Source of the DNA: a virus
Taxonomy: Duplodnaviria; Caudoviricetes
DNA length: 64,000 bases
Virus record (IMG/VR): IMGVR_UViG_3300032281_000616
Span: 128,001-192,000 of that record
Direction: 5' to 3' (one strand)
Shown here: piece after piece, positions 1 through 64,000 of the stretch
Position numbering within the stretch: position 1 is the first letter of the stretch
How the letters are laid out: each line of letters starts with the position of its first letter
Position numbers and translations under genes: made by a program
Notes under the pieces: model-generated
The model's input: the letters and a program-made list of their open reading frames with translations, nothing else
The model's database searches: none
What the model was told of the DNA's origin: nothing

Positions 1-156
1 AATAAAAGCGAAATTGTTAAAATCACCAATAGAGGACCATTTATCCGTGGTCGTATTATCGATGTAACGATTGGAGTGGCTAAAAAATTAGACTTTATTA
101 AATCTGGTATTACATCAGTTAAAATCGAGGTAGTTGGTAAAACAAAGATTAAATAA
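1..156 (+). CDS. rlpA: RlpA-like septal ring lytic transglycosylase, C-terminal part (truncated by window edge)
   Basis: Frame 1 reads NKSEIVKITNRGPFIRGRIIDVTIGVAKKLDFIKSGITSVKIEVV, matching the RlpA DPBB signature (V.INDRGPF..GRIIDLS..AA..L...G...V.IEV). Confidence 0.75.
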   Translation, partial: NKSEIVKITNRGPFIRGRIIDVTIGVAKKLDFIKSGITSVKIEVVGKTKIK

Positions 157-207
157 TGTCCGATAGATCAAGTTTTATTTGATCTATTGACCGATATATA
201 AACAATT

Positions 208-408
208 ATGAAAACATTTGAAAAATTTTTTAAAGGAGTTAATTCTGATATCGAGTATAATCCACAGCAATTAAAGATGGGTGTGGACGTTGAGATGGAG
301 CATACGGATAATAAAGAAGTAGCGGAAACGATTGCTAAACAGCATCTAGAGGAAGATCCAGAGTATTACACCAAACTTAAAAAAATGGAGAAAGGATTTG
401 ATAAATGA
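208..408 (+). CDS. small phage protein (DUF5661-like)
   Basis: G.DVEMEHT...A..IA.QHL.E.P.YY.KL pattern. Confidence 0.55.
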   Translation: MKTFEKFFKGVNSDIEYNPQQLKMGVDVEMEHTDNKEVAETIAKQHLEEDPEYYTKLKKMEKGFDK

Positions 409-818
409 AATTTAAAATATGGTTAAATACCCTTGATAGATTCCTAGATGGGTGTGAATGGTATATAAACCCAAGTGGTGAACTCTTCTTTGAGGATTTT
501 ATGAATGGGGAATTGGTAAAGGCAGCGGAGGATTCTTATAAAATATTAAGATATACTGGCTTACATGACCTAAATGGGGAAGAGATTTATGAAGGTGATA
601 TAGTAAAATTATATTATCATCATGAAAGTATTGTAACTAATCAATACGAAATAAAATATGGATGTGGCCGATGGTTACTTGATGATTGGGATTGTTTATC
701 TGATCTATACCTAGATAATACCAAAAAATACGGTGATGTATGTAAAGTTATTAAAGTAGGATCTGTATATAATAAAAATGCGGATCTATTGAATAAATTA
801 ATCCAAACGATTAAATAG
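405..818 (+). CDS. YopX family protein
   Basis: MKFKIW...YTGLHDLNGEEIYEGDIV motif. Confidence 0.75.
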   Translation: MKFKIWLNTLDRFLDGCEWYINPSGELFFEDFMNGELVKAAEDSYKILRYTGLHDLNGEEIYEGDIVKLYYHHESIVTNQYEIKYGCGRWLLDDWDCLSDLYLDNTKKYGDVCKVIKVGSVYNKNADLLNKLIQTIK

Positions 819-826
819 TAATACTT

Positions 827-1393
827 ATGAGTAATGAAATTATCCGAGTCTCAGATCAAGATTTTTCCATAGAGGAATGCTGGATTGATGTCTCTGGATA
901 TGAGGGTCTTTATATGGTTTCTAATCTCGGAAGAATAAAATCCCTCAATTATAAAAAGGGTGGATATTCTAATATCATGTCATCTTCCCCCACTTTAAAA
1001 AAATATCATCGAATTAAACTATCTAAAAATAATACATCATGCACCAAAAGTGTTCATAGAATAGTGTTGGAAAGTTTCGAACCAACCAACGATAATTCTC
1101 TTATAATCAATCACAAAAACGGAATTAAAGACGATAATAGATTATCTAATTTAGAGTGGGTGACATATAAACAAAACATTAGACACGCTGTTGATGTATT
1201 GGGGAGAAGAATTGGTCCTATAAAAGGTGTTCAACAATTGTCAACGAATGGAGAAATTTTGAAAGAATGGGATTCTATAACAGACGCCAGTAAGTCGTTG
1301 GGGATATATCATTCGAGTATTTCGCAATGTTGTAATGGGAGCGTTATTAGAAAAACGTGTGGTGGATTTAAATGGAAATTTTTAAATAATTAA
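827..1393 (+). CDS. NUMOD4-HNH homing endonuclease with C-terminal NUMOD1-like domain
   Basis: EECWIDVSGYEGLYMVSNLGRIKS (NUMOD4); INHKNGIKDDNRLSNLEW (HNH); CCNG...KTCGGFKWK. Confidence 0.9.
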   Translation: MSNEIIRVSDQDFSIEECWIDVSGYEGLYMVSNLGRIKSLNYKKGGYSNIMSSSPTLKKYHRIKLSKNNTSCTKSVHRIVLESFEPTNDNSLIINHKNGIKDDNRLSNLEWVTYKQNIRHAVDVLGRRIGPIKGVQQLSTNGEILKEWDSITDASKSLGIYHSSISQCCNGSVIRKTCGGFKWKFLNN

Positions 1394-1396
1394 AAT

Positions 1397-1597
1397 ATGA
1401 ATATAATTAGATTAAGTGAAAAAAGTGTTAAATTGTGTTGTAATAAACGAAACTGCCCAATTGTGACTGATATTGGTGATGGTAAGGTAGAAATTACAGA
1501 CGATTATGGTAATAAAATAATTGTCAAAAAAGAGGAAGCTCTACTCTTATCAGATGGTGTTAAAACATTAAACGGAGAAAAACTTTTGCTTGGCTGA
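1397..1597 (+). CDS. hypothetical protein
   Basis: 66-aa ORF preceded by TAAATA. Confidence 0.65.
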   Translation: MNIIRLSEKSVKLCCNKRNCPIVTDIGDGKVEITDDYGNKIIVKKEEALLLSDGVKTLNGEKLLLG

Positions 1598-1880
1598 TTT
1601 AATTTTAATTAGTGGGTCCATGATTGGACTGTGTTTGATAATCAAATATAGCACAATCCTAAATTATCCACGCAACATTATAAAGAAAAACAATTTTTTT
1701 AAAGAATTAATCGAATGCGCACAATGTTTAGGATTTTGGATAGGACTCTTTTATGGGCTATTGTTGACAGGTTCAGTTTTATGTTCCTTGGTATTAGCCT
1801 TCTACTCCTCCTGCATATGCTGGTTCGGTGATCATATAATGATGGTAATTTGGAAATATCTATACCCAGATGAAGACTGA
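1590..1880 (+). CDS. small membrane protein with CxxC (DUF1360-like)
   Basis: Hydrophobic segments and ELIECAQCLGFWIG. Confidence 0.5.
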   Translation: MADLILISGSMIGLCLIIKYSTILNYPRNIIKKNNFFKELIECAQCLGFWIGLFYGLLLTGSVLCSLVLAFYSSCICWFGDHIMMVIWKYLYPDED

Positions 1881-2105
1881 ATGTAGATGTGACACCCCTA
1901 AAAATCATATAATATATATCTCCGAATATGGGGAGAATAATATGTTAGAATTGCAACAGATCGAGGTCTGTGATTCTTGTAAGGAGATGTATGATAGTCT
2001 GGGTCTATCACTTACAGATTTTGAGATTAAGAAGTATTTTGGTTGATTGACTTTATAAAAAACTAGGATATATTGTAGTTAAGTCTTTTTGACACATCTC
2101 AAAAA

Positions 2106-2113
2106 TATAAATA
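2106..2113 (+). promoter_or_regulatory. T4-type late promoter TATAAATA
   Basis: Exact TATAAATA 5 nt before ATG 2119; TAAATA also precedes starts at 827, 1397, 4367, 5209, 6939, 22503, 31845, 37697, 40597, 49812, 53257, 55891, 59720, 61854, 63864. Confidence 0.7.
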
Positions 2114-2118
2114 ACTAT

Positions 2119-2883
2119 ATGACAAAATTTCAAGAATTTTATGAAAAGTTTTCTAGGGGAGAATTATCACCAATAAATAAAAGAAGAAAATTATTAATCG
2201 AATCTCAGTATGTATATCCATCATCTGGAGATAAAGCCATTATGGATCTATACGCTTTATATGCTTTGTGGTGGGAACTTGGGGGTGGTAAAACAGCATA
2301 CGATCAAGCCGAAACTAATATAAGACCACATAAAGTTCGGGAGAGAATCAATAGATATTTTGAGGAAGCTCTGGCAGTAATTTCTAATGTTCTTCTGGAC
2401 GAAACCAAAGACGCAATTGCAGATGAAGCAGAAAACATATTCGATGAATATTTGATACCATCTACTGAAGTTGTTAAATGGTTCAAGAGTAATGCACTTC
2501 TTCCGAAATTAGCTAAAGCTTATAATGATGGATCTGGAGATGTATGGTTTAATGTATTTGATTATGGAGAAACCATACATATTTTATCTGCACCATTTTG
2601 GGAAGAATATGCTGATTTGTATGGGGGTAAGAAATGGAGTGTTATAACCCAAGTCACCAAGGAGTTAGATAATGCGATTAGAAGGGATAATACCCTAGCG
2701 TTAATGCATACCTTCGACAAATTCATGGATCTCGAACACAATACAGGTTCTCTTTATTCTAAATTGAAAAGAATGAAAGTGTCTAAGGAAACTCTGGATT
2801 TAAGAGCGGGATTCAGATCTCCTAAAGATTTCACACCTTATGTTAGTGATCGAGTAAAAAAACTAATAGGGTTAATGAGATGA
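2119..2883 (+). CDS. hypothetical late protein
   Basis: Long ORF; start moved to ATG 2119 (MTKFQEFYEK) behind the late promoter. Confidence 0.7.
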   Translation: MTKFQEFYEKFSRGELSPINKRRKLLIESQYVYPSSGDKAIMDLYALYALWWELGGGKTAYDQAETNIRPHKVRERINRYFEEALAVISNVLLDETKDAIADEAENIFDEYLIPSTEVVKWFKSNALLPKLAKAYNDGSGDVWFNVFDYGETIHILSAPFWEEYADLYGGKKWSVITQVTKELDNAIRRDNTLALMHTFDKFMDLEHNTGSLYSKLKRMKVSKETLDLRAGFRSPKDFTPYVSDRVKKLIGLMR

Positions 2884-4367
2884 TTGGAAGGAATCATTTG
2901 TTTAGCCTTCTTGAGAACATCCTGCTCTGAGATTTCTCTACCACTTAATAACATCTCAGCCACCCAATCTTGTAATTTGGGTAAATACATACCGATCTGT
3001 TTGGGGTTTGTTTTGAATTGTGGAAACCATTGCATCATTTTATTACCATTAGCATACTGAGCTATTTGTTTTTTCAGAGCATCAGCACCTCCCGGAACTG
3101 TGTTTAGTTTAGCTTCTGCTCTCTCAATCTTATCCATAAACTCTTGTTTATCAAATAGACCGGGACCACGAGAAGCTTCATCACAATATGCCACAGCCTT
3201 AACAGTCTCCCATGAAGGATCATGAATCAATTTTCTGAGAGTCTTTATATTGAGTGTATCTAGATTATGAACCATCATATGTTTAGCTACAGCATCAAGA
3301 ATGTTCTTTTTATCATTCGGTCCTAGTTTAGCGAATCTCATTCTTTTGAAGATTCCCTCAACAATAGGAACACCAGCAGCTTCATGACCATAATATGTAG
3401 AATGTCCATTCTTTTCACCTCTAGTTGTAGCTTTTCCAAAGTCGTGGAAAAGAACAGCTAAGTTAATCACAGGATCACTATAAGGTGAAACTTTTAAGCA
3501 TTCGTGAATGTGACCAAGAACTTTACTCTCCCCTTCTGGATGATATTTCGGATTATGCATCATTCCATCCATCGCATGAAACTCTGGAAGAATATCTTGT
3601 AATATTCCAGCTTCAGTAAGCTTACTTAAAAAGTTTGATAGAGTTCTTCCTGATTTGGCTGCTTTAAACATTTCTTGAGAAATACTCTCCATAGAAATCA
3701 GAGAAGAATCTTGTAACAAGTGCTTCAATTCTTTAGCAGCTTGTAGAGTCTCTGGCTCAATATCAAAGTCCATCTTAGCTGCGAATCTGAAGACACGAAG
3801 CAAACGGGTAGCATCCTCCTTAAACCTCTCTCTAGGATTACCAACTGCACGAATTAATTTATTCTGAAGATCCTGTAAACCACCCTGATAATCTACAATC
3901 CTACCACGATGATCAAGACCAAAACTATTGATAGTAATATCCCTACGTTTGGTATCCGTTTCAAAACTATCAACCTCTACAGAAACATTACTCTGTCTTC
4001 CCATTTCAGTTTGAGAATCTTCCCTAAATTTAGCTAAGTCATAAGCATAGTTGTTATATAGGATAGTATAAACTGGTTGAGAATCATTCTTTGATATATT
4101 ACGCAACTCAAAATGTTGAGACAAATCCTCGAAGGGGATATTAGTTGCCATATCAACATCATCGATCTCGTTACCCATAATAAGGTCACGAGGAACACCA
4201 CCAACAATATAAATCTCTCCAGAAGGAAACAGATCAACAATCTTGTTCATCAGATTCAAGGCTACTCGGAGTTCTTCAGAAGATGAGATAGCCTTATTCC
4301 ATTTCTCTGAAAAGTCATCTAGATTATTATTGACTGATTCGAAGAAGAATTTTTTGAATGGGATCAT
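2838..4367 (-). CDS. cca: CCA-adding tRNA nucleotidyltransferase with HD domain
   Basis: YIVGGVPRD...DDVDMAT, DTKRRDITINS, RFKEDATRLLRVFRFAAK, then HIHE...VLFHDFGK (HD). Confidence 0.92.
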   Translation of the reverse strand: MIPFKKFFFESVNNNLDDFSEKWNKAISSSEELRVALNLMNKIVDLFPSGEIYIVGGVPRDLIMGNEIDDVDMATNIPFEDLSQHFELRNISKNDSQPVYTILYNNYAYDLAKFREDSQTEMGRQSNVSVEVDSFETDTKRRDITINSFGLDHRGRIVDYQGGLQDLQNKLIRAVGNPRERFKEDATRLLRVFRFAAKMDFDIEPETLQAAKELKHLLQDSSLISMESISQEMFKAAKSGRTLSNFLSKLTEAGILQDILPEFHAMDGMMHNPKYHPEGESKVLGHIHECLKVSPYSDPVINLAVLFHDFGKATTRGEKNGHSTYYGHEAAGVPIVEGIFKRMRFAKLGPNDKKNILDAVAKHMMVHNLDTLNIKTLRKLIHDPSWETVKAVAYCDEASRGPGLFDKQEFMDKIERAEAKLNTVPGGADALKKQIAQYANGNKMMQWFPQFKTNPKQIGMYLPKLQDWVAEMLLSGREISEQDVLKKAKQMIPSNHLINPISFFTRSLT

Positions 4368-4372
4368 ATCGG

Positions 4373-5209
4373 TTATTTAATAGATTTTGGAATAGCAATA
4401 TCATTACCAAATCCTTGTAATTTATTCATATCTACTTTACATGGAATAATACCTCTATATTTTTCCTTATATTCCTTAAGAGGTTTTGCGTAATTTGCTT
4501 TATACCACCATACTAATTTTCCTTGAACTATATCAGAATGTTTTAGTTCTAAATTTTCTACGATCCAGCCTTCTTCCATAGATTCTCTAATAGCAGCTTC
4601 CATAGGATCTTCACCCGGATCAACCTTACCTCCCGGTAAACCATATTTTCCGTTACCATCATCATCAGATTTTCTATCCGATGGTCTGGTAGTCGCGGCT
4701 ATCTTCCCATCGGGAAACTGATAAACCACGAATACAGCAAATGGTGATTTAGTGAATTCTTCGTCCTCGTCATCCGAACTATACATATATGGATTTTCAT
4801 CCTCGTCCATCATCCAATTTCGGGAAGTATACATACTAGGCAATTCAGGATACAATTCCTTCAAATACTTTAACGTTTTTCTTTGCCCAGTTGACATATC
4901 ATTATTAATCGTTTCACAATGTATTTGATTTGTAGGTTCTACAACAATCCTAGCCCAACCTTTTTGTAGTAGAATTTTACTCATATTATCTTCATCATAC
5001 TCAGATAATATTTTACCATGCCTAACTAATCGCCTAGCTGCATTCTCATGTTCTGCCCATTTCCATACAGTTTCAAGATTTCCATGCCTATCCATCCAAA
5101 AACCATACGGTGGAGATTTTGGGATTTTTGATAAAGATTTTATACTTGGTGTATTAACTTCATAATTTTGTTCTTGTAAGAGTGTAAAATATTTTTTGAA
5201 GGTGATCAT
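4373..5209 (-). CDS. NUDIX hydrolase fused to an uncharacterised N-terminal domain
   Basis: Nudix box GLPGGKVDPGEDPMEAAIRESMEEG. Confidence 0.85.
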   Translation of the reverse strand: MITFKKYFTLLQEQNYEVNTPSIKSLSKIPKSPPYGFWMDRHGNLETVWKWAEHENAARRLVRHGKILSEYDEDNMSKILLQKGWARIVVEPTNQIHCETINNDMSTGQRKTLKYLKELYPELPSMYTSRNWMMDEDENPYMYSSDDEDEEFTKSPFAVFVVYQFPDGKIAATTRPSDRKSDDDGNGKYGLPGGKVDPGEDPMEAAIRESMEEGWIVENLELKHSDIVQGKLVWWYKANYAKPLKEYKEKYRGIIPCKVDMNKLQGFGNDIAIPKSIK

Positions 5210-5214
5210 ATCAG

Positions 5215-6939
5215 TTATTTAATTCTACTCAATAATTGAGAAAAGGTTTTTATTTTGCTTTCTTTAAATTGGAAGTATCCTTGTTCTGGGGGAGATTTTC
5301 TAGAGCGTAATGTGAGAACTGGAATTTCTTCTCGACCAGTTTGAACAGCACCAGAATGTAAGTAATTATAGAAATTGTTTATTTGATTTTGATAATCGTC
5401 AAAATGAATATTTAAAGATTTGAATATTTTAAAATCTCTCAAATAATTATCAAGAGACATATCTTCATCAAATGAAGGAATATATGAAATAACTATTTTC
5501 CCTCGTTCTTCTTCCACATATATATGATTAACGTTTTTTCTAATGGGTGAGAAAAATTTCTCTTCCAAGGCTGCTTGTTTAATTCTCATATTTCTGTCTT
5601 CTGGATATGTTTTCACTGGATTGTCGAATGTCAACACGAAAAAATTTGATCTTTTTCTCTCTGTCTTTTCGAAGGTGTTTCGGTATTTATCTGAAACAAT
5701 ATTATCCAAAACTTTATTTTTAAAGGTTTTCCATGAAGATGAGATATAGCCTTTCTCTAATAGATTTTCATTTAAACGCTCTTCGAATTTTTCTATATCA
5801 CTTTCATAACTATCATCGTAATTCCTCAAGTCATCTAAAAAAGACCTTAGTTTATCCATTCTGGTTTTAGATCGATAATCTGATTGGCTATCATACTCGA
5901 TAGTAACATTTACCCCATCTTCTGAAAAATTATCGGAATACAAATAATCTGGATATATATTAATATCATTCAGAGCATTTTTTACTATCTCTATAAAATC
6001 TCTATCATCAAAATAATCTTCCAGTCCTTCAAAATTATAAGTGATAAATCCAATAGCATTATAATACTCATCAGATATATCATCTGTATTCAAATGATAA
6101 TGTTTAAAATCGTATTGAGAAACTAAATCATTCAATTGTTTTTCAACATACTCAGCGATAATTCCATCGTATCCCTCACCGACCCGTTCATTATAACTAA
6201 CTAAAGCGTCCTCAGAATTATCATTAGCCACTACATATTTGGTCATCTTTTCAGTCTCCATCATGTCAATCTGATTCTGATTCAGAGATGTATCGCGGTC
6301 TTGAACATCCATGCATTGATTAGAGTCCAAATGAAGTAAAGTATATGGTTCATCATTTTCTGTGAAATAATAATACGGAGCACCATAATTATCAAAGTAT
6401 CGAGGATCTTTGACACACCACTTCGTATTACGAAAATGTTTAGCACCAGCTTCAGATTCGGTAACTACATACAATTTATATTCATCATACTCCTCCATTA
6501 GAGTAATACCTTTCTCCTTCTCCCTTACCATCTCACCCTTGGTCTTAATACCCGAAAACTTATCAACCACTTCAGCTAAGTCTCCATAAGATTTAAAACG
6601 ATTTATGTCCCTATACTCTGCTGGAAATTGAGGTTTTATTTTAAGAGTGGTGAATAGTTTTAGAGTGTTGTTTACTTTATCCGAATCTTCTTCCCCTCTC
6701 AAAATACCGTTCTTAAACATCTTAAGAATCCAATTCAGGTACATTCCATTAGGGGATGGATCAAACATCTCGGAAACCCACCGAATAAAGTCGGCTTTAT
6801 TGTCATCGTTTTCAATCTTAAAACCACCTATATTGTTTGATAAAGGAACCAAGGATAAGAGCTTTGGTATTTTTTCTTCCACGCCTTCTTCTAATAAAGT
6901 CGAATAAATGTCGGATAATTCACACAAGGATAAATGCAT
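5215..6939 (-). CDS. large hypothetical late protein
   Basis: About 574-aa ORF; DINRFKS/TKWCV segment typical of jumbo-phage proteins; TAAATA before ATG 6939. Confidence 0.75.
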   Translation of the reverse strand: MHLSLCELSDIYSTLLEEGVEEKIPKLLSLVPLSNNIGGFKIENDDNKADFIRWVSEMFDPSPNGMYLNWILKMFKNGILRGEEDSDKVNNTLKLFTTLKIKPQFPAEYRDINRFKSYGDLAEVVDKFSGIKTKGEMVREKEKGITLMEEYDEYKLYVVTESEAGAKHFRNTKWCVKDPRYFDNYGAPYYYFTENDEPYTLLHLDSNQCMDVQDRDTSLNQNQIDMMETEKMTKYVVANDNSEDALVSYNERVGEGYDGIIAEYVEKQLNDLVSQYDFKHYHLNTDDISDEYYNAIGFITYNFEGLEDYFDDRDFIEIVKNALNDINIYPDYLYSDNFSEDGVNVTIEYDSQSDYRSKTRMDKLRSFLDDLRNYDDSYESDIEKFEERLNENLLEKGYISSSWKTFKNKVLDNIVSDKYRNTFEKTERKRSNFFVLTFDNPVKTYPEDRNMRIKQAALEEKFFSPIRKNVNHIYVEEERGKIVISYIPSFDEDMSLDNYLRDFKIFKSLNIHFDDYQNQINNFYNYLHSGAVQTGREEIPVLTLRSRKSPPEQGYFQFKESKIKTFSQLLSRIK

Positions 6940-6953
6940 AATAGTATTTATGC

Positions 6954-6981
6954 TTGACTTAAGCAAAATCGATGGTATAAT
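6954..6981 (+). promoter_or_regulatory. sigma70-type promoter, leaderless
   Basis: TTGACT-N16-TATAAT with extended TG; ATG 6 nt downstream. Confidence 0.7.
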
Positions 6982-6987
6982 ATACTC

Positions 6988-7638
6988 ATGCCTTATTTAA
7001 ATCACAACGTTCCAACAATCACCTGCCTGATTCGCAATCAATATCTTTTTAATCATGAAAGCGGCCATGGTGAATACTCGCTGTGTGATGTGCATAGTGT
7101 TGCCTCTATGGAAAAAAGAGTTCCCCTATTCGAAGCATTTTTAACAAATGGTGTGAACTGGACTAGAAGACCAATTACCGCTTTTTGTTGGAAAGAATGT
7201 GAACCTGTCAACTTAGAGGAAGCAATGTATTGGGATTGTTTCAGCCCATATATAGATGTAAACGTGAGAGCAAGAATGAAAAACCTAAGAGCGAAACTTA
7301 TCACCCCAAGTAATGAGAAAAAATGGGGAGAATATATGATGACTCTCGATTGGGGGTGGGAAAATAAAGCAATGATTGATACGAATTTTAGCGAAACTCC
7401 AGAACATAAGTGTGGACACTTATTTAAAATGGATAATGGTAATTTTTATATCTACCCAAATAATAGAATTATATGGCATGATGATGCATGGGTCGATACT
7501 CCACTCGATAAAAATCCCAATTACAAAATTGATCTAACCGTATATAGCGTAGAAAACAAACGACATCAATTCACAGATGATAGCTATATGACCGAATTTA
7601 AAAACACCCCACCTTCAAAAAACACTGAATTGGAATAA
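6988..7638 (+). CDS. conserved phage hypothetical protein
   Basis: MPYLNHNVP...IRNQYLF...HGE...RRPITAF resembles a protein common in aquatic T4-like phages (recalled, not searched). Confidence 0.7.
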   Translation: MPYLNHNVPTITCLIRNQYLFNHESGHGEYSLCDVHSVASMEKRVPLFEAFLTNGVNWTRRPITAFCWKECEPVNLEEAMYWDCFSPYIDVNVRARMKNLRAKLITPSNEKKWGEYMMTLDWGWENKAMIDTNFSETPEHKCGHLFKMDNGNFYIYPNNRIIWHDDAWVDTPLDKNPNYKIDLTVYSVENKRHQFTDDSYMTEFKNTPPSKNTELE

Positions 7639-7723
7639 ATGTAATGCGTTGCTGTGGCGATATCATGGATAATAAAAAAATCCTATATAAAATGAAAAAA
7701 AAAATACAAAAAAATTTTTTAAG

Positions 7724-7813
7724 CTATACAGGAAAATTGAGAAAATTTATTAAAAAATATATTTTTCTATACAGGAAAATTGAGAAAATTTATTAAAAAA
7801 TATATTTTTCTAT
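7724..7813. repeat. perfect 43-bp tandem duplication, AT-rich
   Basis: CTATACAGGAAAATTGAGAAAATTTATTAAAAAATATATTTTT at 7724 and 7767, plus CTAT. Confidence 0.95.
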
Positions 7814-7866
7814 GGCCCCCTCCCCATCCATAAAACACTAGCATACCTATCCAATTCCTAACGCAA

Positions 7867-7898
7867 GCATACTCTAGTGTTTCATCACTAGAGTATGC
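7867..7898. repeat. perfect 13-bp inverted repeat containing the promoter box
   Basis: GCATACTCTAGTG-tttcat-CACTAGAGTATGC. Confidence 0.9.
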
Positions 7899-7899
7899 A

Positions 7900-7928
7900 G
7901 GGGCATCGATCATTACAACCGATGCCCC
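7900..7928 (-). terminator. GC-rich hairpin at the end of the minus-strand gene array
   Basis: GGGGCATCG...CGATGCCCC stem. Confidence 0.6.
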
Positions 7929-7939
7929 TTCCTAGTGTT

Positions 7940-8161
7940 TCAACTCCAGAGGAGTTCGTTGAGTTCGAACTGGTCAACCTTGCGCACGTTGCAGGCAGCG
8001 GCGGACCTCCTTTGTTGCGGGCTCCAAGGCTTAGGGCCGAAGGCATCATGGAAAGCCTCCTCTTCACTGTCACCATGCCCTAGTAGGCACTGGCGTTTGA
8101 GATACGCGGAGCGTTTGGTGATGACATAGGCGGCGGTATCAGGCGTTAATGTGGTGGACAT
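7940..8161 (-). CDS. hypothetical early protein
   Basis: ATG 6 nt after TAGAAT of the motif; stop overlaps the next motif. Confidence 0.75.
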   Translation of the reverse strand: MSTTLTPDTAAYVITKRSAYLKRQCLLGHGDSEEEAFHDAFGPKPWSPQQRRSAAACNVRKVDQFELNELLWS

Positions 8162-8198
8162 GATTGAATTCTATTCTAGTGTTTCAAACGGAAAGGGG

Positions 8199-8347
8199 TG
8201 GCCTCGCGGGGAATCGAACCCTCATAATCTGTCCGGGGGTAGCTATTCCCCATCTCCACCTCACGCTTGCAATCGCTGGCGGTTGATTATGTTTTTCCTA
8301 GCCCTCTTCAAGGGCTACCCGCACCGAGCGGAAAAGGCATTTAAGCT
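8199..8347 (-). ncRNA. candidate structured ncRNA ending in a T-loop-like GGTTCGATTCC
   Basis: Lies between two promoter motifs with no useful ORF; TAGCCCT/AGGGCTA hairpin; 3' GGGTTCGATTCCCCGCGAGGCCA. Confidence 0.4.
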
Positions 8348-8373
8348 ACTTACATCCTATCTTAGTGTTTCAT

Positions 8374-8457
8374 CCGCTGGGTGGCTTCGTCACTCTCCTT
8401 GGCAATGACTAGCAAGTGGAGTAAAAAGGAACGGGTGAACTATCGCCACCCAGCGGC
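8374..8457 (-). ncRNA. candidate 84-nt rod-shaped ncRNA
   Basis: Starts at the predicted TSS; termini CCGCTGGGTGGC/GCCACCCAGCGG are a perfect 12-bp stem. Confidence 0.55.
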
Positions 8458-8492
8458 ATCATCATTCTGCTCTAGTGTTTCATCCTCTGAAG

Positions 8493-8569
8493 CACTTTCG
8501 AAAGCTCTTAGAATCGCTTCCAAGCTCTCGAAAGTGCCGCCCCTTGTCCGGGTTAGGGACAAGGGGCGG
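8493..8569 (-). terminator. two tandem strong hairpins downstream of the 166-aa gene
   Basis: 13-bp CCGCCCCTTGTCC/GGACAAGGGGCGG stem (8537-8569) and long CACTTTCGA/TCGAAAGTG stem (8493-8536). Confidence 0.55.
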
Positions 8570-8584
8570 GAAGGGCTTGGAGGG

Positions 8585-9085
8585 TTATTCCGCTGCGGTT
8601 GCGGGGGCGGTTGCAGTCGCCACCATTGCGGCAATCGCATCTTCAGACAATCCAAGGGCCGCGCCATACTTACGAATTTGAGCAACCAACCCATCGATGG
8701 TCGGCGTCTTGCTAACGGTTTCAGAATAGTCGCGAACCTTAATCGCTTCCCATGCCTCCCCGATCAAATCCTTGGTTTCGAAAACAGGGTTGCCGTCCTC
8801 ATCCAAGGCTTGCACCTCAACAGCTTCCCCATCGACTTCGACCGATTCCATCACTGGCACGGTTTTGAAGCGGCGATCCGTTGCGACCTTGTAAAGCACC
8901 TCAAAGCACTCTTTTTCAGACATAGGGATGGGAGGGGCCTTGGCAACGGCAGCGGGGCGGGTGAAGCCCTTGCGGAGTTCAGTGGCCTCATTTTTGAGGT
9001 TTTCTGTGATTCCGAACGTGAATTGAACGGGCTTCTTAGCAGTTGCGGTTGGGGCGGCGATAGGGGTAGTAGTGGTGGTTTGCAT
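8585..9085 (-). CDS. hypothetical early protein, Ala/Thr-rich, GC-rich codons
   Basis: 166-aa ORF behind the motif at 9104. Confidence 0.8.
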   Translation of the reverse strand: MQTTTTTPIAAPTATAKKPVQFTFGITENLKNEATELRKGFTRPAAVAKAPPIPMSEKECFEVLYKVATDRRFKTVPVMESVEVDGEAVEVQALDEDGNPVFETKDLIGEAWEAIKVRDYSETVSKTPTIDGLVAQIRKYGAALGLSEDAIAAMVATATAPATAAE

Positions 9086-9437
9086 AACGTCTATATTCTA
9101 TCTTAGTGTTTTATTCGACTTGCTTCTTTCGAGAGCTTCCCGCATCCTTTCTGGTAGGATGAACCATTTCGTGCTTTCATTCTGTCCTAGTGTTTAATGC
9201 TCTTTGCTTTCGAGGTAGGCATCCAATAGGGCATCGTTCTTTTCGGTGGAGTCGGTGGGAATCATGATGATCATGCCCCTTCATTCTGCTCTAGTGTTTC
9301 AACGACCCACTCACCCGCTTTTTTCATTCCCTTATGTATAGGATGGGAATCGGGGGCGTTTTCTAAATATACGGCGAAACAAATCAGGAGAATTATGGCG
9401 GAAAGATATTTCATCCCCTCTATTCTATCCTAGTGTT

Positions 9438-9605
9438 TTATCGTTTCTTGAAGTCCGAAAAACCAATCATAAGACTCCAAAAGTGAATCCACTTCTTAAT
9501 CTTAGCAATTCTGGTCTTATTCAATACTCTCACAGTCTTATTTACTGGAGTCAAAGTATCATAGTACCTACCAGAGATCTTATCTGTATAGTTGATGGGT
9601 TTCAT
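9438..9605 (-). CDS. small basic hypothetical protein (55 aa)
   Basis: MKPINYTDKISGRYYDTL...DFKKR; bounded by motifs at 9624 and 9431. Confidence 0.6.
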   Translation of the reverse strand: MKPINYTDKISGRYYDTLTPVNKTVRVLNKTRIAKIKKWIHFWSLMIGFSDFKKR

Positions 9606-9945
9606 GGTAAACTAATTCTACCCTAGTGTTTTATAAACAATTTTAGCGGAAGAAATCATGATAATTTTCCGCTTGCGTTCTTTAGGATATGTTTTTTTAT
9701 CAGTATGGTTGAAAGACCCGAGATTGTTGAAAAGGCATCGAACCTTTATTAGTATCATTTCATTTATCTAGTTTGTTACAGTAACTTTCTGCTTGGGAAT
9801 GTTATAGCAGTCTCCCTTCTCTATCTTATCAGGAATCATTATCATGGAGGCAGTTCAGTGAACCTTATCCCCGCTTATAGTAAGAGGATCTTTTAAGACA
9901 ATATTATTTAGTCTGGTGATCGTATTTTTATATATAAGAAAGTGT

Positions 9946-9989
9946 GTCCCCCTCCCGTTCCATCACCACATATTCATCGGGAGGGGGAC
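9946..9989. repeat. 12-bp perfect inverted repeat with 20-nt loop
   Basis: GTCCCCCTCCCG/CGGGAGGGGGAC in a non-coding stretch. Confidence 0.8.
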
Positions 9990-10295
9990 TGTTTACCACC
10001 ACAGTAAATGTTTTATTAGATCATGGCAAGTTTGTCAGATCAATAAAGTTATTAAATTGATAAAGTTATCATGACAAACTCCTATAGAGATTGTATAACT
10101 CTTCTCGATGCCATTCATCGATATACAATTCTCTATCCAATCTTATCCTCAACCATTCTTTCAGTCGCATGTCCTTAGTCTACGCTAGTGTTCTATTGAT
10201 ATATTCCAGTGCAAGTTTTCTACCACACTTTGATCAATCTGTCAAATCAACTTTTTTATTAGATTGATTTAATTGTCAGATCAAAGTAATAATAG

Positions 10296-10523
10296 TTATG
10301 ATTCAAAGGTATCTACGATCATATTGTAGAACTTACAGGCGAATTCCTCATCAGATTTGATACCCGGAAGATTACATATCTTCCATGATTTTTCCTCGAT
10401 AAGATTTTCTATAGTAACAGAACTAGTATTACCTACAATCAAACCGAGATACTTCAGTTCATTCTCAGTAAGTTCAAGGGTAAAAATACGCTCAGATGGA
10501 GGAGTAATATTAGTAATTTTCAT
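10296..10523 (-). CDS. hypothetical protein
   Basis: ORF with promoter motif at exact spacing. Confidence 0.75.
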   Translation of the reverse strand: MKITNITPPSERIFTLELTENELKYLGLIVGNTSSVTIENLIEEKSWKICNLPGIKSDEEFACKFYNMIVDTFES

Positions 10524-10544
10524 AGTGTTATTCTAGGTTAGTGT

Positions 10545-10847
10545 TTATTGCTTAGAACCCCATGCCAAGAGTTCCTGATAGGTTTCAAACTCGTAAATCT
10601 TAACATTACCTTCATCATTGAGCATCTTCATACATTCTTGAAGAGTCTCAGTTCCTTCAGAATACCAGTTATTACCCTCAGTCATAGAGAAAAAGAATTT
10701 GGGTTTGAATGATAGTTTACCCATATCATCAGATGCAATATATCCCGGATAGTTATCAGATGAAATGAATCCATAATACTTCATGGAATTCACCTCTTTA
10801 ATATCTACAACGGACTTACTTTGCTCCTCAAAAATTACAGTCTTCAT
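10545..10847 (-). CDS. hypothetical protein, paralog of 10968..11261
   Basis: Shared EVNS.K.YGF...GFI...EGN.W...VYEF.T..EL..W pattern. Confidence 0.8.
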   Translation of the reverse strand: MKTVIFEEQSKSVVDIKEVNSMKYYGFISSDNYPGYIASDDMGKLSFKPKFFFSMTEGNNWYSEGTETLQECMKMLNDEGNVKIYEFETYQELLAWGSKQ

Positions 10848-10884
10848 ATACGTTTATTCTATTCTAGTGTTCTATAAGAAAAAG

Positions 10885-10946
10885 AAACCCTCTCTGAGTC
10901 ATGATGAAAAACAAACGGCATTTGTTAATATACTCAGAGAGGGTTT
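10885..10946 (-). terminator. 15-bp stem with 32-nt loop followed by a T-rich tail
   Basis: AAACCCTCTCTGAGT/ACTCAGAGAGGGTTT; TTTCTTTTTCTT on minus strand. Confidence 0.65.
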
Positions 10947-10967
10947 TACACCACCATGATGCAAACT

Positions 10968-11261
10968 TTATTCAGCCAACCAAGTAAACAATTCTTTAGA
11001 AGTATCGAATTGATATACTGTGAAGTTTTTATTCAAAAGATTTTCGATTGTACCTTGAAGATTACTTCGTGAATGTGAAGGCCATGAATTTCCTTCAGTC
11101 AATTCTGTAATGGCTTTCATTTGATAATTTCCACCACCATAACTCACTCTTGAAATAAATCCTTTTGAATTTGTATGATTCTGAACAAACCCATAAAATT
11201 TATACGAATTCACTTCTGATACATTTACTGTATCCCGACTTGTATTGATCACTTCTTTCAT
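10968..11261 (-). CDS. hypothetical protein, paralog of 10545..10847
   Basis: See paralog. Confidence 0.8.
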   Translation of the reverse strand: MKEVINTSRDTVNVSEVNSYKFYGFVQNHTNSKGFISRVSYGGGNYQMKAITELTEGNSWPSHSRSNLQGTIENLLNKNFTVYQFDTSKELFTWLAE

Positions 11262-11300
11262 ATATTCTTGTATTCTTTGAATTTCTTTGTTTCGTTGGAT

Positions 11301-11888
11301 TTAGATATTCTCAGCCAACTTAATGAGTTCTTTTACCGTATCCAGAGGAATAGTTTGGCATCCTACCACAACCTTATCCTCATAAACCTTGGCTGTATAC
11401 TCATCGGAGATCTTCAGTTCCTTATATTCTCCGAGTGGGGTGACACTCTCGAATGGTACACATACACCACTATCAGTACAAACTACACAGAACTCATGGG
11501 TTTTAAGATAATCATGAACTAAATCAGATTTATTGCTTGTTGATTCCTTGGATACCAAAACAACATTCTTAACCTTTATATGGGCAAATGAACCATTAAC
11601 ATAGGATACCTTTTTACCAATAAGTTTGGTGGCTGCTTTGAATTGTTTCATATAGTCTGGTTCAGAACTTACCAGTTCAAACTTATCATCATCCCACCAA
11701 GAACGATCATTACCCTTAGAATCGACAATATGGATGTCTCTTCCATTACTACCGATTTCATTGATTGTATATGTTTCACTTACATCATAATCGAATGATC
11801 CATAATGCTTAGGGAGTAGTTTTACTTTGTATCCGATTTTCAAGCCTGCTGGTGTTGTTGTTTTTTCTTTCATTGTGATGATATTCAT
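11301..11888 (-). CDS. hypothetical protein, paralog of 11893..12420
   Basis: Shared C-terminal Y.A.V..D...VGCQ.IP...V.E. Confidence 0.8.
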   Translation of the reverse strand: MNIITMKEKTTTPAGLKIGYKVKLLPKHYGSFDYDVSETYTINEIGSNGRDIHIVDSKGNDRSWWDDDKFELVSSEPDYMKQFKAATKLIGKKVSYVNGSFAHIKVKNVVLVSKESTSNKSDLVHDYLKTHEFCVVCTDSGVCVPFESVTPLGEYKELKISDEYTAKVYEDKVVVGCQTIPLDTVKELIKLAENI

Positions 11889-11892
11889 AGTT

Positions 11893-12420
11893 TTATGACA
11901 ATTTCTTATGTAATTCTACAATTTCTTCTACCTTGGACCAAGGGATGAATTGGCATCCTACTTTAATGAAATCTTTCTCCACAATAGCTTCATAATCTCC
12001 CACATCCTTAACAATGTTTGATACAATAGTTAGTTGGTTTACTGGGATGACTAAATCATTGGTCATTCTGAGGGCTACAGAAAAGCCATTCCTTTTAATA
12101 TCATCAGTGACTAAAGCGGATGATCTATTAGTAGGTTTGGTAAAGATTTCGATACTTTCTGGAGTGTATGTATCAATAAACATAGTAACAATCTTACCAG
12201 ATTGAAGAATGTCATAAGCCTTATTTACTAATTCTTTCATAGTTTCGGGCTTATCAACAACTTCAAATCTAACAGTGAAGAATGATTCATCGGTTCCTTC
12301 TACAAAAAGAAGTTCATCGTCTTCATCATCATAACGATCAAATGTATAAATTTTATCAGCAACCAATGCGAAGTTGGGGTTGATACAACGAATCTTATCA
12401 CCTTTCTTTATATTTTTCAT
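11893..12420 (-). CDS. hypothetical protein, paralog of 11301..11888
   Basis: See paralog; N-terminal IKKGDKIRCI (SH3-like). Confidence 0.8.
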   Translation of the reverse strand: MKNIKKGDKIRCINPNFALVADKIYTFDRYDDEDDELLFVEGTDESFFTVRFEVVDKPETMKELVNKAYDILQSGKIVTMFIDTYTPESIEIFTKPTNRSSALVTDDIKRNGFSVALRMTNDLVIPVNQLTIVSNIVKDVGDYEAIVEKDFIKVGCQFIPWSKVEEIVELHKKLS

Positions 12421-12427
12421 ATGTTGA

Positions 12428-12619
12428 TTAGTATGAGAAGTTTTGTGAGAGGGAAGTAGTCACTCCATTAGTCTTAAAGATAGGAGTTGATCTTGAGCTA
12501 AGGGAACGCTTGATAGAAATGGCACCTTTCTTAGGCTTAGAATATACCATTTGAACCCATGATGTACGAAGCATCTTTTGTGGGGCGCGGAAGTCTGATT
12601 TGTTATTGTTGCTGGACAT
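12428..12619 (-). CDS. small basic hypothetical protein
   Basis: Promoter motif at exact spacing. Confidence 0.65.
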   Translation of the reverse strand: MSSNNNKSDFRAPQKMLRTSWVQMVYSKPKKGAISIKRSLSSRSTPIFKTNGVTTSLSQNFSY

Positions 12620-12647
12620 GCTCTGATTCTAGGTTAGTGTTTGATTA

Positions 12648-12974
12648 TTAAAGATTTGCATCGAATCCATCGCATCCGATAACATTACCCTTATCATCTC
12701 TGATAAGATTACCGGGAGACAATAGATCTTTTCTTGCTGGTGCTGCCATCTTTACCAAGGTTGATACGATATAATAAGTATCATCGACTTGATCCGGTAG
12801 ATCCATGACATCTCCCACTGTATTCTTATAGATAGGAATATTCATGATACTGCAAAGTTCGTGTCTTTGCATATTAACTCTTGGAACCGGATAAGACTTA
12901 TCAGGATCAATCGACATCTTGAAATCTTTTGAGATGATATTGATCGTGTGAGGTGTAAGATTGATGAACTTCAT
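12648..12974 (-). CDS. conserved hypothetical protein (INLTPH family)
   Basis: MKFINLTPH...YYIVS...RKDLLSPG...RD..G.VIGC; start set by the promoter motif. Confidence 0.75.
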   Translation of the reverse strand: MKFINLTPHTINIISKDFKMSIDPDKSYPVPRVNMQRHELCSIMNIPIYKNTVGDVMDLPDQVDDTYYIVSTLVKMAAPARKDLLSPGNLIRDDKGNVIGCDGFDANL

Positions 12975-12999
12975 GTCAGTATTCTGCTTTAGTGTTTCA

Positions 13000-13302
13000 T
13001 CAGAGGATTTTCTTGAGAGCACTGAGGAATCTCTTTCCTGAATTACCAGATTTATTCATAATAAATAAACCAGAATTTAGGGCTGCGATTGCACCAATTC
13101 CGCCACAATCAGTTCCCCAGATACTTCCACCCTTCAAAGGAACCATTGAAAGCAAGTGATAGTATTCCCCATCACACTCCACTAACTTATCCATATCGTT
13201 TGGAGTAAATGACTTATGAATAGATATCACCCTATCATTCTTGATATTGATATTCCATCCATACTTTTCACATTCTGATTTGAAGTCTTGTGGGGTGATC
13301 AT
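13000..13302 (-). CDS. hypothetical protein
   Basis: Promoter motif at exact spacing. Confidence 0.75.
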   Translation of the reverse strand: MITPQDFKSECEKYGWNINIKNDRVISIHKSFTPNDMDKLVECDGEYYHLLSMVPLKGGSIWGTDCGGIGAIAALNSGLFIMNKSGNSGKRFLSALKKIL

Positions 13303-13350
13303 GTTTATATCTTAGGCTAGTGTTTCATGAATACTTAACTCTATTTTTCA

Positions 13351-13509
13351 TTATTCTTGAGAGAATTTATCAATCATCCTACGATACTTTTTCTTTTCCC
13401 TACGCATCGTGCGCTTTTTGGTAGCATTACTACCAACATCGAAACAATCATCGTAATCTTTTTTCCCAGAGTGAATATGAGAACGACTATAATAATTTCG
13501 AACTTGCAT
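13351..13509 (-). CDS. small basic protein (52 aa), not in ORF track
   Basis: MQVRNYYSRSHIHSGKK...RREKKKYRRMIDKFSQE; ATG 6 nt after TAGAAT. Confidence 0.6.
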   Translation of the reverse strand: MQVRNYYSRSHIHSGKKDYDDCFDVGSNATKKRTMRREKKKYRRMIDKFSQE

Positions 13510-13585
13510 GTCAGTATTCTACTTTAGTGTTTCATCTATCCCAACTCAGGGTAGTTTAATGAGATACCCTAGCTCATTGTTTTGA

Positions 13586-15115
13586 TTATTCTTCCCGATT
13601 GCGGCGTGATGGAGCATCTGTAAGATGAATAAGACTTTCCATCGCACGAGTCGCTGCAACATAACGAAGATGTTTTTCTTGCTGTTGCATCCATGGAAGA
13701 ACTGCGTATTTGGATGGAGAAAATTGCGCATCACCCAACCAGTAAACAGTTTTCCATTCAAGACCCTTAGCCTTATGAATAGAACTGAAGGTCACGATAT
13801 TCGGAAGATTCCCATCCTTAGAATCAGTGAACATATCAGCGATAAGTTTCTCCAGAGAATAAAGATCATCCTTTCCGAGAGATTGGACACGTTCAATCAG
13901 AATGATCATGGTATCCAACTTATCTTCCAATTGTTGCATCTTAGCATAAGAAGCTTTCTCGAACTCCTTATTGAAGAATTCATTAAGTTTGATGATGAAG
14001 TCGGAGAGAGTCTTAACCTTTTTCCACTTATTCACCAGTTTGATAAGATCCTTACCAATATCTTTTCCTTCGATACGGCAACCGATACCTTGACGAATAA
14101 GAGCGAAAGCAAGGGCAACATTAGGAGCATTGTTTCGGCAAAGAATCCCAACATTACGATCAAGCTTGATATTCATAGCTTGATCGACAAACTCTTGATA
14201 CTTCATAGAAGTGACAGAACCCTCACAGTTTCCTTCATAGGCCATGATATCAGGAAAGAACTCTTGAGCAGTCTTAATGATATTCTTTCCACAGCGGTAG
14301 CAGATGGAAAGTGGAAGCTCTTCACATTCAAAACGCTCACGAATGAGATTCATTGAATCATTCTCAGCACCAGTGAATCCCATAATTGCTTGTCCTTCAT
14401 CACCAATAAAGATACAACGACCATCTGGTTTGACAAGTTTAGCAGCAAGAAGTTTACGACAAACATTTGTATCTTGAGCTTCATCAACGACAACCCAATC
14501 ATATTGTTGACCCTTGATATCATAGATCAGGGGAAGATACTGCATATCATCAAAATCAATTGAACGAAAATCAAGATTGGAGTCCCTAAGAACTTGCTTG
14601 GCAATTTCAATAACTTCACCAAGATCAGCATCAAAGTCTGTATCGATATCATGATGAGTGATGATTTCCATCCATGCTTGAGTATCATCGATAGAAGTTT
14701 GACCCTTAACACCAAACGCATTTTGTTTAGCGAAACCTACAAGTTTAGTAATAAAGTTGCGAGTATATTGAAGATCTTGACGTTGGCAATACTTTTCAGT
14801 GATCCAATAAACTTTACCATTCTTTGGAACATTATGCCAACCTTTAGCTTTATAGAGCATACCCTTACCCGTTGCATGAAATGTTCCAGAAATAGCATTA
14901 GGAACGCCCATACGAGAAAGTTTCTCTTTAAGTTGCCATGCAGCTTTAGCACCAAAAGCCAACATGATAACATCACCTTTCATGAATTGTGCGCAATGCG
15001 TCACAAGAAAAGTTTTACCGGAACCAGCACGGGCTGGAATGATAAGGTTTCTCTTATTAGGGTTAGGATTACGAACCCAAGATTCGACATCAAGTTGTTG
15101 TTGAGATAGTTGCAT
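13586..15115 (-). CDS. UvrD/Rep-like superfamily 1 DNA helicase
   Basis: ARAGSGKT, VVDEAQD, IGDEGQAIMGFTGA, CYRC, SIHKAKGLEW, YVAATRA. Confidence 0.92.
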   Translation of the reverse strand: MQLSQQQLDVESWVRNPNPNKRNLIIPARAGSGKTFLVTHCAQFMKGDVIMLAFGAKAAWQLKEKLSRMGVPNAISGTFHATGKGMLYKAKGWHNVPKNGKVYWITEKYCQRQDLQYTRNFITKLVGFAKQNAFGVKGQTSIDDTQAWMEIITHHDIDTDFDADLGEVIEIAKQVLRDSNLDFRSIDFDDMQYLPLIYDIKGQQYDWVVVDEAQDTNVCRKLLAAKLVKPDGRCIFIGDEGQAIMGFTGAENDSMNLIRERFECEELPLSICYRCGKNIIKTAQEFFPDIMAYEGNCEGSVTSMKYQEFVDQAMNIKLDRNVGILCRNNAPNVALAFALIRQGIGCRIEGKDIGKDLIKLVNKWKKVKTLSDFIIKLNEFFNKEFEKASYAKMQQLEDKLDTMIILIERVQSLGKDDLYSLEKLIADMFTDSKDGNLPNIVTFSSIHKAKGLEWKTVYWLGDAQFSPSKYAVLPWMQQQEKHLRYVAATRAMESLIHLTDAPSRRNREE

Positions 15116-15164
15116 AAGTGGTGGTTTCTCGTTACGTCCCTATTCTAGGCTAGTGTTTCATCAA

Positions 15165-15365
15165 TTAACCTTCAGTGTCAAACATCTGAACAGTGAAACC
15201 TTCCCCTTCAAAAATTCTATTCTCATAATGAAGATCAAGAGGAATGATTCCATATTCTTCCAACACTTCACCAAATTTATCCTCTTGATCCGAAATAGAA
15301 TCAAGATAATGTAGTTCAGATACCTTATTATTTTCAGTGATAATTACTAGATAGTGTGTAAACAT
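15165..15365 (-). CDS. hypothetical protein
   Basis: Promoter motif at exact spacing. Confidence 0.7.
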   Translation of the reverse strand: MFTHYLVIITENNKVSELHYLDSISDQEDKFGEVLEEYGIIPLDLHYENRIFEGEGFTVQMFDTEG

Positions 15366-15390
15366 GTTAGTATTCTAGGCTAGTGTTTCA

Positions 15391-15666
15391 TCAGTCAACT
15401 ACGGACCAAATTACATCAGTGACAATTTTTCTCTTCTTCATCGGTAGATTCTTCACATTTTCAATGATTTTTTCACAATCATCGTAAGGAATACCGCGCA
15501 AAGCTAGATTGTTTGCTGTGATGGTTCTATTAAAAGTCTTAATCCATTGAGTTTTTTCATTATTCTTAGCAATTAGATAGAATCGTTTATCGTTAGATCT
15601 TTCTTCAGTGTCGGTGTAATAATCCCAAACCAATTCAACATGATAAGTATCTGGTGAGTTGTGCAT
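15391..15666 (-). CDS. hypothetical protein
   Basis: Promoter motif at exact spacing. Confidence 0.7.
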   Translation of the reverse strand: MHNSPDTYHVELVWDYYTDTEERSNDKRFYLIAKNNEKTQWIKTFNRTITANNLALRGIPYDDCEKIIENVKNLPMKKRKIVTDVIWSVVD

Positions 15667-15688
15667 GACCTAATCTTAATCTAGTGTT

Positions 15689-15871
15689 TCATACTGTAAT
15701 ATCCAACTTAGACTTCTTACGATTCATGATGACTTGAAACCATTCATCCAGTTGATCTTTACCAGATTTTCCACCATAACCCTGAAGTTGATTTTGTCGA
15801 ATACTCATCCCCATATTGAGAGCTTTATCAACTAGAAATTTTACTTCTTGTTCTGTGTATGTATTTTCCAT
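15689..15871 (-). CDS. hypothetical protein
   Basis: ORF ending at the next motif. Confidence 0.65.
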   Translation of the reverse strand: MENTYTEQEVKFLVDKALNMGMSIRQNQLQGYGGKSGKDQLDEWFQVIMNRKKSKLDITV

Positions 15872-15893
15872 TGTGGTGATTTATTATTTTGAA

Positions 15894-16006
15894 ATCAAGT
15901 GATAGGACTCGAACCTATAATAATGCCGGTTGTGACGATGCGCTCGGGACAGTGCTATTTTACGCTTATCCTATTACTCACTTACCAGTGTGTCTGCCAC
16001 ACTTAA
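15894..16006 (-). ncRNA. tRNA-like RNA with expanded central region
   Basis: TTAAGTG/CACTTGA acceptor and perfect ATAGG-TTCGAGT-CCTAT T-arm; no canonical anticodon arm. Confidence 0.4.
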
Positions 16007-16080
16007 AATTATCAGAAAATTTGATAGTAACGCTACACCATCATATTCGGGGGTGGATACAGCCAGATTCTTAGACTTAT

Positions 16081-16350
16081 TCACTTCATAGGGACAAGAA
16101 GAGTAATCATTTGCTCATCCCCATCTTCATCCTTAACATAGAGATTGGTTCCATCGAATGCGATATCTCCACAATCCTTCATAAAGACCAGACTGAATGA
16201 ATTATTATCGTCTTCCCAATCAAATTCCAACCACCAATCTTCATCATTAGAATCTTCCCATGATGGATAAACCAGAACATTATCATCGATAACGCAGGCA
16301 GAACAATCTTGAATAAGTTTAAGTGCTTCGGCTTGTGTGATGTTTATCAT
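16081..16350 (-). CDS. acidic hypothetical protein
   Basis: ORF behind the motif at 16369. Confidence 0.7.
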   Translation of the reverse strand: MINITQAEALKLIQDCSACVIDDNVLVYPSWEDSNDEDWWLEFDWEDDNNSFSLVFMKDCGDIAFDGTNLYVKDEDGDEQMITLLVPMK

Positions 16351-16375
16351 AACGTCCTCAGTTTAGGATAGTGTT

Positions 16376-19300
16376 TCAACGATACAAGTAGCGATCAGTA
16401 TCATCAGGAAAATCCGAAATGACACAATTATAAAGTTGTTCATCTAAGAAAACATCCATAATAAGTTCGATCTTATTATTAGACAAATGAGGTTCTTCCA
16501 ACTTTGTCTTGATATATTCAAGAGCATTTTCTCTTGTAAATCTTAGTGTTGAGTGTGCGCCCATATTATTGTGTTCTTGTTTTACCTTTGGTAATCTTCG
16601 GACCACCTTCATTGTATCCGGTCCAAGCATTCTGAGATTTATGAACCTTTAGTTCTTCATCGGGTAATGCTTCCCTGATTTCAAACCATTTATATTGTTT
16701 AAGATTAGATTTTTTCAAAGCATTCATATAGTTTTCACACTTATGCTTTGCATTCGTTTCCAACCTGACCATCTTTTTCTTGGATTTACCAGCAAGTAAT
16801 GTATAAAGTTTCATCTTTCGTATTGAGGAAATTGTTCTTTGAATGCTTTATAATGTGTCCAATAACCTGATCCTTTTGATGGTGGAAGTTCTTTTCCAAT
16901 ATCAAAAGTTATTGCATAGAAGGTTTCATCTTTGAATAAATCAGATGGACAAGTCCAAACTTGGCGCATGATTCCATTCACTTCCATATTACAATCAAAT
17001 TCCCAATGTTTCATATTAGTCTTGTTTGTAATATCTCCTAGCATTAACTTTCTTATTAAATCCTCTCCATCCTCCACCAACTCTTACAAAGTATTTGTAA
17101 TCAGGATAATCTTTAGGATGATCAAGAGACATAATACCATTCTCGGTGGAATGATCGAAATCACGAAGTTTCCAATCTTCTACAAAGAAACCAGAATCAT
17201 TAGGATCAATTTGATAGTCTCGAAGCATGAGAGTATTATGGTTTAGTGTTCAATAACACCGATCAGGATGCCATCCGCGAGGATAACGCTCGATGAGTTT
17301 AATTTCATCAATCAAATAACCGTCTTCTTCTGTATATCTAAACTTAACAACCCCATCAACTTCAACCCTAGCTTCGACAGGAAAATCCTTTCGATCACAT
17401 CCAAAACCTTCATGGATTAAACTTTGATAGACACATTTAGCCGCATACTCAGAATGGTGAGTATCTTCTGATTTATTTTCAGATGATTCACTCCAACCTA
17501 ATCGAATTTCTCTTGGCCATACTAGAATGCTTTTGATCATGTTACTATTGTGGTTTAGTGTTTAATACTTTCCAACTTGCCACATAAGAACATCAAATCC
17601 TGCTAATTGATATTTCAAACGCTTCTTATTAGCTTTATCAATATCCTTAATAAAATGTTTCTTATGAAGCACGGGTTCACCAGTTTTCCAAGACCAAACC
17701 ATAATCTGATACTTACCAATATGTTTGTCTTTATTCATAAGATTCAATTCCTTTCACATGAGATAATTAATTCAGCTTTATGTCCTCTATATGGATCAGA
17801 TGAAAGGTAATCATGAAGTTCGGAAGAATATCCATCCCACATAATACCTATACTTTGTCGATCAATTCTATTCAAGATTTTATCTATAGCTTCTTCCACC
17901 ACACTTTCAGAAACATCTCCACAATACATAGATACTTCGATAGTTATTTTCTTACGCATATTGATTTATTTCATTGTTCAACTTTCACAAATGCAGATTC
18001 CCAATGACCAAATGCACCGAAAGAAGTATCCATAGGAGCCATCCAAGGTTGATTATGTTCAGAGATAAGAACCCAAAGAGGAAAATCTGGTAATTTTTGA
18101 AGGGTGTAAAGACAGCATACGGGTGTATCTTTTTTATAAAGGAATTGATCACCGGACTTCATCGGAGTGTATTGATTGACCGTTTGCATGTCCTAATACT
18201 ATCGTAGTGTTTCATTCATCAAGATCGCAAGCAACTTCAGCAGTTAAAGCCACCAAAAATCTCTCATCAGAATTTAATACTTTCCAATTCTTTTGAATCT
18301 CTTGAGGAACATAATTTCTCCAATCTGATCTCGAATATTGAAAGGTATCATCTGATAGATCGAAATCTTGATAAGATCTACTGAAGTTGTTTTGTAGTGT
18401 TGCTCCAAACATAATCGATATTACTCATTGCTGTCTCAATACCATCCATGGAATAACAATAGTCGATCATCATTTGATCATACTTATCGAGTTCATTGAA
18501 CTTATTCCAATACTCTTCTGTTTTAAGTTCAGCAAGTTCAAAGGATTCGTGGATGTTAATCATACGAACCTTGATCGCATTAAAGAGTGCTAAATTTCTC
18601 ATATAACTTATTTTTTAGGAACATCACGACCTTCCCAGATCTTAGTAAAGTCTCCAAAAGCTTCATCAATAAGAGGATCTACTGTATAATCACAGATAGT
18701 TTCTTCTGGTTGATTTCCGAGAACAATATGGACCCAGAGTGTTTTACCATCAGGATTCTTAACATAAAGATGAGATTCATCAGTAGCTTCGATTTCACCC
18801 ACAGCTTCTTCAGTATTATCCACAAATACTCCACCATCGCCATTATCTACAGAATGTAGAGTCAATCCTTTATTAAGTAGGCACTTAATGATATCTTCAA
18901 TAACAGGAGTCCAGTTGTTTTTCATGTCCTTAGTTTACTCTAGTGTTTCAACGATTGAATAGGTCTTCAACTTCAGGAGAACAATCGATTAGAAGAACTT
19001 TATTTTTCTCTTCATATAATTCAAATGCCCTTTTTATTACGAATTCGTCTGTTTCATAAAAAGAATCAGTATATTCAAAATATATGATTCTTTTATATTT
19101 GTTAAAGAAAGACCAGAAACCCACTCTTTCTTTATAGATGTGAAGGCTACTCTCCCAGCTAACCATTTTAGTTATCTCGTAAAAGTAAACATCATCCTTA
19201 TAGATAACCTTTTTCATGGAAATTTATACGTGTGATTAACCAAAAACCACAAGATTATGGTTATAACAGAGAAAATTTTATCTATTGTGTAAGAGGAGTC

Positions 19301-19958
19301 ATCAAATAATACACCTACACAGGTCCATCCGATAAAGAATGCAGTAATTATAAGTAGCATAGTTAAATTGTGTAAAATTTGTTATTATCAATAGGATTAC
19401 CATTAAGATAAGCCTGACCCTTACTTGTAGAAATACTTACACCGGGAATTCCATTAAGTCTTTCACGGGTGACTCTAGTATTCCAGCCAGATAGAGATAC
19501 CTCGATGACTAAAGTTTTATGATTCTTTATAGCAATCAGATTACCATGAAGAAACATTTCCATTTGATCTGGACCAAATTCCACTGAAGTATTGGACCTA
19601 TCAAATGAATGGTTGAACATAAATGCATTAACAGCATCTTCAGTAATCTTTCTCATACCCTTAGTTTATTCTAGTGTTTGATCATTACAACAGGATGAAC
19701 AAATCCTGTAAGTTTAGTTATATTATTATAGAAAGGATTCTCTTTCGACTTTCCTAATAGACTCCAACATTTACCATTTCTATAATTAAATCTCCAGTGT
19801 CTAAACATCATAGAGTCTCCATTAGACCAAGCAGGAGATTTAACCTTCAATGTCTCATCGTTGTTTTCTACAACATAAAGTTTATATGGTATCCAATCAA
19901 CTGAGATCCAGTCTCCCGGAGATAAATCTTTACTCGTCATTTTCTTCAATCTCTGCAA
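16376..19958 (-). CDS. block of about 12 small hypothetical genes (16376..16630, 16566..16814, 16811..17080, 17016..17228, 17250..17540, 17562..17747, 17744..17959, 17971..18189, 18212..18412, 18378..18602, 18608..18925, 18948..19217, 19363..19656, 19671..19958)
   Basis: Abutting minus-strand ORFs, five with the promoter motif at exact spacing; some starts uncertain. Confidence 0.65.
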
Positions 19959-20087
19959 TCAGATTATCTATTCTCTTCTTCAGATAATCCTTAAACATAT
20001 CGATCTGATCATCCGGTAGATAATTAAAATCGATAACATCATAAGCTTTCCGTAGAATATCATCTACTAATTTGATGTATTCCATAA

Positions 20088-20330
20088 TCAATGTCTGTTA
20101 ATATAATTAATAAATTTTTCGAGATGTTCATCAGCCTTTTCTTCTGTTCTACAAAATGTTTTATTCATCTTGAAAACATGAAAGGAAACAGTATCAGGAT
20201 ATAGCCTATTGATATAGGCAATAGAAGACATCCATTATTCTTCTGTTTCATCATAGTAAGGTTTAGATACTTTAAGAATATCGGATGCCCTTACATAATC
20301 ACCATCAGGAAGTTTGATCATCTTGCTCAT
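20088..20330 (-). pseudogene. 81-codon frame split by an in-frame TAA
   Basis: MSKMIKLPDG...DETEE*WMSSIAY...YINRH*; stop at 20235-20237; promoter motif at exact spacing. Confidence 0.5.
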
Positions 20331-20351
20331 ATCAGTATTATGGTTTAGTGT

Positions 20352-20747
20352 TTAATAATGACGATAACCATCAGAGTCAAACTTCACACCCAATTCGTCT
20401 GTGGCGTATTGTTCTATGTCGTGACTAATTTCTGAAAGCATATTAGAAACTCTTTCTCTCATATCTTCCAACTTTTCCAATATCGGTTTACCGTGAATCA
20501 ATTCTCTCAACATCAAAGCGGCTTTTTTCTCAACGTCTTTGTTATAACTATCACATAAATTATTGAAGAAATAAGCAATAGGAATGACATGTCCACCAAT
20601 TTTCAATTCACAATCAATTCCTTCATGTCCATCATCATAAACGTTTTTATAAATCTTATCAAATCCACTACCCACAGAAACCTCTGCAAAAGCATTTGCT
20701 AAGATGATAGATACTGGAGAATGTTTAGTTAAAGAAATTTTTTCCAT
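20352..20747 (-). CDS. hypothetical protein
   Basis: Promoter motif at exact spacing. Confidence 0.75.
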   Translation of the reverse strand: MEKISLTKHSPVSIILANAFAEVSVGSGFDKIYKNVYDDGHEGIDCELKIGGHVIPIAYFFNNLCDSYNKDVEKKAALMLRELIHGKPILEKLEDMRERVSNMLSEISHDIEQYATDELGVKFDSDGYRHY

Positions 20748-20761
20748 GAGACTATTATGGT

Positions 20762-21082
20762 TTAGTGTTTAAAGACTTCGGGTAGAATAGCTTTCAATTG
20801 ATTATCGTATTTTGAATTCAATTCTTTGGTTTCTACAGTTTTATTACCTCCGATATTTACCAATGATTCAATCAACTTCACCCCTGCTTCCCCTTCGATG
20901 ATTTTGAAAGGTTCAAACCAACCTTGATAAGATTCAATATATACTTTATTACCTTTAAACTTCTCAACTTCACCCCATAAACAATATGGGAATTTATCAT
21001 AAGACCAGAATGCGTATAGTTTTTGATTCATATTATTTATAGGAAAGGAATGTTCTGACCGAATCGAAATTCGTTGAGTCAC
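20762..21082 (-). CDS. hypothetical protein
   Basis: KLYAFWSYDKFPYCLWGEV pattern; start uncertain. Confidence 0.7.
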   Translation of the reverse strand: MTQRISIRSEHSFPINNMNQKLYAFWSYDKFPYCLWGEVEKFKGNKVYIESYQGWFEPFKIIEGEAGVKLIESLVNIGGNKTVETKELNSKYDNQLKAILPEVFKH

Positions 21083-21235
21083 TTCAAATGCTTATTAGCA
21101 TCCGCGACTCATCAGATAACGTTACCATTATCACGAGGATTTACCCACATTGCTTTATCAGAATCACCCGACTTCATCATAGGCTTATATCAACCCCTAC
21201 TAGTTATTGATTAAATAACGTGGATGTTTAAAATG

Positions 21236-21310
21236 TGAGAGAGACAGGATTCGAACCTGCATCGATCCATTACGGTACTACGGAGTAGAATTCCGTTCCG
21301 ATACACTCCC
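21236..21310 (-). tRNA. degenerate tRNA-like gene with truncated D-arm
   Basis: GGGAGTG/CTCTCTC acceptor, ACGGA/TCCGT stem, long variable region, GCAGG-TTCGAAT-CCTGT T-arm. Confidence 0.4.
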
Positions 21311-21328
21311 ATTAAAATCTATTACTAT

Positions 21329-21565
21329 TTATGGTGGCAACTCAGGACCAACATAATCAAAAAATCCAGTTTCAGTATTATATGCTAAATTTGGATCTGT
21401 TAGTTCTCCAACGATATAATCAATATAATCATTGACTGCTTCTAGTTGTTCTCTAGAATATCGACATCCTTCAGATACGCTCTTATCAATATCAATATCA
21501 TTATCTCTTCCAGATAAGATCCATTCAACAATCTCTTGTTGAGTCATGTTTTGTTGTTTCAACAT
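21329..21565 (-). CDS. acidic hypothetical protein
   Basis: Promoter motif at exact spacing. Confidence 0.7.
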   Translation of the reverse strand: MLKQQNMTQQEIVEWILSGRDNDIDIDKSVSEGCRYSREQLEAVNDYIDYIVGELTDPNLAYNTETGFFDYVGPELPP

Positions 21566-21751
21566 AGTCTTATTATACTTTAGTGTTTTATGTGACCATT
21601 CTCTTTCAGATATCTAATGATAGCATCTTGGTCTGACTTTGTGTAATATCTTTTCAGTTTTCGTCTAGTTTGAATTGTATCCAAACCTTTGTATGAATTG
21701 ACAAAGGATTCATGGAATACTAAACCTTTGATGACAACACTCACAATAAAA

Positions 21752-21827
21752 TGGTCCTCCTAACCAGATTCGAACTGGTAACTAACGGTTTATGAAACCG
21801 CTACTCTGACCGTTGAGTTATAGGAGG
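21752..21827 (-). tRNA. tRNA with CAT anticodon, probably tRNA-Ile2
   Basis: Full 76-nt cloverleaf CCTCCTA..GCGGT-TTCATAA-ACCGT..ACCAG-TTCGAAT-CTGGT-TAGGAGG-A-CCA; C4/C5 and adjacent tilS favour Ile2. Confidence 0.9.
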
Positions 21828-21832
21828 ATATA

Positions 21833-22444
21833 TTACAAATAAAATTTCTTTAATACGACTTTCTCCAACCCTCTTCGTTCTTCGATTTTAGGAAGGATTT
21901 CATTTCTAATCCAGTTTCTTTCATATTTACTATCTGAATTGGTTTCATCAACTACTACATATCCAGATAATCCTCTTTTATCAACCCAATCCTCTAAATT
22001 AGATTTACTGTTTTTAATAAAAGGTCGCAGCAAAGTAAAATTATCAAACTCACTAATTTGTTGAATCGGTTTATATTCTGGACAACCTTTTAGACAATTC
22101 ATAATATACTGTTCAACACAATCACCTAGATGATGACAGACTATAATTGATTCACCAATCTCATCGAAGAAACTTAATCTCTCTTGTCTCAAATTATCTT
22201 CAATGTTCTTAGTGTATTTTACGCGACATTCACCAATTGTCAAATGAATTTTGTAGTCATCACAAAACTTTCGACAAACATCAACCATCTTTAGATTCTG
22301 TTCTCTTTGATTATGATTGAAGTGGATAGCTTTGAAATTATAACCTAATGTTAAAAGAAGATGAGAGCATGCTAAACTATCAACTCCACCAGAGATAGCA
22401 ACCGAAAATTGCTCAGGAATGATTTTTCTATTGATATGAATCAT
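21833..22444 (-). CDS. tilS: tRNA(Ile)-lysidine synthase, compact catalytic domain only
   Basis: PP-loop AISGGVDS, HFNH, HHLGD, LLRPF, DETNSDSKYERNWIRNEILP; start moved to ATG 22444. Confidence 0.88.
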   Translation of the reverse strand: MIHINRKIIPEQFSVAISGGVDSLACSHLLLTLGYNFKAIHFNHNQREQNLKMVDVCRKFCDDYKIHLTIGECRVKYTKNIEDNLRQERLSFFDEIGESIIVCHHLGDCVEQYIMNCLKGCPEYKPIQQISEFDNFTLLRPFIKNSKSNLEDWVDKRGLSGYVVVDETNSDSKYERNWIRNEILPKIEERRGLEKVVLKKFYL

Positions 22445-22459
22445 TATTGTATGAGATAG

Positions 22460-23193
22460 CCGCACCCGGACTCGAAAATACACTTTTAGACTAAATAGTA
22501 TTATGAAGATGCTTAATTGTGATAGGTGTAATGAAGAATTCGAAGTTTCATATGACCAATGGAAGAATCGGAGGAGTAAAAAGAAAATCCATAATAGGAA
22601 TAATTATTGTTCGCTGGAATGCAGATTATTGGGACAAGGAAAAAGCCCAAGAATAGAAGTTTCGTGTGAAAGTTGTGGTTGTTTTTTTATGAAACATTAT
22701 AGCGAGGTTACGAGAACCCCTAAAAATTTTTGTTCTAGATCTTGCTCTGCTACATATAACAACACTCACAAAACAAAGGGTAATCGCAGAAGTAAGTTAG
22801 AAAAATGGTTAGAAGAACAATTAACTGTGTTATATCTAGAACTAGAAATTCTATATTCGAACAAAACCACCATTAATTCTGAGCTTGATATTTATATACC
22901 ATCCCTAAAATTAGCCTTTGAACTTAATGGAATATTCCATTATGAACCAATATATGGTGAAGATAAGCTAAATCAAATCCAAAACAATGATAATAGAAAA
23001 TTTCAGGCTTGTTTAGAGAAAGGTATCGAATTATGTATTATCGATACTTCTCAACACAAATACGTTAAGCCTTCTACTTCACAAAAATATCTTGATATTA
23101 TCACACATTTAGTTAACTCTAAATTAGAGTCATCCAAAACAGACTACGTGGAAGTAGTGTGATTTCCTGTTTCTGACCGCACCCGGACTCGAA
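22460..23193. mobile_element. endonuclease cassette flanked by 17-bp direct repeats of the tRNA 3' end
   Basis: CCGCACCCGGACTCGAA at 22460-22476 and 23177-23193. Confidence 0.75.
22503..23162 (+). CDS. Zn-finger plus PD-(D/E)xK (Vsr/DUF559-like) homing endonuclease
   Basis: CDRC..YCSLEC, CESC..FCSRSC; SKLE..ELDIYIPSLKLAFELNGIFHY. Confidence 0.8.
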   Translation: MKMLNCDRCNEEFEVSYDQWKNRRSKKKIHNRNNYCSLECRLLGQGKSPRIEVSCESCGCFFMKHYSEVTRTPKNFCSRSCSATYNNTHKTKGNRRSKLEKWLEEQLTVLYLELEILYSNKTTINSELDIYIPSLKLAFELNGIFHYEPIYGEDKLNQIQNNDNRKFQACLEKGIELCIIDTSQHKYVKPSTSQKYLDIITHLVNSKLESSKTDYVEVV

Positions 23194-23292
23194 CCGGGAA
23201 GCCTTTCGGCGGCAGATTTTCGACAAGGTATAATATATTTCACTTATACCCTATTAGAAAGTCTGCGATGTTTACCTTTTCATCATACGGCC
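23174..23292 (-). tRNA. tRNA-Leu (probably UAA) interrupted by a 38-nt insert in the anticodon loop
   Basis: GGCCGTA/TGCGGTC acceptor, A73, long variable arm, CCCGG-TTCGAGT-CCGGG; GCAGA/TCTGC stem encloses 45 nt instead of 7. Confidence 0.75.
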
Positions 23293-23497
23293 ATTGATTT
23301 TTAGTTATCCTACATATTCTTCAGTGTCAATATCAATCAATTCATTGTCGTAAACTGATCCATCCTCTTCATTGAATACACATTCCATATCCATGATCTT
23401 ATCATTGAGATCATCTTCATCTTCAGCATTGATAAAGACATTAAATTTCATTGTTACGATGTATTGCTTCATGTCAGTAGTTTACTTTAGTGTTTCA

Positions 23498-26400
23498 TCA
23501 ATCAAAATCGAATCCAAGAAGAAAATACCAATTTCCGATCTTAGCTTCTCTCAATCCACCCCTAGAAAATTCATATCCAATTTGGGAATCATATACATAA
23601 TCCCAATCATCTGGTCTATAACCTTCACAACAAGCGAAGACTGGATATGATTCGTAATAGTCCTCTCTAGCTCCCATCTTATTATTGATCTCTCCTAGAG
23701 AGTATGGAGATGATGGTTTGGATGATTTAATCCTTTCAGCTATTTCATCTGCTTTCTTATAGATCTCATCAGCGATAGGTTGATATTCTTTAGGCCAACC
23801 TTTACGTGATTGATAATGATTATAATCATGAACCCATTGAGGGAAATCAGATATTGTTCTGAAGTTCATATCAAAAGATTTGGTTCAACATATCCATAAC
23901 TCTTTCCTTGAGCCTAACATCCCAACCGGGAACTCTATTGATTCTTTTTGTTTTAAGGATACCTTTGTTTGTTACTGTATTAACCGCACATATCCTGACA
24001 GCATCAGTACCGCACTTCTTCGATACACCATTAGGAGAAATTGAAGAGTAAACAAATAGACTGATATTTGGATTCTTTTTAGTTTGATAAGCGTATACAT
24101 ATTCATTACCCTTAATGGTTTTGCTCCAGCCTTTATCATGCTTTAGAAGAGCATCCATTTCCAATTCTGTAATAGTGCAATAAGTAGCAGCCATATTAGG
24201 ATTGTGAGTTAGTGTTTCATCAGTTTTCTTTAACGTCTTTCAATCCAAGAATAAACATAAAAGCGCACACGATTCGAGTGGCGAATTTAGCGAATCCTTC
24301 CACATAAAACATATCAAATACAGATAGACTACCAGACCTGATAGCCCATGAGTATCCAATAAGACCAACAATCATACCTAAGACATATCCTAGACCGTTT
24401 CTAGTATGTCCAAGGATTAAATAAGCACCACCAAGACCACTAATGAATCTTAGGCATGTACCAAAGCCTCCCAGACTAAAATCCAAGAAACACCCAAAAG
24501 CCAAAAATAGTAATCCAATAATGATTCGAAATCCACCTAAAATATTTATTATTGAATTCATAATTATACAACCCCGAGGGGTTTAGTAGGGATAGAACCT
24601 ACTAAACCCCTCCATCCCACCTTTAGACGCCGATTTCCACCACAGTCTCGACATCTGAATCATCAGAACTTCCTGATACTTCTGCCTTAAGTTGTGCAGT
24701 AAGTTCAGCCAACTTCTTACGAAGACGCTCTTGCTTCTTAGCTTCCTTAGCAGCAGCCTTTTCTTCTTCTGTAAGAACCACCTTCTCAACCTTAACCTTC
24801 TTAGCAAGATTAAGACCATCTACCACGATGGCAAAGGTATCCACTTCTTGTGGATCACCATTATCATCAGGCATAAGCCCTACTTGATTGTTGAATGCTA
24901 CTTCTAGGAGAAGAGTGATTACACCTTTATCAGTAAGGTTATAATCTTCCTTCAACTTTTGAAGTGTTGCCTTTTGTTCTTCGCTAACATTCACTACGAC
25001 TTGTTTAGCGACCGACTTCTTTTCTGTTTCAGTTTCCATACCGTTATTTTAGTTTAGTGTTTAATCGTTTATTTTCCTACCGTGAAAGCAATGATTAGAG
25101 CAATCGCAATGATCAACAGAACCAAAGCAAAGCTAATCCAAATGGGGGATAGAACCCACCACCATGACCATGCAATATATCCCGTAAGTTTTAGGCCAAT
25201 GAAAAGCACAGTCAAAAGACCTACAAATCCAATGCCTCCAGATGATGTTGTAGTATTATTACTCATATTGTTATTTTATTCTAGTGTTTAATCAATATAT
25301 TCTTCAGGATTATCCTTATAAGCTTGTTCCATATCAGACTCTTGTTTCTTAGTAAACCAATCCATCATATAAAGACCAAGAGCATCCCTAAGAGCAGGGA
25401 TAAATCCATTGTGTTTGGAATATTCTTTAAAATCAGAAGATGGTGGTTCCCAATAACCATAAGATTCATACGTTTCGTAACCAACTTCGAACTTTAAGAA
25501 GTTTTCTGATGCGATTACAATCACACCATCCAAAGATAGACCATAGGGAGTGTCATAAGACATAAAAGAATTCTCAACCCTTTCGAATTGACCAAATTTC
25601 TCATTAATAGATTTCAGAAATCCGTTGAATGATTTACGAACACTTTCACAATACGAGATATTACGAAGGATGTTTCGAACTTCTGATTCAGTTCCCACAC
25701 CATAAGTAAGTTCAGCATCATGCCAATCTTTATCAGGTGTTTTTACTAGAAGGTTTTCCCAACTACAATCATCTTCTAGGATAGTCTCAACTTTGAACTC
25801 GATCATGGTGTGAGTTTATGTTAGTGTTTCATCCTTCAACGTCTTCCGGTATATCAAGGATATTATCAGCCTTGATGGTGAAGCATAGAGGACGATCTTC
25901 ATCAGTAGGACTAAGAAGTTTCTTAGCTTCTGATGGGGGAAGATACTCAGCAAACTTAGCCTTATCAACAATCTCACCGTTTACATAATACACAGACTTT
26001 GGAATATGATTATTAGCTTGGGATGGATAAAGACGAAGATAAAGATTATCCTTATGTTCGATGACATGAGGAAACCATGATTTCTTTGTCAATTTGTCCA
26101 CATACCACGACCCCCATGGTAGTTCACCAACTTCACCACGTTCACCAGATGCAATTCCTTCCTTCACAGCAGAAAGATTAGCATAATTTACACCAGCTTG
26201 CACCACGGCAACTGTGTGTTTCTCAAGGATAACACCTTCTTTCTTAAAAGAAGCAGCAGGTGTAGGATTGCTTTTCCATGATGCTTTTACAAATTGACCC
26301 TTACAAGAAAGGATTTTGTTGCGAATAGCTTCAGCACTTAGGGGATTAGTTGTCGTTGTCATATCGTTAGTATATCTTAGTGTTTTATTGATACTTTGTA

Positions 26401-26913
26401 ATTAGTGGATGTTGATTAGTAAACTTATATGTTTTACCTTCCCAACCACGAATCTTTTGACCTTGCTCATTATAGAAATGAGAGATAGATCCATTGGTTG
26501 AAGAGATGATCATATTAGTAGTTTTACGAGCAGATTGAATCTTCTGATCGAAATCCTTTGTGGTTAGTTTATAGAATAGATTGATTAGTTTTTTCATATT
26601 AAAAATCTCCACTTTCAGAAAACCGTAGTTGGAATTCTCTCAACATGCTTTCTCTTTTGGGTGTCATTTCACCTTTCCAGATTGGAAATAGTTTACAATC
26701 TTCGTCTTGTGCAACCAACACATGACAGGTCCATGATACATTATAGACTGGGATATTACACACACCATCATCCCAATCGTACCAATCATCCCCATCACTC
26801 ATATATAAAAAACATGATGGCATATCATAAACATGATCTCCATCTAATCTAAATGCCTGTAAAGCTGGTCTTGTTTTATCAACTAATTTGATATACCAAT
26901 CGGGTGGTTTCAT
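23498..26913 (-). CDS. block of small hypothetical genes (23498..23869, 23871..24194, 24220..24561 membrane, 24623..25039, 25069..25266 membrane, 25288..25806, 25829..26362, 26385..26612, 26599..26913)
   Basis: Abutting ORFs; six with the promoter motif at exact spacing. Confidence 0.75.
24576..24612 (-). terminator. 15-bp perfect hairpin
   Basis: GAGGGGTTTAGTAGG-gatagaa-CCTACTAAACCCCTC just after 24623..25039. Confidence 0.6.
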
Positions 26914-26920
26914 ACTCTCA

Positions 26921-27175
26921 TTATTCGTTAGTGTTTAATAGATAATTAGATTCCATATCCATCACACCATCCGCTATCATAATACTAACGATAGCTGTAA
27001 AGGTTATTTCATTAAGAGGATCACTTGGTTTGATGATAGGATCTACAACTTTACCATCGATCACACTATATGTAGCCAAACCTTTGGGTATGATCTTACC
27101 TGATTCTACCTCATAGAAAACATCATGTAGAAAACCTACAGTATCATACATCTCAAAGTATCTATGAATATTCAT
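26921..27175 (-). CDS. hypothetical protein
   Basis: ORF ending at the next motif. Confidence 0.65.
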   Translation of the reverse strand: MNIHRYFEMYDTVGFLHDVFYEVESGKIIPKGLATYSVIDGKVVDPIIKPSDPLNEITFTAIVSIMIADGVMDMESNYLLNTNE

Positions 27176-27176
27176 G

Positions 27177-27581
27177 TTAGTATTTTTCCTTTATGTATTT
27201 TTCTCCATCATAATACCACAAATTCTTATACCCAACGGCCCTTAAATTTCTTAGGCAATTCGAGCATGGTTTTGATATAGCGGTTTCTCCTAGATTATTG
27301 AGTCTCACATTCACAAAGGTTAGATGGAAACAATCCTCCAATCCAAGTCGAATCAAGGATGAAATTTCTGAATGCAATCCAGCCTTATAATTTCCTTGTG
27401 TTCTATTGGATTTGTATTGACCAAACTTATAGTATAAGTTTTGCTTATCATATGAATTATTACCAATGGTAATCAATTTAGATCCATGATATACGAAAGT
27501 TGTATGGAAACTCTTACCCGATTGATACAAAGGCTTCATCGCCCTAGTAATATCTTCTAAACGGGAGAAGTTAATTGCCAT
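27177..27581 (-). CDS. cytidine/dCMP deaminase-fold Zn enzyme
   Basis: HSE ... SKPCSNC zinc motifs; TIGNN. Confidence 0.8.
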   Translation of the reverse strand: MAINFSRLEDITRAMKPLYQSGKSFHTTFVYHGSKLITIGNNSYDKQNLYYKFGQYKSNRTQGNYKAGLHSEISSLIRLGLEDCFHLTFVNVRLNNLGETAISKPCSNCLRNLRAVGYKNLWYYDGEKYIKEKY

Positions 27582-27602
27582 GAGTGTATCTTACTTTAGT
27601 GT

Positions 27603-28292
27603 TTACACAGTCAAAGCAAACCCAGTCTTATCAATCTTAGCATGACGCTTACCTTTCAAGGCAACGATGCAACCCTTCGGATCAAGAAACCTAAGATCAT
27701 GATCATCACCACTTACAATGCGCTTACCATTAAATTTCTTAGGTTGTTCACCATTAAAAACGATAGCAACATTTCCCTTACTTCCAAGAATAGCTTGACA
27801 CTTGAGGTCATTATCTTCCTTTCTAGAAAAGGTTAGATGATAATTTTTAGGAAGCTTCTTCTCCAAGAATTCTACCATACGATCAAAATCTGGAGTGTAA
27901 TCATAAAATTGAACATCATCAAACATCTCCATAAGAGTCATGCCGTTATGCTTAATCTTATGCCAAGGTAGATCACTCGTGAGATTCAATCTAAAACAAG
28001 GAGTAAGACCCTTCTTCAAAGACTTCTTGATAGCTGAAGAAATTTCCTTAATAAGTTGTTCCATGAACCCATTCTTATTAGTGAAGAAGTATTTTGTCTT
28101 ATTGATACGGGCTAATTGAACAGATGAATAAGCACCCATTCCAGCCGTATTCAAACACGCAGCACGACAACCAGCACTGGAATTCTTACAGACATTAAAA
28201 CCTGATAATTTTTCAGGAGCAAGATGGATACCAAATGTGAGATATCCAAGATCAAGAGACTTTTTTAATTTTGTGTTTGTGGTGAGAAGCAT
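27603..28292 (-). CDS. GP88-family protein
   Basis: C.NSSAGCRAACL, RLNLTSD, FYDYT, HLTFS, GDDHDLRFLD. Confidence 0.75.
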   Translation of the reverse strand: MLLTTNTKLKKSLDLGYLTFGIHLAPEKLSGFNVCKNSSAGCRAACLNTAGMGAYSSVQLARINKTKYFFTNKNGFMEQLIKEISSAIKKSLKKGLTPCFRLNLTSDLPWHKIKHNGMTLMEMFDDVQFYDYTPDFDRMVEFLEKKLPKNYHLTFSRKEDNDLKCQAILGSKGNVAIVFNGEQPKKFNGKRIVSGDDHDLRFLDPKGCIVALKGKRHAKIDKTGFALTV

Positions 28293-28313
28293 GTCTAAAT
28301 TATACCTTAGTGT

Positions 28314-29927
28314 TTAACCAAATCTTTTCTTAAAATATGTGTATTGTCTTTTTGTATCTAAAATAATTTTAATGTTTATTCTAGGCATACGTCCAAAATT
28401 ATCTTCTTCGATATAATACTTGTAACCTTTCCGACCACAATAATACATTATACATGCAAACAGGTGTGGTTTATTCATCACACTATACATACAAATCACA
28501 GGATCAGGTGGAATATAAAATTTGGATTTCATGTAAAACTAACGGTTTGTTTGAAACAGTCTGGTTTAGGAATTCTTTTGTATTGATAGTTTTCATCCAT
28601 CTTATACCAAATCTCCCCATCTTCGGGATACTCGTCTCCCCAACAAATACCATCAATACAATTAAGATAGTGTTTCTCAATCAGAAGATATGTATAGTAA
28701 CATTCACAGATACCATAACAATCATTTTGATCCTCCACACATTTGATCAATAGATCTAAGTCGGTGAATGAACCACGATAAGCTTTACCGAAATATGTAT
28801 CAGTTGGATCTGGTTTATTTTCAATCCACCAACGTTTACCAAACTCCATCTTTTCATCTTGAGTCATACCATTGATCAGATTTGTATACTCCTTTTCTTT
28901 CTCTCTACGAGCTTCCCATGCCTTAATATGAGAGTCTGAGAAGGCGATGAGATTGTAAATGTATTTTGGTGATTCCATAAGTTTGTCAGATTAGTTAATT
29001 TATTAAATCGATGAAGTTATTATATTCTAGTGTTTAATCATTTATGTTACACATATTTTTCAATAGCTTCTTTTAGACGAATTAAATCTCCTTTATCACA
29101 GTCTGGTGATTCAATCCATTGTATGATACCGCTTATGGCTTCATTACTAGTTCCACCAAATAAAAAAGATTCGATTGCATCAAGTCTATCCTGATACATT
29201 TTATCCAAGTCTGCTGTTTTGTTTACGATGCTTTCAAAGACTCTATCGTTTTCTTTGAAGTAATCACAAATTGAATCGTATTCATCATCCCTCAATAATC
29301 CGCTTTTGTAAAAGATTTCAGCTACCTTATATTTGTCTACGTATTCTTCCATATCATCAGAAAGATTGCATGCTTCCACCATGTCATATATAGACCCTAC
29401 AACATAACTCATTCTATCTTCATCCATATTAGTTTTCTTTCAAAAATGCGCTTAAAATATCAACTTGAAACATACCAAAGAACATACCTTCCGCTTGCTT
29501 AGAAAAAGCGTAAAAATCAGCAGACTTAAATGCTACATCAGCGGGGTATACAAAAGCATACAGACGACCCTCATGAGATACGTTAATGAAATCTGGTTCG
29601 TATTCACAAATCTTAGCGTCCTTAATTTGTTTATATAGCTTCTCACAACTCTCCTTAGAAGATGGTTGTTGACTAGCTAATATAAATCCCGGACGATCCG
29701 AATACAGACTCTTAAGGTCTTCGATTGGTAGTTCTTTGTATGTCATTTTTAATAAAATTCAAATCCTTTTTACTATACCATCCAATCCAACTTTCATCAA
29801 ATTCTACAATATATTTTCTAATTTTAGAATCCCAACCACTTACAACACCCGTTTTATTGAATGTTAACATTTTGTTGTTTTTTATAGAGACTATAGTGTT
29901 TGTATATTTACTCATACCCTTATCCAA
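28314..29927 (-). CDS. block of small hypothetical genes (28314..28532, 28529..28978, 29047..29427, 29429..29746, 29712..29927)
   Basis: Abutting minus-strand ORFs. Confidence 0.65.
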
Positions 29928-30457
29928 TAGGTTTCGCCACCCGCAGAAATATCAAAGTAATCTGACTGAAGTTCTTGAGCAGCAGACTCCCAATCAATTT
30001 TCATATGATTGAATGGCCATTGACCTGATTGGAATTCTTTAGGAAATTCACATACATCATTGGCTAATTGTTCTGCATATTCTGTAAAGTATGATTCGTG
30101 GATCAACCCTTCTCCATAAGACCAATCAGGTGAATCCTCACCTTGAGAGATTACTTCAGTGAGTAGATCAAGTTCATCCTTATCAAAGGACTGATTGAAT
30201 TGATCTAGAGCTTCTTGTGCTTCTTCGACAACTTCATGAAGTTCATTAAGTCTACGTCTAATAAACGCAACCGAATCATCATCCTCATCCTTACTGTCTG
30301 GATCAGTATCATTTTCTCGAAGAAAATCATCAAGATCTCCCTTAGCTTCTTCCAGTGCTTCCACTAAAGAATTATACTCGTCTTGTAATTCTTCATGGCG
30401 AGTAATGATGTCGCGGGAATCGATGATATCGTCACCCCAATTGAAATCTGTTTTCAT
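29912..30457 (-). CDS. highly acidic ArdA-like antirestriction/DNA-mimic protein
   Basis: D/E-rich; C-terminal YFTEYAEQL...IDWESAAQEL..DY resembles the ArdA C-terminus. Confidence 0.5.
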   Translation of the reverse strand: MKTDFNWGDDIIDSRDIITRHEELQDEYNSLVEALEEAKGDLDDFLRENDTDPDSKDEDDDSVAFIRRRLNELHEVVEEAQEALDQFNQSFDKDELDLLTEVISQGEDSPDWSYGEGLIHESYFTEYAEQLANDVCEFPKEFQSGQWPFNHMKIDWESAAQELQSDYFDISAGGETYWIRV

Positions 30458-30485
30458 AGTGTTATTTTATTCTAGTGTTTTATAA

Positions 30486-31163
30486 TTAATATCCCCACGC
30501 TTCTAGCGTATGTTTAAATGGTTTACCTTTAATACCCATAACAAGATCAAGCATTTCCTTGGCAATATCATTGATTTCCTTTTGTGCATGATCCGAGTAT
30601 CTTAGTTTCAACAAATTTGCAAAGCTTCTCATATTGAAACTAATATCTGCTTGGATCTGAGAATTGTATGTTTTGAAGAATCGGGCAGATTCTTTTGCTC
30701 TTTTGCGGCCAAGAGTAGGCTCAAGGTCTTTTAAACATTGATGATATAGCTGATTCCCCATTTCTGTGTATCTCTGTAGAATTTCACTCCAATTATCTCC
30801 AAGATAGTAGTCTAGTTCTTGAGCGTCAGCTTTTATGTTTTCCCAATCTTGCGGGATATAATACTTATCTTCTTTAAGTTCCTTATATCTTGCGGATTCA
30901 GCATTCATACTAGAAATCCTATGTTTCAATAAATGAATATGTGAAGCAATATCTGTATCGACCAAAAAATGAACCATGCCTTTTTCAAAAGGTGTTTCGT
31001 GTCCATTATCCCATAGATCTTTAATCAACTTGGGAATACGTTCTTCTTTATCAGGTGATAAATTTCTGCTTGTGCTAGTCCACGCTGAACATGCGATGAT
31101 TTTATCTGACCCATAGTATCCAATTAACGAAACGGTGTTGGAATTGTTATTAGTATTGTTCAT
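30486..31163 (-). CDS. thyX: flavin-dependent thymidylate synthase
   Basis: GHETPFE, HLLKHRISSMNAESARY, KESARFF, NMRSFANLLKLR. Confidence 0.92.
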   Translation of the reverse strand: MNNTNNNSNTVSLIGYYGSDKIIACSAWTSTSRNLSPDKEERIPKLIKDLWDNGHETPFEKGMVHFLVDTDIASHIHLLKHRISSMNAESARYKELKEDKYYIPQDWENIKADAQELDYYLGDNWSEILQRYTEMGNQLYHQCLKDLEPTLGRKRAKESARFFKTYNSQIQADISFNMRSFANLLKLRYSDHAQKEINDIAKEMLDLVMGIKGKPFKHTLEAWGY

Positions 31164-31845
31164 ATTTAAAATGTTTATATTTATTTGGTGGATTACCTTT
31201 TCGAATGTTTAAAAGCGATGTTACACTGACCCCACTCAATCTACTCAATTCTTGTATTGAACCAGCTTCAATTTCGGTAGAGTCTATAATGTTGATTAAT
31301 TTACATTTTATAGATATGGGTGTTAACCTACCTTTCAATTTTTTACTTATATTTGGGCGTTTAGTTCCTTTAAGTTTGCTGGGAACCCCTCTCAATTTAG
31401 AAGATCTTTTTTCTATTTGTTCTGGTGTAAAAACCTGTAATTTTCTTTTCTGTCTTATCTTTTCCTTTGTGGATTCTGAATGTATACGTCCTCGATTAGC
31501 ATCCCCAATCTTTTTTTTATGTTCTTCGGATTTGGGTTTGTTCTGTTTCGGTGGTATATTTCCACCAGAAGCTATATTCATTCCAATACTTGCATCCGTG
31601 CTGTTTTTCTCATTTATCCAATAAATTTCGCGTTCAGATAAATCTTCTTCTGATACTTTCTCCAACACTTCAAATTTATGATTAGATACCCCATATTTTT
31701 TAAATGAATTGTGTAGATATGGTTGATTTCTTGTATTACTTAAAAATCTATAATGCATCCACCTTTTATGAATATTTGCAGATAGCCCTATATAAATTTT
31801 ATTAGAAGGACTTGTGATGATGTAAATACCTGATATGATTTCCAT
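31150..31845 (-). CDS. GIY-YIG homing endonuclease with NUMOD3 repeats
   Basis: SGIYIITSPSNKIYIGLS; KSEEHKKKIG..HSESTKEKI. Confidence 0.9.
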   Translation of the reverse strand: MEIISGIYIITSPSNKIYIGLSANIHKRWMHYRFLSNTRNQPYLHNSFKKYGVSNHKFEVLEKVSEEDLSEREIYWINEKNSTDASIGMNIASGGNIPPKQNKPKSEEHKKKIGDANRGRIHSESTKEKIRQKRKLQVFTPEQIEKRSSKLRGVPSKLKGTKRPNISKKLKGRLTPISIKCKLINIIDSTEIEAGSIQELSRLSGVSVTSLLNIRKGNPPNKYKHFKYEQY

Positions 31846-31861
31846 ATCATTATTTAATCTA

Positions 31862-31891
31862 TCAACCTATTAATTCTACTTTATTATCCAT
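31862..31891 (-). pseudogene. stranded original thyX 5' end
   Basis: MDNKVELIG* versus functional NTVSLIGYYGS. Confidence 0.6.
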
Positions 31892-31920
31892 ATTATCAAA
31901 AATTATTATCAGAAAACGTT

Positions 31921-32000
31921 TATACTCTGCTCTGCCATCTGAGCTATACCTCCGTTTTATATATGTGGAGGCAGGATGATTCGAACATCCGACACGAGGG
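31921..32000 (-). tRNA. tRNA halves in permuted order (3' half upstream of 5' half)
   Basis: GGATG-TTCGAAT-CATCC-TGCCTCC-A, 13-nt linker, GGAGGTA-TA-GCTC-AGATGGCA-GAGC; the acceptor strands pair fully. Confidence 0.45.
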
Positions 32001-32176
32001 ATTCATTCCTTAGTATTTGCTGTATGTTTTCTTATCAAGTTACATTTTTTGCTACGTGTCCTAGCCAATTAGACGATACCATCTTTCATAGAAAGCGATG
32101 GCAGTGTTAACGGGAGTTGCTTTAAGTTTTGTTTCGAACATGTTGTTAGTTTAACTTAGTGTTTTACGAAGTCAAG

Positions 32177-32413
32177 TTAATTTAATTTATAATTGAAAAA
32201 GTTTTCGTCAGTTGATTTAACAACCCTAGATGGATCAAACTCTTCTCCGATAGTGCATTGGAATCCTTCGAAGATATATACAGCAACGTCTCCGTAAAGG
32301 GATTCCATAATTTCTTCAATATTTGAGCATTCGATCCAAGTTTTCTTAGTTAAGCAATGATGATGACTCCCAGAAATCCAACGATCTTCCCAAATCACGG
32401 TGTATTGTTTCAT
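32177..32413 (-). CDS. hypothetical protein
   Basis: Promoter motif at exact spacing. Confidence 0.7.
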   Translation of the reverse strand: MKQYTVIWEDRWISGSHHHCLTKKTWIECSNIEEIMESLYGDVAVYIFEGFQCTIGEEFDPSRVVKSTDENFFNYKLN

Positions 32414-32438
32414 GTCAGTAGTATAGTATAGTGTTTAA

Positions 32439-33239
32439 TCAATAATCTTGGCAAGGATCGTTATTATGTCCGGGAAACAGATCTTCTCCAGCCTGTAGTT
32501 TCTTTGAAATCACATAAGCAATTCCATCTTGGAAGATGTAGTTATCAATATCATTATAGTTAGTTAGATTGAAGTTATCAACCTTATCACAAGCCCACCA
32601 TGAACCATTTTTTTGTTGATCGGTGCATTCAATAGCCCAATTGTGATCAATTCTATAAAGCATTTCATGTCTTTCCACACGACATTTACCTTCTAGGTCC
32701 TTATGAGAGAAGAACTGCTCACAGAACATATTAAGACTATTACGTTCCCAATTCTTTACTCTCCATAGGAAGACATTAGCGACATCATCTTTAGGACATT
32801 GAAATGCACGGGCATAAAATACAGCAGGTGTGGAATCCATATAATCCCACTGATTAAAATGTTCATGATTACTATGATCTTTAAGCAACCAATTTTTATT
32901 AAAGTATGCTGTCATCATTGCAGCCGTAACACTTTCAATCTTATTCTGTCTACCACCAAACCATTGTTGAGTGTCAATAGTAGCATCATCAGTTAATACA
33001 AATGTTACTTCATCACTCTGAGCATACAGAGCTTTACATCCTTGCATTTGTTGTGCTACTTCTTTAGCAGAGTCAAACATACAAGTGATCAATGTTTGAT
33101 CGAATGGTCTTTGACAACCCTTAGTCCATGTATGAAAACTTTTCCCGTCAAGTCTCACAATAATTGGAGTCTTTGGTAGAAAGTAGTGTTCGTAAATACT
33201 TTCGTAATTTTTGCAGCGGTCGCCCAAATTGTCTTTCAT
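32439..33239 (-). CDS. thg1: tRNA(His) guanylyltransferase Thg1-like
   Basis: IVRLDGKSFH, YAQSDEV, WFGGRQNK, ARAF, FLWR, FSHKDLEGK. Confidence 0.9.
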   Translation of the reverse strand: MKDNLGDRCKNYESIYEHYFLPKTPIIVRLDGKSFHTWTKGCQRPFDQTLITCMFDSAKEVAQQMQGCKALYAQSDEVTFVLTDDATIDTQQWFGGRQNKIESVTAAMMTAYFNKNWLLKDHSNHEHFNQWDYMDSTPAVFYARAFQCPKDDVANVFLWRVKNWERNSLNMFCEQFFSHKDLEGKCRVERHEMLYRIDHNWAIECTDQQKNGSWWACDKVDNFNLTNYNDIDNYIFQDGIAYVISKKLQAGEDLFPGHNNDPCQDY

Positions 33240-33853
33240 ATAAATAGTATATTCTAGTGTTTAATCGAGAGGATTCAGTTTTAGATAAGCATCTCGCCAC
33301 AACATAAACTCAAGATATTTTACGTATGTATACTTCTCTCTTTTCAACCACTTCATCCATTCTTCTTGAATTTTTTGATCTGGGTGTTGCTTAGATGGTA
33401 ATGTCGGTTTTTTCATACAATGTAATTCTTCTTTTGTGCTATCTCAATTGCCCGAGAACTACACGCCAATAGTCTTTCTATTAGTTCAATAGCTATGCAT
33501 AGTTCTGTCTTTGCTTGTGCTTCTGTTAGTTCGGATACTAACTTAACACCATATTTGGGATTATCTACTTGATAATTTGACCAATCTTTTTTATTCATAA
33601 AGAGGTGGGTGGGTTAACTCATAATTGGTATATTCCAGCTAGGGTCACTCCATAACATCAAGGCGTCTGTCTTTACGTTTTTGACAAAAACTTGAAAACT
33701 GGATATATACTTCATATGCCACCCATTAAAAAATTTTAAGTATATCAAATTCCTCTCTCATATGTATCAGGAGACTCTCCTAGTAGAGCTATGGCCATAG
33801 ATACTTCGGTATTGATGTCGATGATAAACACTCCGAAGAGCATACTTAAATGA

Positions 33854-34003
33854 TTGAGTGTGTGGAATTCGAATCCACGATTAACAGCTATAGACCATTT
33901 TGGGTATATAAGGCATTCTCAACGTTCCCGAATACCTTATATATTATTCCCTCTCAGAGTTTTCGAATTACTCCAACCTCGTATCCACAGAGGATTACAC
34001 TCA
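33854..34003 (-). ncRNA. 150-nt tRNA-like RNA with large internal hairpin
   Basis: TGAGTGT/ACACTCA acceptor, CCTC/GAGG D-like arm, GTGGA-TTCGAAT-TCCAC T-arm, 14-bp internal stem. Confidence 0.55.
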
Positions 34004-34010
34004 AATTATT

Positions 34011-34343
34011 TCACACATTCACATCTTCCCAACCAAGATGACCCTTGAGGGCAACATCTTCATATGGAAGATCCTTGAAGTATTTGATACAACGCTTTTC
34101 AAGGTTCTCAAAAGCTTCAAGGACAGATGCTTCACGATCCTTTACCGCAGGGAGTTTATAAGCTGGGGCTAGAGCGCGAGCAATCGCAATCTTTTCACCA
34201 TGTTTTTTATCCCACTTATCTAGTCGAGTATTACATAGAGAAAAACCGTAATTGATTTTTCCTTCATGTTTGATAGCAACAGCAATTCCTTTCGGTTGGT
34301 TGGTTTCAGTGTTGCGAATGTATGTTTTGATAATGTCTTGCAT
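34011..34343 (-). CDS. conserved phage hypothetical protein
   Basis: YGFSLCN..LDKWDKKHG..IA.ARA; promoter motif at exact spacing. Confidence 0.75.
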   Translation of the reverse strand: MQDIIKTYIRNTETNQPKGIAVAIKHEGKINYGFSLCNTRLDKWDKKHGEKIAIARALAPAYKLPAVKDREASVLEAFENLEKRCIKYFKDLPYEDVALKGHLGWEDVNV

Positions 34344-34364
34344 ATCGTTATTTTAACTTAGTGT

Positions 34365-35363
34365 TCACAGATGAACAGTTGTAAGTCCATCAGTAGTTGT
34401 CCAATATTCTCCAAGTTGTTGAAGTGCATTCAATACTTGTTCCTTGGTCGCCCAATTAGGAGAGAAAATATTTTGGATTTGTCGAATAGTTACTTCTGTG
34501 TAACCTTCATCCCTCTTCTTAGTGAGATAATTATCAACCTTTGTTACAAAGGCATCTAATTCCTTAACAAGATCGGGAACAATTGTATTTTCTCCATCCT
34601 CATCAACAACGGGTGCTGTAATTTCTTCTACAAAGTCTGACATAACTTCATATTTACACACACGAACCTTTTGACAATTACAATCAGATGGAACTGATAC
34701 AACATCAGCAGGATTGATCTTAACTACAATTAGTTTAGAGGCAAATCCCCTAGCATAATCAAGAGATCCAGCATGAAGACCGAATGAACAATGCTTTTCA
34801 CGATTATCATCAACATCACGACGACGAACTTCAATAACAGATCCTACTCCATTATAAATTTGTCCATCAGAATTAACATAACCCTGAATAACCTTAGTAT
34901 TCAAATTTCCATGTGACGAAAAATAGTTATAATTGACACCCTTATAGGCAAGGAAGCAACCATCTTCTGTGAGAGGTAGTTCCTTATAGTCTAGGAATTC
35001 TGTCAATTCCTTCACACTCTGAGCACTTGGATTTTGCTCTAGGTTAGCCCAGAACTTCTCAAAGTGTTCCAATGGGAGTCCATCAGCGATGATAGACAAA
35101 ACCTTATCTGAGAAAGCTTTAGGAAGCTTCTCGCCCTTATAGAAGATTTCTTCACCTTGGATATCAAATCCTTCAGTTTCTTCGATAACCTTATCAGCCT
35201 TGACGACCTTATTAAGGATCGCCTCGACCTCTGCTTCTTGCTCATCTTTTGGTAGTTGAAAGACTTTGATAATTTTTGGATATCGTTGATCAGTCTTCTC
35301 AACGCGGATATTCTTTCCGTTAATAAAAAGAATAATTGCTTCTGTGTTAATTGCGTATTTCAT
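34365..35363 (-). CDS. rIIB: rIIB lysis inhibition protein
   Basis: FWANL.QNPS..SV.EL..FL....LP.TEDGCFLAYKGV; CSFGLH.GS..YA; VKINPADVVSVP.D...KVRVCKYEV. Confidence 0.9.
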   Translation of the reverse strand: MKYAINTEAIILFINGKNIRVEKTDQRYPKIIKVFQLPKDEQEAEVEAILNKVVKADKVIEETEGFDIQGEEIFYKGEKLPKAFSDKVLSIIADGLPLEHFEKFWANLEQNPSAQSVKELTEFLDYKELPLTEDGCFLAYKGVNYNYFSSHGNLNTKVIQGYVNSDGQIYNGVGSVIEVRRRDVDDNREKHCSFGLHAGSLDYARGFASKLIVVKINPADVVSVPSDCNCQKVRVCKYEVMSDFVEEITAPVVDEDGENTIVPDLVKELDAFVTKVDNYLTKKRDEGYTEVTIRQIQNIFSPNWATKEQVLNALQQLGEYWTTTDGLTTVHL

Positions 35364-35398
35364 AATCTATGTTTAGTATATCTTAGTGTTTTATAATG

Positions 35399-35641
35399 TC
35401 AACGGTTCATATTTGATTTAATTCCACCAACAGTCCTACGATACTTACCAAGAATATCATAAAGTGGATCTTGGTTCATCATAAGGAATGTCGCTACATC
35501 AGTAGCGGATAGAGAACCTTGACCTTTACCAGATGATTGTAGAAATCCTCTGATATTAAGCATCAGTTCATGTTGTTCAGCTTGTAGACGATCCATAAAT
35601 AGTTTACCGTCCTTAGTTTCGTATGATTTGACTTGCTTCAT
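35399..35641 (-). CDS. hypothetical protein
   Basis: MKQVKSYETKDGKLF; start set by the motif. Confidence 0.7.
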   Translation of the reverse strand: MKQVKSYETKDGKLFMDRLQAEQHELMLNIRGFLQSSGKGQGSLSATDVATFLMMNQDPLYDILGKYRRTVGGIKSNMNR

Positions 35642-35676
35642 ATTGTTATTATATTCTAGTGTTTTATAAATTGAAT

Positions 35677-35768
35677 TGGGTGGGAGCGTCCTCCCATAAT
35701 GATATTGGATTCGAACCAATTACTAACCCGATCAGGCTTGGAAGTCACCATGCTTCTCATCATTCCCA
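35677..35768 (-). ncRNA. tRNA-like RNA with a hairpin inserted in the acceptor stem
   Basis: TGGG-AATGAT...GAAG/CTTC...ATTGG-TTCGAAT-CCAAT-ATCATT-[TGGGAG gacg CTCCCA]-CCCA. Confidence 0.45.
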
Positions 35769-35771
35769 AAA

Positions 35772-37637
35772 TTATTTTGTTGTAAGGATTTTACGCAGAT
35801 CTTCTCGTGTAATTTTTGTGTTGTATGTTTCAATACTAGACAAAACCCTACCTCGGAAAGAATTTTCCTTCAAAATCTTATTCTTGACCATATTCAATCT
35901 AGTCAACTTTGATGGATTTTTTCCAATGACCTTGATCAGTCTTTGAGATGGATGGATTCTAAACATCGCACTTTTAACACGATATTCGGCATTCTCCATA
36001 TCTCTTTTGGCTTGCTCAATGACATTGAGCTCAGCGCAGCGTTTTGTATATTCTGGTGAGTTAAGCTCAAACCAACCCAGTTCGAGAAGTTGTTCTTTCA
36101 TCTTCTTAGAATTACAAACCCAATAAGGATTATTAACACCACACTCAGAAGTCAATCCAATAACGCGCTGTCTAAGGTATGAGATACTATCAATAGATTT
36201 TTCCCATCCATCTACGATTTCAACACCGTTGAAAGACTTATCAGTTACATGTTCATCCAATTCTTCAGCAGTGAAATTTCTCTTGTGACCATTGAAATAC
36301 ACAACATACCTAACCTCATTAGGATCTTTGGCTAGTTTGGGTAAACCAAGTTTCTTAACGTCTACAAATGTTACATCAGAAACATCCAAGGTATCGGTTG
36401 ATAAAATATCACCTTTATTAAGCATCCAAACAATTTGTGTATTTGGAAACAACCCAGCAATATATTGATCAAGACGCTTCACCCAACCTTTGTATGACTT
36501 GATATCTGGAATCTGATACACCACATACTTACCTGTCGTTTTATTATGACCATACCCAGTGTGAATATAATCTAGACATTTTTGAATTTTATAAGTATCT
36601 GGAAAAGTATTAGAGAATGAGTATCTGAACCACTCACCTTCATAGTATGAATTATGCTTATTTTCTAAAATCGCTTCCCCAAATTTTGGTGTAACAATCT
36701 TGGATCGATCTTCATCACTAAGTTGAACTATGGCATCAGTGATTTCATCCAGAACCTTTTTATTGTTTGGAGTATCTTCAATACTTTCACGAGAAATTGG
36801 CACAGTCAATTTACCGATAGGAACATCCACTACAATCTTACCCAGAGGGTTCACAACCTTGATATCGGATCGCATATTGTAAACAATCCCACCCATACGA
36901 ATGGCTACATAATCAGGAGATGTCCAAAATGTGCTTTGGTATAAGTTGATGGTATAGTCCCCGATATCCTTAGTTAGGAGAGGTTGAATAGGAGTATGTT
37001 CAACATCATATTGATCTGTAAATTTAATATTTGCATTCGGTAGAAAGCGTTCCACGAAAGATGCTGATTCTGTAGAGAAATTGTAGTAGTTTTTGTTTAC
37101 ATCTAGTGATACCTCCAAACCCGATTCTGTTGTCGGTTCTGGATCTGATACACGATAGATTTCTCCTACAGATAAACCATTGTCACCAGCACCGAGAATA
37201 CAAGCGTATTGAGTTTTTAATCCTTCATGATATGAGGTGATGTAGAATGAATCCGAGACAGCAAATGGTGACAATGCACCTACACCAAATCCACCGACTT
37301 GGTTATTATTGTTTCTCTTATCAGATCCACCATACATACCATAAATGGTTCTGATAGACTCCTCACTAAGTCCCTTAGCGAAGTCCCTAGAACTCCACAC
37401 ATATTGACCATTGACATTCTCAAGCTTAACCTCTACAGCTTTGTCGATACCATACTTGATATGTTCATCCTGAGAGTTTGTGATAGTCTCACGGATACAT
37501 GCGAGGGTTTTATTGGAGTAAATCTTATCGCGTAAAAATCCAGCGATCATATCTTCAGCACCCGAAGCTACTCCCATTTTTGAAACGTTCATGTCTTCCG
37601 ATGCTATGGTGGGTGAATTCTTAAAGTTTAATTTCAT
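35772..37637 (-). CDS. rIIA: rIIA lysis inhibition protein (GHKL ATPase N-terminus)
   Basis: IYSNK..ACIRE.ITNS.D.H, RDFAKGLS, YGGSDKR..N.QVGGFGVG..SPFA..DSF; adjacent to rIIB. Confidence 0.9.
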   Translation of the reverse strand: MKLNFKNSPTIASEDMNVSKMGVASGAEDMIAGFLRDKIYSNKTLACIRETITNSQDEHIKYGIDKAVEVKLENVNGQYVWSSRDFAKGLSEESIRTIYGMYGGSDKRNNNNQVGGFGVGALSPFAVSDSFYITSYHEGLKTQYACILGAGDNGLSVGEIYRVSDPEPTTESGLEVSLDVNKNYYNFSTESASFVERFLPNANIKFTDQYDVEHTPIQPLLTKDIGDYTINLYQSTFWTSPDYVAIRMGGIVYNMRSDIKVVNPLGKIVVDVPIGKLTVPISRESIEDTPNNKKVLDEITDAIVQLSDEDRSKIVTPKFGEAILENKHNSYYEGEWFRYSFSNTFPDTYKIQKCLDYIHTGYGHNKTTGKYVVYQIPDIKSYKGWVKRLDQYIAGLFPNTQIVWMLNKGDILSTDTLDVSDVTFVDVKKLGLPKLAKDPNEVRYVVYFNGHKRNFTAEELDEHVTDKSFNGVEIVDGWEKSIDSISYLRQRVIGLTSECGVNNPYWVCNSKKMKEQLLELGWFELNSPEYTKRCAELNVIEQAKRDMENAEYRVKSAMFRIHPSQRLIKVIGKNPSKLTRLNMVKNKILKENSFRGRVLSSIETYNTKITREDLRKILTTK

Positions 37638-37696
37638 ATCAGCAGTGTAGTTTAGTGTTTAATCAAAAAAATTCTTCTTAAGAGATAAATAATAAT

Positions 37697-38677
37697 ATGA
37701 CAAAAGAATGTAGTAAATGTAAAATAGTTAAGGATGTTTCTGAATTCGGTATTTGTAAACTAGTAAAGAGTGGGTTATATCCATCATGTAATCCATGTAG
37801 GAGAAAGTTAGCTAAAGAAGCTACAATATTAAAAAAATTAAAAAAGGAGGAGGAACTCAAACATAATCCACCAGCACCAAAGATAGGTAAAAACTGTTCC
37901 AAATGTAAAGAATTCAAATTATACAGTTTTTTTGTAGTTAATAATTCAGCAAAAGATGGAAAATCTTCTAGATGTAAAGCCTGTAAAAAAAATGAAAGAA
38001 TCGATAATAGAGAATATATAAATAAACAGAATAAAGAATACTACAAAAGGGTTAAACACACAGATCGTTACAGGGAAGCTTATGATGTATATTATAAAAA
38101 AAATTCAACAGCCATCAAAAAAAGAGTGAAGGATCATTATCAAAGAAATAAAGAAACGATGTCTAAAAAGGCGAACGTTAGGAAAAGTAGAAGATATCAT
38201 TCAGATAATAACTTCAATCTTTTGTGTAAAATACGAGCAATGATTATAAGAACAATCAAAGGCAGAAAATGCAAATCTGTTTACTATGTCGGGGTGAATA
38301 CACCAGAAGAGTTTTTAAATATCATGAATTCTAAGTGTAACAATCCGAATTGGATTTCTGATAAGTATCAGATAGATCATATATGGCAAGTTCATTGGTT
38401 CACAGACGCTCTAGAAAAAGACCCAGAGAATGTTTCTAAGATAATACACAACCACAAAAATCTAAGACCGATACCAGCATCAGAAAACATCAATAGGGAC
38501 AAATACGATTATACTAGTTTGTGTATCGAAGATTTTGAAATATATAAACCATACATAAATAAAAACATCCTAATCCAGATATCCGATCACTTCTCCATAT
38601 CACCTGCCCCAGCAGCTACTCCCATCTTAGATACAGACATATCTTCAGATGCAATAGTTGGTGAATTTTTGAATTGA
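37697..38677 (+). CDS. Zn-ribbon repeat HNH homing endonuclease
   Basis: Two CSKC...C..C repeats; YQIDHI...NHKNLRPIPASEN. Confidence 0.8.
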   Translation: MTKECSKCKIVKDVSEFGICKLVKSGLYPSCNPCRRKLAKEATILKKLKKEEELKHNPPAPKIGKNCSKCKEFKLYSFFVVNNSAKDGKSSRCKACKKNERIDNREYINKQNKEYYKRVKHTDRYREAYDVYYKKNSTAIKKRVKDHYQRNKETMSKKANVRKSRRYHSDNNFNLLCKIRAMIIRTIKGRKCKSVYYVGVNTPEEFLNIMNSKCNNPNWISDKYQIDHIWQVHWFTDALEKDPENVSKIIHNHKNLRPIPASENINRDKYDYTSLCIEDFEIYKPYINKNILIQISDHFSISPAPAATPILDTDISSDAIVGEFLN

Positions 38678-38685
38678 AGTTTCAT
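38587..38685 (-). pseudogene. stranded original rIIA 5' end with its own promoter
   Basis: MKLQFKNSPTIASEDMSVSKMGVAAGAGDMEK* versus rIIA MKLNFKNSPTIASEDMNVSKMGVASGAEDMI. Confidence 0.9.
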
Positions 38686-38712
38686 ATTGTGATGTAATTA
38701 TATCTTAGTGTT

Positions 38713-40166
38713 TTAACTATAAAATTTAACGCCCATGTAACCATTTTTCACCATGAAAGATCTAATGATATCCATAGCTTTTCCATAATCCTTTCCCCAC
38801 ATAGGAGGAAAGCATATATTATCAATTTCATCTACCAAATCCTCATGGTAAAAATCATCACTTGTTCCATTAAAATTGATGGCATTAGTCTTGAAGAAAA
38901 TTCGATGACATTCGCTCCATGAAAGACGCCATTCTTTAACAGCGTAATCGAATAGTGTTGTATATTTGAGTCTTTTCATTGTTCGAAATCATCCCAATTA
39001 ATAGAGTCCAGATCAATATCCTCTTCAGGAGGATAAATTGGTTCGTATGAAGTCACTGTAGTAACCTTGGTTACTTTCTTCACTGGTCTTGGTGTATAGG
39101 AATCTTTTTGATAACCCTTACCTTTGTGACAATCTTCTAATAGTCGATTATTTAACCAATTTACAGCATAGTAATCGTTTCCTACTTTATGATATGATGT
39201 GTGCCATTCATTGCCAGAACCATCGTATTCTATGTCAGAGTGATCAATCTCTGGGTGATCTTTCAACCACATATTTAATTCTATTTTATTCATTATATTA
39301 AATCTTTATGTTCTTGAAATAATTTCTCTAGTTCGCTTCTCAGGGGATCATCGATATTCATCTCTTCAGAATGTATATCATAGTATATTGTATAAGTCCA
39401 ATGGTTTTCATCGTATCTATGGACTTCCATATCATCTATCGTAAGGTGATAGATTACTTCTTTTCTAATATTTTTAAGATTCATGACTCAGTATAACATT
39501 TCCGAATAAAGTGTATACCCATCTCCGCTTCCATGATCGGGAAATCTCATTTGTCCATTTTTTTCTGCAATAATATAAGCTTCTTCACGAGAAACCCATT
39601 CTCTTAGTTGAGTTATAAAACCCTGATCAAAATCTCGAAATCTTTCTGATTCCAATCTCTGAGAACGCATTACATCATCCCAATGTCTAGGTCCACATAT
39701 AATTCTACCAGTTTTCTTGTTTTTATTTGCAGCACAAACAATCCAAGGATCGGGTTTAATTAGACCATTTTCAGTCCAGTAATCACTCATTTCCTAAAAA
39801 AAAGATAAAATCGATTCCTTAAAAACATACCATACACCATAAACAGCGTATTTAATTTTTCTTACTACTTTCATATGAAAGTAATATACGCTAGTGTTTA
39901 ATAACTAAGTCTCACAGATTGGCATCCGTTACTAGAGGTGGATTAACAATTGGATAAAATGGTATCCAAATGGGCATCTCTATAGCTTTATCTAAAGGGT
40001 TAGAGTCTCTATTTGTATCTTCGTATGGGGAACATTCTTCGAGTGAATGTTTCTTCGATACGACTTCTTTAGCTGAGTCTATAATATCTTTAGACGAGTA
40101 TATGTCTTCTTTCAAATTAGAAGAAGATAAAAACATTAGTAACCTAAAGATAATTAAACTCTTCAT
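38713..40166 (-). CDS. block of small hypothetical genes (38713..38979, 38976..39293, 39293..39484, 39488..39790, 39912..40166)
   Basis: Abutting ORFs; 39488..39790 has the common phage pattern G.RH.D..QGF...SREEA..IA...GQ. Confidence 0.7.
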
Positions 40167-40597
40167 TTTCTACGTTTGAGTAACAATAGAGTTCCTAATA
40201 CACCACATAAAAAGGTAGTAGGTTCTGGAACACAAGATGGACTCCATACCGAATCTTTGAATACCTTCTTACCATTATCTATTTCAACCTTTTGCATTTC
40301 TGGTGCATTATCTGAATAAAAGCCAAATATCAGATACTCCTCTTTCTTATACTTGATATCATCAAATTCTATGTAATCTTTACCGTATTCTAATTCGTAT
40401 CGGTAATTTGTATATAGATCATATAGATCACATGAATCACATAGGTCTAAAGTAATTGTGTCAATATCCCTCTTATCAATCGATGCATCTACGATATATT
40501 CGTAATGGTATTTCGAACCATCAAATCCAACTGTGGAAGTGATATAAGATTGAGCTTGAGCCAAGCTAATCATCATTATTGCTAATAGTATCTTCAT
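40163..40597 (-). CDS. secreted PEP-CTERM sorting-domain protein
   Basis: Signal peptide MKILLAIMMISLAQA; C-terminal VPEPTTFLCGVLGTLLLLKRRK; TATAAATA at 40603-40610. Confidence 0.8.
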   Translation of the reverse strand: MKILLAIMMISLAQAQSYITSTVGFDGSKYHYEYIVDASIDKRDIDTITLDLCDSCDLYDLYTNYRYELEYGKDYIEFDDIKYKKEEYLIFGFYSDNAPEMQKVEIDNGKKVFKDSVWSPSCVPEPTTFLCGVLGTLLLLKRRK

Positions 40598-40605
40598 ATT
40601 GTTAT

Positions 40606-41070
40606 TTATAAAATCCAGTCTGGTTTTTCTCGGTTTGTCCATTTAAACAAATGTTTTTTTTCATTCAAATAATACGACCTGTAACTCGTTACAGGATCTT
40701 CTGTTTTATATTGGTCCGGCATAGCCAAAGCAAAAGGCGTCATTCCAACTTTAGGAAAAGATAATAGGTGTCTATTTTCTTCAACCCATTTGAGCAGAAG
40801 AGAACTTTTATGAACCTTATCGTATCGAATGATATTTTCTACACTTAAAGCCATTATATAGTCGATAACATATTGAAAGTTATCTTTTGATGTTCTTGTA
40901 AAAATGGCACAAGGATGATTTTGATGAGTGCAAGCGTATGGTGCTTTTACACCTTGTAGGTGAAAAGTTGTGCATATCAATTGTGTCGCCTCTAATAACA
41001 TTTTCATGTGTCTATCCACATGATAAGATGCTGATTTTTCTAAACAATCATCTAAAATAAACAAATTCAT
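40606..41070 (-). CDS. denV: pyrimidine-dimer DNA glycosylase (DenV-like)
   Basis: MNLFILD..L..SA.YH.D.H.KMLLEATQL.CT, THQNHPC. Confidence 0.75.
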   Translation of the reverse strand: MNLFILDDCLEKSASYHVDRHMKMLLEATQLICTTFHLQGVKAPYACTHQNHPCAIFTRTSKDNFQYVIDYIMALSVENIIRYDKVHKSSLLLKWVEENRHLLSFPKVGMTPFALAMPDQYKTEDPVTSYRSYYLNEKKHLFKWTNREKPDWIL

Positions 41071-41077
41071 GAATAAA

Positions 41078-41449
41078 TTATTCTTTAGTATATAATAGTT
41101 CTGAATGTTCGTGTATATTTCCAATCACAACATTGTGTTCTTGAGCCATAGATATCCATTTAGCATCTTCGTTATCGTATTCTAAAGGACTCACATAATA
41201 AATACCAAAAGTATCAAATCCAACAACTCCCACACTTGGACCATAATTTAGATCGATGCTCGACACAACATCACCTTCATAAATCTCTTTACCATTCTTA
41301 TCCTTTAGACCAGTGTATTGTTGAATGTTACCGTGTTCAACATCATTGATGATGTCCCAAAATTTATAATTATCGAATCCAGCATCGTGATCGTAATACA
41401 TGAATTTTTCATTATCTAAATCATAAACCCTAACTTTAAATTCTCTCAT
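41078..41449 (-). CDS. YopX family protein
   Basis: MREFKVRVYD..QQYTGLKDKNGKEIYEGDVV..VIGNIHE. Confidence 0.85.
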   Translation of the reverse strand: MREFKVRVYDLDNEKFMYYDHDAGFDNYKFWDIINDVEHGNIQQYTGLKDKNGKEIYEGDVVSSIDLNYGPSVGVVGFDTFGIYYVSPLEYDNEDAKWISMAQEHNVVIGNIHEHSELLYTKE

Positions 41450-41470
41450 GTGTGTATTATTCTTTAGTGT

Positions 41471-44087
41471 TTAATGTTTACTATTCTTCCAAACAGTATC
41501 AAATTCTTTTTGACTCATCCACCAAATATGTTCAATTTCTGGATTACCCGGATTGGTTTCGTTTGTCCAAATAGAATATCCATCACCATTTAAGATTAAC
41601 AGATATGGATAACCTTCTGGAGGATTTTCTAAAGAATATTCTTCAGAATGACATAATTGACAACCTTCACCATCGGACCACGACCACTCACATTGATAAA
41701 ATTCTGGAAGAGGACTGTCTTCGTAGAATAGACTTCTATCTGTTTTGATACAAAGAATATACTCTCCATCTTTTGGGAGACTTTGTTTTGTCGATTTAAA
41801 TTCTAGTTTCATATTATCGTTTAATAGCTTCGTTGATGATTTTCAAATCTGATACTGAAATACAAAATGTTGAGAGATTACCTTTGCATTCTTTCGAATG
41901 AAATGATACACCGGGATCATAAGCATGGACTACAAACCCTAAAGATTCCATAGGCTCAAATAAAGCATACCACTCATTCAATGCTTGAAATATTGGTTTG
42001 TATTCCCCATCTGGTGTTCTCATCGTTTCCATGACAATATAATATTTTAGTGTTTAATCATCAGCTTTTATCCTAAGCTCATAATCATTTTTATCTAAAT
42101 GTTTTTGAACAATAGAAACTACTTCGATTGCTAATGGTGTGACTCCGATATCTGTAACTTGTTTTTTGTTTCTTAATATCACACCTGATATATCATCAAC
42201 CATATCCATTGTCCAATCTACATCTATTGGTAATAATTTGGTTCGTATATCAATCATTAATTTCTGTATCTGGTAGTTTCCAATTCTTAAGTTCCTTTTC
42301 ATTGAGAGAACGAATATGCTTCGCATCAATGAAACGCTTCACATTTTTATTATTCTCTTTAATGGTATACTTGATATAATTATAACCTCTTTTAAAGGGA
42401 CTATATTTTCCATCAAGTTCCCACCAAGTATCAATACCCATATCGGTTGATGCTTTGAAAAATAATCCTTTATCTTTGAAGACAACAAATCCCTCATTGA
42501 AAGTCACGCGAGTCTTTGGATCTCTGATTCTACCCGAAAACCATCTAGATTTACTACGCTCACAAAGAATACCATTATGAACATAAAATCCACTCACTTC
42601 TTGAGCCCCCCAAAAACCATTAGAATAAATCTTACCATCCTGTTCGAAAGTATGGAGTTCAACCTTCCACTTCATACTCTCCTCATGTCCAACCTTCTTA
42701 ACAATTTCGGAATAGACATCATCCCATTTTTTTCCAAGATTCATTCGAAGAAATCGATCAAATGCATTAGAAAAATATTTACCCCGATAAACCAAGTTAC
42801 TCTTTCCTTTAGATGGAAGTTCATCCAATCGGTCTTCATCTTTGATCTGATGAATTTTAGGATTCTTTTTGATCATATCGAAATCATAGCGCGATTGATC
42901 ACCTTTCAAAAAGTCTTTCTTCTTATGTTTATCGGGGCGCATATTGATATTATAGCTTAGTGTTTTATCAAAATTCTATGTAAGCGTAATTGTTTGTTAT
43001 TTTCCTCTTCTTTGCTGTTTCTGATATATCTCTTAGATACTTCACACATACATTATCATTAGGGAATCCTGTTATACCTTGAAGAACAATCTCACCGTTT
43101 TCTGATACTTTACCGAAGCACATTAATTCAGGATGTTCATATAACATCACCGTTATTTTACTGGTATTTGGTTCTAGTTGAAGGTTACATCCTTCTCCAC
43201 ACGATTCACTTAAATGATAATAATCGACAGCATCAAAATTAGCCCACCCATCAATAAAATGAGATTTCTTAACATTTAAAATATCAAAGTTTTTCATGGA
43301 TGGGTATATGGGGTGAATCTATTGATTATAGATTCACCCCTCCTAAAATTAGAAACTATGAAACTTAGAATTCCTAAGCTCAATACATAGATCACGAGTA
43401 TCTACATTAACCCACTCAGCCAAATGCTGATTCTTACGGATTAGAACTCTATTCATACCACCAACCAATCGAAAACTTGAGTCTGGGTTTCGTTCCACTG
43501 TAATATTATACAGTTTACGTGTCTTGAGTTGATCTGGATTTCGCATCCAAACCTTATCCTTACGGTTGCTTCTTTTCATTGTATTATTTGTCTTTATTGT
43601 TTGTCTTTTCATAATTCTACGTCTCTTGTTCTTCCCGGACCATTTTCAAGAAAATCTTCGACAGCAACCATATCATCTAAATCAGATAATTTTTGTTTTA
43701 GTTTATGATTTTCTTTCAATAACTCATCCAAGACCACCTGATCCGGGTTTTGGTCTTTTACTTTATTCACTTCATCTACATGTTTATCAATTTTATTGAA
43801 CAACATTTCCGCTTTTTCCGCTACTTCTTTCATAAATTCTCAGAAGACCTGATTCTAACACGCCTTCCGCTGGAGTCAATAACCCAGAATGATTTTTGTG
43901 GGGATTCCAAAAATTCATCAATAGCTATCTCATCCTGTAGATCTTCTATTTCTTCAATTAGATTGTCTACTTCCTTTTTATAGTCTATTGGAGGATAAAC
44001 TAACTCAAAGGAGTCGATACTTTTTTCTATATCGAGCTTCTTTTTGAGAAGTTCTTTATATTTCTGCTCGTAATCTTCTTGAAGCAT
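41471..44087 (-). CDS. block of hypothetical genes (41471..41812, 41814..42032, 42054..42329, 42250..42942, 42968..43297, 43349..43612, 43609..43833, 43830..44087)
   Basis: Abutting minus-strand ORFs, two with the promoter motif. Confidence 0.7.
43310..43340 (-). terminator. 13-bp perfect hairpin
   Basis: GGGGTGAATCTAT-tgatt-ATAGATTCACCCC between genes. Confidence 0.55.
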
Positions 44088-44746
44088 TAGTGTGTCCTAT
44101 TGTGGTCAAGGATGCGTATCGATTTTGTAGACATCACATCTTCAATCTCTGAATACGTCCAAACATCATTCTTATAATCCCAACCAAGATCCAATCCTTT
44201 TTGATCTGCTGATTCTGGTCTACGTCCTTTATCTTGCATATGAGAATGACCAGACAGCATCCATGAGCCTCTAGCGTCTCCTACCCATATCCTCAATGGA
44301 AAATGATTCATGATAATCTGCTGTTTACCAATCCAGATTTCTTGATGATTACCAAGAAATACTACATTATTCATGCGAAGAGGATAAATTTCAATATCAT
44401 CTCTTCCGAATTGTTTGATCATTTCTTGCTTATAGAGACGATACATTTGTGATTCATGATTACCGAAAAGCATCATGATATTTTGACACTTGATGCTATT
44501 CAACCAACCAATCACTTCTCCATCGGTAGCCGACAGAAAGCTATCTCCAAGAATCCATAAGATTTGATTCTCTCCAACCTTAGCATTGATCTTCTCTCTG
44601 ACATCATTATAAGATTCTTCTGGTGAGTTGTAACCCCTCATCTTCCAAATAGGAACTGGCCAACTTGGATCATGATAATTATGAAAATCTGTAGACCAGA
44701 AATGATCGTTTCGATTTTCGTATTTGTATTTTAGTATCTTATACAT
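44087..44746 (-). CDS. calcineurin-like metallophosphoesterase
   Basis: TDFH, LGDSF, GNHE, NHFP, GHSH. Confidence 0.85.
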   Translation of the reverse strand: MYKILKYKYENRNDHFWSTDFHNYHDPSWPVPIWKMRGYNSPEESYNDVREKINAKVGENQILWILGDSFLSATDGEVIGWLNSIKCQNIMMLFGNHESQMYRLYKQEMIKQFGRDDIEIYPLRMNNVVFLGNHQEIWIGKQQIIMNHFPLRIWVGDARGSWMLSGHSHMQDKGRRPESADQKGLDLGWDYKNDVWTYSEIEDVMSTKSIRILDHNRTH

Positions 44747-44975
44747 TCTCTATTTCTTTAATGATTTCGTCAATCCCTTGAATGATTGTAACGTTTTCTC
44801 CATCCTCAACAACTAAGCGAGGGACAGATCTAATTTCATGTTTAGTGAAAAAATCCCTGTCCCCAGCCAAGCTATAATCCTTCACCTCTACCTCTAGACC
44901 AAGTTTGGATAGCTTAGATTTAAGCATCGAACATGGTCCACATGAGGGAGATATACATAAGGTATTTTTTTTCAT
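44739..44975 (-). CDS. glutaredoxin/thioredoxin-like protein
   Basis: SPSCGPC and RSVPRLV. Confidence 0.8.
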   Translation of the reverse strand: MKKNTLCISPSCGPCSMLKSKLSKLGLEVEVKDYSLAGDRDFFTKHEIRSVPRLVVEDGENVTIIQGIDEIIKEIENV

Positions 44976-45153
44976 ACCCACAAATGGTAACACACCCAAA
45001 GGTGAAGTCAAGGTAAAAATAAACCCACTGTGCTTGAGATAGTCTTATTGTCCACGCGACCTTCGGACAACTCCTGCACTCGTTTGATTACTTTACCCAT
45101 ATCCTTCTTAGAAGTTGCTCCTAATTCTAGGATTGTGTTCTTAACCATCATAA

Positions 45154-45390
45154 TCAATTTTCTCCCTCCATTTTATAAATTTCATCCGACAAACTATCAT
45201 ATAAATGAATAAGTCTTTTGCTTACACAATTCTCATCATGTTTAATATCACTAATAGAATTCATACTACGATTTCGACAAAATATACAAGTATTTGTTAA
45301 ATCCCACATACCAGATGTTTCAATATAATTGTAATTATTGGATATACTATCAACAACATCTCTCAAATCTTCTAAATCTTGTATGAACAT
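45154..45390 (-). CDS. hypothetical Zn-binding protein
   Basis: CIFC...H..NC; promoter motif at exact spacing. Confidence 0.65.
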   Translation of the reverse strand: MFIQDLEDLRDVVDSISNNYNYIETSGMWDLTNTCIFCRNRSMNSISDIKHDENCVSKRLIHLYDSLSDEIYKMEGEN

Positions 45391-45412
45391 ACTCGTATTA
45401 TATCTTAGTGTT

Positions 45413-46483
45413 TTATAATTCTGATTCTATTGCAGATTTGATAAGCTTATCTTCCACTACCTTGTTGTCTAGGGTAACGAACCCGTAGGATTCCCGCCAA
45501 TCTTGCCAGTGTTGCATGATACACATAGCTTGATCCTTTCGAGTGAATGAATCACCTCTGATACCATCGATGACATGATCAACCTTCTTCATCTTTTCTA
45601 AGACTTTATTGTAAGCAGTAACGATCTTGAACATATCATCTTTGATTTTCTCAGCTATCTCAAAATCCATAGTGAATTTTACAAAATTATAAAAATCCTC
45701 ATATTTTGTAAACTTCTCAGTAGTCATAAACAAATCGAGAACTTGGTTAATATTCTTGATACCAGTAGCGAGTGAATGTAGAGATAAATATAAGTCCGCT
45801 TTAATCTTCTTAAGTGTATTTCCATCTGGTGAATATAAAACTACACCCTCCGCGTGTTCCCACACTTTAATATCCATAATACACTCTTCCACTGTTTTGT
45901 AGTGATATCTTTTTGGTCGAGATATATTCCATTTCTGAGCATATGAATCAACCTCGTCCTGTGGAAACATTATAGCAGTCTCATTATCTACGATTGCTAG
46001 TAATGTTAATGTTGGTATATTGTGTTCTCTCAAAACAATAATCCTACTTGGTCCAGTGTGTTCAAAGATTACAGAATGTTTACCATCTCTAACGAAGTTC
46101 TTAATATCTGGATAAAATTCGATCAACTTATGGACTTCTGGACCCGTTTCTTGAGTAAAAACCGATTCAACTCCTCTTGTTCTCAAAATCATTTGATTAT
46201 TGTGACATGAAAATATAATTGTCGATCCATCAATCTTATGCAATGCTTGAACGGGCCAAGAATGATCCCATGATTGAAATTCAGGATCTTCATGCCAATT
46301 TTTAAATTTAGGCAACGATTGAGAAAGAACCTTATTATCTGACTTACGAACGATGCATGAACGAAATCGTGCATTTTCATCAGTCCACTTACAACCAATA
46401 TGGTTCGGGGTGATAAGCCAGCAATCATCTCCTGCGATAACACAGTCTTTGTAAGTGAATTCTTCAGTCGTTGGTAGCTTCAT
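45413..46483 (-). CDS. RNA ligase, T4 Rnl1-like
   Basis: SLPKFKN, motif I HKIDGS, ILRTRG, FEHTGP, EGVV, LKKIK. Confidence 0.8.
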   Translation of the reverse strand: MKLPTTEEFTYKDCVIAGDDCWLITPNHIGCKWTDENARFRSCIVRKSDNKVLSQSLPKFKNWHEDPEFQSWDHSWPVQALHKIDGSTIIFSCHNNQMILRTRGVESVFTQETGPEVHKLIEFYPDIKNFVRDGKHSVIFEHTGPSRIIVLREHNIPTLTLLAIVDNETAIMFPQDEVDSYAQKWNISRPKRYHYKTVEECIMDIKVWEHAEGVVLYSPDGNTLKKIKADLYLSLHSLATGIKNINQVLDLFMTTEKFTKYEDFYNFVKFTMDFEIAEKIKDDMFKIVTAYNKVLEKMKKVDHVIDGIRGDSFTRKDQAMCIMQHWQDWRESYGFVTLDNKVVEDKLIKSAIESEL

Positions 46484-47604
46484 ACTCAGCATTATGGTTT
46501 AGTGTTTTATCAAGTAACACCACCGTTTTATTATCTACCCAATAATACTCTTGAGCATTTTCGTCAACAAATCTGTTCCATGCTTCTTGTAAATAATCTG
46601 GTGTATTGGGAATTTTTGGGTAATCTTCGCCAATTTCACCGATATTCTCAAAATGCCTTGAAATCATTTCATCTAAATCACAACCATTGATAGTGTAATG
46701 TTTAGTAGATCCCATTACATACTCTGGAAGAGGATAATCATAATCCCAACAATCTCTAAGATCATCTACACCACCATAATAGAAAGTGTCCCCATCAAAG
46801 ACAGGTTGCCAATAATCGGCTTCATCTACCTTTATAGCACTATCATAGATTCTCTTATCCCTAGCCTCACAATAGGCATTCATAGCCTTGGAATTACACA
46901 TTTTAACCTCTTCTTGTGATAGATATTTCTCAAGAACTTGTTTTTGCCAATATTCCATTGTATATTTGGGAACTTTATCAATACCATCTTGTGCAATAAA
47001 AGATGATTGTGTTTCAGGATTGAATGCGATATTTTTATACTTTACCCCATCCTTCAACTCTGGATTAATCCAATTATTAACGACTTTAAGAATCTCTTCC
47101 CATCTCTCTTCAGAGAAGAGTGGTTGAAAATATTCCAGAGGATAATTTGTTAGTTGAATATAGTTCCCGAGTTTATTGTTTTTCATACTTAGCCTTCAAT
47201 TCTTCTAATTTTTTACGTTCTGCTGCTTCTTGTGCAGCCGCTTCTTCTTTATCCCAGATATCTTTCCATTTCTTCCACTCTTTCAACTCTTCGGAATGTT
47301 TTTTCTTATCTTTATTATATTTTCTTAATTCAGATTTATAGTTTGGATTCTCGATATCCTCTTCTGAAAATTCGATCAAATATGCTTCGATAGATGGAAT
47401 ATCTGATGGATAATAACAACACCCATAATCGTGATCTAAAGACAGTTTATATCGTCTACCTTCTTCAAAGATCAATTCGTCTCCATCACTCACTCTAACC
47501 TTAGATAATTCACTATATGCTGGGATAGTTTTATTCGGTTTTTGTGTGAGTAATTTAGGCGGCCAAGTAGCACGAAACCACTTTGGATATTTAGATTTAG
47601 CCAT
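46464..47604 (-). CDS. two hypothetical proteins (46464..47186, 47173..47604)
   Basis: Long abutting ORFs between ligase and kinase. Confidence 0.7.
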
Positions 47605-47606
47605 AC

Positions 47607-48008
47607 TTATCGTAGTTTAAGATTTTCTCTAATGGTTTTCTCTTGGCGTTTCAGAGTTTCCTCTGGTACCGAGTGTACATCCCTACCACCGTGCCTATTT
47701 TCAAGCACAATAAAGGTCACAATGAACCCAAGATCTTCAGCTTGTTTCACATACTTGTTCCAATCAGAGGGTTTAGCATTTACATTAGCGATGATGATAT
47801 CCTTATCGGTTCCCAAAGCATCAACAAATTTGTTCCAACAATATCCATGAGCTTTCCCAAGACCCTCGGGATACCACTTATAATTACCTCCCTTATCAGT
47901 GAAGTAATCATCAGCACAGCATACTAAGGCATCAGGAAAAAGATTACAAAAAGTAGTCTTACCCGCTCCAGATACACCCCGAAGTACAATTAAATTTCTT
48001 TGTTTCAT
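47607..48008 (-). CDS. P-loop polynucleotide kinase-like protein
   Basis: LIVLRGVSGAGKTT, CADDYF, HSVPEETL. Confidence 0.85.
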   Translation of the reverse strand: MKQRNLIVLRGVSGAGKTTFCNLFPDALVCCADDYFTDKGGNYKWYPEGLGKAHGYCWNKFVDALGTDKDIIIANVNAKPSDWNKYVKQAEDLGFIVTFIVLENRHGGRDVHSVPEETLKRQEKTIRENLKLR

Positions 48009-48009
48009 A

Positions 48010-48617
48010 TTATCGATTCCTTTTAGCTTTTGCTTTCTCTTGCCTAATCAACTTAGCTTCTTGCTTATTTGGAATATGTTCTCTGGTTGATAAGACTTCT
48101 TTCAATCTATCAAAATAATTACTATAGAGTTGTAAAGAAATTTCTGCTTCTTCTAAAAGATATCGTCTATCCTCTGCAACACCTTCCGCCTTTGTTTTAT
48201 AGGCACGGATAGTCTCAAAATAAGACATCAATTCTCTTGTATTCCATTTTTCAATCTCTTCTATAGGATACTCATTCCAACATTCTCTTTTTGACATAAT
48301 TTTATTATACTCTAGTGTTTAATAATTTCTATTTTAGTTTCCTCGGTCACTTTAGCCTTTTTATTATACAACAAATCACCATGTATATTGAACCACCAGA
48401 TACCCATAGATTCTTGAAGAGGGTATTCGTCTTCTTCATTGTATGGAAGCTCATCATAAGCTTCGTATGCGGCATCTAATCCATCCTTTTCAAAGACATC
48501 GATGACTTTAATCAACGCATCCCGATACTTCTTTTTCTTAAAGATTCTACGGATTCTATTTCTCTCCTCTTCGGGGTCGAATTCAATTGTAGTTACCTTA
48601 GTCTTGATTATTTTCAT
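48010..48617 (-). CDS. two hypothetical proteins (48010..48297, 48312..48617)
   Basis: Abutting ORFs. Confidence 0.7.
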
Positions 48618-48787
48618 TTATGTGAATTATATGCCTTTTCTAAACCGTTCGTTGAGTCTTCTTTGGTTTTACCTATAACAGATATACCTAAAGGTTGATA
48701 ATATGCTATCCAAAAGGATTCAGCTTCTAAATATCTGATATCTTTCGCTATTTCAGAAAAATCTGGTAAAGTCTTTTTATCTGTCAT
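48614..48787 (-). CDS. 57-aa HicB-like antitoxin-fold protein, not in ORF track
   Basis: EAESFWIAYYQPLGISVIGKTKEDSTNGLEKAY; stop overlaps the next ATG (ATGA). Confidence 0.45.
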   Translation of the reverse strand: MTDKKTLPDFSEIAKDIRYLEAESFWIAYYQPLGISVIGKTKEDSTNGLEKAYNSHK

Positions 48788-48788
48788 A

Positions 48789-48836
48789 TTATCGCAATTC
48801 TATGGTTTTTGGCCAATCTGGAAATACTGATCCGTT
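48789..48836 (-). pseudogene. stranded original 3' end of the 2H phosphoesterase gene
   Basis: NGSVFPDWPKTIELR* versus functional NSAYPSWPKTIEIR. Confidence 0.8.
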
Positions 48837-49812
48837 ATTCTTTTTTCCAAAGGAAACCTTTGTAATGTTTTTTTGTTCCAGCAAAAACCGCTGATATTGG
48901 AGAAAAATTGAACATATTAAAATATTTTTTAATTTCTGTTGAAGTTTCCCAAACCTTTATCAAGTTCCCTGACATATCATATTGACCAATGTTGCGAAGT
49001 ATCAACTTATCTGGATTGCTCATTTTTTGTCTACTTTCACATATTCTAGTTTTTATATAATCAACTATCTCTCTTTTGGTTTTCTTTTCATATGAAAAGA
49101 AATATCCTTTATATGAAATATTCTTACCCATAGCAACATGAGATATACTACAAATACTTTTAAGATTTAGTGCATCAGCACAACTCCTAGCATCTTTCCA
49201 TATTCCCACAAAACACCCATCCAACATGTATGCGTATACATTTTTCCGCCTATAATCTCCATTTTTTGGAATTATATTGTAGTCTTTTAAAATTTTTAAA
49301 ACTACACTATGACTCAATCCCAATTCCCTCGAAACACCCAAAGCATTTTTGGTTTCTTTATAAAGCTTAAGAACATCGATTTCGTAAGGTTCCCTTTTCT
49401 TTCTTTTTGTTATATTTGTCTTTTCTATGATAGACTTGGAGACTTTATAACCGACATTACTTTCTGCGGTGGGTCTAGAATTGTAACCATTATTACAACT
49501 ATCGTATTTGGTAATATAAAACGTCTCCATCTCTATTATATTCCCACCATCGCAAGAATCTATGATTTCGAATGTAAGATTTTCTCCGCCATACTTATTA
49601 TAAGCATATTGTAATTTTTTCGAATAATGTATTCCCAATTTAAGTAAATCAGCGTGTTTACCCCATCTAGTTCTAATTCCGTAATAACTACCTTTCCGAA
49701 TACTCGCAGAACTTCCTATATAAACTTTATTAGATGTTGAATTAATAAATGTTAATTTATATACGCCTGTAGTAACTGGCCAACTTTTCCTATCTTGTAA
49801 TGTGTATACCAC
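48835..49812 (-). CDS. GIY-YIG homing endonuclease with NUMOD1-like repeats
   Basis: GVYKL..KVYIGSS; repeated VYAY.LDG.FVG.W / GQYD.SG.LIKVW. Confidence 0.88.
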   Translation of the reverse strand: MVYTLQDRKSWPVTTGVYKLTFINSTSNKVYIGSSASIRKGSYYGIRTRWGKHADLLKLGIHYSKKLQYAYNKYGGENLTFEIIDSCDGGNIIEMETFYITKYDSCNNGYNSRPTAESNVGYKVSKSIIEKTNITKRKKREPYEIDVLKLYKETKNALGVSRELGLSHSVVLKILKDYNIIPKNGDYRRKNVYAYMLDGCFVGIWKDARSCADALNLKSICSISHVAMGKNISYKGYFFSYEKKTKREIVDYIKTRICESRQKMSNPDKLILRNIGQYDMSGNLIKVWETSTEIKKYFNMFNFSPISAVFAGTKKHYKGFLWKKE

Positions 49813-49816
49813 AATA

Positions 49817-50278
49817 CTATTTAGTCATTGTGGTAGCATTTTTTTCTCTAATTTCGATAGTTTTTGGCCAACTGGGATAAGCTGAATTAAATTTTCCATT
49901 CGCTATAGTCAAATGAATTCCTTTAAATCTTTCACCATCTACAACTTCAACCTTCTTCTTGATCTTATCTAGTTCTTGCGAATACACTCTAAGGTAATAC
50001 ATTAAGAATCCCTTGGTATAACCACCTTCAACAATGTTCTCATCATAATCAAACTCGATAGTTTTACCACGATAATACATAGCTTTCTCCCAGTTGATTT
50101 TCTTGTTAAATTTTTGAGAATATAAAGTGATATGAGCCCCGTGCATTGGTCTGTTCATTCTGATCCAATACTTACGCTGAATAAACCAATAATAAAGCTC
50201 AACAAGATCTTGAGAAACATCAAGAACCATACGACCTTTGTGTGGTTGAACATTTATAACTCCAGACGCCTTTAACAT
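49817..50278 (-). CDS. 2H phosphoesterase
   Basis: Two HxT motifs: GAHITL and IHLTI. Confidence 0.7.
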   Translation of the reverse strand: MLKASGVINVQPHKGRMVLDVSQDLVELYYWFIQRKYWIRMNRPMHGAHITLYSQKFNKKINWEKAMYYRGKTIEFDYDENIVEGGYTKGFLMYYLRVYSQELDKIKKKVEVVDGERFKGIHLTIANGKFNSAYPSWPKTIEIREKNATTMTK

Positions 50279-50303
50279 GTCTAAATTGTAATCTAGTGTT
50301 TAA

Positions 50304-50852
50304 TCAAGTCCAAAGTGATTGTCTAAGTCTAACGATACCCATCATAGCCCATGTATCTTTCTCTTCAATCAAAGCCTCCAAACGATGAACTTCGGCATAT
50401 GCATCCTTGTAAGATTTACCATAAATTTGTTCACATGTTCTCATTTGATATACTTTATTCCCATCTTTATCAATTTCATCAATATGATCAAAGAAATTAC
50501 CACCATCAAGAGGTTTAGGATATGACACATCCAACTCTTTTTGGAGTTGTGGTCTAATGTTTTTAATGTAGTCATAAATCTCCTCTAGTTCCTTTCTGAT
50601 TGGTTCTCTGATAAGTCTCCAATCTTCAGATTCTCCTGTATATCTCTCACCCCAAATCGACTCCAATCCTTCTTCATCTTCCACGAAATTCACAAGTATT
50701 TCAAAAAGAATAATGGGAATAAGCTCTACCTTATCACAAAAATGATTTGGGATTTTTTTGATTAACCATTTTTGTCTTGGATTAAACCAATCTCGAATAT
50801 TATAAAATTGTTCTTTCCACCAATAGCTATTTGTAATAGTTCTACGCTTCAT
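50304..50852 (-). CDS. hypothetical protein
   Basis: 182-aa ORF ending at the motif. Confidence 0.7.
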   Translation of the reverse strand: MKRRTITNSYWWKEQFYNIRDWFNPRQKWLIKKIPNHFCDKVELIPIILFEILVNFVEDEEGLESIWGERYTGESEDWRLIREPIRKELEEIYDYIKNIRPQLQKELDVSYPKPLDGGNFFDHIDEIDKDGNKVYQMRTCEQIYGKSYKDAYAEVHRLEALIEEKDTWAMMGIVRLRQSLWT

Positions 50853-50975
50853 ATAATAATTCTAATTTATTAATCTCCTTTAAAACCTCATCTTTTGTCA
50901 TATTAAACAAATTGTATACTGGAATTTTGTAGTGATTAGCTACGCGAATAGCTTGACTCATAACCGTATGATATC

Positions 50976-51644
50976 TTAGTGTTTAATGTATTTTTCAGTT
51001 AAAGGAGTTAATGATGATAATTTACCGTCTTCAATCAAATACACTTCACCGTTTTTCGGAGTCTTATATTTTTCGAATTCTTTAACAGACCAACCTAAAA
51101 TATACATAAGATATAATTTGTTGAATTCTCCATGAGCAACTACAATATTATTCTCATAATTAGTATTACTCTTCATCCACATATCAAATAAAACTACTCT
51201 CTGATATGCATCCAAGAAACTCTCACCACCTTCTGGTCTATAATAGAAATTAAAATGATCCTCTGTTTTTTTACCAGCTTCTACAATATCTCTCAGAGAT
51301 CCCCAATTTCTTTCAATCAATAAAGGCATCTCCTGATAATTCTCAATATGATATCCTTCAAAATTGGTGATTTGTCCATGAATGATGTCTGCTGTTTGCC
51401 TAGCTCTTTTATATGGGCTATAAAACATATTGAACCTATAAGGTGGGTTCTTGCTAGGGTATGGATAATCGGGATCGTTTTTATGAACGATATGATCATT
51501 TAAATCCATGATTCTGTCACCAGATTTTACAGCTTGAGCTTGTCCCTTGAGTGTGATAGATATGTCACAATCCAATTTTTCAAAATAAACAGAGGGGTTC
51601 TCGTTCCCCTCCGAACTTCCGTGGCGCACTAAATACAATTTCAT
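50976..51644 (-). CDS. histidine phosphatase (phosphoglycerate mutase-like)
   Basis: LVRHGSSEGN, SPYKRARQTA, ERNWG, GGESF, VVAHG. Confidence 0.9.
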   Translation of the reverse strand: MKLYLVRHGSSEGNENPSVYFEKLDCDISITLKGQAQAVKSGDRIMDLNDHIVHKNDPDYPYPSKNPPYRFNMFYSPYKRARQTADIIHGQITNFEGYHIENYQEMPLLIERNWGSLRDIVEAGKKTEDHFNFYYRPEGGESFLDAYQRVVLFDMWMKSNTNYENNIVVAHGEFNKLYLMYILGWSVKEFEKYKTPKNGEVYLIEDGKLSSLTPLTEKYIKH

Positions 51645-51907
51645 AATAATTCAAAACTTTCCCATCTAATAAGACCCTCTGAGTCGAAGTTGCATCCACC
51701 ACAACCACCACTTCGACCATTACAAATGATACAAACTTTCCTGTGATGCTCTTTATTTAAAGATTTAATAACACCTCTCCCAGAACAATGATAACAACCA
51801 GTAGTAGATTCGTGACCACAAAAATAATCCAATTCACCCTCACCTTCACAAGCAGGACAAATCATTAAACCTGTGGATTCTATAATTTTTTTTACGCTAC
51901 CTGTCAT
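51641..51907 (-). CDS. DnaJ-type Zn-finger small protein
   Basis: CPACEGEG, CYHCSGRG, CIICNG. Confidence 0.65.
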   Translation of the reverse strand: MTGSVKKIIESTGLMICPACEGEGELDYFCGHESTTGCYHCSGRGVIKSLNKEHHRKVCIICNGRSGGCGGCNFDSEGLIRWESFELL

Positions 51908-52042
51908 AATAATGGTAAGTGATTTGTTATTCCTTCAAACTTATAGTCCCAGTGTGGTCCTATTCCTAAACAAGTTATAGGTTCTGTCGGATAGTCTGTA
52001 TAATACGTTAGATTATCTGACTTATACTTATTATCTATAAAT

Positions 52043-52810
52043 TTAGTAATCTTTGTAGCCATATCTCGCATCTAGAACAATGTCGGAAGCCAAGTCAACA
52101 TCAAATTTGAAATTGATGATAGATTCATCCATGATTTTCTCTAATTTTTTAAATTCTTCATCAACCAAACCAGACAATTCATCCTTTGTAAAGTTTTCTG
52201 GTTTGGTTTTGATTTCCATCAAAAAATCGTGATAATTAGGATCGAAATCTTTCACTTTAACCATATAATCCCCAGAGGTGAAGAATACTTGACCCACTTT
52301 ACATAAACGCAAAATTTGTACAAAATTCTTCGGGCTGTATTCATACTTTTCAACCGCAGCTTTTCGTTTACCACCTAATTGACCAGATCTTTCTCCCGTA
52401 GCTAATCTAATCTCACTGAACACATAACCCTTCAAAGAAGACTTTAGAATATTAGTTTCAATTAGATCATAACGGTTTTCTCTAATATAGTCAAACAGAT
52501 TAGACTTATATGTGAAGGCATCATCTGGTGCAAATAGAATCTCTAATACTTGCGTATTTGATTTTCTCAAAAGCTTTAAATATCGAGTGAGTTCGTAATA
52601 AGTAGAATCAATTTCATTGTCCTGAACGATAGACTCAATTGTATCAAATCCACTGATATACTTTTTATCGGTGGCTATAAATAAACCACGATAATCGATA
52701 TCTGATGATTCATTATTCAGTCCATACAAAGTCGATCCACCGATAAGCTCGACTAATAATTCACCTCCACAATTTACAAAGGCTGGATGTTCTTTAATTG
52801 ATTCATTCAT
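52043..52810 (-). CDS. pol-beta superfamily nucleotidyltransferase (NrdC.11/RlaP-like)
   Basis: GGSTLYGL...SDIDYRG, NTQVLEILF. Confidence 0.8.
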   Translation of the reverse strand: MNESIKEHPAFVNCGGELLVELIGGSTLYGLNNESSDIDYRGLFIATDKKYISGFDTIESIVQDNEIDSTYYELTRYLKLLRKSNTQVLEILFAPDDAFTYKSNLFDYIRENRYDLIETNILKSSLKGYVFSEIRLATGERSGQLGGKRKAAVEKYEYSPKNFVQILRLCKVGQVFFTSGDYMVKVKDFDPNYHDFLMEIKTKPENFTKDELSGLVDEEFKKLEKIMDESIINFKFDVDLASDIVLDARYGYKDY

Positions 52811-52950
52811 GTTCAACATTATGATTTAGTGTTTTATTATTTTGAGTTTCGTTAGAAAATGCTAATCTTTGACATGTTCCTACACCTAAACACAATAACA
52901 AAATCAAAATACCTATACCCAAGAATTCAGCAAAGTTAGAGTTATACCAT

Positions 52951-53214
52951 TTATCGTTCATTTTTATTTCTCCTATAATTTTCTACTTTTATATAATCGT
53001 CTTCACTAATTACTCTTAACTCACTGGAATAACATTCTGTTGTCCATCTTCTACCTTTGGGTTTGACATAGAAATATCCACCATCAATCCTAGTAATTCT
53101 ACCATATTGGGGATATGTTTTTTTGATAAATGGTGATCCGAGTTTAGGACATTCCACGCGAGGCTGTAATTCAGCTATTGTAGATAGTAATTCTACTGGA
53201 TCACCCTTTTTCAT
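52951..53214 (-). CDS. hypothetical protein
   Basis: 87-aa ORF with SH3-like pattern. Confidence 0.6.
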   Translation of the reverse strand: MKKGDPVELLSTIAELQPRVECPKLGSPFIKKTYPQYGRITRIDGGYFYVKPKGRRWTTECYSSELRVISEDDYIKVENYRRNKNER

Positions 53215-53256
53215 GAAAAAATAATTATGTTTTGATTAAATAATACTAAAGATATC

Positions 53257-53394
53257 ATGAAAATAGAAAAAAGCAAAATCGAAGTTTTTTTAACCACCGA
53301 AATAAAAAATAAATTAAGAGATCGTGCGAATAAACATGGAACAACTATGTCCGAAATAATCAAAAGAATGTTGGAAGAATATTTAAACAAATGA
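53257..53394 (+). CDS. 45-aa ribbon-helix-helix DNA-binding protein, not in ORF track
   Basis: KIEVFLTTEIKNKLRDRANKHGTTMSEIIKRMLEEYL; TAAATA upstream; ATGA overlap with the endonuclease. Confidence 0.75.
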   Translation: MKIEKSKIEVFLTTEIKNKLRDRANKHGTTMSEIIKRMLEEYLNK

Positions 53395-54179
53395 AATTAA
53401 CCAATAAATTTGAAAATATACCGGGTGTTTATGTTATAACAAATTTAATCAATGGTAAAGTTTATGTCGGAGAAAGTTTAAAAATACATAAACGTATTTC
53501 GGAACATAAATCTAGAAAAGACAGACTTATAAGTAAAGCGTTTAAAAAATATGGTATTGAAAATTTCACAATTTATATAGAATATATGCCAAATTTTTCT
53601 AAAAATGATTTGTGGGATTTGGAAGAACAGTTAATTTTAAAATTTGATTCATTGTCTCCAAAAGGATATAATATATGTTCGCGTGGCGATGGTCCTGTTG
53701 GCTTGAAACATTCACCAGAATCCAAGCTCAAAATGAGTGAATCACAAAAACTAATAGCAAAATACGGTTCCGAAAATCCACTCAGCAAGCCTGTGTATGT
53801 TTATGGAATAAATGGAAAATTTATCAAACATTTTATAGGTTATACTCAAGCAGGGAGAGAATTGGGGTTATCTCATTCGACTATTATAGGTGTTTTAGAT
53901 GGAACACATTTGCAAAGCAAAGGATACATATTCAAAAAAGAATATATGGGGAAAGAAATTACACCAATTTCAAATAACGAAATCGAAAGCAAATCAACAA
54001 AAAGAAAAGTTGCTCGCTGTGATATAGAAGGTAATATACTAGAAAAATTCGATTCTGTTTGGGATGCAGCAGTATCCACTAATACAAGTAGACAAGCCAT
54101 CACAGGAGCGTTGAGGGGATTAACCAAAAAATCAAAATTTCGACTATGTAAAGGATTCAGATGGAAGTATTTAAATTAA
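53391..54179 (+). CDS. GIY-YIG homing endonuclease with NUMOD3/NUMOD1 repeats
   Basis: PGVYVITNLINGKVYVGES; KHSPESKLKMSES; KPVYVY..NGKFI. Confidence 0.9.
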   Translation: MKLTNKFENIPGVYVITNLINGKVYVGESLKIHKRISEHKSRKDRLISKAFKKYGIENFTIYIEYMPNFSKNDLWDLEEQLILKFDSLSPKGYNICSRGDGPVGLKHSPESKLKMSESQKLIAKYGSENPLSKPVYVYGINGKFIKHFIGYTQAGRELGLSHSTIIGVLDGTHLQSKGYIFKKEYMGKEITPISNNEIESKSTKRKVARCDIEGNILEKFDSVWDAAVSTNTSRQAITGALRGLTKKSKFRLCKGFRWKYLN

Positions 54180-55573
54180 TTTTCATCTTCTAGATTTAAT
54201 TCATCTCTATCCCTTTCCTCAGATTCCCTAACTAAGAAATTTGGACTCTTATATTTAAAAACTGGTTTCGTTTCTCGACTATTGATTTTTATAACAACAC
54301 CCTCATTAACAACACCTGTTGTACAATATTCACAAATTTTATCGAGATATTTTTCTTTTGTCTTCTTCATCCAATTATCACCCCAAGCATCATTAAGCGG
54401 AATATCTGGAAATAAATCTTTGGCCTTCCCTTTAAAATAAACAGGAACAGTTTTTAATCCAATTTCTTCACAAAGCCTTTCAATTTCTTCCCATGTAAAT
54501 TCATAATAATTTCCACATTCATCAACTTTACTAGCCCTGTATACCCATAATTCGGATTCTCCTTTGATCACCCCATAATCATACTGACTTTGAATAGTTT
54601 TGTTTGGAGAAGCCCATCCTAAAATTTCACCAAATATTTCGACACCCTTTGGAAGCTTTCCCTCTATTAGTTCGGCGTGTTTCCCATAAAGATTATCTGT
54701 ATATTTCCCATCTCGTCTATTTTGTAATATATTTCTACTGGAATACACAAGCTTATATTCAGTCTTTGGTATATTCAACCCAAAATATGATAATACACTT
54801 TCGCTTAATCCTAAATTTCTTTTACATAAGACGTAACCAGCACAAAAACTCGTTCCGTGAATTTTTGATGTGATTGTTATATCATCATCTGGTTGTAGTA
54901 TCCAACTATTTTTGTAAAAATTCTCTGTTTTATAGTGTTGTCTGAATTGTCCATCAACAATAAGAGACTTGATACCATCGTCCTTAGATAGACCATAGTA
55001 CCACTTAACTACAGGGAAAATGGTAGTCCTAACAGTGCGAGGGAAAATACCCAAGGTTGTATTAATCCACTTAGGAATTTTATTTTTGGATGTATTATTC
55101 TCATTGTTAGACTTAGCCTCTGGTCTAATGTATTTGGTTACAAGTAAATCCTCACCAACAGTATCAAATGATTCACCCAAGGCAAAAATTCTAGGAGAAA
55201 TGTTGTAATATTTGGCCAATTCCTCAATCTTATACAAGAACCCTTGAGATGGAATTCCGCGCAATTTGACAGCTTTTACACGATTACCCTTTTGCGAGAA
55301 AAATCCCTTAGTCTTCCCATCAGCATTAAGAATTTCCTTATCATATAAATTAGCCCATGACAAGAACTTAGGCGATAGACAAGATTCTACAGGGAAGTAA
55401 ACACATAGGTCATCCTTCACATAAGATCCTTTTCCTAATACCACAGTATTACCAAAAATTTCTGTCAACTCCAACTTATCCGCATTTGGATGATTTGTAA
55501 TTTCTCCAATTTTGACTACTGTAGCCAAGTAATTCGGATCTGCGTTTTCTGATACTTTCAATTTAGTTTCCAT
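54176..55573 (-). CDS. RNA ligase, DRB0094-like family
   Basis: HPNADKLE..VYFPVES, VKAVKLRG..SQG, TSKIHGTS, FGEI, NEGVV, FKYKSPNF. Confidence 0.85.
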   Translation of the reverse strand: METKLKVSENADPNYLATVVKIGEITNHPNADKLELTEIFGNTVVLGKGSYVKDDLCVYFPVESCLSPKFLSWANLYDKEILNADGKTKGFFSQKGNRVKAVKLRGIPSQGFLYKIEELAKYYNISPRIFALGESFDTVGEDLLVTKYIRPEAKSNNENNTSKNKIPKWINTTLGIFPRTVRTTIFPVVKWYYGLSKDDGIKSLIVDGQFRQHYKTENFYKNSWILQPDDDITITSKIHGTSFCAGYVLCKRNLGLSESVLSYFGLNIPKTEYKLVYSSRNILQNRRDGKYTDNLYGKHAELIEGKLPKGVEIFGEILGWASPNKTIQSQYDYGVIKGESELWVYRASKVDECGNYYEFTWEEIERLCEEIGLKTVPVYFKGKAKDLFPDIPLNDAWGDNWMKKTKEKYLDKICEYCTTGVVNEGVVIKINSRETKPVFKYKSPNFLVRESEERDRDELNLEDEN

Positions 55574-55674
55574 ATGATTAAATAATTATGTATGAAATTT
55601 TGTGATGAATTTAAACAAAGCTAATTCTGAAGGTTGGCTGTTCCTAGATAATTGAATTATATTTTAGTGTTTAA

Positions 55675-55857
55675 TTATTTGTTTTTTATTTGATCATCAA
55701 GACCAGAATCTTTGGCTAATTGTCTAATATCTTGAATTTCCTTTACCGTTGGTAACGTGCTTTGAGCTTTTTCTCCACCCTCAATATCATAAACCACGAA
55801 CTCGATATTTGGATGCAATTCTTCCATGGTTTGTAAAATGGATTCTACAATGGTTCC
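55675..55857 (-). pseudogene. stranded original 3' end of the macro-domain gene
   Basis: TIVESILQTMEELHPNIEFVVYDI versus functional DIISAILLSTEKRHPNIEFIAYNL. Confidence 0.8.
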
Positions 55858-55890
55858 TCAATATCCATCAGCTAGACTAAATAATATTAC

Positions 55891-56724
55891 ATGAGTAAAA
55901 TATTTTATGTATATGGGTTAATAGATCCTAGAAACAACCTACCATTTTATATAGGTAAGGGTACAATTAACCCAAAACGTCGAGGAGTCAGATATAGGAG
56001 AATATTAGAGCATTTAAGTAAGTCGGATACGGTTAATAAATTTAAAGTTAAAGTAATGGAAAAAATTTTACTAAATTACGACAAAATTCCATATATTATA
56101 TATAAATATTTTGACGATGAAGTGGAATGTTTTACGTGTGAAGTAGAATTAATATCTAAATACGGTAGAAGAGACTTAAAAAGCGGATGTTTAACAAATT
56201 TGACAAATGGAGGTGAAGGTTTTAGTGGTAGAATAAAAACCACTGAGGAGAAATTTAAAATTTCTCAAGCTAAAAAATTGTATTATGAATCAAACCCAGC
56301 TAATTTCAAAGGATGTAAACACACAGAAGAAACGAAAAGATTGATGTCAGAAAAACAACAACAAATGGCGAAACACCTTTCTATGAAAGCCACTGGGAGG
56401 AAACACACAGAAGAGACTAAACAAAAACTCAGAGAAATTAATTTGGGTAGAAAAATCCCCAAAGAAATATGTCACAAATTCGCTCATCATGGATCAAATA
56501 ATTGTCAGGCTAAGACTTACATCTTCGTCTCACCAAATAAAGAATGTTTTATAGTCAATGGAGAATTTAAAAAATTTTTAATCGATAAAGGGTTATCGAT
56601 ACAAACATTTAAAAAATTTGTAAATAAAGGAATTATTCCACCACCAACCAATCCAAACCACAATAAAATGACACAAGCTAGGTTAGATTCTACTGGGTGG
56701 GAAGTGAAATATCATTTAGAATAA
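55891..56724 (+). CDS. LEM-3-like GIY-YIG homing endonuclease with NUMOD3 repeats
   Basis: FYVYGLIDPRNNLPFYIGKG; LTNLTNGGEG; KHTEETK repeats. Confidence 0.88.
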   Translation: MSKIFYVYGLIDPRNNLPFYIGKGTINPKRRGVRYRRILEHLSKSDTVNKFKVKVMEKILLNYDKIPYIIYKYFDDEVECFTCEVELISKYGRRDLKSGCLTNLTNGGEGFSGRIKTTEEKFKISQAKKLYYESNPANFKGCKHTEETKRLMSEKQQQMAKHLSMKATGRKHTEETKQKLREINLGRKIPKEICHKFAHHGSNNCQAKTYIFVSPNKECFIVNGEFKKFLIDKGLSIQTFKKFVNKGIIPPPTNPNHNKMTQARLDSTGWEVKYHLE

Positions 56725-57209
56725 TCCTCTTCTACTAAGTTATACGCTATAAATTCAATATTTGGGTGTCTTTTTTCTGTGCTCAATAAAATCGCTGAAA
56801 TTATATCCCAATCACCACCAGCCCTGACAGCACCCATACCCCAAGGAACACCGACTCTAACAGGACTCTCCCACAAAGAACAGTTGTATTCAATCTCTTC
56901 ACAAATTTTATCGAGAGCATCAGCTAGGGCATCGTAACTACAATTTCTACCTAGGTGAGATCCATCATTTCCCAATCCTCGCATAGCATAAATGTTATAG
57001 ATACCACGACCATCTCCAATATCACCATAAGAATAATTTCCAAGCTTATCAACTTCATTCAGGTCACAGTCTAAATCAGCCTGATAAACTTTTGGGAATT
57101 TTCGTCTAATGAAATAAGCGATTCCACTACCAAATGTTGTATAACAATTTGCGATGTGACAAGCAAAATCCCAATCACCCTCTAACATATCACCATATAT
57201 AACTTTCAT
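56712..57209 (-). CDS. macro domain (ADP-ribose processing) protein
   Basis: GDML, HIANC...FGSGIA..IRRKFP, PWGMGAVRAGGDW. Confidence 0.85.
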   Translation of the reverse strand: MKVIYGDMLEGDWDFACHIANCYTTFGSGIAYFIRRKFPKVYQADLDCDLNEVDKLGNYSYGDIGDGRGIYNIYAMRGLGNDGSHLGRNCSYDALADALDKICEEIEYNCSLWESPVRVGVPWGMGAVRAGGDWDIISAILLSTEKRHPNIEFIAYNLVEEDYSK

Positions 57210-57963
57210 ACAAAATTTTCCTTTTTAATCCAAGACTCTACAGCATTTTCTGAGATAACTTCATAATTTTCTGATACATTTGGATAATGAACATCCAAAT
57301 ATAGCTCTAACTCTTCAATACTCTCCGCACAAATGTAATAAGTATTTTCTCCTATTTTAATTTGATACATATTGTGTATAATTGTATCATAGTAAATGTA
57401 TTTATAGACCCTTCCTTGAGCAACTCTCCAAAAATATTCGAGAGTGCAGAATCCAACAGCACCCATAACCCAACACTTTTGATACCATTCAATGCTATCA
57501 TCTCTAACGATAATAGCCATTAGACCAATTCCCACTAAGGATGCTAACCATCCAAACCAATCATAAGGTTTGAATATTCTTCCTTTATACTTTGGTAATT
57601 CAATTTCAAACATCTGTTAATTCTTTCTTTCGGTTATTGATACTTTTTTCTAGATCATCAAGTTTTTTGGTTATCTCTTTAGTTTTTCCAAAAACCTCGT
57701 TCTTAGCTAATTTAAACCATCTCTCTTTTAATGCTGATAAAGTTTCATCATTGGCATATACCGCTTCTGTTTGCTCTTCATTCATAATCTTCTGATTTTC
57801 CATATGATGTAAATGATTTTTCCTTATTTGAAGCTTCTTGGTATCCTTCCCAAAACCAAGTATTGGCTAATTCTTCCATCTTATCTCGAATATCATTCAA
57901 CTCTTCGGTAGTATACCCCCAAGTTTCATGTAGCTCTTGTAATGCTAGATCTGTAATTGTCAT
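57206..57963 (-). CDS. three small hypothetical genes (57206..57613 membrane, 57606..57803, 57778..57963)
   Basis: Abutting ORFs; the last has the motif at exact spacing. Confidence 0.65.
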
Positions 57964-57985
57964 GTCCGTATTATTCATTAGTGTT

Positions 57986-58417
57986 TTATTGATCATTCTG
58001 GAAAATATTTCCAACAATCTTCATGTCATATGCTTCGCAAAGAGGAAATCCAGAGTCTATATCTATACCTTGTAGAACCCATCCATAGTTTTGCCATTCA
58101 ATCCTATCTTTGAATCTAGAATTAGCTAATGTGTATTCTACAATATCTCCTTCGTATATATCTACACTCTCTTTATCAGTCATTCCTGTCCATTGTTGGA
58201 TGATATATGGACTCTCCGAAACAAGAGTCGTTTTATCCATATAAAAATCTGGCTCTACATCTGGTGTGTAATGCTCTCCAACTAAAGCGAAATCATATAT
58301 TTTTCCACTGAAAATATCCAACATCCAGTGACTCCAACAATGTAGACTATGGTCATCTTTAGACAACCATCTTTTATTTCTCTTATTCCAAACTCTAAAC
58401 TTCGGCCTCATAATCAA
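57986..58417 (-). CDS. YopX family protein
   Basis: RPKFRVWNK..QQWTGMTDK..DIYEGDIV..KIVGNIFQ. Confidence 0.85.
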   Translation of the reverse strand: MIMRPKFRVWNKRNKRWLSKDDHSLHCWSHWMLDIFSGKIYDFALVGEHYTPDVEPDFYMDKTTLVSESPYIIQQWTGMTDKESVDIYEGDIVEYTLANSRFKDRIEWQNYGWVLQGIDIDSGFPLCEAYDMKIVGNIFQNDQ

Positions 58418-58949
58418 AAGCTGTTTCTATTTTTTTAATTAGTTCTTCCAATGTAATATCTAAACCTTCTTGGAAATATCTTACATCAAAATTAGTAACT
58501 TGGACTAATTTCTCTGGTTCTAACCCATACAAAAAATTTACCTTGTTATGATAACCTCCTCGATGGTATGAATAATTTTCATTGTCCACCAATACATTAT
58601 TCTTATTCTCAAATCTTGGAACTGTGTATCCAATATCTTCTCGTGTAAATGTATTTTGGGGTGAGATGCCTAAATCCAAGAGATGAGCAGCCCTCAAAAC
58701 ATAATCATTAGTCCCCCAAGAAAGAATACAAATATTATCCAATCCTAAAGTCATCTGGAAGTATGATATCAATTCCTTAGACCAAGATCGTATGAATGAT
58801 ACATACCACCCATCGTTCGGTAATTGAAATTTAACACCGTGCCAATATTGGCCATACGTTTCCAACAATTCATCAGCGTGTTTTTCATTACTGGCATACA
58901 TAGATGAGGCCAATGTCTCATCAAAATCCAATACTAATACTTTAGTCAT
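58395..58949 (-). CDS. HAD-superfamily (NIF/FCP1-like) phosphatase
   Basis: VLVLDFDETL; VLVDN. Confidence 0.7.
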   Translation of the reverse strand: MTKVLVLDFDETLASSMYASNEKHADELLETYGQYWHGVKFQLPNDGWYVSFIRSWSKELISYFQMTLGLDNICILSWGTNDYVLRAAHLLDLGISPQNTFTREDIGYTVPRFENKNNVLVDNENYSYHRGGYHNKVNFLYGLEPEKLVQVTNFDVRYFQEGLDITLEELIKKIETAFDYEAEV

Positions 58950-59680
58950 AATTTATATTCTTTGTTAGCATCAAATTCAAAAATCTCATTAATATCCAAA
59001 CACTGATAGTATACACCATTTCTTTCCTCTTTCTTAGAATTGTGGAAGTGACCACTTACGAGCGTTTTAGCCTCTGATTTTTCCAGAATAGAGGACATTA
59101 ACTCTCTTTGAGTATAACAATCTGATAATAGTGTTGGATCTTTATCAATAGACCATTGAAATCTCACATGTAGAGTATTCGTTGGATGATTGAAGTAATC
59201 TGGTGCATCATGCGAGAACATGATATCACATTTCTCCACGTTATCAATAGGTATTGTGGGTTCATCATACCAATAATCAACACCTTGTTTTCGATTACAT
59301 CTATCAACGCTTATTCCACCACCTACTAGAATAGCTTTCTTCCCATTTGGGAATTCTACATATTCGTGATCTTTGACGAGAACAATATTTGACCATTTAC
59401 TGTCCCAAATTTTGGGATAAGTTGCATCATGATTTCCTCTTATAATGTAATACATCACATCTATAGCTTGACATAGTTTATTGATTCTATCCAGCCAAGA
59501 TAAAGCGTTCTCGATAGCATACGAGATATTACCAAAACCAAGTCCACTGTCGCCACAGTGAACCACATCACTCCCATCAGGAATATTAATATTTAAAATA
59601 TCATATACTATAGAAGTAGAGTGGGTATCGCCAATTAAAATGACTTTATTGCTTCTGAATTTAAATCTATTTTGTCTCAT
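58946..59680 (-). CDS. calcineurin-like metallophosphoesterase
   Basis: IGDTH, HCGDSG, RGNHD, GGGISVDR, FSHDAP, SGHFH. Confidence 0.88.
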   Translation of the reverse strand: MRQNRFKFRSNKVILIGDTHSTSIVYDILNINIPDGSDVVHCGDSGLGFGNISYAIENALSWLDRINKLCQAIDVMYYIIRGNHDATYPKIWDSKWSNIVLVKDHEYVEFPNGKKAILVGGGISVDRCNRKQGVDYWYDEPTIPIDNVEKCDIMFSHDAPDYFNHPTNTLHVRFQWSIDKDPTLLSDCYTQRELMSSILEKSEAKTLVSGHFHNSKKEERNGVYYQCLDINEIFEFDANKEYKL

Positions 59681-59719
59681 AATTTGGTGTATTTGGTGTA
59701 GGATTTACTAAATAATAAC

Positions 59720-60676
59720 ATGGATGAAGTTAGAATAATTGAAATGTATACGCAGGGGAAGGGTTCTCCGACTATAGCTAAAGAATTCGGAACCAATTTT
59801 TATGAGATTTTAAAAGTTTTGAAGCGAAATAAAATCGAGCTAAGAAGTGCGAGAAAAAGTTCTAAAAGGACCATATTCGATGAAAAATTTTTTGAAAGAA
59901 TAGACACCGAAGAAAAGGCTTACTTTCTAGGTTTTATTTTAGCAGATGGGTGTATAAGTGTCAAGCGTAATTATCTGAAAATTGGAATCTCCAGCAAAGA
60001 TATAATAATTTTAAAAGAATTTAATAGGATAATGAAATCGGATGTAAAAATTCACACATACCCACATAAAGGAAGCTTCAGTGGTGAACGATACGAATTA
60101 TCGTCTCTCACCTTTATATCCCCAAAAATAGTATCTGATTTAAACAATCTCGGAATCGGTGAAAGGAAGACATTTACAGTGATTCCTCCTATAATAGATG
60201 AATCATTGGAACATCATTTTTGGAGAGGAGTAATGGATGGGGATGGTCATATTAGTTTATATAATACTAAAAACTTAAAACACGTCCCCAATATTGAATT
60301 CGGTATATGCGGAAACATGTCAACTATGTCATCCCTATCTACATTTTTAACAAAATATGGTATAGATCATAAGATTACACCAGATAAATCAATTTTTAGA
60401 ATTAGACTAACTAATAGGCGAGCATTAAAAATTTTGGATATCTTATATAAGAATTCTACGATTTTTCTTGATAGAAAAAAGGCGAATTATATGATGTATA
60501 AAAATGCTAGACAAGAAGCGGACAAATCTAGTCCTAAAAATCTAGGAATAAAAAAGACAAAATCTGGTAATTATACATCTTCATCATTAATAAGTATACA
60601 TGGCATACAAAAACGCATCGGAACCTTTAAAACCTTTGAAGAAGCTTTAGAAGCGCAAAATAACTTTAGTGTTTAA
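59720..60676 (+). CDS. double-motif LAGLIDADG homing endonuclease
   Basis: YFLGFILADGCI and FWRGVMDGDGHI; C-terminal RIGTFKTFEEA (AP2-like). Confidence 0.88.
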   Translation: MDEVRIIEMYTQGKGSPTIAKEFGTNFYEILKVLKRNKIELRSARKSSKRTIFDEKFFERIDTEEKAYFLGFILADGCISVKRNYLKIGISSKDIIILKEFNRIMKSDVKIHTYPHKGSFSGERYELSSLTFISPKIVSDLNNLGIGERKTFTVIPPIIDESLEHHFWRGVMDGDGHISLYNTKNLKHVPNIEFGICGNMSTMSSLSTFLTKYGIDHKITPDKSIFRIRLTNRRALKILDILYKNSTIFLDRKKANYMMYKNARQEADKSSPKNLGIKKTKSGNYTSSSLISIHGIQKRIGTFKTFEEALEAQNNFSV

Positions 60677-61106
60677 TATATTGCCTTGCCGATTCAAAAA
60701 TAGACTTGATTATAGGGCGGGCAGCACTATTCGCACTATGAACATAATAAGTTGGTAGAGGGTGCTGTAGCCTCTTACAGCGATCACACAACCAATCAGC
60801 GCAATGCGCTCCAGTCTTATACTTAGAACCTCTCCAATTCATCATAGAATACAATTCTACTAGATCTCCTTGAGGTATATCTGTATCACAACAATTAACC
60901 AAATCATTATCAAATGAGACGACATGGGGAATTCCGAACTTTTCAACATACTCCACAAATTCTTCATAAGATCTAACAACATCCCACTTTGAATTGGATA
61001 TACCAGAGTATTGCTGCAAAGTCTTATCCTCTTCAAATATATAACAATGTTCAGGTTCTCGAATGTCATCGAGTAAAATCGCTCTAAATTCTTTTTTCAT
61101 ACACAT
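60666..61106 (-). CDS. cyclic-phosphate processing receiver-domain protein
   Basis: LLDDIREP, VRSYEEF, VSFDNDL, KTG..CA.WL, VHSAN. Confidence 0.75.
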   Translation of the reverse strand: MCMKKEFRAILLDDIREPEHCYIFEEDKTLQQYSGISNSKWDVVRSYEEFVEYVEKFGIPHVVSFDNDLVNCCDTDIPQGDLVELYSMMNWRGSKYKTGAHCADWLCDRCKRLQHPLPTYYVHSANSAARPIIKSIFESARQYIKH

Positions 61107-61854
61107 ATTCTAATTCTTTCCATTTAATTTTGCTGTAAATTTGATTTTTCGTCAATCCCAATTCATCTCCCGCATTTTTAATAGTTTTCCATCTTTTGTT
61201 TGTTTTTGGACAAAAGATGTATCTTATCTCTAATGGGGTATTATGACATTTTTCTAGTGGTGTAAAATTTTCAATATCAAAACTCCAATAATATCCGTGA
61301 GTTGACTTACCACGCCTTCTACAAGTATTACTTATTAATTGAGTGGGTATATTTGTCGCTTCGGATGCTTGTTTGATGGAATCAAACTCATTTAATACTT
61401 TTAGTGTTTTTTTATCTATTTGATAAACTTTTTTATACATAGATTTAAGTATTTTATCCATTGCTGGAACAGATCGTCTCTTCCCGAGATGAGAATCTGA
61501 CATTTTCTTTCTACTCTCATCTGAGACTTTTTTCTTCCAATTGCTTCCAGCTACTCTTAATACATTATATCCAAAATCCCTATCATAAGATTTATAATAA
61601 TCCATCCATTTTTGTTCATGTGTCAATAATTCGTCTAAATTTTCAATTTCTTCAATCGGTAAAAATTCAAAGACCCCCATCCCCCATTTATAAAATGATG
61701 ATTGTAGATATTTACTATCGTGCGTTCCTTTTCGAAGTTTATTCCGATGTTGTTTCCATCGTTTACGCATATTGACAGCACTTCCTATATAATGCTTACC
61801 AGTTTCTTTATTTGTTATCCTATAAATTCCAGATATATTATTATTTATTTTCAT
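61084..61854 (-). CDS. GIY-YIG homing endonuclease (Seg/I-TevI-like) with NUMOD repeats
   Basis: SGIYRITNKETGKHYIGSA; RWKQH; GYN. Confidence 0.9.
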   Translation of the reverse strand: MKINNNISGIYRITNKETGKHYIGSAVNMRKRWKQHRNKLRKGTHDSKYLQSSFYKWGMGVFEFLPIEEIENLDELLTHEQKWMDYYKSYDRDFGYNVLRVAGSNWKKKVSDESRKKMSDSHLGKRRSVPAMDKILKSMYKKVYQIDKKTLKVLNEFDSIKQASEATNIPTQLISNTCRRRGKSTHGYYWSFDIENFTPLEKCHNTPLEIRYIFCPKTNKRWKTIKNAGDELGLTKNQIYSKIKWKELEYVYEKRI

Positions 61855-62944
61855 CTACACTAGTATTTAGTGTAGAATCGAAAATTTTATCGTCTAGTAG
61901 AAGAAACCTCTTTGGCTTATATTGATCCTCTGTAATATTTTCTTCCATAGTTTTTTTCTTCAAATTATCCCATAAAGGACTGGACCAGTATGCATTTAGA
62001 TCACTTACTCTATTTTTATCACCTTTACTCATCTGTTTTCAGTAAATCTTGTTGTTTTATATCTAATAACTCTTGCTCTAATTCATTCTTTACCATTCTT
62101 TCACCCTCTTCTTTATTAAGAACAAAATTAGTAATCACACCAAATTCCGAATGACTCAAAGAATAAACTATTTCATCTGATTCTAATCTAGGAGTCAAAA
62201 TATATCGAAATTTACTATCCTCATCACCCCAATAACTTTCCTTCGAATATATTGTGTTCCCAAATGAATCATAATCCTCAACTGACCAAAATTCGGGTTT
62301 CAGTGATCTAATATCAATATCTAAAACTGGACCATTCTCGGATTCTGTGATAGATACAATACCCATGCTAACCAAATCTTTCATTATTAATGATAATCCT
62401 TTATCTAGACTCCACTCTAATTTAGAATCATCTGATATCTTGTTCATGGAATATAAAACAAAAATAGCACCAATCTCATCTAATGTGAGTTTGGTTTCAG
62501 CTAGTTCTATTGGAAGTGTAAGATCATTCATGAATGATATCCTCCACTTTCTTATCGTATCTCAATAGATATTTCTGAAAAGTTTCGTCATCATCTCCAG
62601 AATTGAAAATGTAATCGAATAACCAATTTTCATTTTCTTCAGAAATACCCAATTCATCCAAAAGACTAAAGTATCTCAAGTCTTGAGTCTCTGTAAGAGC
62701 CTTGACAAAATCTTTTACTTTTTCTACTTCATTTAACATTTTATTCATATTTTTATCCTATATTTTGCATCCACCAAAAGGAAATTTCCTTTTCAAAATC
62801 TTTTTTATTTTTGACCGATCCCGGTCTAACAAAGATATACGTCTCTGCTTGTTCTAAATTAGAATCTGACCAAACTTCAATTACATCATCTTCTTGCATG
62901 ATGAAACTATAGTTTCCCACATTACCCTCATATTTCTCACTCAT
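61841..62944 (-). CDS. four small hypothetical genes (61841..62032, 62025..62531, 62524..62748, 62753..62944)
   Basis: Abutting ORFs. Confidence 0.7.
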
Positions 62945-62979
62945 CTTTACCTATTCATTATAGTTTAGTGTTTTATTTA

Positions 62980-63864
62980 TCAAAGCCTCTGTATTACGTT
63001 TTTTACAAGACTTTTGAATCTGTATGTTGCTGTATTATTAGGCATCTTTTTCCAATTTTCTATTAATACAGCAAAAAATTCGTCAAAATTTGTCAAACCA
63101 TATTGGGGAAATCCTAATTTCTCTGAAATTCTTTTTCTCCATTTTAAAGTTTCTTTCATATCATCAGCTTTGGTGGGATCACCTTGCAGAATACGTTTCT
63201 TCCTTTTAGATTTTCTCCAATAAGAATCTAATAATTCTTCATAGGATTTTTTCAACAATGGTTCGGTTTGTGTTGGTATCAAATCTGCGACATAATGAGC
63301 ATATTCGTGAACAAATATGCTTGGTTCATCGATAGCGTATTGATCAATAAAAATCAATCTATCTCGATAGATACCTGCTGCATCTCCAGCATATGTATTT
63401 TTAAATCTAAAATTTTTGGATTCATCGGTAATAACAAATCTTGGTTTTCTGTTAGGTAAGATGTCTTTGATTTCGTTCAGCATATTGATTATAGAATTTC
63501 TCAACATCTTCATATTATACGCATTGGTTTCGAAACTCTGGTCAACCAACCCATCCAAAAAAACTTGGATCCCTTGATGTTCAAATATTTTCTTATATTG
63601 TGATGTTTTTTCTCTCCTGCTCAACACAGCAAATTTATCAGCTTGTTGATCTAACCAACTATCCGCTCTATTAGGAAATATCCCCTTTAACTTTAGGTAA
63701 TCGTCTTTAATTTTTTGATCGACTTCATTCTCAATCTCACCATTAAGAATGTAATTTTTCCAATCCCTTTTCCATTCTTGGACTGGAGGTAGTTTTTGAG
63801 CAGGTGGTAGTTGCGCTTTTCTTAGGGGATTTTTAATACCCTCAGTGAGTTGATCAAAATTCAT
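62980..63864 (-). CDS. late protein with zincin metalloprotease motif
   Basis: FVHEYAH plus downstream YGLTNFDEFFA; TAAATA upstream. Confidence 0.65.
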   Translation of the reverse strand: MNFDQLTEGIKNPLRKAQLPPAQKLPPVQEWKRDWKNYILNGEIENEVDQKIKDDYLKLKGIFPNRADSWLDQQADKFAVLSRREKTSQYKKIFEHQGIQVFLDGLVDQSFETNAYNMKMLRNSIINMLNEIKDILPNRKPRFVITDESKNFRFKNTYAGDAAGIYRDRLIFIDQYAIDEPSIFVHEYAHYVADLIPTQTEPLLKKSYEELLDSYWRKSKRKKRILQGDPTKADDMKETLKWRKRISEKLGFPQYGLTNFDEFFAVLIENWKKMPNNTATYRFKSLVKNVIQRL

Positions 63865-64000
63865 CTACATTATTTATGTAATCTTTAACAACTTGAAGTT
63901 TATGTTCTGCTTGTGCAGCCAATTCGATTGCACATTCCCATTTATTCTTCCAACCTACAATTTCGTTTTTGAGTTGTTCATTCTCAATAGCAAATTTAGT

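Follow-up and report, generated by a model that had tools for sequence, protein, structure and literature searches.

Seven of the nine free-standing homing endonuclease genes (HEGs) in the window, the whole 64,000-nucleotide stretch of DNA that we analyzed (bases 128001 to 192000 of a 202-kb IMG/VR phage genome), are bracketed by a duplicated terminus of a neighboring gene or tRNA, present in two diverged copies. One copy is in place on the gene body, and the other is stranded beyond the HEG as a relic. Based on alignments with related phages, we think it likely that these HEGs arrived in the phage accompanied by the end of a donor phage's target gene that lay next to them. If so, the layout shows how selfish homing genes can spread to new genomes while leaving their targets intact.

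Duplicated termini flank most homing endonuclease genes

For each HEG, we aligned the two flanks as protein on the same strand and set the best score against the scores of 341 random gene-sized intervals, the highest of which was 53. Flank scores for the rIIA 5' end (105), the 3' end of a macro-like gene (67), and the 3' end of a 2H-like gene (61) were above those of every random interval. These three loci and the 3' end of a tRNA-Leu were significant within the genome. The duplicates at thyX, a receiver gene, and a small gene at position 1397 did not pass the within-genome flank test (scores of 33 to 38, P > 0.1) because their relics are too short. Once compared with HEG-free related phages, the thyX and receiver cases become convincing, while the 1397 case is suggestive only. 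The duplication first noticed at seven of nine HEGs is real, with four loci resting on within-genome tests and two on relatives.

The other two HEGs, which serve as controls, had no flanking duplicate in the flank test: a GIY-YIG gene (53391 to 54179, plus strand; Pfam; flank score of 30) and a LAGLIDADG gene (59720 to 60676, plus strand; Pfam LAGLIDADG_3). The related phage G001 has a LAGLIDADG HEG at the same place as the latter, and G003 has none. Outside the window, an eighth locus has the layout (G000:80184-80888). The layout is common in this genome and not general, since only one borderline flank duplication was found among 18 HEG-like genes of three relatives.

A probable donor-type 5' end at rIIA

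The rIIA gene (35772 to 37673, minus strand; 621 amino acids), identified by tblastn to annotated rIIA with 270 homologues, has its first 30 codons in frame and its own AAACACTA promoter box. Divergent from it is an HNH-type HEG (37697 to 38677, plus strand; PHROG endonuclease families and an HNH motif seen by eye). A stranded rIIA promoter with codons 1 to 30, ending in E-K-stop, was located by alignment of the duplicates (38596 to 38727, minus strand). This relic shares 84% amino acid identity over 31 residues and 74% nucleotide identity with the in-frame copy. The gene is uninterrupted in L003 and L005. As predicted, HEG-free alleles lean toward the stranded copy, with the relic 86% identical to the L003 allele at the nucleotide level versus 74% for the in-frame copy, but the amino acid difference is small (28/30 versus 24/30). 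The relic leader aligns with HEG-free phages (it matches L005), whereas the DNA from the HEG start to the in-frame rIIA promoter aligns with the HEG-positive phage L006. By these alignments, the in-frame rIIA end plainly travels with the HEG.

At least four other phage lineages carry the same HEG family cleanly upstream of rIIA, without a relic. The family is divergently upstream in L006, L097 to L099, and L100, and probably upstream of rIIA in L101 as well, where the neighbor is seen as a 65-amino-acid stub only. Homologues in these phages are 45 to 72% identical to the window HEG. The L006 homologue (58% identical) ends about 25 amino acids earlier; the window HEG has no stop of its own left, and its reading frame continues for ~27 codons through the antisense of the relic. 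This family is the only one for which the relatives include a donor candidate, and the nearest HEG-positive rIIA allele, at 70 to 78% identity, is not the actual donor.

Duplicated 3' ends of the 2H-like and macro-like genes

The 2H-like gene (49817 to 50278, minus strand; 153 amino acids; two H-x-T motifs seen by eye; 70% identical to G001) has an in-frame C terminus that is identical to the HEG-free G001 end at 16 of 18 residues. Its GIY-YIG HEG (48835 to 49812, minus strand) was recognized by a weak Pfam GIY-YIG match and by paralogy to three other GIY-YIG genes, and it terminates within the relic, which contains its stop and the three codons before that, at a shared GGAAAA run. The stranded 3' end (48792 to 48857, minus strand) is of the G002/G003 allele type and is followed by the native downstream genes. 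The same two genes lie downstream of the 2H-like gene in G003, which has no HEG there.

The macro-like gene (56712 to 57209, minus strand; 165 amino acids; PHROG 335 and weak NCBIfam macro/DarG matches) also has an in-frame C terminus. It is convergent with a GIY-YIG HEG carrying NUMOD3 (55891 to 56724, plus strand; Pfam NUMOD3, PHROG 314, and a GIY-YIG motif seen by eye). The stranded 3' end (55675 to 55870, minus strand), which includes orf50 (55675 to 55827), keeps the lineage-typical tail of G001 and G003 that the in-frame copy lacks. Both target genes are uninterrupted in G001 to G003 and G005, and in four relatives the orthologue of the macro-like gene lacks an HEG.

Three further 5' ends

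The thyX gene (30486 to 31163, minus strand; Pfam Thy1; 74% identical to G002 thyX) has an in-frame, diverged N terminus, and its start codon falls within the final four codons of the GIY-YIG HEG upstream (31150 to 31845, minus strand; Pfam GIY-YIG). The relic consists of nine codons and a stop (31862 to 31891, minus strand). Its peptide, M-D-N-K-V-E-L-I-G, matches the first nine residues of G002 thyX without exception (9/9) and occurs once in each of the two genomes. G002 thyX has no HEG upstream.

At the start of the window, an HNH HEG (827 to 1393, plus strand; Pfam HNH_3, NUMOD4, and NUMOD1) lies beside a 66-amino-acid gene (1397 to 1597, plus strand) with a full-length, in-frame N-terminal copy. 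This gene is 78% identical over 65 amino acids to its G001 orthologue, which comes directly after YopX with no HEG. The second copy had been proposed to form the N terminus of the nuclease itself. The first ~12 residues of the HNH protein do resemble the N terminus of the G001 orthologue (I-x-R-V-S-D/E), but the likeness amounts to about five identical residues, weak on its own and suggestive only of a relic fused to the nuclease.

The receiver gene does not follow the prediction that the nuclease cassette rebuilds its target, as this gene is split. A GIY-YIG HEG (61084 to 61854, minus strand; Pfam GIY-YIG and NUMOD1) interrupts it, and the cREC receiver open reading frame (ORF) (60666 to 61106, minus strand; Pfam cREC_REC) restarts at a new Met overlapping the HEG 3' end. 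The restarted ORF aligns to residues ~62 to 204 of the G001 orthologue and lacks the ~45-amino-acid N-terminal extension. That extension and the first strand form a separate ORF, orf63 (61841 to 62032, minus strand), which ends in L-L-L-D-D and aligns with scores of 101 to 115 to the N-terminal 50 to 70 residues of the single-ORF genes of G001, G002, and G003. The putative relic is the native 5' part of a gene kept whole in relatives. About 10 residues at the break occur in both pieces.

A duplicated tRNA-Leu 3' end

One HEG, encoding a zinc finger (22503 to 23162, plus strand), sits between two tRNA-Leu 3' ends. A stranded copy runs from the T-loop to the acceptor end (22460 to 22480, minus strand), and reading of the sequence placed the tRNA-Leu body with its in-place 3' end at 23174 to 23292 (minus strand). 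The HEG is bracketed by a 17-nt exact repeat, at 22460 and at 23177 to 23193, which is one of 14 such repeats (at least 15 nt, 200 to 1,500 nt apart) in the 202-kb genome. There is also a ~38-nt insert in the anticodon loop of the tRNA-Leu body. G002 has a normal 85-nt tRNA-Leu(UAA) with neither HEG nor insert. The recoded second copy that was predicted for this locus is absent: the two 3' ends have only two base differences, too few for allele divergence to account for protection at this locus.

Three nuclease classes had been named for these elements, and HNH and GIY-YIG were upheld. PD-(D/E)xK, the class proposed for the tRNA-Leu HEG, is unconfirmed, as its motif was seen by eye only, PHROG families 559, 3339, and 9084 carry the label HNH or homing endonuclease, and the gene had no match in Pfam, NCBIfam, or PDB sequences.

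Origin of the two copies

At four targets, namely thyX, the receiver gene, the macro-like gene, and (for the G002/G003 type) the 2H-like gene, it is the stranded copy that HEG-free alleles match, as had been predicted. The relic reads as the lineage-typical allele, still joined to its native neighbors. The in-frame copy appears to be the natural allele of another phage, because synonymous sites are saturated and an HEG-free relative carries the in-frame type. Relatives are only 45 to 74% identical, so the call of native versus foreign rests on short segments. Divergence at rIIA (pS of 0.82, pN of 0.105) and at the macro-like gene (pS of 0.93, pN of 0.30) suggests that the two copies are old alleles and not a recent duplication. 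Insertion had been placed inside essential genes; the HEGs do lie within or at the ends of genes that are uninterrupted in relatives, but rIIA, macro, 2H, and cREC are of accessory type.

We propose that the donor carried the HEG immediately next to the gene, either before its start codon or after its stop codon. Cleavage of the HEG-free allele by the nuclease would fall within the gene, at a depth of a few to a few dozen codons, and the broken end on the gene-body side would find homology in the donor, copying first the donor gene end and next the HEG. Because the two genomes are unlike beyond the HEG, its far edge would be joined to the recipient's other broken end without homology or at microhomology. 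Such repair of a break with one-sided homology would leave the recipient gene end as a scar, resulting in the order of gene body, working in-frame donor end, HEG, stranded recipient end, and native neighbor, with the inner boundary of the relic marking the break. Junctions on the relic side are ragged at the rIIA and 2H HEGs, and the HNH gene at 827 is apparently fused to a relic start, as expected if this junction formed without homology. With the relic and the gene body serving as homology arms, the composite could afterwards undergo normal homing into related phages, and the target gene would stay whole without splicing. Interruption of the site, together with its replacement by a diverged allele, would probably protect it from its own nuclease.

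A strong form of the original idea invokes pre-formed, precise-edged cassettes with a deliberately recoded end selected for resistance to their own nuclease. Such cassettes would have the same geometry as one-sided repair and would account for the very dense synonymous differences, and the in-frame rIIA and L097, both HEG-linked, carry E-D-M-I-x-G-F at the break point, in contrast to G-D-M-L-x-x-Y in HEG-free alleles. We nevertheless consider recoding unlikely. The in-frame copies look like the ordinary alleles of other phages: the match of the 2H end to HEG-free G001 marks it as a natural allele, and the synonymous saturation (pS of 0.82 to 0.93) matches ordinary divergence between these phages. 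Moreover, the relic-side edges cut into HEG ORFs, against precise ends, the L006 HEG adjoins an rIIA allele with the "sensitive-looking" motif, and the tRNA copies are almost identical.

It is far less probable that gene ends were duplicated in place, with HEGs landing between the copies later while the unused copy decayed. In its favor, phages commonly undergo tandem duplication, and no more than about 1 kb separates the copies. However, a decaying copy should gain replacement changes freely, and pN is far below pS. The allele-specific affinities of the two copies, which resemble different relatives, refute this scenario, and at eight separate loci the relic stops precisely at the border of the HEG. 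We give slightly less credence still to chance similarity or an assembly artefact of two co-occurring strains: three relics are very short and the genome comes from a metagenome, but the empirical nulls, the 9/9 thyX relic, an independent Logan assembly, probably from the same sample (rIIA locus in one 66-kb contig at ~41x with zero differences), and short contigs from another study covering the HEG-rIIA junction and relic at 97 to 99% identity all speak against it. No more credible are HEGs in unrecognized self-splicing introns or inteins with exon remnants as the stranded copies, for which the odd tRNA-Leu insert might speak, since, in line with the prediction of intron-less elements, an Rfam search of the window matched no intron family at E values up to 0.1, in three cases the HEG runs antisense to its host gene, the other HEGs are read in frames of their own, each with a start and a stop, and every host gene has a complete in-frame end that makes splicing unnecessary.

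Comparison with known systems

The architecture is not new in kind and corresponds to the mobile-ORF (mORF) layout of fungal mitochondria, described there with a proven endonuclease (PMC3630166); our literature search found no report of a duplicated-gene-end layout for phages. Fungal mORFs make gene hybrids in Glomus (atp6, atp9, cox2, and nad3; PMC3630166) and in atp6 of Allomyces macrogynus (Paquin et al. 1994, as cited in PMC3630166), and C-terminal duplications occur in Endoconidiophora cob and atp6 (PMC6279837). Shared with the phage loci are the order of gene body, foreign in-frame terminus, endonuclease ORF, and stranded native terminus; a native copy nearest to close relatives; largely synonymous differences between copies; the involvement of GIY-YIG and LAGLIDADG enzymes; and no need for splicing. 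Here, however, the host is a phage genome and not an organelle, and the enzymes are known from sequence alone. The phage also has N-terminal cases, one of which duplicates a promoter, a tRNA 3' end, HEGs antisense to their target, one relic apparently fused to the nuclease, and one target left split.

That split receiver, cut by a GIY-YIG gene into orf63 and a restarted domain ORF, recalls HEG-split genes that still work, such as Aeh1 nrdA with mobE, T4 gene 39/60 with mobA, and gene 43 of phage 25 (PMC2988022), but differs from them in that the residues around the break are encoded twice, once in each piece. Free-standing seg and mob HEGs of T4-like phages (SegF, SegG, SegB, and MobE) undergo "intronless homing" (PMC2988022). 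That review describes clean intergenic insertions and split genes, unlike the layout here, and does not contain the word stem "duplicat." The phage HEGs nevertheless belong to the same nuclease families with NUMOD DNA-binding modules, lie sporadically between conserved genes, and would be expected to cut inside a neighbor gene with co-conversion of flanking markers. For repair with homology on one side only, T4 offers an experimental precedent, in which one-sided homing gave microhomology junctions (Parker, Belisle and Belfort 1999, as summarized in PMC2988022).

Homing endonuclease genes of the window

The source record is an IMG/VR phage of 202,205 bp with direct terminal repeats, and the window, which spans its positions 128001-192000, has a G+C content of 34.5%. 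Nine free-standing homing endonuclease genes (HEGs) were counted in the window, the same number as in the original prediction. Seven of these matched the Pfam families HNH_3, GIY-YIG, LAGLIDADG_3, or NUMOD1/3/4, which pair a nuclease domain with modular DNA-binding motifs. They comprise an HNH gene (827-1393, by Pfam), GIY-YIG genes at 31150, 48835, 53391, and 61084, a further GIY-YIG gene at 55891 (NUMOD3, PHROG 314, and a motif read by eye), and a LAGLIDADG gene at 59720. The remaining two were assigned from PHROG families and motifs read by eye: an HNH-type gene at 37697-38677, with a D-H...N-H-K-N...N motif, and a zinc-finger nuclease gene at 22503-23162, which carries a PHROG label of HNH or homing endonuclease and a C-terminal motif resembling PD-(D/E)xK. 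Pfam and NCBIfam gave no family name for these two or for the 2H-like gene discussed below. A PDB sequence search with the nuclease at 22503 returned only spurious repeat-protein matches, and none of the profiles placed it in a class. The proposal that three nuclease classes occur among the seven HEGs with duplicated flanks is plausible.

Each HEG has its own start and stop codons and is either antisense to its host gene, as in three cases, or out of frame with it. No intron family matched anywhere in the window, and the genes show neither the ribozyme core nor the in-frame intein blocks expected of intron- or intein-encoded nucleases. Like the T4 seg and mob genes, they are not embedded in an intron or intein. 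Their presence is also sporadic, since each of the seven loci with a duplicated end lacks the HEG in at least one relative.

The arrangement does not appear to be an assembly artifact. A different assembler recovered the rIIA locus without change, in a 66-kb contig at ~41x coverage that probably derives from the source sample. In another study, short contigs match both the nuclease-rIIA junction and the second, stranded copy of the gene end (the relic) at 97 to 99% identity. Among public runs mapped to the rIIA locus, we found no HEG-free variant of the window phage.

Duplicated gene ends beside the endonuclease genes

The original prediction described a diverged second copy of a neighboring gene or tRNA end across the HEG at seven loci. 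We scored the best same-strand protein alignment between the two flanks of each nuclease gene and compared it with a null distribution from 341 random gene-sized intervals of the window (median score, 31; maximum, 53). Three loci scored above the null maximum: rIIA (105), the macro-like gene (67), and the 2H-like gene (61). Applied genome-wide, the same test recovered these three and an eighth case outside the window (positions 79747-80940 of the full record; score, 86), where a GIY-YIG gene (80184-80888) follows a 146-amino-acid gene and a copy of the last ~18 codons of that gene is stranded beyond the nuclease. Here the stranded copy is a duplicated C terminus that abuts the next gene. The duplicates at thyX, at the cREC receiver gene, and at the 66-amino-acid gene at 1397 are too short to pass, with scores of 33 to 38. 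At tRNA-Leu, an exact 17-nucleotide (nt) repeat at 22460 and 23177 brackets the nuclease gene; only 14 repeats of this kind occur in the 202-kb genome, several of which are promoter boxes. An endonuclease thus lies between an in-frame and a stranded terminus at four loci by the within-genome test and at two more with the backing of relatives. The locus at 827/1397 is a weak case, with a layout like that of fungal mobile endonuclease open reading frames (mORFs) that is suggestive only. Taken together, the flank scores, the repeat count, and the relatives bear out the observation of duplicated ends.

When 18 HEG-like genes in three relatives were put through the flank test, which short relics would escape, there was one borderline duplication. 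In one relative (G003:C1:124638-125363), a C-terminal motif is duplicated at borderline strength across a GIY-YIG-like gene, with one copy on either side (score, 50; empirical P of ~0.02). Elsewhere in the source record, two exact direct repeats of 21 and 17 nt lie ~590 nt apart (G000:C1:108972-109610) near a 523-amino-acid nuclease-like ORF (106280-107851).

The two copies could have arisen by a recent duplication in place. This is excluded by the divergence of the rIIA pair (pS = 0.82, pN = 0.105; Nei-Gojobori counts) and of the macro-like pair (pS = 0.93, pN = 0.30). These values imply that both copies evolved for a long time as working alleles before they were placed side by side. They also represent ordinary divergence between phage alleles, which removes the grounds for regarding one copy as a recoded replacement.

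Endonuclease-free alleles in related phages

The window phage has no close deposited relative: a Megablast search with the first 20 kb as the query gave no match among 50,697 phage genomes. The best annotated rIIA genes are only ~30% identical to that of the window, so public isolates could not serve as empty alleles. Metagenomes contained rIIA homologs with identities of up to 58 to 67%. An IMG/VR scan with rIIA as a single protein found nothing; relatives there were reached with an alignment of rIIA homologs instead. We compared three near-complete genomes in full (G001, 196.7 kb; G002, 206.6 kb; and G003, 211.7 kb), along with a partial record (G005) and an ENA contig (L003). All are distant from the window phage.

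If a HEG had inserted into a native gene, the HEG-free allele should match the stranded copy, and at several loci it does. The thyX gene of G002 is 74% identical to that of the window and has no nuclease upstream. The thyX relic, a nine-codon ORF ending in a stop (31862-31891), matches the first nine residues of G002 thyX at 9/9 positions, and the peptide occurs once per genome in both phages. At the macro-like locus, four relatives lack the nuclease, and the relic retains a tail that is common to G001 and G003 and missing from the in-frame end. In all three near-complete relatives, which are HEG-free here, the receiver (cREC) gene is a single open frame that measures 185 to 204 residues from stop to stop and includes an N-terminal extension. 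The ORF that makes up the native 5' part of the window gene (orf63, 61841-62032) aligns to this extension with scores of 101 to 115 and ends exactly at the L-L-L-D-D strand. The match to the empty allele therefore holds for the receiver, but the target has been split rather than rebuilt: a new Met within the 3' end of the nuclease gene now begins the "in-frame" gene, and ~10 residues are present twice. For thyX, the receiver, and the macro-like gene, these comparisons clearly favor reading the stranded copy as the native allele and the in-frame copy as foreign.

The 2H-like locus gave a divided answer. The relic is of the G002/G003 type, and the two small genes beyond it are those that follow the 2H-like gene in G003, where the nuclease is absent. 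However, the in-frame end is 16/18 identical to that of G001, which also lacks the nuclease, and thus both allele types exist HEG-free in different relatives. In G001, the 66-amino-acid gene lies directly after YopX, and the N terminus of this ortholog resembles the first 12 residues of the HNH protein at 827, a suggestive likeness. The tRNA-Leu(UAA) of G002 is normal, with 85 nt and no nuclease. An insert of ~38 nt interrupts the anticodon loop of the window tRNA-Leu (23174-23292, minus strand), a sequence that ARAGORN does not call as a tRNA.

Several RNA features lie near these loci. At 21236-21310 (minus strand), a weak tRNA match (33 bits, no ARAGORN call) is followed by ~150 nt of possibly structured sequence. 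Between a Thg1-like gene and the thyX cassette, positions 31893-32023 (minus strand) match the Y-RNA-like YrlA model, including its tRNA-like module, with 34.6 bits (gathering score, 69; E of ~6e-6 in a local search). We considered this tRNA-like module, which is upstream of the thyX relic, as part of the duplication and rejected it given the match to YrlA. RNA-repair genes are abundant around it (RNA ligase, Thg1, CCA-adding enzyme, RlaP, cREC, 2H-like, and macro-like).

The rIIA locus

Through codon 30 (G-D-M), the rIIA relic keeps to the family consensus; it then reads E-K-stop. Over codons 1 to 30, the HEG-free allele of contig L003 is 86% identical in DNA to the relic and 74% identical to the in-frame copy, which favors the relic as the native end, although the margin in amino acids is small. 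The relic's leader matches another related contig, L005. On the other side, DNA from the nuclease start to the promoter of the in-frame rIIA aligns with contig L006, whose rIIA is 48% identical and whose nuclease (2741-3505, 58% identical) occupies the same divergent position with no relic. Nuclease homologs of 45 to 72% identity also adjoin rIIA in contigs L097 to L099 and L100 (for example, L097 1263-2171 and L100 3001-3777). Another, at L101 257-985, probably adjoins rIIA, with the neighboring gene present only as a 65-amino-acid stub. None of six other loci searched had a relic beside the rIIA-linked HEG. The retention of a divergent site upstream of rIIA by this HNH-type family across diverged lineages points to a long-standing nuclease-target pairing. 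In the window, the nuclease runs ~25 residues past the point where all of these homologs end, and the extra tail is an antisense translation of the relic. The nuclease thus lost its own stop codon at the junction.

In L003, an IS605 OrfB/TnpB-like gene lies between rIIA and rIIB (13186-14352), and a GIY-YIG gene overlaps the end of a T4_Y16D-family gene (8395-9129). The promoter box AAACACTA occurs at 61 sites on the minus strand of the window (e.g., 37653, 38706, and 60667). In many cases the box also supplies the final K-H-stop codons of the gene before it, and the gene end then overlaps with the next promoter. Contigs from other samples diverge exactly at one such box (38715), which suggests that the boxes serve as recombination joints.

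A possible route by one-sided repair

The simplest account of the layout, as read from these alignments, would have four steps. A donor would carry the nuclease gene just outside the target gene, as in L006, L097, and L100. The nuclease would cut a HEG-free genome within the target gene, and repair from the homologous side would copy the gene end of the donor, followed by the nuclease gene. On the other side, which lacks homology, a nonhomologous junction would form and strand the recipient's own end. The ragged relic-side edges fit a junction made without homology: a stop codon was lost at one, an ORF terminates within the relic at a shared GGAAAA run at another, and a third may be an in-frame fusion. 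Experiments in T4 have demonstrated homing that is one-sided and forms its junctions at microhomologies (summarized in PMC2988022), a precedent that fits the four-step account. So does the placement of the nuclease behind the target's native start signals in the same-strand N-terminal cases (thyX, the receiver, and 1397), where those signals would provide for nuclease expression. The mechanism put forward in the original prediction was right in outline; it was overstated with respect to design, novelty, and the essentiality of the targets, which is unsupported for these genes.

A broader proposal, which we hold tentatively and rate somewhat short of an even bet, is that phage HEGs routinely colonize genomes that share the target gene but not its neighborhood, via one-sided break repair. 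If so, the inner edge of each relic would record the cut site and each invasion would import a foreign gene end. Scanning metagenomes for relics flanking HEGs would then yield nuclease-target pairs and approximate cut positions in bulk, and the process would partly explain why phage genes have mosaic ends and extra promoters.

The layout is well suited to experiment. Its eight natural "before and after" pairs, all in a single genome, allow guesses at the target sites of HNH, GIY-YIG, and one further nuclease type. The layout also provides a concrete route by which selfish nuclease genes could move between noncollinear phages without killing the gene that they cut. Annotators should bear in mind that a short ORF or an extra promoter beside a HEG may belong to a stranded gene end and that the body of a phage gene and its ends can have separate ancestries.

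Relation to known mobile endonuclease systems

A review of mobile DNA in T4 describes intergenic and gene-splitting insertions and never mentions flanking duplications (PMC2988022). Our literature search, in which subscription journals were mostly outside coverage, found no description of terminal duplications flanking phage HEGs; it did find a precedent in organelles. In fungal mitochondria, a foreign C terminus and an endonuclease ORF replace the native end of a gene, which remains downstream (PMC3630166; PMC6279837). Examples of these mORFs are known from atp6 of Allomyces and from atp6, atp9, cox2, and nad3 of Glomus; the native copy is the one closest to relatives, and the copies differ mostly at synonymous positions (PMC3630166). 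The layout in the window matches that of the fungal mORFs. What the phage shows is a variant of a phenomenon already known from organelles, at an unusually high density within a single genome.

Follow-up and report, generated by a model that had tools for sequence, protein, structure and literature searches.

The window analysed here, a stretch of 64,000 nucleotides, is part of the complete 202-kb genome of an uncultured freshwater phage of the far-T4-like type. Megablast against phage records identified no close cultured relatives, and gp23 shares only 33% identity with that of cyanomyoviruses. From position 7875 to 62973, the window is occupied by a minus-strand block containing 113 ORFs of 50 aa or longer on that strand. 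Thirty-six of these begin directly at a promoter-like motif built around the 8-mer AAACACTA (the box), and most of the remaining ORFs are stop/start-coupled to the preceding gene. The block runs past the window end, to genome coordinate ~193,073. Genes preceded by the box include rIIA, rIIB, RNA ligase, tRNA enzymes, a helicase and many ORFans; judged by their content, the approximately 40–60 genes under box promoters appear to be pre-replicative in type. The features discussed below are as follows (window positions):

6954..6990, plus strand: canonical host-type promoter, for contrast (TTGACT, TGG-TATAAT, N6, ATG at 6988), of a gene matching phrog_3704 'ferredoxin'
7833..7840, plus strand: the sole box on the plus strand, pointing towards the minus-strand copy that closes the block
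8363..8480, minus strand: two box promoters without an ORF (boxes 8363-8370 and 8473-8480), both with good hexamers
15113..15161, minus strand: box promoter of a UvrD-like helicase gene (509 aa), with a 26-nt leader, one of the few leadered members
24623..25065, minus strand: box promoter (box 25055-25062, N6) and 138-aa gene (24623-25039), the product having an N-terminus that resembles a ribbon-helix-helix (RHH) DNA-binding domain
28290..28318, minus strand: box promoter (N6) of the gene for a GP88-like protein (PF17338, 229 aa), better conserved than any other gene of the block
31843..31856, minus strand: late-type TAAATA-N5-ATG promoter of a 231-aa gene within the block, for contrast
33237..33265, minus strand: box promoter (N6) of a tRNA-His guanylyltransferase-like gene (266 aa)
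35361..35394, minus strand: box promoter of rIIB (box 35384-35391, TATACT, 11 nt to ATG at 35363; phrog_609 RIIB, E 5e-52)
37635..37663, minus strand: box promoter of rIIA (box 37653-37660, TACACT, N6, ATG at 37637; 621 aa; phrog_612 RIIA, E 9e-47)
46481..46510, minus strand: box promoter of an RNA ligase 1-like gene (CATAAT, N7, ATG at 46483; phrog_562)
60667..61409, minus strand: two box copies (60667-60674 and 61402-61409) with neither a -10 nor an ORF

The box before rIIA is retained at the orthologs in G001, G002, G003 and G005, and the rIIB promoter additionally has TTGACA at -35 distance. The two ORF-less promoters probably produce small non-coding RNAs. The RNA downstream of the 8363 box terminates in a tmRNA/tRNA-like T-arm, and comparison of this cluster with known RNA families gave sub-threshold matches only. 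The two copies lacking both a -10 and an ORF, together with those at 29894-29901 and 7933-7940, are probably inactive or chance occurrences.

Exact copies of AAACACTA number 62 in the window, as compared with 2.94 +/- 1.9 expected (maximum 10 in 100 shuffles), and 61 of them are minus-strand copies, which extend from 7875-7882 to 62966-62973. The original prediction of about 60 minus-strand copies, about 40 of them with an ATG exactly 6 nt past a -10-like hexamer, agrees well with these 61 and with the 38 that show the geometry box-N3-hexamer-N6-ATG followed by an ORF of at least 25 aa. In another 13 copies the ATG spacing is 5 or 7–12 nt, and in the other 10 the leader is longer, or an ORF or a -10 is missing. 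The spacing has a sharp peak at N6 (41 copies), all other values occurring 0–4 times each. The hexamer following the box fits TAnnnT in 43 and YAnnnT in 53 of the 61 copies, TATAAT (10), TAGAAT (9) and TAAACT (6) being the most frequent. The copies had also been described as intergenic, which is not strictly the case, as 34 of 50 upstream ORFs have their stop codon formed within the promoter motif (TGA at -28, TAA at -25/-24 or TAR at -17). Taken together, these counts support the box as a real, strand-specific, promoter-like class tied to gene starts.

Five diverged IMG/VR relatives, with only ~70% nucleotide identity, carry 31–57 box copies each in the same geometry, and the box is identical in all six phages, whose GC contents range from 34 to 43%. 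The exact box is retained in 45 of 52 orthologous upstream regions, in which the proteins are 32–93% identical and the flanks cannot be aligned; for 16 of the 39 box-led genes the relatives lack an ortholog. Sister clades lacking the box are those with the ACTAGTGnnCACTAGTA palindrome. When 185,579 species genomes were scanned, repeated box copies were confined to phage-like contigs that had been binned into a single MAG, and all remaining matches were singletons. No description of a leaderless T4-like promoter or of the AAACACTA box was found in the set of papers searched.

Pooling 166 sites gave the consensus AT-W-AAACACTA-R at -26 to -15 and TAnAAT-A at -12 to -6, i.e. T(-12) A(-11) n A A T(-7) A(-6). 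Conservation of the box is all-or-none (179 exact vs 18 one-mismatch copies, ~7 of the latter being expected), and the hexamer behind it is degenerate, in the manner of sigma70 -10s. Neither a -35 element (information of at most 0.2 bit at -40 to -27; TTGAC at a -35-type distance in seven of the 166 sites) nor a TGn extended -10 (T at -15 in 4 of 166) was present, and Shine-Dalgarno-like tetramers precede 3 of 39 box-led genes vs a 9% background; the earlier impression that both Shine-Dalgarno and -35 sequences are missing was thus confirmed. The 48 nt upstream of the boxes have a mean MFE of -6.4 kcal/mol vs -5.4 kcal/mol for random windows, with values of -10 or lower at 12 of 63 box sites vs 9% of random windows.

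Position -1, which was left unconstrained by the search pattern, is a pyrimidine in 165 of the 166 pooled sites (C 90, T 75); in coupled genes it is a pyrimidine in 62%, with C in 10%. Sigma70 polymerases start about 7 nt downstream of the -10. This pyrimidine strongly suggests that transcription starts on the A of the ATG, as had been predicted, which would make the messages leaderless. Two other promoter classes of the genome have the same hexamer-to-ATG distance. One of these classes comprises ~10 canonical TTGACW-N13/14-TGn-TAnnnT promoters with hexamer-N6/7-ATG, conserved at orthologous genes, and the geometry that they share with the box class indicates that the hexamer behind the box is likely to be a true -10, as do the seven box promoters in which TTGAC stands at the appropriate distance. 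The other is the late-type TAAATA-N5-ATG, with 54 copies forming a set separate from the box class; it precedes structural genes, and the box class precedes pre-replicative genes. Shine-Dalgarno sites are almost absent genome-wide. The leaderless layout therefore appears to be a property of the whole genome rather than of the box regulon, and, since it is common to the late and canonical classes, no support was obtained for the proposal that the box genes form a leaderless regulon evading a shut-off of canonical initiation. That the regulon is early, as also proposed, is unproven; it could instead be middle-like, since an unmodified host polymerase should read the canonical TTGACW-TGn-TAnnnT class first.

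A phage sigma or activator had been proposed as reader of the box. The search for one yielded only the gp55 homolog (genome 70313-70774), the sole sigma-like protein detected, and no sigma70 region 4 was detected in the phage. MotA and AsiA gave no match at E <= 1 when the HMMs PF09114, PF09158 and PF09010 were run against all six frames of the complete genome, a search which very remote analogs could escape. PF00940, for T7-type RNA polymerase, had no match in the phage, but control genomes gave none either; none of the large annotated ORFs is a T7-type RNA polymerase. Since no phage RNA polymerase was found, the host polymerase probably acts at these promoters. Several phage proteins were considered as readers and rejected: i) the 154-aa 'DNA binding' phrog_624 protein is DenV-like, with homologs carrying PF03013, ii) the 114-aa protein encoded behind a canonical promoter is probably gp33, with a C-terminal clamp-type tail (PKVISIDDL), iii) the 219-aa protein is a phosphoesterase, and iv) the 234-aa protein is a glycosyltransferase. 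No family was found for ~40 further small proteins checked. The 138-aa protein (24623-25039, minus strand) is a candidate regulator only. In its AF2 model, helices at residues 20-33 and 37-50 (pLDDT 74-89) lie behind an extended segment, and residues 10-58 have RHH domains (MazE6, NikR, PutA, AmrZ and Arc) as best VIA matches, with weak Z scores of 4.0-4.3 and an rmsd of 2.2-3.4 over 44-52 residues. The protein has no Pfam match, and Foldseek against the PDB returned nothing significant.

We favour, with a probability of about 0.5, the reading that the box marks a lineage-specific class of pre-replicative promoters, at which a box-binding phage factor acts together with the host sigma70-type polymerase. 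TAnAAT(A) at -12 to -6 would serve as an ordinary -10 for the host holoenzyme, and initiation 7 nt past it, on the A of the ATG, would render each message leaderless. The all-or-none 12-bp element AT-W-AAACACTA-R (-26 to -15) would stand in for the -35 and the TGn and would most likely be bound by a dedicated DNA-binding factor supplied by the phage. Expressed from the small set of canonical promoters, or else carried in along with the phage DNA, this factor would act by recruiting or stabilising the polymerase, in a manner functionally analogous to sigma appropriation by T4 MotA/AsiA but from a site abutting the -10. Leaderless initiation uses only a 5'-terminal AUG. Since Shine-Dalgarno sites are also almost absent, each independently translated gene would need a promoter of its own, the rest being stop/start-coupled, which may account for the ~60 box copies.

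The middle promoters of T4 and the PmSL cassettes found in Vibrio phage nt-1 are known systems that resemble the box class in that a phage-specific, non-palindromic box replaces the -35; they also share with it a host-type -10, the host polymerase, pre-replicative genes of the rIIA/rIIB type and many copies in plastic regions. However, the T4 MotA box, (a/t)3TGCTTtA, differs from AAACACTA and is centred at -30, 11–13 bp from the -10, whereas the box here lies at -23 to -16, only 3 bp from the -10, a difference already noted in the original prediction. Moreover, T4 middle transcription employs MotA and AsiA, of which no homolog was detected here, and T4 middle mRNAs have Shine-Dalgarno leaders, whereas the box messages are predicted to be leaderless; the box is also far more strictly conserved than the MotA box. 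The PeSL cassettes of T4-type phages are likewise highly conserved promoter repeats before small ORFans in hyperplastic regions, but they consist of a -35/-10 sigma70 promoter, a terminator stem-loop and a Shine-Dalgarno (Arbiol 2010, PMC2839356; Comeau 2014, PMC4122927). The box class has no -35, stem-loop or Shine-Dalgarno, and in a crude test, made at the level of ORFs against one relative only, it was not enriched at indel borders (9/23 and 6/22 at G000/G001 borders vs a 32% baseline). T4-family late promoters (TATAAATA at -13 to -6, read by gp55/gp33/gp45) are, like the box class, short and strictly conserved, and in the present genome both classes are fused to the ATG with +1 on the A; they differ in motif and register (TAAATA-N5 vs TAnAAT-N6 plus the box). 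The -10-only leaderless promoters of Actinobacteria and Deinococcus also have TAnnnT 6–7 nt before an ATG that is +1, with neither a -35 nor a Shine-Dalgarno (e.g. mycobacteria, PMC4633059). Unlike the phage class, they have no conserved spacer box, and the phage, in contrast to them, has canonical -35/TGn promoters and a PEP-CTERM gene.

An alternative that dispenses with a phage factor is that the box promoters are immediate-early and AT-W-AAACACTA-R is read by the unmodified host sigma or core (region 3, the beta-prime zipper or similar). Such a reader would be in keeping with the failure of the searches to find a phage factor and with driven genes resembling the T4 early region (rIIA, rIIB, denV synteny and ORFans); identity of the box across six phages differing in GC content would be expected of a slowly evolving host protein, but a phage factor fits it equally well. 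We regard this explanation as unlikely, since, among the 185,579 species, the full motif is repeated only on the binned phage contigs, its all-or-none conservation is unlike that of sigma-read elements, and the canonical -35/TGn/-10 promoters of the same genome show what the normal target of the host enzyme is. Furthermore, we know of no sigma70 holoenzyme that reads 8–12 specific base pairs at -26 to -15.

It is also conceivable, but decidedly improbable, that the box is an operator at which a phage repressor, for example the RHH-like 138-aa protein, shuts off the whole class of self-firing, -10-only promoters when replication and late transcription take over. Operators bound by repressors typically sit between the -35 and the -10, Arc at P22 Pant being an example, and the conserved RHH-like protein is encoded within the regulon and is itself box-driven. 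Nevertheless, a degenerate -10 alone would carry too little information in a genome of 34% GC, where each spacing from N0 to N12 yields 19–61 occurrences of TAnAAT followed by ATG; in addition, the box is not a dyad, and the resemblance of the protein to RHH domains is a weak one (Z about 4).

Still less probable is that the box specifies an unrecognised phage sigma or polymerase factor, with the start elsewhere, for example a few nt past the box, which would give a 12–14 nt leader lacking a Shine-Dalgarno, with TAnAAT being transcribed. The strict 8-mer is reminiscent of T4 late and T7-type promoters, and the ~11 bp between the centres of box and hexamer resembles the bipartite -24/-12 geometry; a sigma54-like reading was rejected, as its register would put the start downstream of the ATG. 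Against such a factor, an extra sigma or RNA polymerase was not detected, the composition of the hexamer and its distance from the ATG match those of the canonical -10s of the genome, and Y(-1)/A(+1) falls exactly at the ATG. Finally, it is scarcely credible that the box is a non-promoter signal, either a PeSL-like point of cassette recombination or a processing/translation signal in polycistronic RNA: although PeSLs are known in T4-like phages (PMC2839356, PMC4122927) and the box recurs at gene boundaries of a hyperplastic block, with 16 of 39 box-led genes lacking orthologs, it has neither the indel-border enrichment (in the crude test above) nor an associated stem-loop, and an RNA signal would leave the -10 hexamer and the Y(-1)/A(+1) signature unexplained.

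How pre-replicative genes are timed in T4 relatives lacking MotA/AsiA (cyanophages, RB49 and aquatic lineages) is an acknowledged open question (PMC2984593). The box lineage offers an unusually clean handle on it: the 8-mer does not vary across ~180 sites, its register is fixed, and the start is predicted to fall on the AUG. The genome also carries two other promoter classes with which the box class can be contrasted. Under the favoured reading of a phage factor acting with the host polymerase, we tentatively suggest, as a possibility less likely than not, that these MotA/AsiA-less phages use a new form of polymerase redirection, in which a small factor on the 12 bp of spacer from -26 to -15, right next to the -10, replaces recognition of both the -35 and the extended -10 by the host sigma and is coupled to obligate leaderless translation, each gene thereby having a promoter of its own; if true, this would be the pre-replicative (middle-mode) mechanism that has been missing for T4 relatives without MotA. 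A phage protein as reader would represent a new activator position on the bacterial polymerase, directly upstream of the -10, and the host polymerase as reader would imply a new basal promoter element. In both cases, the phage would provide a natural case of expression nearly without Shine-Dalgarno leaders, through leaderless first cistrons and stop/start coupling.

As for the host, the box-bearing phage-like contigs were binned in a Flavobacterium MAG. However, the Bacteroidetes-type TAnnTTTG is not enriched, and the canonical -35/TGn/-10 promoters of the phage argue against a host of this type. No psbA is present in the phage genome. PEP-CTERM genes are typical of Gram-negative lineages, and the nearest Atlas clusters of the PEP-CTERM-like gene of the phage are from Verrucomicrobiota, Acidobacteriota and Pseudomonadota.

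The window contains 62 copies of the octamer AAACACTA (the box), where 2.94 +/- 1.9 would be expected, and 61 of these copies, spanning 7875 to 62973, lie on the minus strand. The complete IMG/VR virus record (202,205 bp, 34% GC), of which the window covers bases 128001-192000, contains 73 boxes, 67 of them on the minus strand and nearly all of the latter within 135.8-193.1 kb. The sequence around the copies shows one architecture: (t)GAT-n-AAACACTA, N3, a -10-like hexamer, N6 and ATG. A distance of exactly N6 to an ATG opening an ORF of 25 aa or longer was counted in 38 of the 61 minus-strand copies, in agreement with the original prediction of about 60 copies and about 40 at this spacing. 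In 13 copies the hexamer-ATG spacing was 5 or 7-12 nt, and 10 deviated, one having 26 nt of leader ahead of its UvrD-like helicase gene, several having good hexamers but no ORF, and four lacking a -10. The hexamer type shifts along the block (window 7875-16400 vs 16400-63000), from TAGAAT/CAGAAT in the first 8 kb (40% GC) through TAAACT/TAAAAT in the central part to TATAAT/TATACT beyond it, a pattern suggesting that sub-blocks differ in origin or that promoter strength is graded. At two CATAAT box promoters (window 46483-46492 and 52810-52819, minus strand) an ATG overlapping the hexamer gives the longest ORF; translation more likely starts at the ATG 7 nt past the hexamer, in which case automatic annotation would make the gene 3 codons too long.

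Consensus of 166 pooled N6-type sites from the source genome and five relatives (A of ATG = +1)
-26 / -25: A / T
-24: W
-23 to -16: AAACACTA
-15: R
-12 to -7: T-A-n-A-A-T
-6: A
-1: pyrimidine in 165/166 (C 90, T 75, A 1, G 0)

The search pattern left column -1 unconstrained, and in promoterless genes this position is only 62% pyrimidine (10% C). Bacterial RNA polymerase classically starts at such a dinucleotide, C or T at -1 followed by A at +1, and we take this as the strongest available sequence evidence for transcription starting on the A of the ATG, as had been proposed. TTGAC in only 7/166 sites and T at -15 in 4/166 argue that the class has neither a -35 nor a TGn; upstream of -27 the sites hold no more than 0.2 bit of information, and Shine-Dalgarno-like words before box-led genes are at background level, bearing out the earlier impression that no -35 and no Shine-Dalgarno are evident. 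From these sequence data, a promoter class with a host-type -10 is well supported (probability about 0.8), and a leaderless start, with +1 on the ATG of box-led genes, is also well supported and likely.

Five IMG/VR relatives (GC 34-43%, one record 96% complete), which align over only part of their length at about 70% nucleotide identity, carry 31-57 one-strand copies each in the same geometry. Where box-led genes have orthologs, the exact 8-mer stands at the same place in 45 of 52 upstream regions, with proteins 32-93% identical and the DNA around the box unalignable. In the right geometry, the six genomes contain 179 exact boxes vs 18 with one mismatch (about 7 expected from a control register), so the box is all-or-none; the hexamer varies as much as ordinary -10 elements do. 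The box was not found in more distant relatives sharing a GP88-like protein (49-55% identity), which carry other repeated intergenic elements. In L188 and L189 (IMG/VR 3300021347_000002 and 3300037631_003179) a ACTAGTGnnCACTAGTA palindrome is followed by CA-rich (AACCAATA-repeat) leaders and ATG (e.g. L188 7400-10760), and hairpins of the form TCGTAACTC...GAGTTACGA recur in a third record, L187; the sister lineages seem to have regulatory repeats of their own.

The source phage is distantly related to T4: its gp23 and that of a cyanomyovirus are 33% identical, and it encodes a gp44 clamp loader, a gp46/47-type nuclease, UvsX, a DnaB-like helicase, rIIA, rIIB, a DenV-like protein and the following sigma factor.

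genome 70313-70774: gp55 homolog

The original prediction had invoked an unusual phage activator or sigma, and the search for one yielded no sigma beyond gp55 and no MotA or AsiA domain. No T7-type or multisubunit RNA polymerase was recognised among the large ORFs, and no protein other than gp55 had sigma70 region 2 or 4. The conserved small proteins examined were identifiable as something else or belonged to no family. A 138-aa box-driven protein, conserved in the box-bearing phages, has an N-terminus modelled as strand-helix-helix, whose best structural matches are RHH DNA-binding domains at a Z of only about 4; it is a candidate regulator, nothing more.

The 12-bp element adjoining the -10 is strict and non-palindromic and would be bound by a dedicated phage-supplied DNA-binding factor, the best explanation at roughly even odds. 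Direct reading by the host enzyme itself is unlikely. When the full motif was scanned in 185,579 prokaryotic species (one genome each), it was repeated only on phage-like contigs binned in a Flavobacterium MAG and all other matches were singletons at about chance level, so none of the bacteria sampled employs such promoters for genes of its own. A repressor operator is rather improbable. An unrecognised sigma with another start site has a slim chance, gp55 being the only sigma detected and the -1 pyrimidine marking the ATG, and a non-promoter signal is very improbable.

Leaderless design proved not to be a speciality of the box regulon: late promoters (three examples are listed) and canonical promoters are equally fused to ATG.

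window 31843-31856: late promoter, TAAATA-N5-ATG
window 40595-40608: late promoter, TAAATA-N5-ATG
window 2108-2121: late promoter, TAAATA-N5-ATG
window 6954-6990 (+): canonical promoter fused to ATG
genome 25652, 41815, 57565, 62194, 65464, 92768, 192725: canonical promoters fused to ATG

Across the genome TAAATA-N5-ATG is present 54 times (against 20 for N6 and 1-9 for other neighbouring spacings) and heads structural genes, matching the register of T4 late promoters with +1 on A. About 10 canonical promoters, TTGAC(T/A)-N13/14-TGn-TAnnnT-N6/7-ATG, head gp44, helicase, glycosyltransferase, probable gp33, thioredoxin-like and other genes; their -35, TGn and -10 are kept at orthologous genes of relatives while the spacers diverge. 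The 114-aa probable gp33 (genome 61810-62154, minus strand; 1810-2154 in L180, a piece of the source genome) has a canonical promoter, adjoins the DNA polymerase gene and is highly conserved, with 84 clusters at >=50% identity (PHROG family listed as unknown), the assignment following from a C-terminal PKVISIDDL tail like sliding-clamp-binding motifs. In total, 119 of 306 ORFs begin directly at one of these promoter types; upstream of the remainder no G-rich signal is seen, and most of them adjoin or overlap the stop of the gene before (4-nt overlap, 37 times). The whole phage therefore seems to be expressed without leaders, through leaderless first cistrons and stop/start coupling with near-absent Shine-Dalgarno sequences.

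Box promoters drive rIIA, rIIB, an RNA ligase 1-like protein, a Thg1-like tRNA-His guanylyltransferase, a nucleotidyltransferase, the UvrD-like helicase, YopX-like and GP88-like proteins and dozens of ORFans; a few ORF-less transcripts are also predicted. One of these (window 8190-8362, minus strand; promoter 8363-8370) has a perfect tmRNA/tRNA-type T-arm (GGGTTCGATTCCC) and a GCCACC-like tail at its end, and received no call from ARAGORN or Rfam. No terminator hairpin precedes the boxes, and for 34 of 50 upstream ORFs the motif itself supplies the stop codon (TGA, TAA or TAR), so that promoters overlap the ends of preceding genes. This gene content and the rIIA-rIIB-denV synteny match the T4 pre-replicative region, which would fit an immediate-early or a middle-like class, and since the separate canonical class should be readable by unmodified host polymerase, a second, factor-dependent tier is plausible for the box class.

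Among known systems, T4 middle promoters with MotA/AsiA come closest, together with the PeSL/PmSL repeated promoter cassettes found in T4-type phages (PMC2839356, PMC4122927). In function the box class may resemble the former, but it lacks their defining features, namely the box sequence, its position at -30 and the MotA/AsiA genes. Of the latter it has neither the stem-loop nor the Shine-Dalgarno site, and in a crude ORF-level comparison with one relative its promoters showed no enrichment at indel borders. How MotA-less T4 relatives carry out pre-replicative transcription has been stated to be unclear (PMC2984593), and our literature search found no description of the box or of leaderless T4-like promoters.

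The phage-like contigs in the Flavobacterium sp. MAG (JAYVIK01; C225, C86, C126, C129 and C319) carry up to 18 box promoters. Their binning is probably an artefact of similar GC, and the MAG is a weak host hint. The canonical TTGACW-N13/14-TGn-TAnnnT promoters point to a host whose sigma70 recognition is standard and so speak against a Bacteroidetes host. A 159-aa protein with PEP-CTERM-like features (window 40163-40642, minus strand), expressed from a late promoter, has its nearest Atlas clusters in Verrucomicrobiota, Acidobacteriota and Pseudomonadota and is a possible clue to an exosortase-bearing host.

Follow-up and report, generated by a model that had tools for sequence, protein, structure and literature searches.

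The window analysed here, a 64,000-nt stretch (bases 128001-192000) of a 202,205-bp IMG/VR record with terminal repeats, encodes rIIA, rIIB, a Dda-like helicase, two RNA ligases and a CCA-adding enzyme, and has nearly all of its genes on the minus strand. The phage encodes a T4-type major capsid protein whose best identity to any cultured phage is 33%; it is a large, uncultured, T4-like phage from a lake and belongs to a lineage without a cultured member. Its G+C content is 33%, against 47% in the 2 kb that surround the element described below. This G+C-rich island (window 8001-10000) holds nine promoter boxes within 1.8 kb as well as several units too short for normal genes, and the homologous modules of relatives have 42-45% G+C.

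Within the island, all on the minus strand, a gene for a 166-aa protein (8585-9085) is followed by two stacked hairpins (8484-8569; z = -7.7), a promoter (8458-8482), a short element with paired ends (8374-8457) and the promoter box of the next cassette (8363-8370). The stacked hairpins form the upstream edge of the element's cassette and the next box its downstream edge. The 166-aa gene is the element's constant upstream neighbour and was used as an anchor in the search for syntenic loci. Its product has 33 homologues, all from uncultured sequence data and among them one of 96% and one of 81% identity, and matches no Pfam or PHROG family; its AlphaFold model, a four-stranded sheet with helices at medium confidence (pLDDT 76), matches no PDB fold, and the protein therefore gives no hint of a partner for the RNA. 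The stacked hairpins occur in sequence-altered versions in every syntenic locus, with a single hairpin and a T-run in their place in L135, and bear a weak likeness to the Rfam gyrA RNA that is below threshold (E = 0.033).

The promoter is one copy of an early promoter that is repeated in this genome. The window has 61 copies of the box AAACACTA, nearly all of them on the minus strand, against an expectation of about seven, and the whole genome has 73. Downstream of the box come 3 nt, a -10-like hexamer (TAGAAT, TATAAT, CAGAAT and similar) and 6 nt, and in 41 of the 73 cases an ATG stands exactly 6 nt past the hexamer, at the predicted +1 (chance expectation about 1.4). We found no fitting -35 element or ribosome-binding site at these early promoters, so the box is best read as marking a promoter from which transcription begins at the start codon itself, giving leaderless mRNAs. 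Late genes behave similarly: 69 copies of a TAAATA motif have an ATG 5 or 6 nt downstream. Few Shine-Dalgarno-like words stand upstream of the phage's genes; leaderless mRNAs appear to be used throughout the phage (in the window, over 7875-62975), early and late. In the copy that concerns us, the box lies at 8480-8473 and is followed by 3 nt, the hexamer CAGAAT (8469-8464) and the 6-nt spacer (8463-8458), so that the spacing rule places the predicted start at G8457, the position taken in other cassettes by the first base of a leaderless ATG. Because 41 of 73 boxes have their ATG at exactly this distance, we consider the start call well founded.

The first base past this start opens a perfect 12-bp terminal stem, in which 8456-8445 pairs with 8385-8374 and 10 of the 12 pairs are G-C; the next promoter box begins 3 nt beyond the end of the stem. 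Both observations bear out the earlier note, which had described an RNA whose start lies directly 5' of a perfect stem and whose stem partner ends just before the next box: the sequence and the genome-wide spacing rule agree on the former, and the gap is 3 nt for the latter. Folding of the 84-nt strand gives -36.6 kcal/mol (z = -4.33), a value that none of 200 shuffles matches. It should be noted that by an arithmetic estimate about 0.5 perfect 12-bp inverted repeats within 120 nt are expected per 64 kb of random sequence, and that such a repeat by itself is weak evidence; the element goes beyond chance because it is conserved, with compensatory changes, in two other phages.

The first of these, L125, was found through the helicase (77% identical) and uses the same promoter. 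Its layout repeats that of the window, with a homologue of the 166-aa gene, two hairpins, a promoter, an 83-nt element and the next promoter. An alignment of the 33 homologues of the 166-aa protein led to eight further syntenic loci (L138 proved to be the L125 contig again), and among these L130 carries the element. Both homologues thus lie at the same syntenic place, each behind its own promoter of the same layout. Five other loci with the same flanks (L131, L132, L133, L135 and L137) lack the element; there the hairpins run straight into the next gene cassette or into other sequence. L134 and L136 end within or just after the 166-aa gene and are uninformative on this point.

All three copies are 83 nt long and align without gaps. 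The RNAalifold consensus has four helices: P1 of 12 bp, P2 of 5 bp with a bulged U, P3 of 5 bp, and a short apical stem. P1 is the terminal clamp, with its 5' arm at 8445-8456 and its 3' arm at 8374-8385, and it is 100% paired in all three homologues; it opens at the base after G8457 in the window, with an offset of 3 nt in one relative. The junction that follows, with an invariant GA, and the 5' strand of P2 (GUUCAC, with the bulged U) occupy 8435-8444 and are invariant in the three homologues; the P2 strand pairs with the equally invariant GUGAC at 8389-8393. Between P2 and P3 lies a pyrimidine-rich strand of 13 nt (8422-8434), nearly unchanged among the homologues and unpaired in the internal loop of the rod. 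P3 (8421-8417 with 8399-8395) and the short apical stem with its 8-nt loop (together 8395-8421) show compensatory changes. P2 and P3 are the UCAC/GUGA and CUCC/GGAG pairings around a U-rich strand that the earlier note had picked out from the one sequence. For the interior, other folds come within a few kcal/mol, and the minimum-energy fold of L130 differs from the consensus by 11 kcal/mol. A kink-turn at the GA junction was considered and rejected by inspection, as the GA is not adjacent to the stem on the required strand in any homologue.

Of the 24 consensus pairs, 12 have changed on both sides with pairing kept (seven in P1, three in P3 and two in the apical stem), 95.8% of cells are paired, and none of 500 shuffles reaches these values, although with only three sequences the statistics of covariation are thin. 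Related sequences can beat shuffles even without structure. When the partners were slid by 1-3 columns, pairing fell to 33-49%, with 0-3 compensatory pairs. P1 is 46-79% identical between homologues yet always paired, with one of its C-G pairs becoming U-G, whereas identity is 78-88% over the junction, P2 and the pyrimidine loop, more than the 68-70% of the neighbouring gene's coding DNA. There are three G-U cells on the promoter-sense strand, at which the opposite strand would have A-C mismatches.

We therefore favour the view, with a probability of roughly 0.75, that the element is the gene of a selected, structured, non-coding RNA of 83-84 nt transcribed from its own copy of the early promoter, of which three sequences are now known. 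The description in the earlier note of a rod-like non-coding RNA agrees with the conserved promoter, the lack of a shared frame, the compensatory changes and the G-U pairs on the transcribed strand.

A rival to the non-coding reading is a gene for a tiny leaderless peptide. A start 2 nt earlier would give 16 aa in the window copy and 12 aa in L130, and in both copies ATG repeats overlap the spacer and are open in the same frame. However, these short open frames have no counterpart in L125, which lacks an ATG, GTG or TTG at the start or close to it, the stop positions differ, and no reading frame is common to the three copies. As read from the alignment, the substitutions between copies are not biased towards synonymous changes, nor do those that separate the window copy from L130 favour third codon positions, and coding cannot account for paired changes in two arms. 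We regard a peptide as scarcely credible, and a small peptide gene was rejected for want of a start codon in L125.

The element could also have been selected as DNA, as an inverted repeat that was left by or serves recombination between promoter boxes, a shuffling like that of PeSL cassettes, or that serves replication priming toward a set of nearby AT-rich 43-bp repeats; as free RNA it would then do nothing. It is suggestive here that phages acquire or lose the cassette precisely between copies of the repeated promoter box; the AT-rich tandem repeat that ends the array is about 600 nt downstream of it, and the apical hairpin of L130 (L130:3118-3133) has a 9-of-10 match to the promoter box in sense orientation. 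Weaker versions of this match are present in the window copy and in L125, and it may be a relic of recombination at the box. On the other hand, in transposon-like and recombination repeats the arms are the conserved part, whereas here the arms vary and the interior is conserved, which is the pattern expected, from the alignment, of an RNA rather than of a transposon end. Each genome has one copy, the G-U pairs are strand specific, and the element's own promoter is conserved, all of which makes selection as DNA improbable.

A precedent for mobile units of this kind exists in the PeSL cassettes of T4-type phages, regulatory junctions between genes in which a repeated early promoter motif bounds units that are gained and lost among relatives (PMC2839356; PMC4122927). 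Our element resembles them in being present in the window, L130 and L125 and absent from five loci, exactly between two boxes. It differs in that its unit is an 83-nt body with conserved loops and 12 covarying pairs, not just a promoter and a terminator stem-loop, and in that its promoter has another sequence, has no -35 element and starts leaderless mRNAs.

The distribution of the element matches that of such cassettes. With a covariance model made from the three copies, each of the three genomes yields a single match, and three related genomes of 96-100% completeness yield none, as do the other syntenic loci. The element is thus a rare, optional, single-copy cassette with the repeated promoter box on both sides, and it is dispensable, being absent from five syntenic loci and from the three related near-complete genomes. 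Among GenBank phages, blastn detected no exact or near copy; a 95%-identical sister contig stops about 550 nt before the element. In IMG/VR, a search for the exact stem pattern gave no match and a search for the promoter pattern gave single chance matches only. Scans with the core motif of IMG/VR and of 185,579 prokaryote genomes from GTDB likewise gave only chance matches, one of which (L128) was read and rejected. Applied to the first 100 loci from these scans, the covariance model rejected all 100 (best E = 0.3).

A feature that the earlier note had missed is a second fold, formed by the first ~35 nt of the transcript. In the nascent RNA a 7-bp hairpin (8452-8432) can form, followed by a U-rich tail (8431-8422), so that the pyrimidine-rich strand of the rod's internal loop doubles as the tail of the nascent hairpin. 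A terminator scan flags this arrangement (8422-8452) at the same place in all three homologues. The hairpin takes up part of the 5' arm of P1 together with the invariant UCACCC and therefore excludes P1 and P2. For the first 26-36 nt of each of the three copies this hairpin is the fold of lowest energy (-9.3 to -13.4 kcal/mol), and once the 3' arm is present the rod is better by 15-19 kcal/mol. In L130 the arm sequence is altered, yet a perfect 7-bp hairpin to the invariant UCACCC persists in a shifted register. To judge from its sequence, the hairpin resembles an intrinsic terminator placed some 35 nt downstream of the start, and it may stop or pause some polymerases at about +35. The pattern used in the scan is present in all three homologues; however, the U-tract is broken by CC beside the stem, and terminator-like sites are no more numerous in this region than in shuffles. 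The RNA probably folds sequentially, with a metastable 5' hairpin first and then the rod. With both folds conserved, the pyrimidine strand has two possible roles, as the tail of a terminator or as an exposed loop. Two conserved and mutually exclusive folds within so short an RNA make the element a small natural case of sequential RNA folding.

These observations raise the alternative that the cassette is an attenuator or insulator. The selected unit would then be the 5' hairpin with its U-rich tail, at which most transcripts would end, and the downstream half and the clamp would matter in read-through RNA only, for example by setting the level of transcription into the last cassettes of the array. 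The consistent position of the hairpin and tail in three homologues, their prominence as the minimum-energy fold of the nascent 26-36 nt and the perfect 7-bp hairpin that L130 keeps despite its altered arm all fit such a role; the phage has canonical hairpin-plus-T-run terminators elsewhere, and the pyrimidine-rich strand might be no more than the U-tract of this terminator-like hairpin. However, the competing strand, the 3' arm of P1, is made after the termination decision and cannot act as a cis antiterminator, and there is no room for an upstream alternative because the hairpin starts 5 nt from +1. In addition, CC interrupts the U-tract next to the stem, the downstream cassettes have promoters of their own, and attenuation leaves the seven compensatory pairs of P1 and the three of P3 unexplained. 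We consider attenuation a possible but unlikely purpose of the cassette.

Returning to the RNA gene, we asked how its product compares with known RNAs. The earlier note had suggested a protein-sequestering RNA, 6S-, Y- or antitoxin-like, and proposed a covariance search as a check. With Rfam 15, nothing overlaps 8374-8457 either at the gathering threshold or at E <= 10, and the element represents an RNA family that is not yet catalogued. Membership in the named classes also fails on size, on the lack of a Ro gene and on the lack of repeats or a toxin neighbour.

6S RNA is about 150-200 nt long and has a large central bubble between long helices, with which it mimics an open promoter. At 84 nt, the element is about half that size; it has no central bubble, its internal loop being asymmetric (13 nt against 1 nt), and no Rfam 6S match.

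Y RNAs, which are bound by Ro60/Rsr in animals and bacteria, come closer in shape. The element resembles them in size, in having its ends paired in a long stem, and in a pyrimidine-rich internal loop beside a conserved bulged helix. It differs in having no Rfam match, no Ro-binding helix by the Rfam models and no internal tRNA-like module, and a search of the 202-kb phage for a TROVE/Ro gene gave no match, with positive controls. A decoy in the manner of Y or 6S RNA, in which the bulged rod would be a putative binding site for a host protein, would draw on this likeness (about 84 nt, paired ends, a conserved bulged helix by a pyrimidine-rich loop) and on the invariant GA and U bulges, which look like protein recognition features. 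Set against it are the absence of a Rfam match to Y, 6S or any other RNA, the lack of a TROVE/Ro gene in the phage, and the lack of a constant protein partner, the 166-aa neighbour being found without the RNA in five loci and having no recognisable fold. A decoy of this kind seems to us quite unlikely.

Antitoxin RNAs of type III (ToxI-like) are tandem direct repeats of a short unit that adjoin the gene of a toxin endoribonuclease. Our element is a single unit without a repeat, its downstream neighbour differs in each phage, and the upstream 166-aa gene also occurs without the RNA. Type I systems such as hok/Sok combine a small hydrophobic toxin frame with an overlapping antisense RNA; at the element we found neither a shared frame nor a promoter box on the opposite strand. 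The hok-type mRNAs are known for metastable 5' hairpins and a clamp in which the 3' end folds back on the 5' end, and in this respect there is a likeness, as the nascent 5' hairpin of the element gives way to long-range pairing of the ends once the RNA is complete. Unlike them, however, the element has no toxin frame and no antisense partner gene, and it is far shorter.

Phage T4 itself makes two small RNAs, rnaC and rnaD, of 119-139 nt, which lie within its tRNA cluster and are cut from a tRNA precursor. These RNAs (species 1 and 2) are annotated in NC_000866 at 70908-71171. They share with the element that they are small, stable, non-coding RNAs of a T4-type phage, from early or tRNA-region genes, with no known function. 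The element differs in having its own promoter, in its length of 83-84 nt and in not lying beside tRNAs, and its covariance model, run with filters off against the rnaC/rnaD region, gave a best E of 2.3.

For the RNA itself we propose the following course. Host RNA polymerase would transcribe it early in infection, and the nascent 5' part would fold first, into the short hairpin and its U-rich tail. Transcripts that pass the hairpin would refold into the rod. No terminator was found downstream of the rod, so the 3' end of the rod is an assumed one; since no terminator follows, the 3' end would probably be trimmed back to the clamp. The G+C-rich clamp would shield both ends from exonucleases and so give a long-lived RNA, and the mature rod would act in trans through its exposed pyrimidine-rich strand and its apical loop. 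That the element is a stable, early, trans-acting RNA in a cassette with its own promoter is the likeliest of the readings considered here, although we give it somewhat less than an even chance.

As to what such an RNA would act upon, and granting that the RNA gene is real, our tentative first choice is that it pairs with segments of host RNA that are rich in purines and resemble Shine-Dalgarno sequences, and our second choice is that it binds a host protein. Within the phage genome, the search for antisense targets gave a best non-self duplex of -23.4 kcal/mol, no better than shuffled queries, which gave -22 to -28 kcal/mol. The conserved strand, UCACC followed by 3 nt and UCCUUUUU, resembles the anti-Shine-Dalgarno 3' end of 16S rRNA. 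This could be taken to mean that the RNA is a host-shutoff sponge, in which a very stable copy of the strand, made in abundance, would occupy host ribosome-binding sites and spare the leaderless mRNAs of the phage. We rate the sponge as highly improbable because the likeness was noticed post hoc and the strand is partly paired in the rod.

Few small RNAs are known from phages, and for most of them no role has been established. The present one is well delimited, with a promoter, an 83-nt body and paired ends, which makes it easy to synthesise, probe and delete. Should the conserved pyrimidine strand indeed target host ribosome-binding sites or a host protein, the RNA would give the phage a simple means of taking over its host.

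The surroundings of the element offer some further observations. An AT-rich tandem repeat (~43 bp) lies at window 7720-7810, at the convergence point where the early array ends, and is kept in the distant relative L137 (about 3330-3450); both adjoin the same GTTAGGAATTGG motif. The next cassette downstream of the element (window 8190-8346, minus strand) has a promoter and no start codon, and it is missing from the corresponding place in L125 and L130. ARAGORN and Rfam make no call on it, and its fold is no better than that of shuffles (z = -0.81); its 3' end resembles the T-arm and acceptor end of a tRNA. Elsewhere in L125 (17056-17780), stretches of about 440 and 250 nt lie behind two promoter boxes and have no start codon at +1; these units are further candidate non-coding early RNAs.

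What the first reader, a model, noticed from the sequence alone, without database searches (positions are those of the whole stretch)
23174..23292. tRNA-Leu with a 38-nt hairpin intron in the anticodon loop
Seen: an intact Leu-type body, but the anticodon stem encloses CTT[TCTAATAGGGTATAAGTGAAATATATTATACCTTGTCG]AAAA. The insert has a 9-bp stem (AGGGTATAA/TTATACCTT). Removing 38 nt restores CT-TAA-AA. Established: the bacterial tRNA-Leu(UAA) group I intron sits at this 34/35 position and ends in G as this insert does, but it is far longer. Inference: this is a protein-spliced mini-intron (nuclease plus the phage RNA ligases), a collapsed group I relic, or a decoy shielded from host anticodon nucleases.
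Basis: partly seen in the sequence, partly recalled or inferred. Interest (0 to 1): 0.8.

Follow-up and report, generated by a model that had tools for sequence, protein, structure and literature searches.

The report
Hairpin mini-intron in phage tRNA-Leu
A leucine tRNA gene of a 202-kb freshwater T4-like phage is split in the middle of its anticodon by a conserved 38-base hairpin, one of a small family of apparently mobile mini-introns in related phages that are too small to splice themselves, so these viruses may cut and rejoin tRNA in a way not yet shown in bacteria or their viruses.

Summary
On the minus strand at 23292..23174 lies a long-variable-arm tRNA-Leu body. Its anticodon loop holds a 38-nt hairpin between U34 and A35, and removing the hairpin gives the loop CUUAAAA (anticodon UAA).

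The insert is not a decaying insertion.
- Two related freshwater contigs carry the tRNA and insert with no differences over 131 nt, while their flanks differ by 5-11%.
- More distant relatives (TilS 73-77% identical) carry homologous 33-39-nt hairpins at the same 34|35 position in three different tRNAs: long-arm Leu(UAA), short-arm tRNA(UAA), and the tRNA(CAU) next to tilS.
- Sister phages carry insert-less alleles, and these fix the junction to the nucleotide.
- The hairpin stem covaries: 6 of 10 pairs change on both sides.
- All six pre-tRNAs share one architecture: anticodon stem, C32·A38, a 4-bp helix holding both junctions, a small internal loop, then a 10-13-bp hairpin.

Known splicing routes do not fit. 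I found no group I core, no BHB motif, and no EndA, RtcB or Tpt1 homologue. The phage does encode an Rnl1-like ligase, a PNK-like kinase, phosphoesterases, a second ligase and a CCA enzyme.

Best reading: a mobile mini-intron removed by proteins. Splicing itself is not shown.

Lak megaphage tRNA introns (Devoto 2019) are the only published parallel. This scan has also noted 'tRNA-shaped' mini-introns in other giant phages; this insert has a different shape.

The parts
23174..23292 (-). Interrupted tRNA-Leu(UAA) gene, 119 nt. It has a long variable arm and A73, and CCA is not encoded.
   Evidence: ARAGORN with introns allowed; fold z = -4.99; sequence.
23259..23292 (-). 5' exon: acceptor 5' strand, D arm, anticodon stem 5' strand GCAGA, then C32 U33 U34.
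23221..23258 (-). 38-nt mini-intron lying between U34 and A35.
   Evidence: Homologous inserts occur in L011 and L180. A contig in runs X1/X2 that matches the 3' exon (23182-23220, 4 mismatches) continues upstream as ...GGAGACTT, giving the uninterrupted loop CUUAAAA; the match stops exactly at 23220. It is an intron-less comparator from another organism, not an allele of this gene.
23174..23220 (-). 3' exon: A35-A38, anticodon stem 3' strand UCUGC, 13-nt variable arm, T arm, acceptor 3' strand, A73.
23244..23254 (-). 5' arm of the intron hairpin (intron nt 5-15).
   Evidence: MFE fold; covariation with L011 and L180.
23223..23233 (-). 3' arm of the intron hairpin (intron nt 26-36). The 10-nt loop is at 23234-23243.
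23257..23260 (-). 5' strand of the 4-bp junction helix (U33, U34, intron U1, intron C2). The 5' junction lies inside it.
   Evidence: The same helix is present in all six family members.
23218..23221 (-). 3' strand of the junction helix (intron G38, A35, A36, A37). The 3' junction lies inside it.
   Evidence: The pair between intron nt 2 and the last intron nt is C:G in four members and U:A in two.
22460..23176 (.). 717-bp homing-endonuclease cassette inserted in the tRNA's T-loop/acceptor region. It is flanked by the exact 17-bp repeats 22460-22476 and 23177-23193. The endonuclease ORF is 22503-23162 (+).
   Evidence: Repeat. PHROG HNH/homing endonuclease hits. Relatives in three runs lack exactly these 717 bp (joint 22459->23177).
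21833..22483 (-). Phage tilS (PP-loop family; relatives are 203 aa). It served here as the synteny anchor for finding relatives.
   Evidence: Pfam PF01171; homologues P0001-P0063.
21752..21827 (-). Uninterrupted tRNA(CAU) just downstream of tilS. The tRNA at the same syntenic position in L007 carries a 39-nt mini-intron; L007's closest intron-less sequence homologue is the L180 tRNA(CAU).
45413..46492 (-). Rnl1-like RNA ligase (gp63 type), the candidate sealing enzyme. Its role in splicing is inferred only.
   Evidence: phrog_562 at 3.6e-31; weak Pfam RNA_ligase match.
47607..48008 (-). Small P-loop kinase, polynucleotide-kinase-like, candidate 5'-end healing enzyme. Its role is inferred only.
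   Evidence: PF13671; phrog_2071 and phrog_505.
44087..44746 (-). Metallophosphoesterase, candidate 3'-end healing enzyme. Its role is inferred only.
   Evidence: phrog_547; PF00149.
54176..55573 (-). Second RNA ligase (PHA02142 OB-fold plus RNA_ligase domain). An RlaP-family gene lies nearby at 52043-52819.

Best explanation
The 38 nt are a genuine intervening sequence in a functional phage tRNA-Leu(UAA) gene. It belongs to a small family of structured mini-introns of 33-39 nt. These sit between nucleotides 34 and 35 of several tRNAs in one clade of freshwater T4-like phages, and they come and go between otherwise homologous genes, so they behave like mobile elements.

In the precursor the insert extends the anticodon arm into a rod: anticodon stem, C32·A38, a 4-bp helix that holds both junctions (U33:A37, N34:N36, intron U1:A35, intron nt 2 paired with the last intron nt), a 2-3 by 1-2 nt internal loop, then a 10-13-bp hairpin.

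Inferred, not shown: a protein endonuclease, phage or host and not identified here, recognises this helix and loop and cuts both strands either side of the U1:A35 pair. The phage's own toolkit then heals the ends and seals U34 to A35, giving the loop CUUAAAA. The candidates are a PNK-like kinase, phosphoesterases and an Rnl1-like ligase, the ligase type that reseals broken anticodon loops in T4. The mature tRNA would read UUA, the phage's commonest leucine codon.
For: Shown:
- Gene, insert and fold.
- Contigs of relatives in runs X3 and X4 have 0 differences and 0 gaps over 23177-23307. Their flanks differ by 44 in 900 nt on one side and by 54 plus 13 gaps in 493 nt on the other.
- Homologous inserts at 34|35 occur in L011 and L180 (long-arm Leu), L177 and L183/G002 (short-arm UAA), L007a (short-arm UAA) and L007b (CAU).
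- Insert-less alleles fix the junctions. L180 tRNA(CAU) against L007b shows a clean 39-nt indel between C34 and A35. L008 against L177 shows a clean 39-nt indel at CTT^AAAA.
- Covariation among the window, L011 and L180: 57 of 57 cells paired, and 7 of 19 pairs change on both sides (6 of 10 in the hairpin). Sliding the pairing register drops pairing to 33-49%.
- A covariance model built from those three finds L177 (E = 1e-6) and L007a (E = 3e-4).
- All six share one architecture, and all spliced forms fold as cloverleaves.
- UUA is 35% of Leu codons, and no other Leu tRNA is called in the genome.
- The ligase, kinase and phosphoesterase genes are present.

Inferred:
- The interrupted tRNA(CAU) in L007 sits beside an intact tilS. 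That module makes sense only if the tRNA is matured.
Against: - There is no RNA evidence: no spliced junction was seen, and no RNA run holding this DNA is listed.
- No endonuclease candidate was identified. The two unknown ORFs between the kinase and the ligase gave no family or fold lead.
- Both junctions lie inside a helix with a 1-nt 5' stagger. This matches no nuclease I know; it is not RNase III geometry and not BHB.
- The ligase and kinase genes are common in T4-like phages without such inserts, so their presence does not discriminate.
- Bacterial LeuRS does not read the anticodon (my own knowledge). An unspliced tRNA-Leu could therefore still be charged and have some other use.
- Conservation of the 38 nt alone between near relatives is only suggestive (about 0.01-0.14 by chance at the flank divergence rates).
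Confidence: 0.5

Rival explanations
1. The insert is never removed. The rod-shaped anticodon arm makes a tRNA-like RNA that does not decode. It might act as a decoy or sponge for host anticodon nucleases or tRNA-binding defence proteins, or as a chargeable Leu carrier for a use outside the ribosome.
For: The rod is very stable. The genome holds other odd tRNA-like RNAs (a 113-nt one at 15894-16006) and a YrlA-like hit. Position 34|35 is where several known anticodon nucleases cut (my own knowledge). No splicing nuclease was found.
Against: The same insert type sits in three different tRNA species, and each has an insert-less allele at the same place in sister phages. This is the pattern of a phenotypically neutral intron, not of a purpose-built decoy. 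One of the three is the tRNA(CAU) partnered with an intact tilS. This is the genome's only tRNA for its commonest Leu codon. Removing the insert restores a canonical 7-nt loop in every case.
Confidence: 0.2
2. The insert is a collapsed relic of the bacterial tRNA-Leu(UAA) group I intron. It would be spliced by residual ribozyme chemistry or in trans by a group I core encoded elsewhere.
For: It sits at the same 34|35 position. The 5' exon ends in U and the insert ends in G in the window, L011, L180 and L177.
Against: Inserts are only 33-39 nt. No RF00028 match reaches the cut-off anywhere in the genome; the best is 13 bits against a cut-off of 50. L007a and L007b end in A, and L007b follows C34, so the U and terminal-G hallmarks are not family features. 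The only unpaired conserved bases are a 2-3 by 1-2 nt internal loop, which is too little for a catalytic core.
Confidence: 0.05
3. It is an archaeal/eukaryal-type intron cut at a relaxed bulge-helix-bulge motif, with the junction at the canonical 37|38 site.
For: A 4-bp central helix lies between two unpaired regions, and a 3-nt stretch follows it on the 5' strand. This loosely recalls BHB. ARAGORN placed one relative's intron at 37.
Against: The unpaired regions are 3x2 and 1x1 internal loops, not two 3-nt bulges. No EndA (PF01974) or RtcB homologue is in the phage. Splicing at 37|38 would give U37 and anticodons UUC, UUU or CUU on Leu-type and tilS-linked bodies. The insert-less alleles place the indel at 34|35 exactly.
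Confidence: 0.04
4. It is a DNA-level palindromic insertion (a MITE-like or hairpin element) that simply inactivated the tRNA gene. The gene would then be a pseudogene in the making.
For: The insert is a near-perfect hairpin with patchy presence among relatives. The region is a hot spot for mobile DNA: three unrelated homing endonuclease genes occupy the same spot in different phages.
Against: All six or seven interrupted genes keep perfect cloverleaves, whereas one insert-less copy (L008) is the decayed one. The window's gene has zero differences from relatives whose flanks have diverged. The insert always lies at 34|35 in three different sequence contexts. Compensatory changes keep both the stem and the junction helix. 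There is no target-site duplication.
Confidence: 0.08
5. It is a member of the 'tRNA-shaped' mini-introns noted by this scan in giant phages and seen in Lak megaphages. These would be excised by ordinary tRNA end-processing enzymes (RNase P and RNase Z), with the exons then joined by a phage ligase.
For: The stacked length of the hairpin (10-13 bp plus the terminal pair) is close to an acceptor/T-arm minihelix. L177 has 12 bp and a 7-nt loop. RNase P and RNase Z ends (3'-OH and 5'-P) would suit ATP-dependent ligases directly (my own knowledge).
Against: No T-loop-like sequence is present in any member, unlike the Lak introns, which contain GGTTCGAATCC-type motifs. There is no discriminator or CCA-like 3' tail. 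RNase P cutting at the foot of the insert's own helix would leave U1 on the 5' exon and give an 8-nt loop. Both junctions lie inside a helix in the precursor.
Confidence: 0.05

Closest known systems
'Enigmatic' tRNA introns of Lak megaphages (Devoto et al. 2019, Nat Microbiol, PMC6784885, Table S6)
   Same: They are inserts in the anticodon loops of phage tRNA genes. They are highly conserved where present and absent from the same tRNA in sister genomes. They have no Rfam class and no known splicing route in a bacterial virus.
   Different: The Lak introns shown are 79-93 nt and contain tRNA-like T-arm sequences. Their positions were predicted with a eukaryotic tRNAscan model. The inserts here are plain 33-39-nt hairpins with a conserved junction helix and internal loop. 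They are placed at 34|35 by insert-less alleles, and they occur in roughly 200-kb T4-like freshwater phages.
Group I intron of bacterial and plastid tRNA-Leu(UAA)
   Same: Same tRNA and same insertion point (U34|A35). U precedes the insert and G ends it in the window's copy.
   Different: It has no catalytic core, being 38 nt against about 250 nt, and gives no RF00028 match. Relatives break the U/G rule. The same insert type also sits in tRNA(CAU).
Archaeal/eukaryal protein-spliced tRNA introns (BHB motif, EndA/Sen endonuclease, RtcB or Trl1 ligase)
   Same: A short, non-catalytic intron in the anticodon loop that extends the anticodon arm. The proposed cut-heal-seal logic is the same. The phage ligase is of the Rnl1 type, the family related to the Trl1 ligase domain (my own knowledge).
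   Different: There is no BHB, and no EndA, RtcB or Tpt1 homologue. The junction is at 34|35 inside a helix, not at 37|38 in bulges. The host is bacterial.
T4 anticodon-loop repair (PrrC nuclease cut healed by Pnkp and sealed by Rnl1)
   Same: A broken anticodon loop is resealed by a phage Rnl1-type ligase after end healing. This phage carries an Rnl1-like ligase, a PNK-like kinase and phosphoesterases.
   Different: In T4 the cut is a host attack at a single site (33|34 of tRNA-Lys) and no RNA segment is removed. Here two cuts would have to remove 38 nt, and the nuclease is unknown.
SegB-type free-standing homing endonucleases in T-even tRNA gene clusters
   Same: A free-standing endonuclease gene is lodged in or next to phage tRNA genes and is polymorphic among relatives.
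   Different: That describes the neighbouring 717-bp cassette, not the 38-nt insert. The insert occurs with and without an adjacent endonuclease gene (L177, L180 and L007 have none next to the tRNA).

Membership tests
tRNA-Leu, bacterial long-variable-arm type | Cloverleaf with a 7-bp acceptor stem, a D loop with GG, a T loop of TTCGAGT type, and a long variable arm with its own stem | tested here: met
   ARAGORN structure and MFE fold. The variable arm is 13 nt with the stem GCC/GGC.
tRNA-Leu, bacterial long-variable-arm type | A73 discriminator and a 7-nt anticodon loop with U33 and a Leu anticodon | tested here: inconclusive
   A73 is present. The loop CUUAAAA exists only after the 38 nt are removed in silico. 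Removal in vivo was not tested.
Group I intron (Rfam RF00028) | Conserved catalytic core (P3-P9) detectable by the covariance model | tested here: not met
   The insert is 38 nt. The best RF00028 match in the whole genome is 13 bits against a 50-bit cut-off, and it lies elsewhere. There is no Rfam hit over the insert even at E <= 5.
Group I intron (Rfam RF00028) | U as the last exon base (U·G in P1) and G as the last intron base | tested here: inconclusive
   Met in the window, L011, L180 and L177. Not met in L007a (ends in A) or L007b (follows C34, ends in A).
BHB / EndA-spliced tRNA intron | Two 3-nt bulges separated by a 4-bp helix, with the junctions inside the bulges | tested here: not met
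   A 4-bp helix is present, but it is flanked by 1x1 and 2-3 x 1-2 internal loops, and the junctions fall inside the helix.
BHB / EndA-spliced tRNA intron | A splicing endonuclease (PF01974) and an RtcB- or Trl1/Tpt1-type completion enzyme available | tested here: not met
   There are no PF01974, PF01139 or PF01885 matches in the phage genome. The host genome is unknown and was not tested.
Phage tRNA introns of the Lak / 'tRNA-shaped' kind | An insert in a phage tRNA anticodon loop, conserved where present, with insert-less alleles in relatives | tested here: met
Phage tRNA introns of the Lak / 'tRNA-shaped' kind | The insert itself contains a T-arm-like or tRNA-top-half structure | tested here: not met
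   None of the six inserts has a T-loop motif. The Lak examples do.
Mobile intron (general) | Presence/absence polymorphism at homologous sites, and occurrence at the equivalent site of non-homologous genes | tested here: met
   Three tRNA species carry it. For tRNA(CAU) and the short-arm tRNA(UAA), close insert-less alleles exist and fix the junction. For the long-arm Leu, only more divergent uninterrupted Leu(UAA) genes were found (L178; X1/X2 contig).
Mobile intron (general) | A demonstrated mobility mechanism (homing endonuclease, reverse splicing or a transposase) | not testable with these tools
   Adjacent endonuclease genes are unrelated to one another and are absent next to several insert-bearing tRNAs.

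The most novel reading that the evidence does not exclude
These hairpins are the substrate of a so far undescribed enzymatic tRNA-splicing pathway in a bacterial virus. A dedicated endonuclease would recognise the junction helix and internal loop and cut either side of the U1:A35 pair. The phage Rnl1-type heal-and-seal enzymes would then rejoin the anticodon. The same chemistry, run in reverse or with help from nearby homing endonucleases, would let the mini-intron spread between tRNA anticodon loops.
Probability: 0.35. Interest if true: 0.9.

Novelty: new variant of a known kind. Interest (0 to 1): 0.75.

Why it matters
Protein-dependent tRNA splicing is regarded as a trait of archaea and eukaryotes. 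In bacteria and their viruses the only established tRNA introns are self-splicing group I ribozymes. A 33-39-nt insert cannot be one of those, yet selection keeps it intact inside the only tRNA for the phage's commonest leucine codon, and inside a tilS-linked tRNA in a relative.

If these inserts are spliced, phage RNA ligases, long seen as repair enzymes against host anticodon nucleases, would also have a routine job in tRNA maturation, and an unknown RNA endonuclease would be waiting to be found. If they are not spliced, the phage makes stable rod-armed tRNA mimics, which would be new in itself.

There is also a practical point. Standard bacterial tRNA finders miss these genes, so phage tRNA sets and codon-adaptation analyses are incomplete.

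Tried and rejected
**Searches that found nothing**
- BLASTN of the 1.3-kb region against GenBank phages: no match.
- Exact 30-mer of the tRNA 3' half in IMG/VR: none.
- Degenerate pattern of the window-type insert in IMG/VR and in metagenome contigs: none. A looser window-type pattern gave two chance hits with no tRNA context.
- rIIA tblastn against GenBank phages: best matches only 28-32% identical, so there is no cultured close relative.

**Scan of tilS neighbourhoods**
- ARAGORN with introns allowed on 174 loci (1.15 Mb): apart from L007 and L011, the six other intron calls were different odd tRNA-like RNAs, not this family. L177 and L180 came from four later look-ups.
- ARAGORN at 80% stringency gives 387 calls in the genome and is useless. 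At 90% most extra calls look spurious.

**Enzyme searches in the phage genome**
- EndA, RtcB, Tpt1, PNK3P and group I: absent.
- The two unknown ORFs between kinase and ligase (47173-47604 and 46464-47186) gave no PHROG or Pfam family. For 46464-47186 an Atlas search also gave no fold lead.

**Other items**
- RNA evidence: no RNA holder is listed for this DNA.
- The endonuclease genes next to the window and L011 tRNAs are unrelated, so no insert-specific endonuclease emerges.
- The promoter/terminator scan around the gene is no better than chance.
- RNase III geometry, RNase P/Z excision, a BHB cut at 37|38 and a 1-nt target-site duplication were each checked by hand against the junctions. None fits.
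- X2's 20 differences in 23177-23502: 17 are listed and all lie upstream of the tRNA. The other 3 were not shown, so I claim identity of the tRNA only for X3 and X4.
Full report
**What is there**

The window is part of a 202,205-bp IMG/VR phage genome with direct terminal repeats. The genome is about 34% G+C and T4-like in gene content. It encodes rIIA/rIIB, a Dda-like helicase, an Rnl1/gp63-like ligase, a second RNA ligase and a CCA-adding enzyme.

On the minus strand, 23292..23174 reads as a tRNA with these parts:
- a 7-bp acceptor stem (GGCCGUA/UGCGGUC, with two G·U pairs) and A73;
- a 3-4-bp D stem with a GG-containing loop;
- the anticodon stem GCAGA/UCUGC;
- a 13-nt variable arm with its own stem;
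- the T arm CCCGG-UUCGAGU-CCGGG.

Between the anticodon-stem strands lie 45 nt instead of 7: CUU, then 38 nt, then AAAA. Default ARAGORN and the Rfam tRNA model do not see the gene. The RNA folds as a cloverleaf with a rod-like anticodon arm (-45.6 kcal/mol, z = -4.99).

**Near relatives**

No cultured phage or IMG/VR record is close. Public runs do hold related DNA, and I laid four of them on 21000-25000.

- Contigs from two freshwater-metagenome runs of another study (X3, X4) match 23177-23307 with no differences and no gaps.
- The same contigs differ by 44 of 900 nt downstream, and by 54 substitutions plus 13 gaps in 493 nt upstream.
- The tRNA with its insert is thus an island of identity. 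For the 38 nt alone this is only suggestive.
- The same contigs, and one from X2, join 22459 directly to 23177. The 717 bp that carry the homing endonuclease ORF (22503-23162), flanked by an exact 17-bp repeat of the tRNA's T-loop-to-acceptor sequence, are therefore a polymorphic insertion.
- Short contigs from another organism match the 3' exon (23182-23220, 4 mismatches) and then continue as ...GGAGACUU. This is an uninterrupted tRNA-Leu(UAA), and the similarity stops exactly at the proposed 3' junction.

**More distant relatives**

The adjacent tilS gene gave a graded series of homologues at 86% to 28% identity. I fetched their contigs and 160 further tilS neighbourhoods, and scanned them all with introns allowed.

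Inserts of the same kind occur only in the closest clade (TilS at least 73% identical):
- L011 and L180 carry long-arm tRNA-Leu(UAA) genes with homologous 38-nt inserts.
- L177 and the 196.7-kb genome G002 (L183) carry a short-variable-loop tRNA(UAA) with a 39-nt insert.
- L007 carries two: a short-arm tRNA(UAA) with 33 nt, and a tRNA next to tilS with 39 nt.

ARAGORN mislabelled three of these as Phe(aaa), Lys(ctt) and Arg(ccg). Alignment to insert-less homologues settles the anticodons and the junctions:
- L007b against the L180 tRNA(CAU) is 66/74 identical in the exons, with a clean 39-nt gap between C34 and A35.
- L177 against L008 is identical on both sides of a 39-nt gap at CTT^AAAA.
- Uninterrupted UAA tRNAs also stand at this position in L176, L178 and L006.

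So one kind of insert sits at 34|35 in three different tRNAs, each with empty alleles in sister phages.

**Structure**

All six distinct precursors have the same layout in independent MFE folds:
- a 5-bp anticodon stem;
- C32 opposite A38;
- a 4-bp helix made of U33:A37, N34:N36, intron U1:A35, and intron nt 2 paired with the last intron nt (C:G in four members, U:A in two);
- an internal loop of 2-3 nt on the 5' side and 1-2 nt on the 3' side;
- a 10-13-bp hairpin.

Both junctions lie inside the 4-bp helix, one on each side of the U1:A35 pair.

Among the three 38-nt Leu inserts, every one of 57 cells is a standard pair. Seven of 19 pairs change on both sides, six of them in the hairpin, and sliding the register drops pairing to 33-49%. 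A covariance model built from those three recovers L177 and L007a. It finds no second copy in this genome and nothing among 100 of the remaining tilS loci (L025-L095, L119-L147); L148-L175 were not searched with the model.

Between the window and L011, the anticodon arm plus insert is 82-86% identical while the rest of the tRNA is about 60% identical. That could mean transfer of the insert together with flanking exon sequence, or stronger constraint on the arm. The L011/L180 pair does not show the same contrast.

**What it is not**

- *Group I.* The insert is far too small. There is no RF00028 match, and L007a and L007b lack the exon-U and terminal-G hallmarks.
- *BHB/EndA.* The unpaired regions are internal loops, not 3-nt bulges. 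A cut at 37|38 would give U37 and Glu or Lys anticodons on Leu-type and tilS-linked bodies, and would contradict the empty alleles. No EndA, RtcB or Tpt1 homologue is encoded.
- *RNase III.* The stagger is a 1-nt 5' overhang, whereas RNase III leaves a 2-nt 3' overhang.
- *RNase P/Z excision of a tRNA-shaped insert.* This was proposed by earlier agents of this scan for other giant phages and is consistent with the T-arm motifs in Lak introns. Here there is no T-loop motif and no discriminator, and the predicted cuts would be wrong.
- *Dead gene.* All interrupted genes keep perfect cloverleaves, and compensatory changes maintain the rod.

**What it most likely is**

It is most likely a mobile, non-catalytic mini-intron that is removed from the precursor.

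Arguments that it is removed:
- Its distribution is that of a neutral intron.
- This is the genome's only Leu tRNA, and UUA is its commonest Leu codon at 35%.
- In L007 the insert sits in the tRNA(CAU) that accompanies an intact tilS.

Arguments that proteins remove it:
- The conserved features are a short helix and a small loop at the junctions, while the hairpin top varies freely between subtypes.
- The phage encodes a PNK-like kinase (47607-48008), an Rnl1-like ligase (45413-46492), metallophosphoesterases, a histidine phosphatase, an RlaP-family protein, a second ligase (54176-55573) and a CCA enzyme with an HD domain.

These genes are common in T4-like phages, so they make sealing possible; they are not evidence that it happens. 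The endonuclease is unknown, and splicing itself is untested.

**Prior knowledge**

Full-text searches found only one report of introns in phage tRNAs: the 'enigmatic', highly conserved introns of Lak megaphages. Those are longer and contain tRNA-like motifs. A comparative review of jumbo-phage RNA repair does not mention them. This scan has flagged 'tRNA-shaped' mini-introns in other giant phages. I did not test those, and the present inserts lack their defining shape.

I therefore rate this as a new variant of a known but unexplained kind, with high interest because the splicing route would be new for bacteria and their viruses.

Noticed in passing
window 22460-23193: A 717-bp cassette carrying a homing-endonuclease-like ORF (22503-23162, + strand) sits inside the tRNA's 3' part, between exact 17-bp repeats. 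The downstream copy would give an alternative acceptor 3' strand (UGCGGCU-A). Relatives in three runs lack exactly these 717 bp. In L011 and L006, unrelated HNH and LAGLIDADG genes occupy the same spot.
   Followed up: partly
window 31893-32023 (-): A YrlA (bacterial Y RNA-like, tRNA-mimicking) covariance-model match at 34.6 bits, E = 2.8e-4, below the 69-bit gathering score. I did not look for an Rsr/Ro gene.
   Followed up: no
window 21236-21310 (-): An odd 75-nt tRNA (Rfam tRNA 33 bits) with an almost missing D arm and a long variable region. A relative's contig skips 21234->21315, so this element is also a presence/absence polymorphism.
   Followed up: no
window 15894-16006 (-): A 113-nt tRNA-like RNA with a perfect 7-bp acceptor stem and a canonical T arm, but a centre that does not form normal D and anticodon arms. 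ARAGORN calls it only at 90% stringency, as Ile(aat) with a 35-nt intron. It does not match the mini-intron model.
   Followed up: partly
window 44087-60000: A dense set of RNA end-healing and sealing genes: metallophosphoesterases (44087-44746, 58946-59680), an Rnl1-like ligase, two unknown ORFs, a PNK-like kinase, a histidine phosphatase (50976-51644), RlaP (52043-52819), and a ligase with a PHA02142 OB domain (54176-55573). GIY-YIG and LAGLIDADG endonuclease genes are interspersed.
   Followed up: partly
window 55888-55911 (+): A small hairpin, UACAUGAGUAAAAUAUUUUAUGUA, resembles the apical part of the intron hairpin (14.3 bits, E about 1). It lies in the gap just upstream of the second RNA ligase gene and overlaps the start of ORF 55891-56724. 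It may be chance.
   Followed up: no
G000 genome 119750-119845 (outside the window): A tRNA-Pro(UGG) of 96 nt with a long extra arm, in the main tRNA cluster. This is unusual for a Pro tRNA.
   Followed up: no
G002 (IMGVR_UViG_3300020048_000014) 193136-193210: This related 196.7-kb phage encodes a tRNA with anticodon CUA (amber-suppressor type). I did not check for TAG recoding.
   Followed up: no
L006:1466-1558; L002:9192-9338; L003:2071-2202; L100:246-345: Relatives carry other non-standard tRNAs: a tRNA(CAU) with a long variable arm (93 nt), and 100-147-nt tRNA-like RNAs with extra hairpins between the D and T arms. The clade seems prone to elaborated tRNA genes.
   Followed up: no
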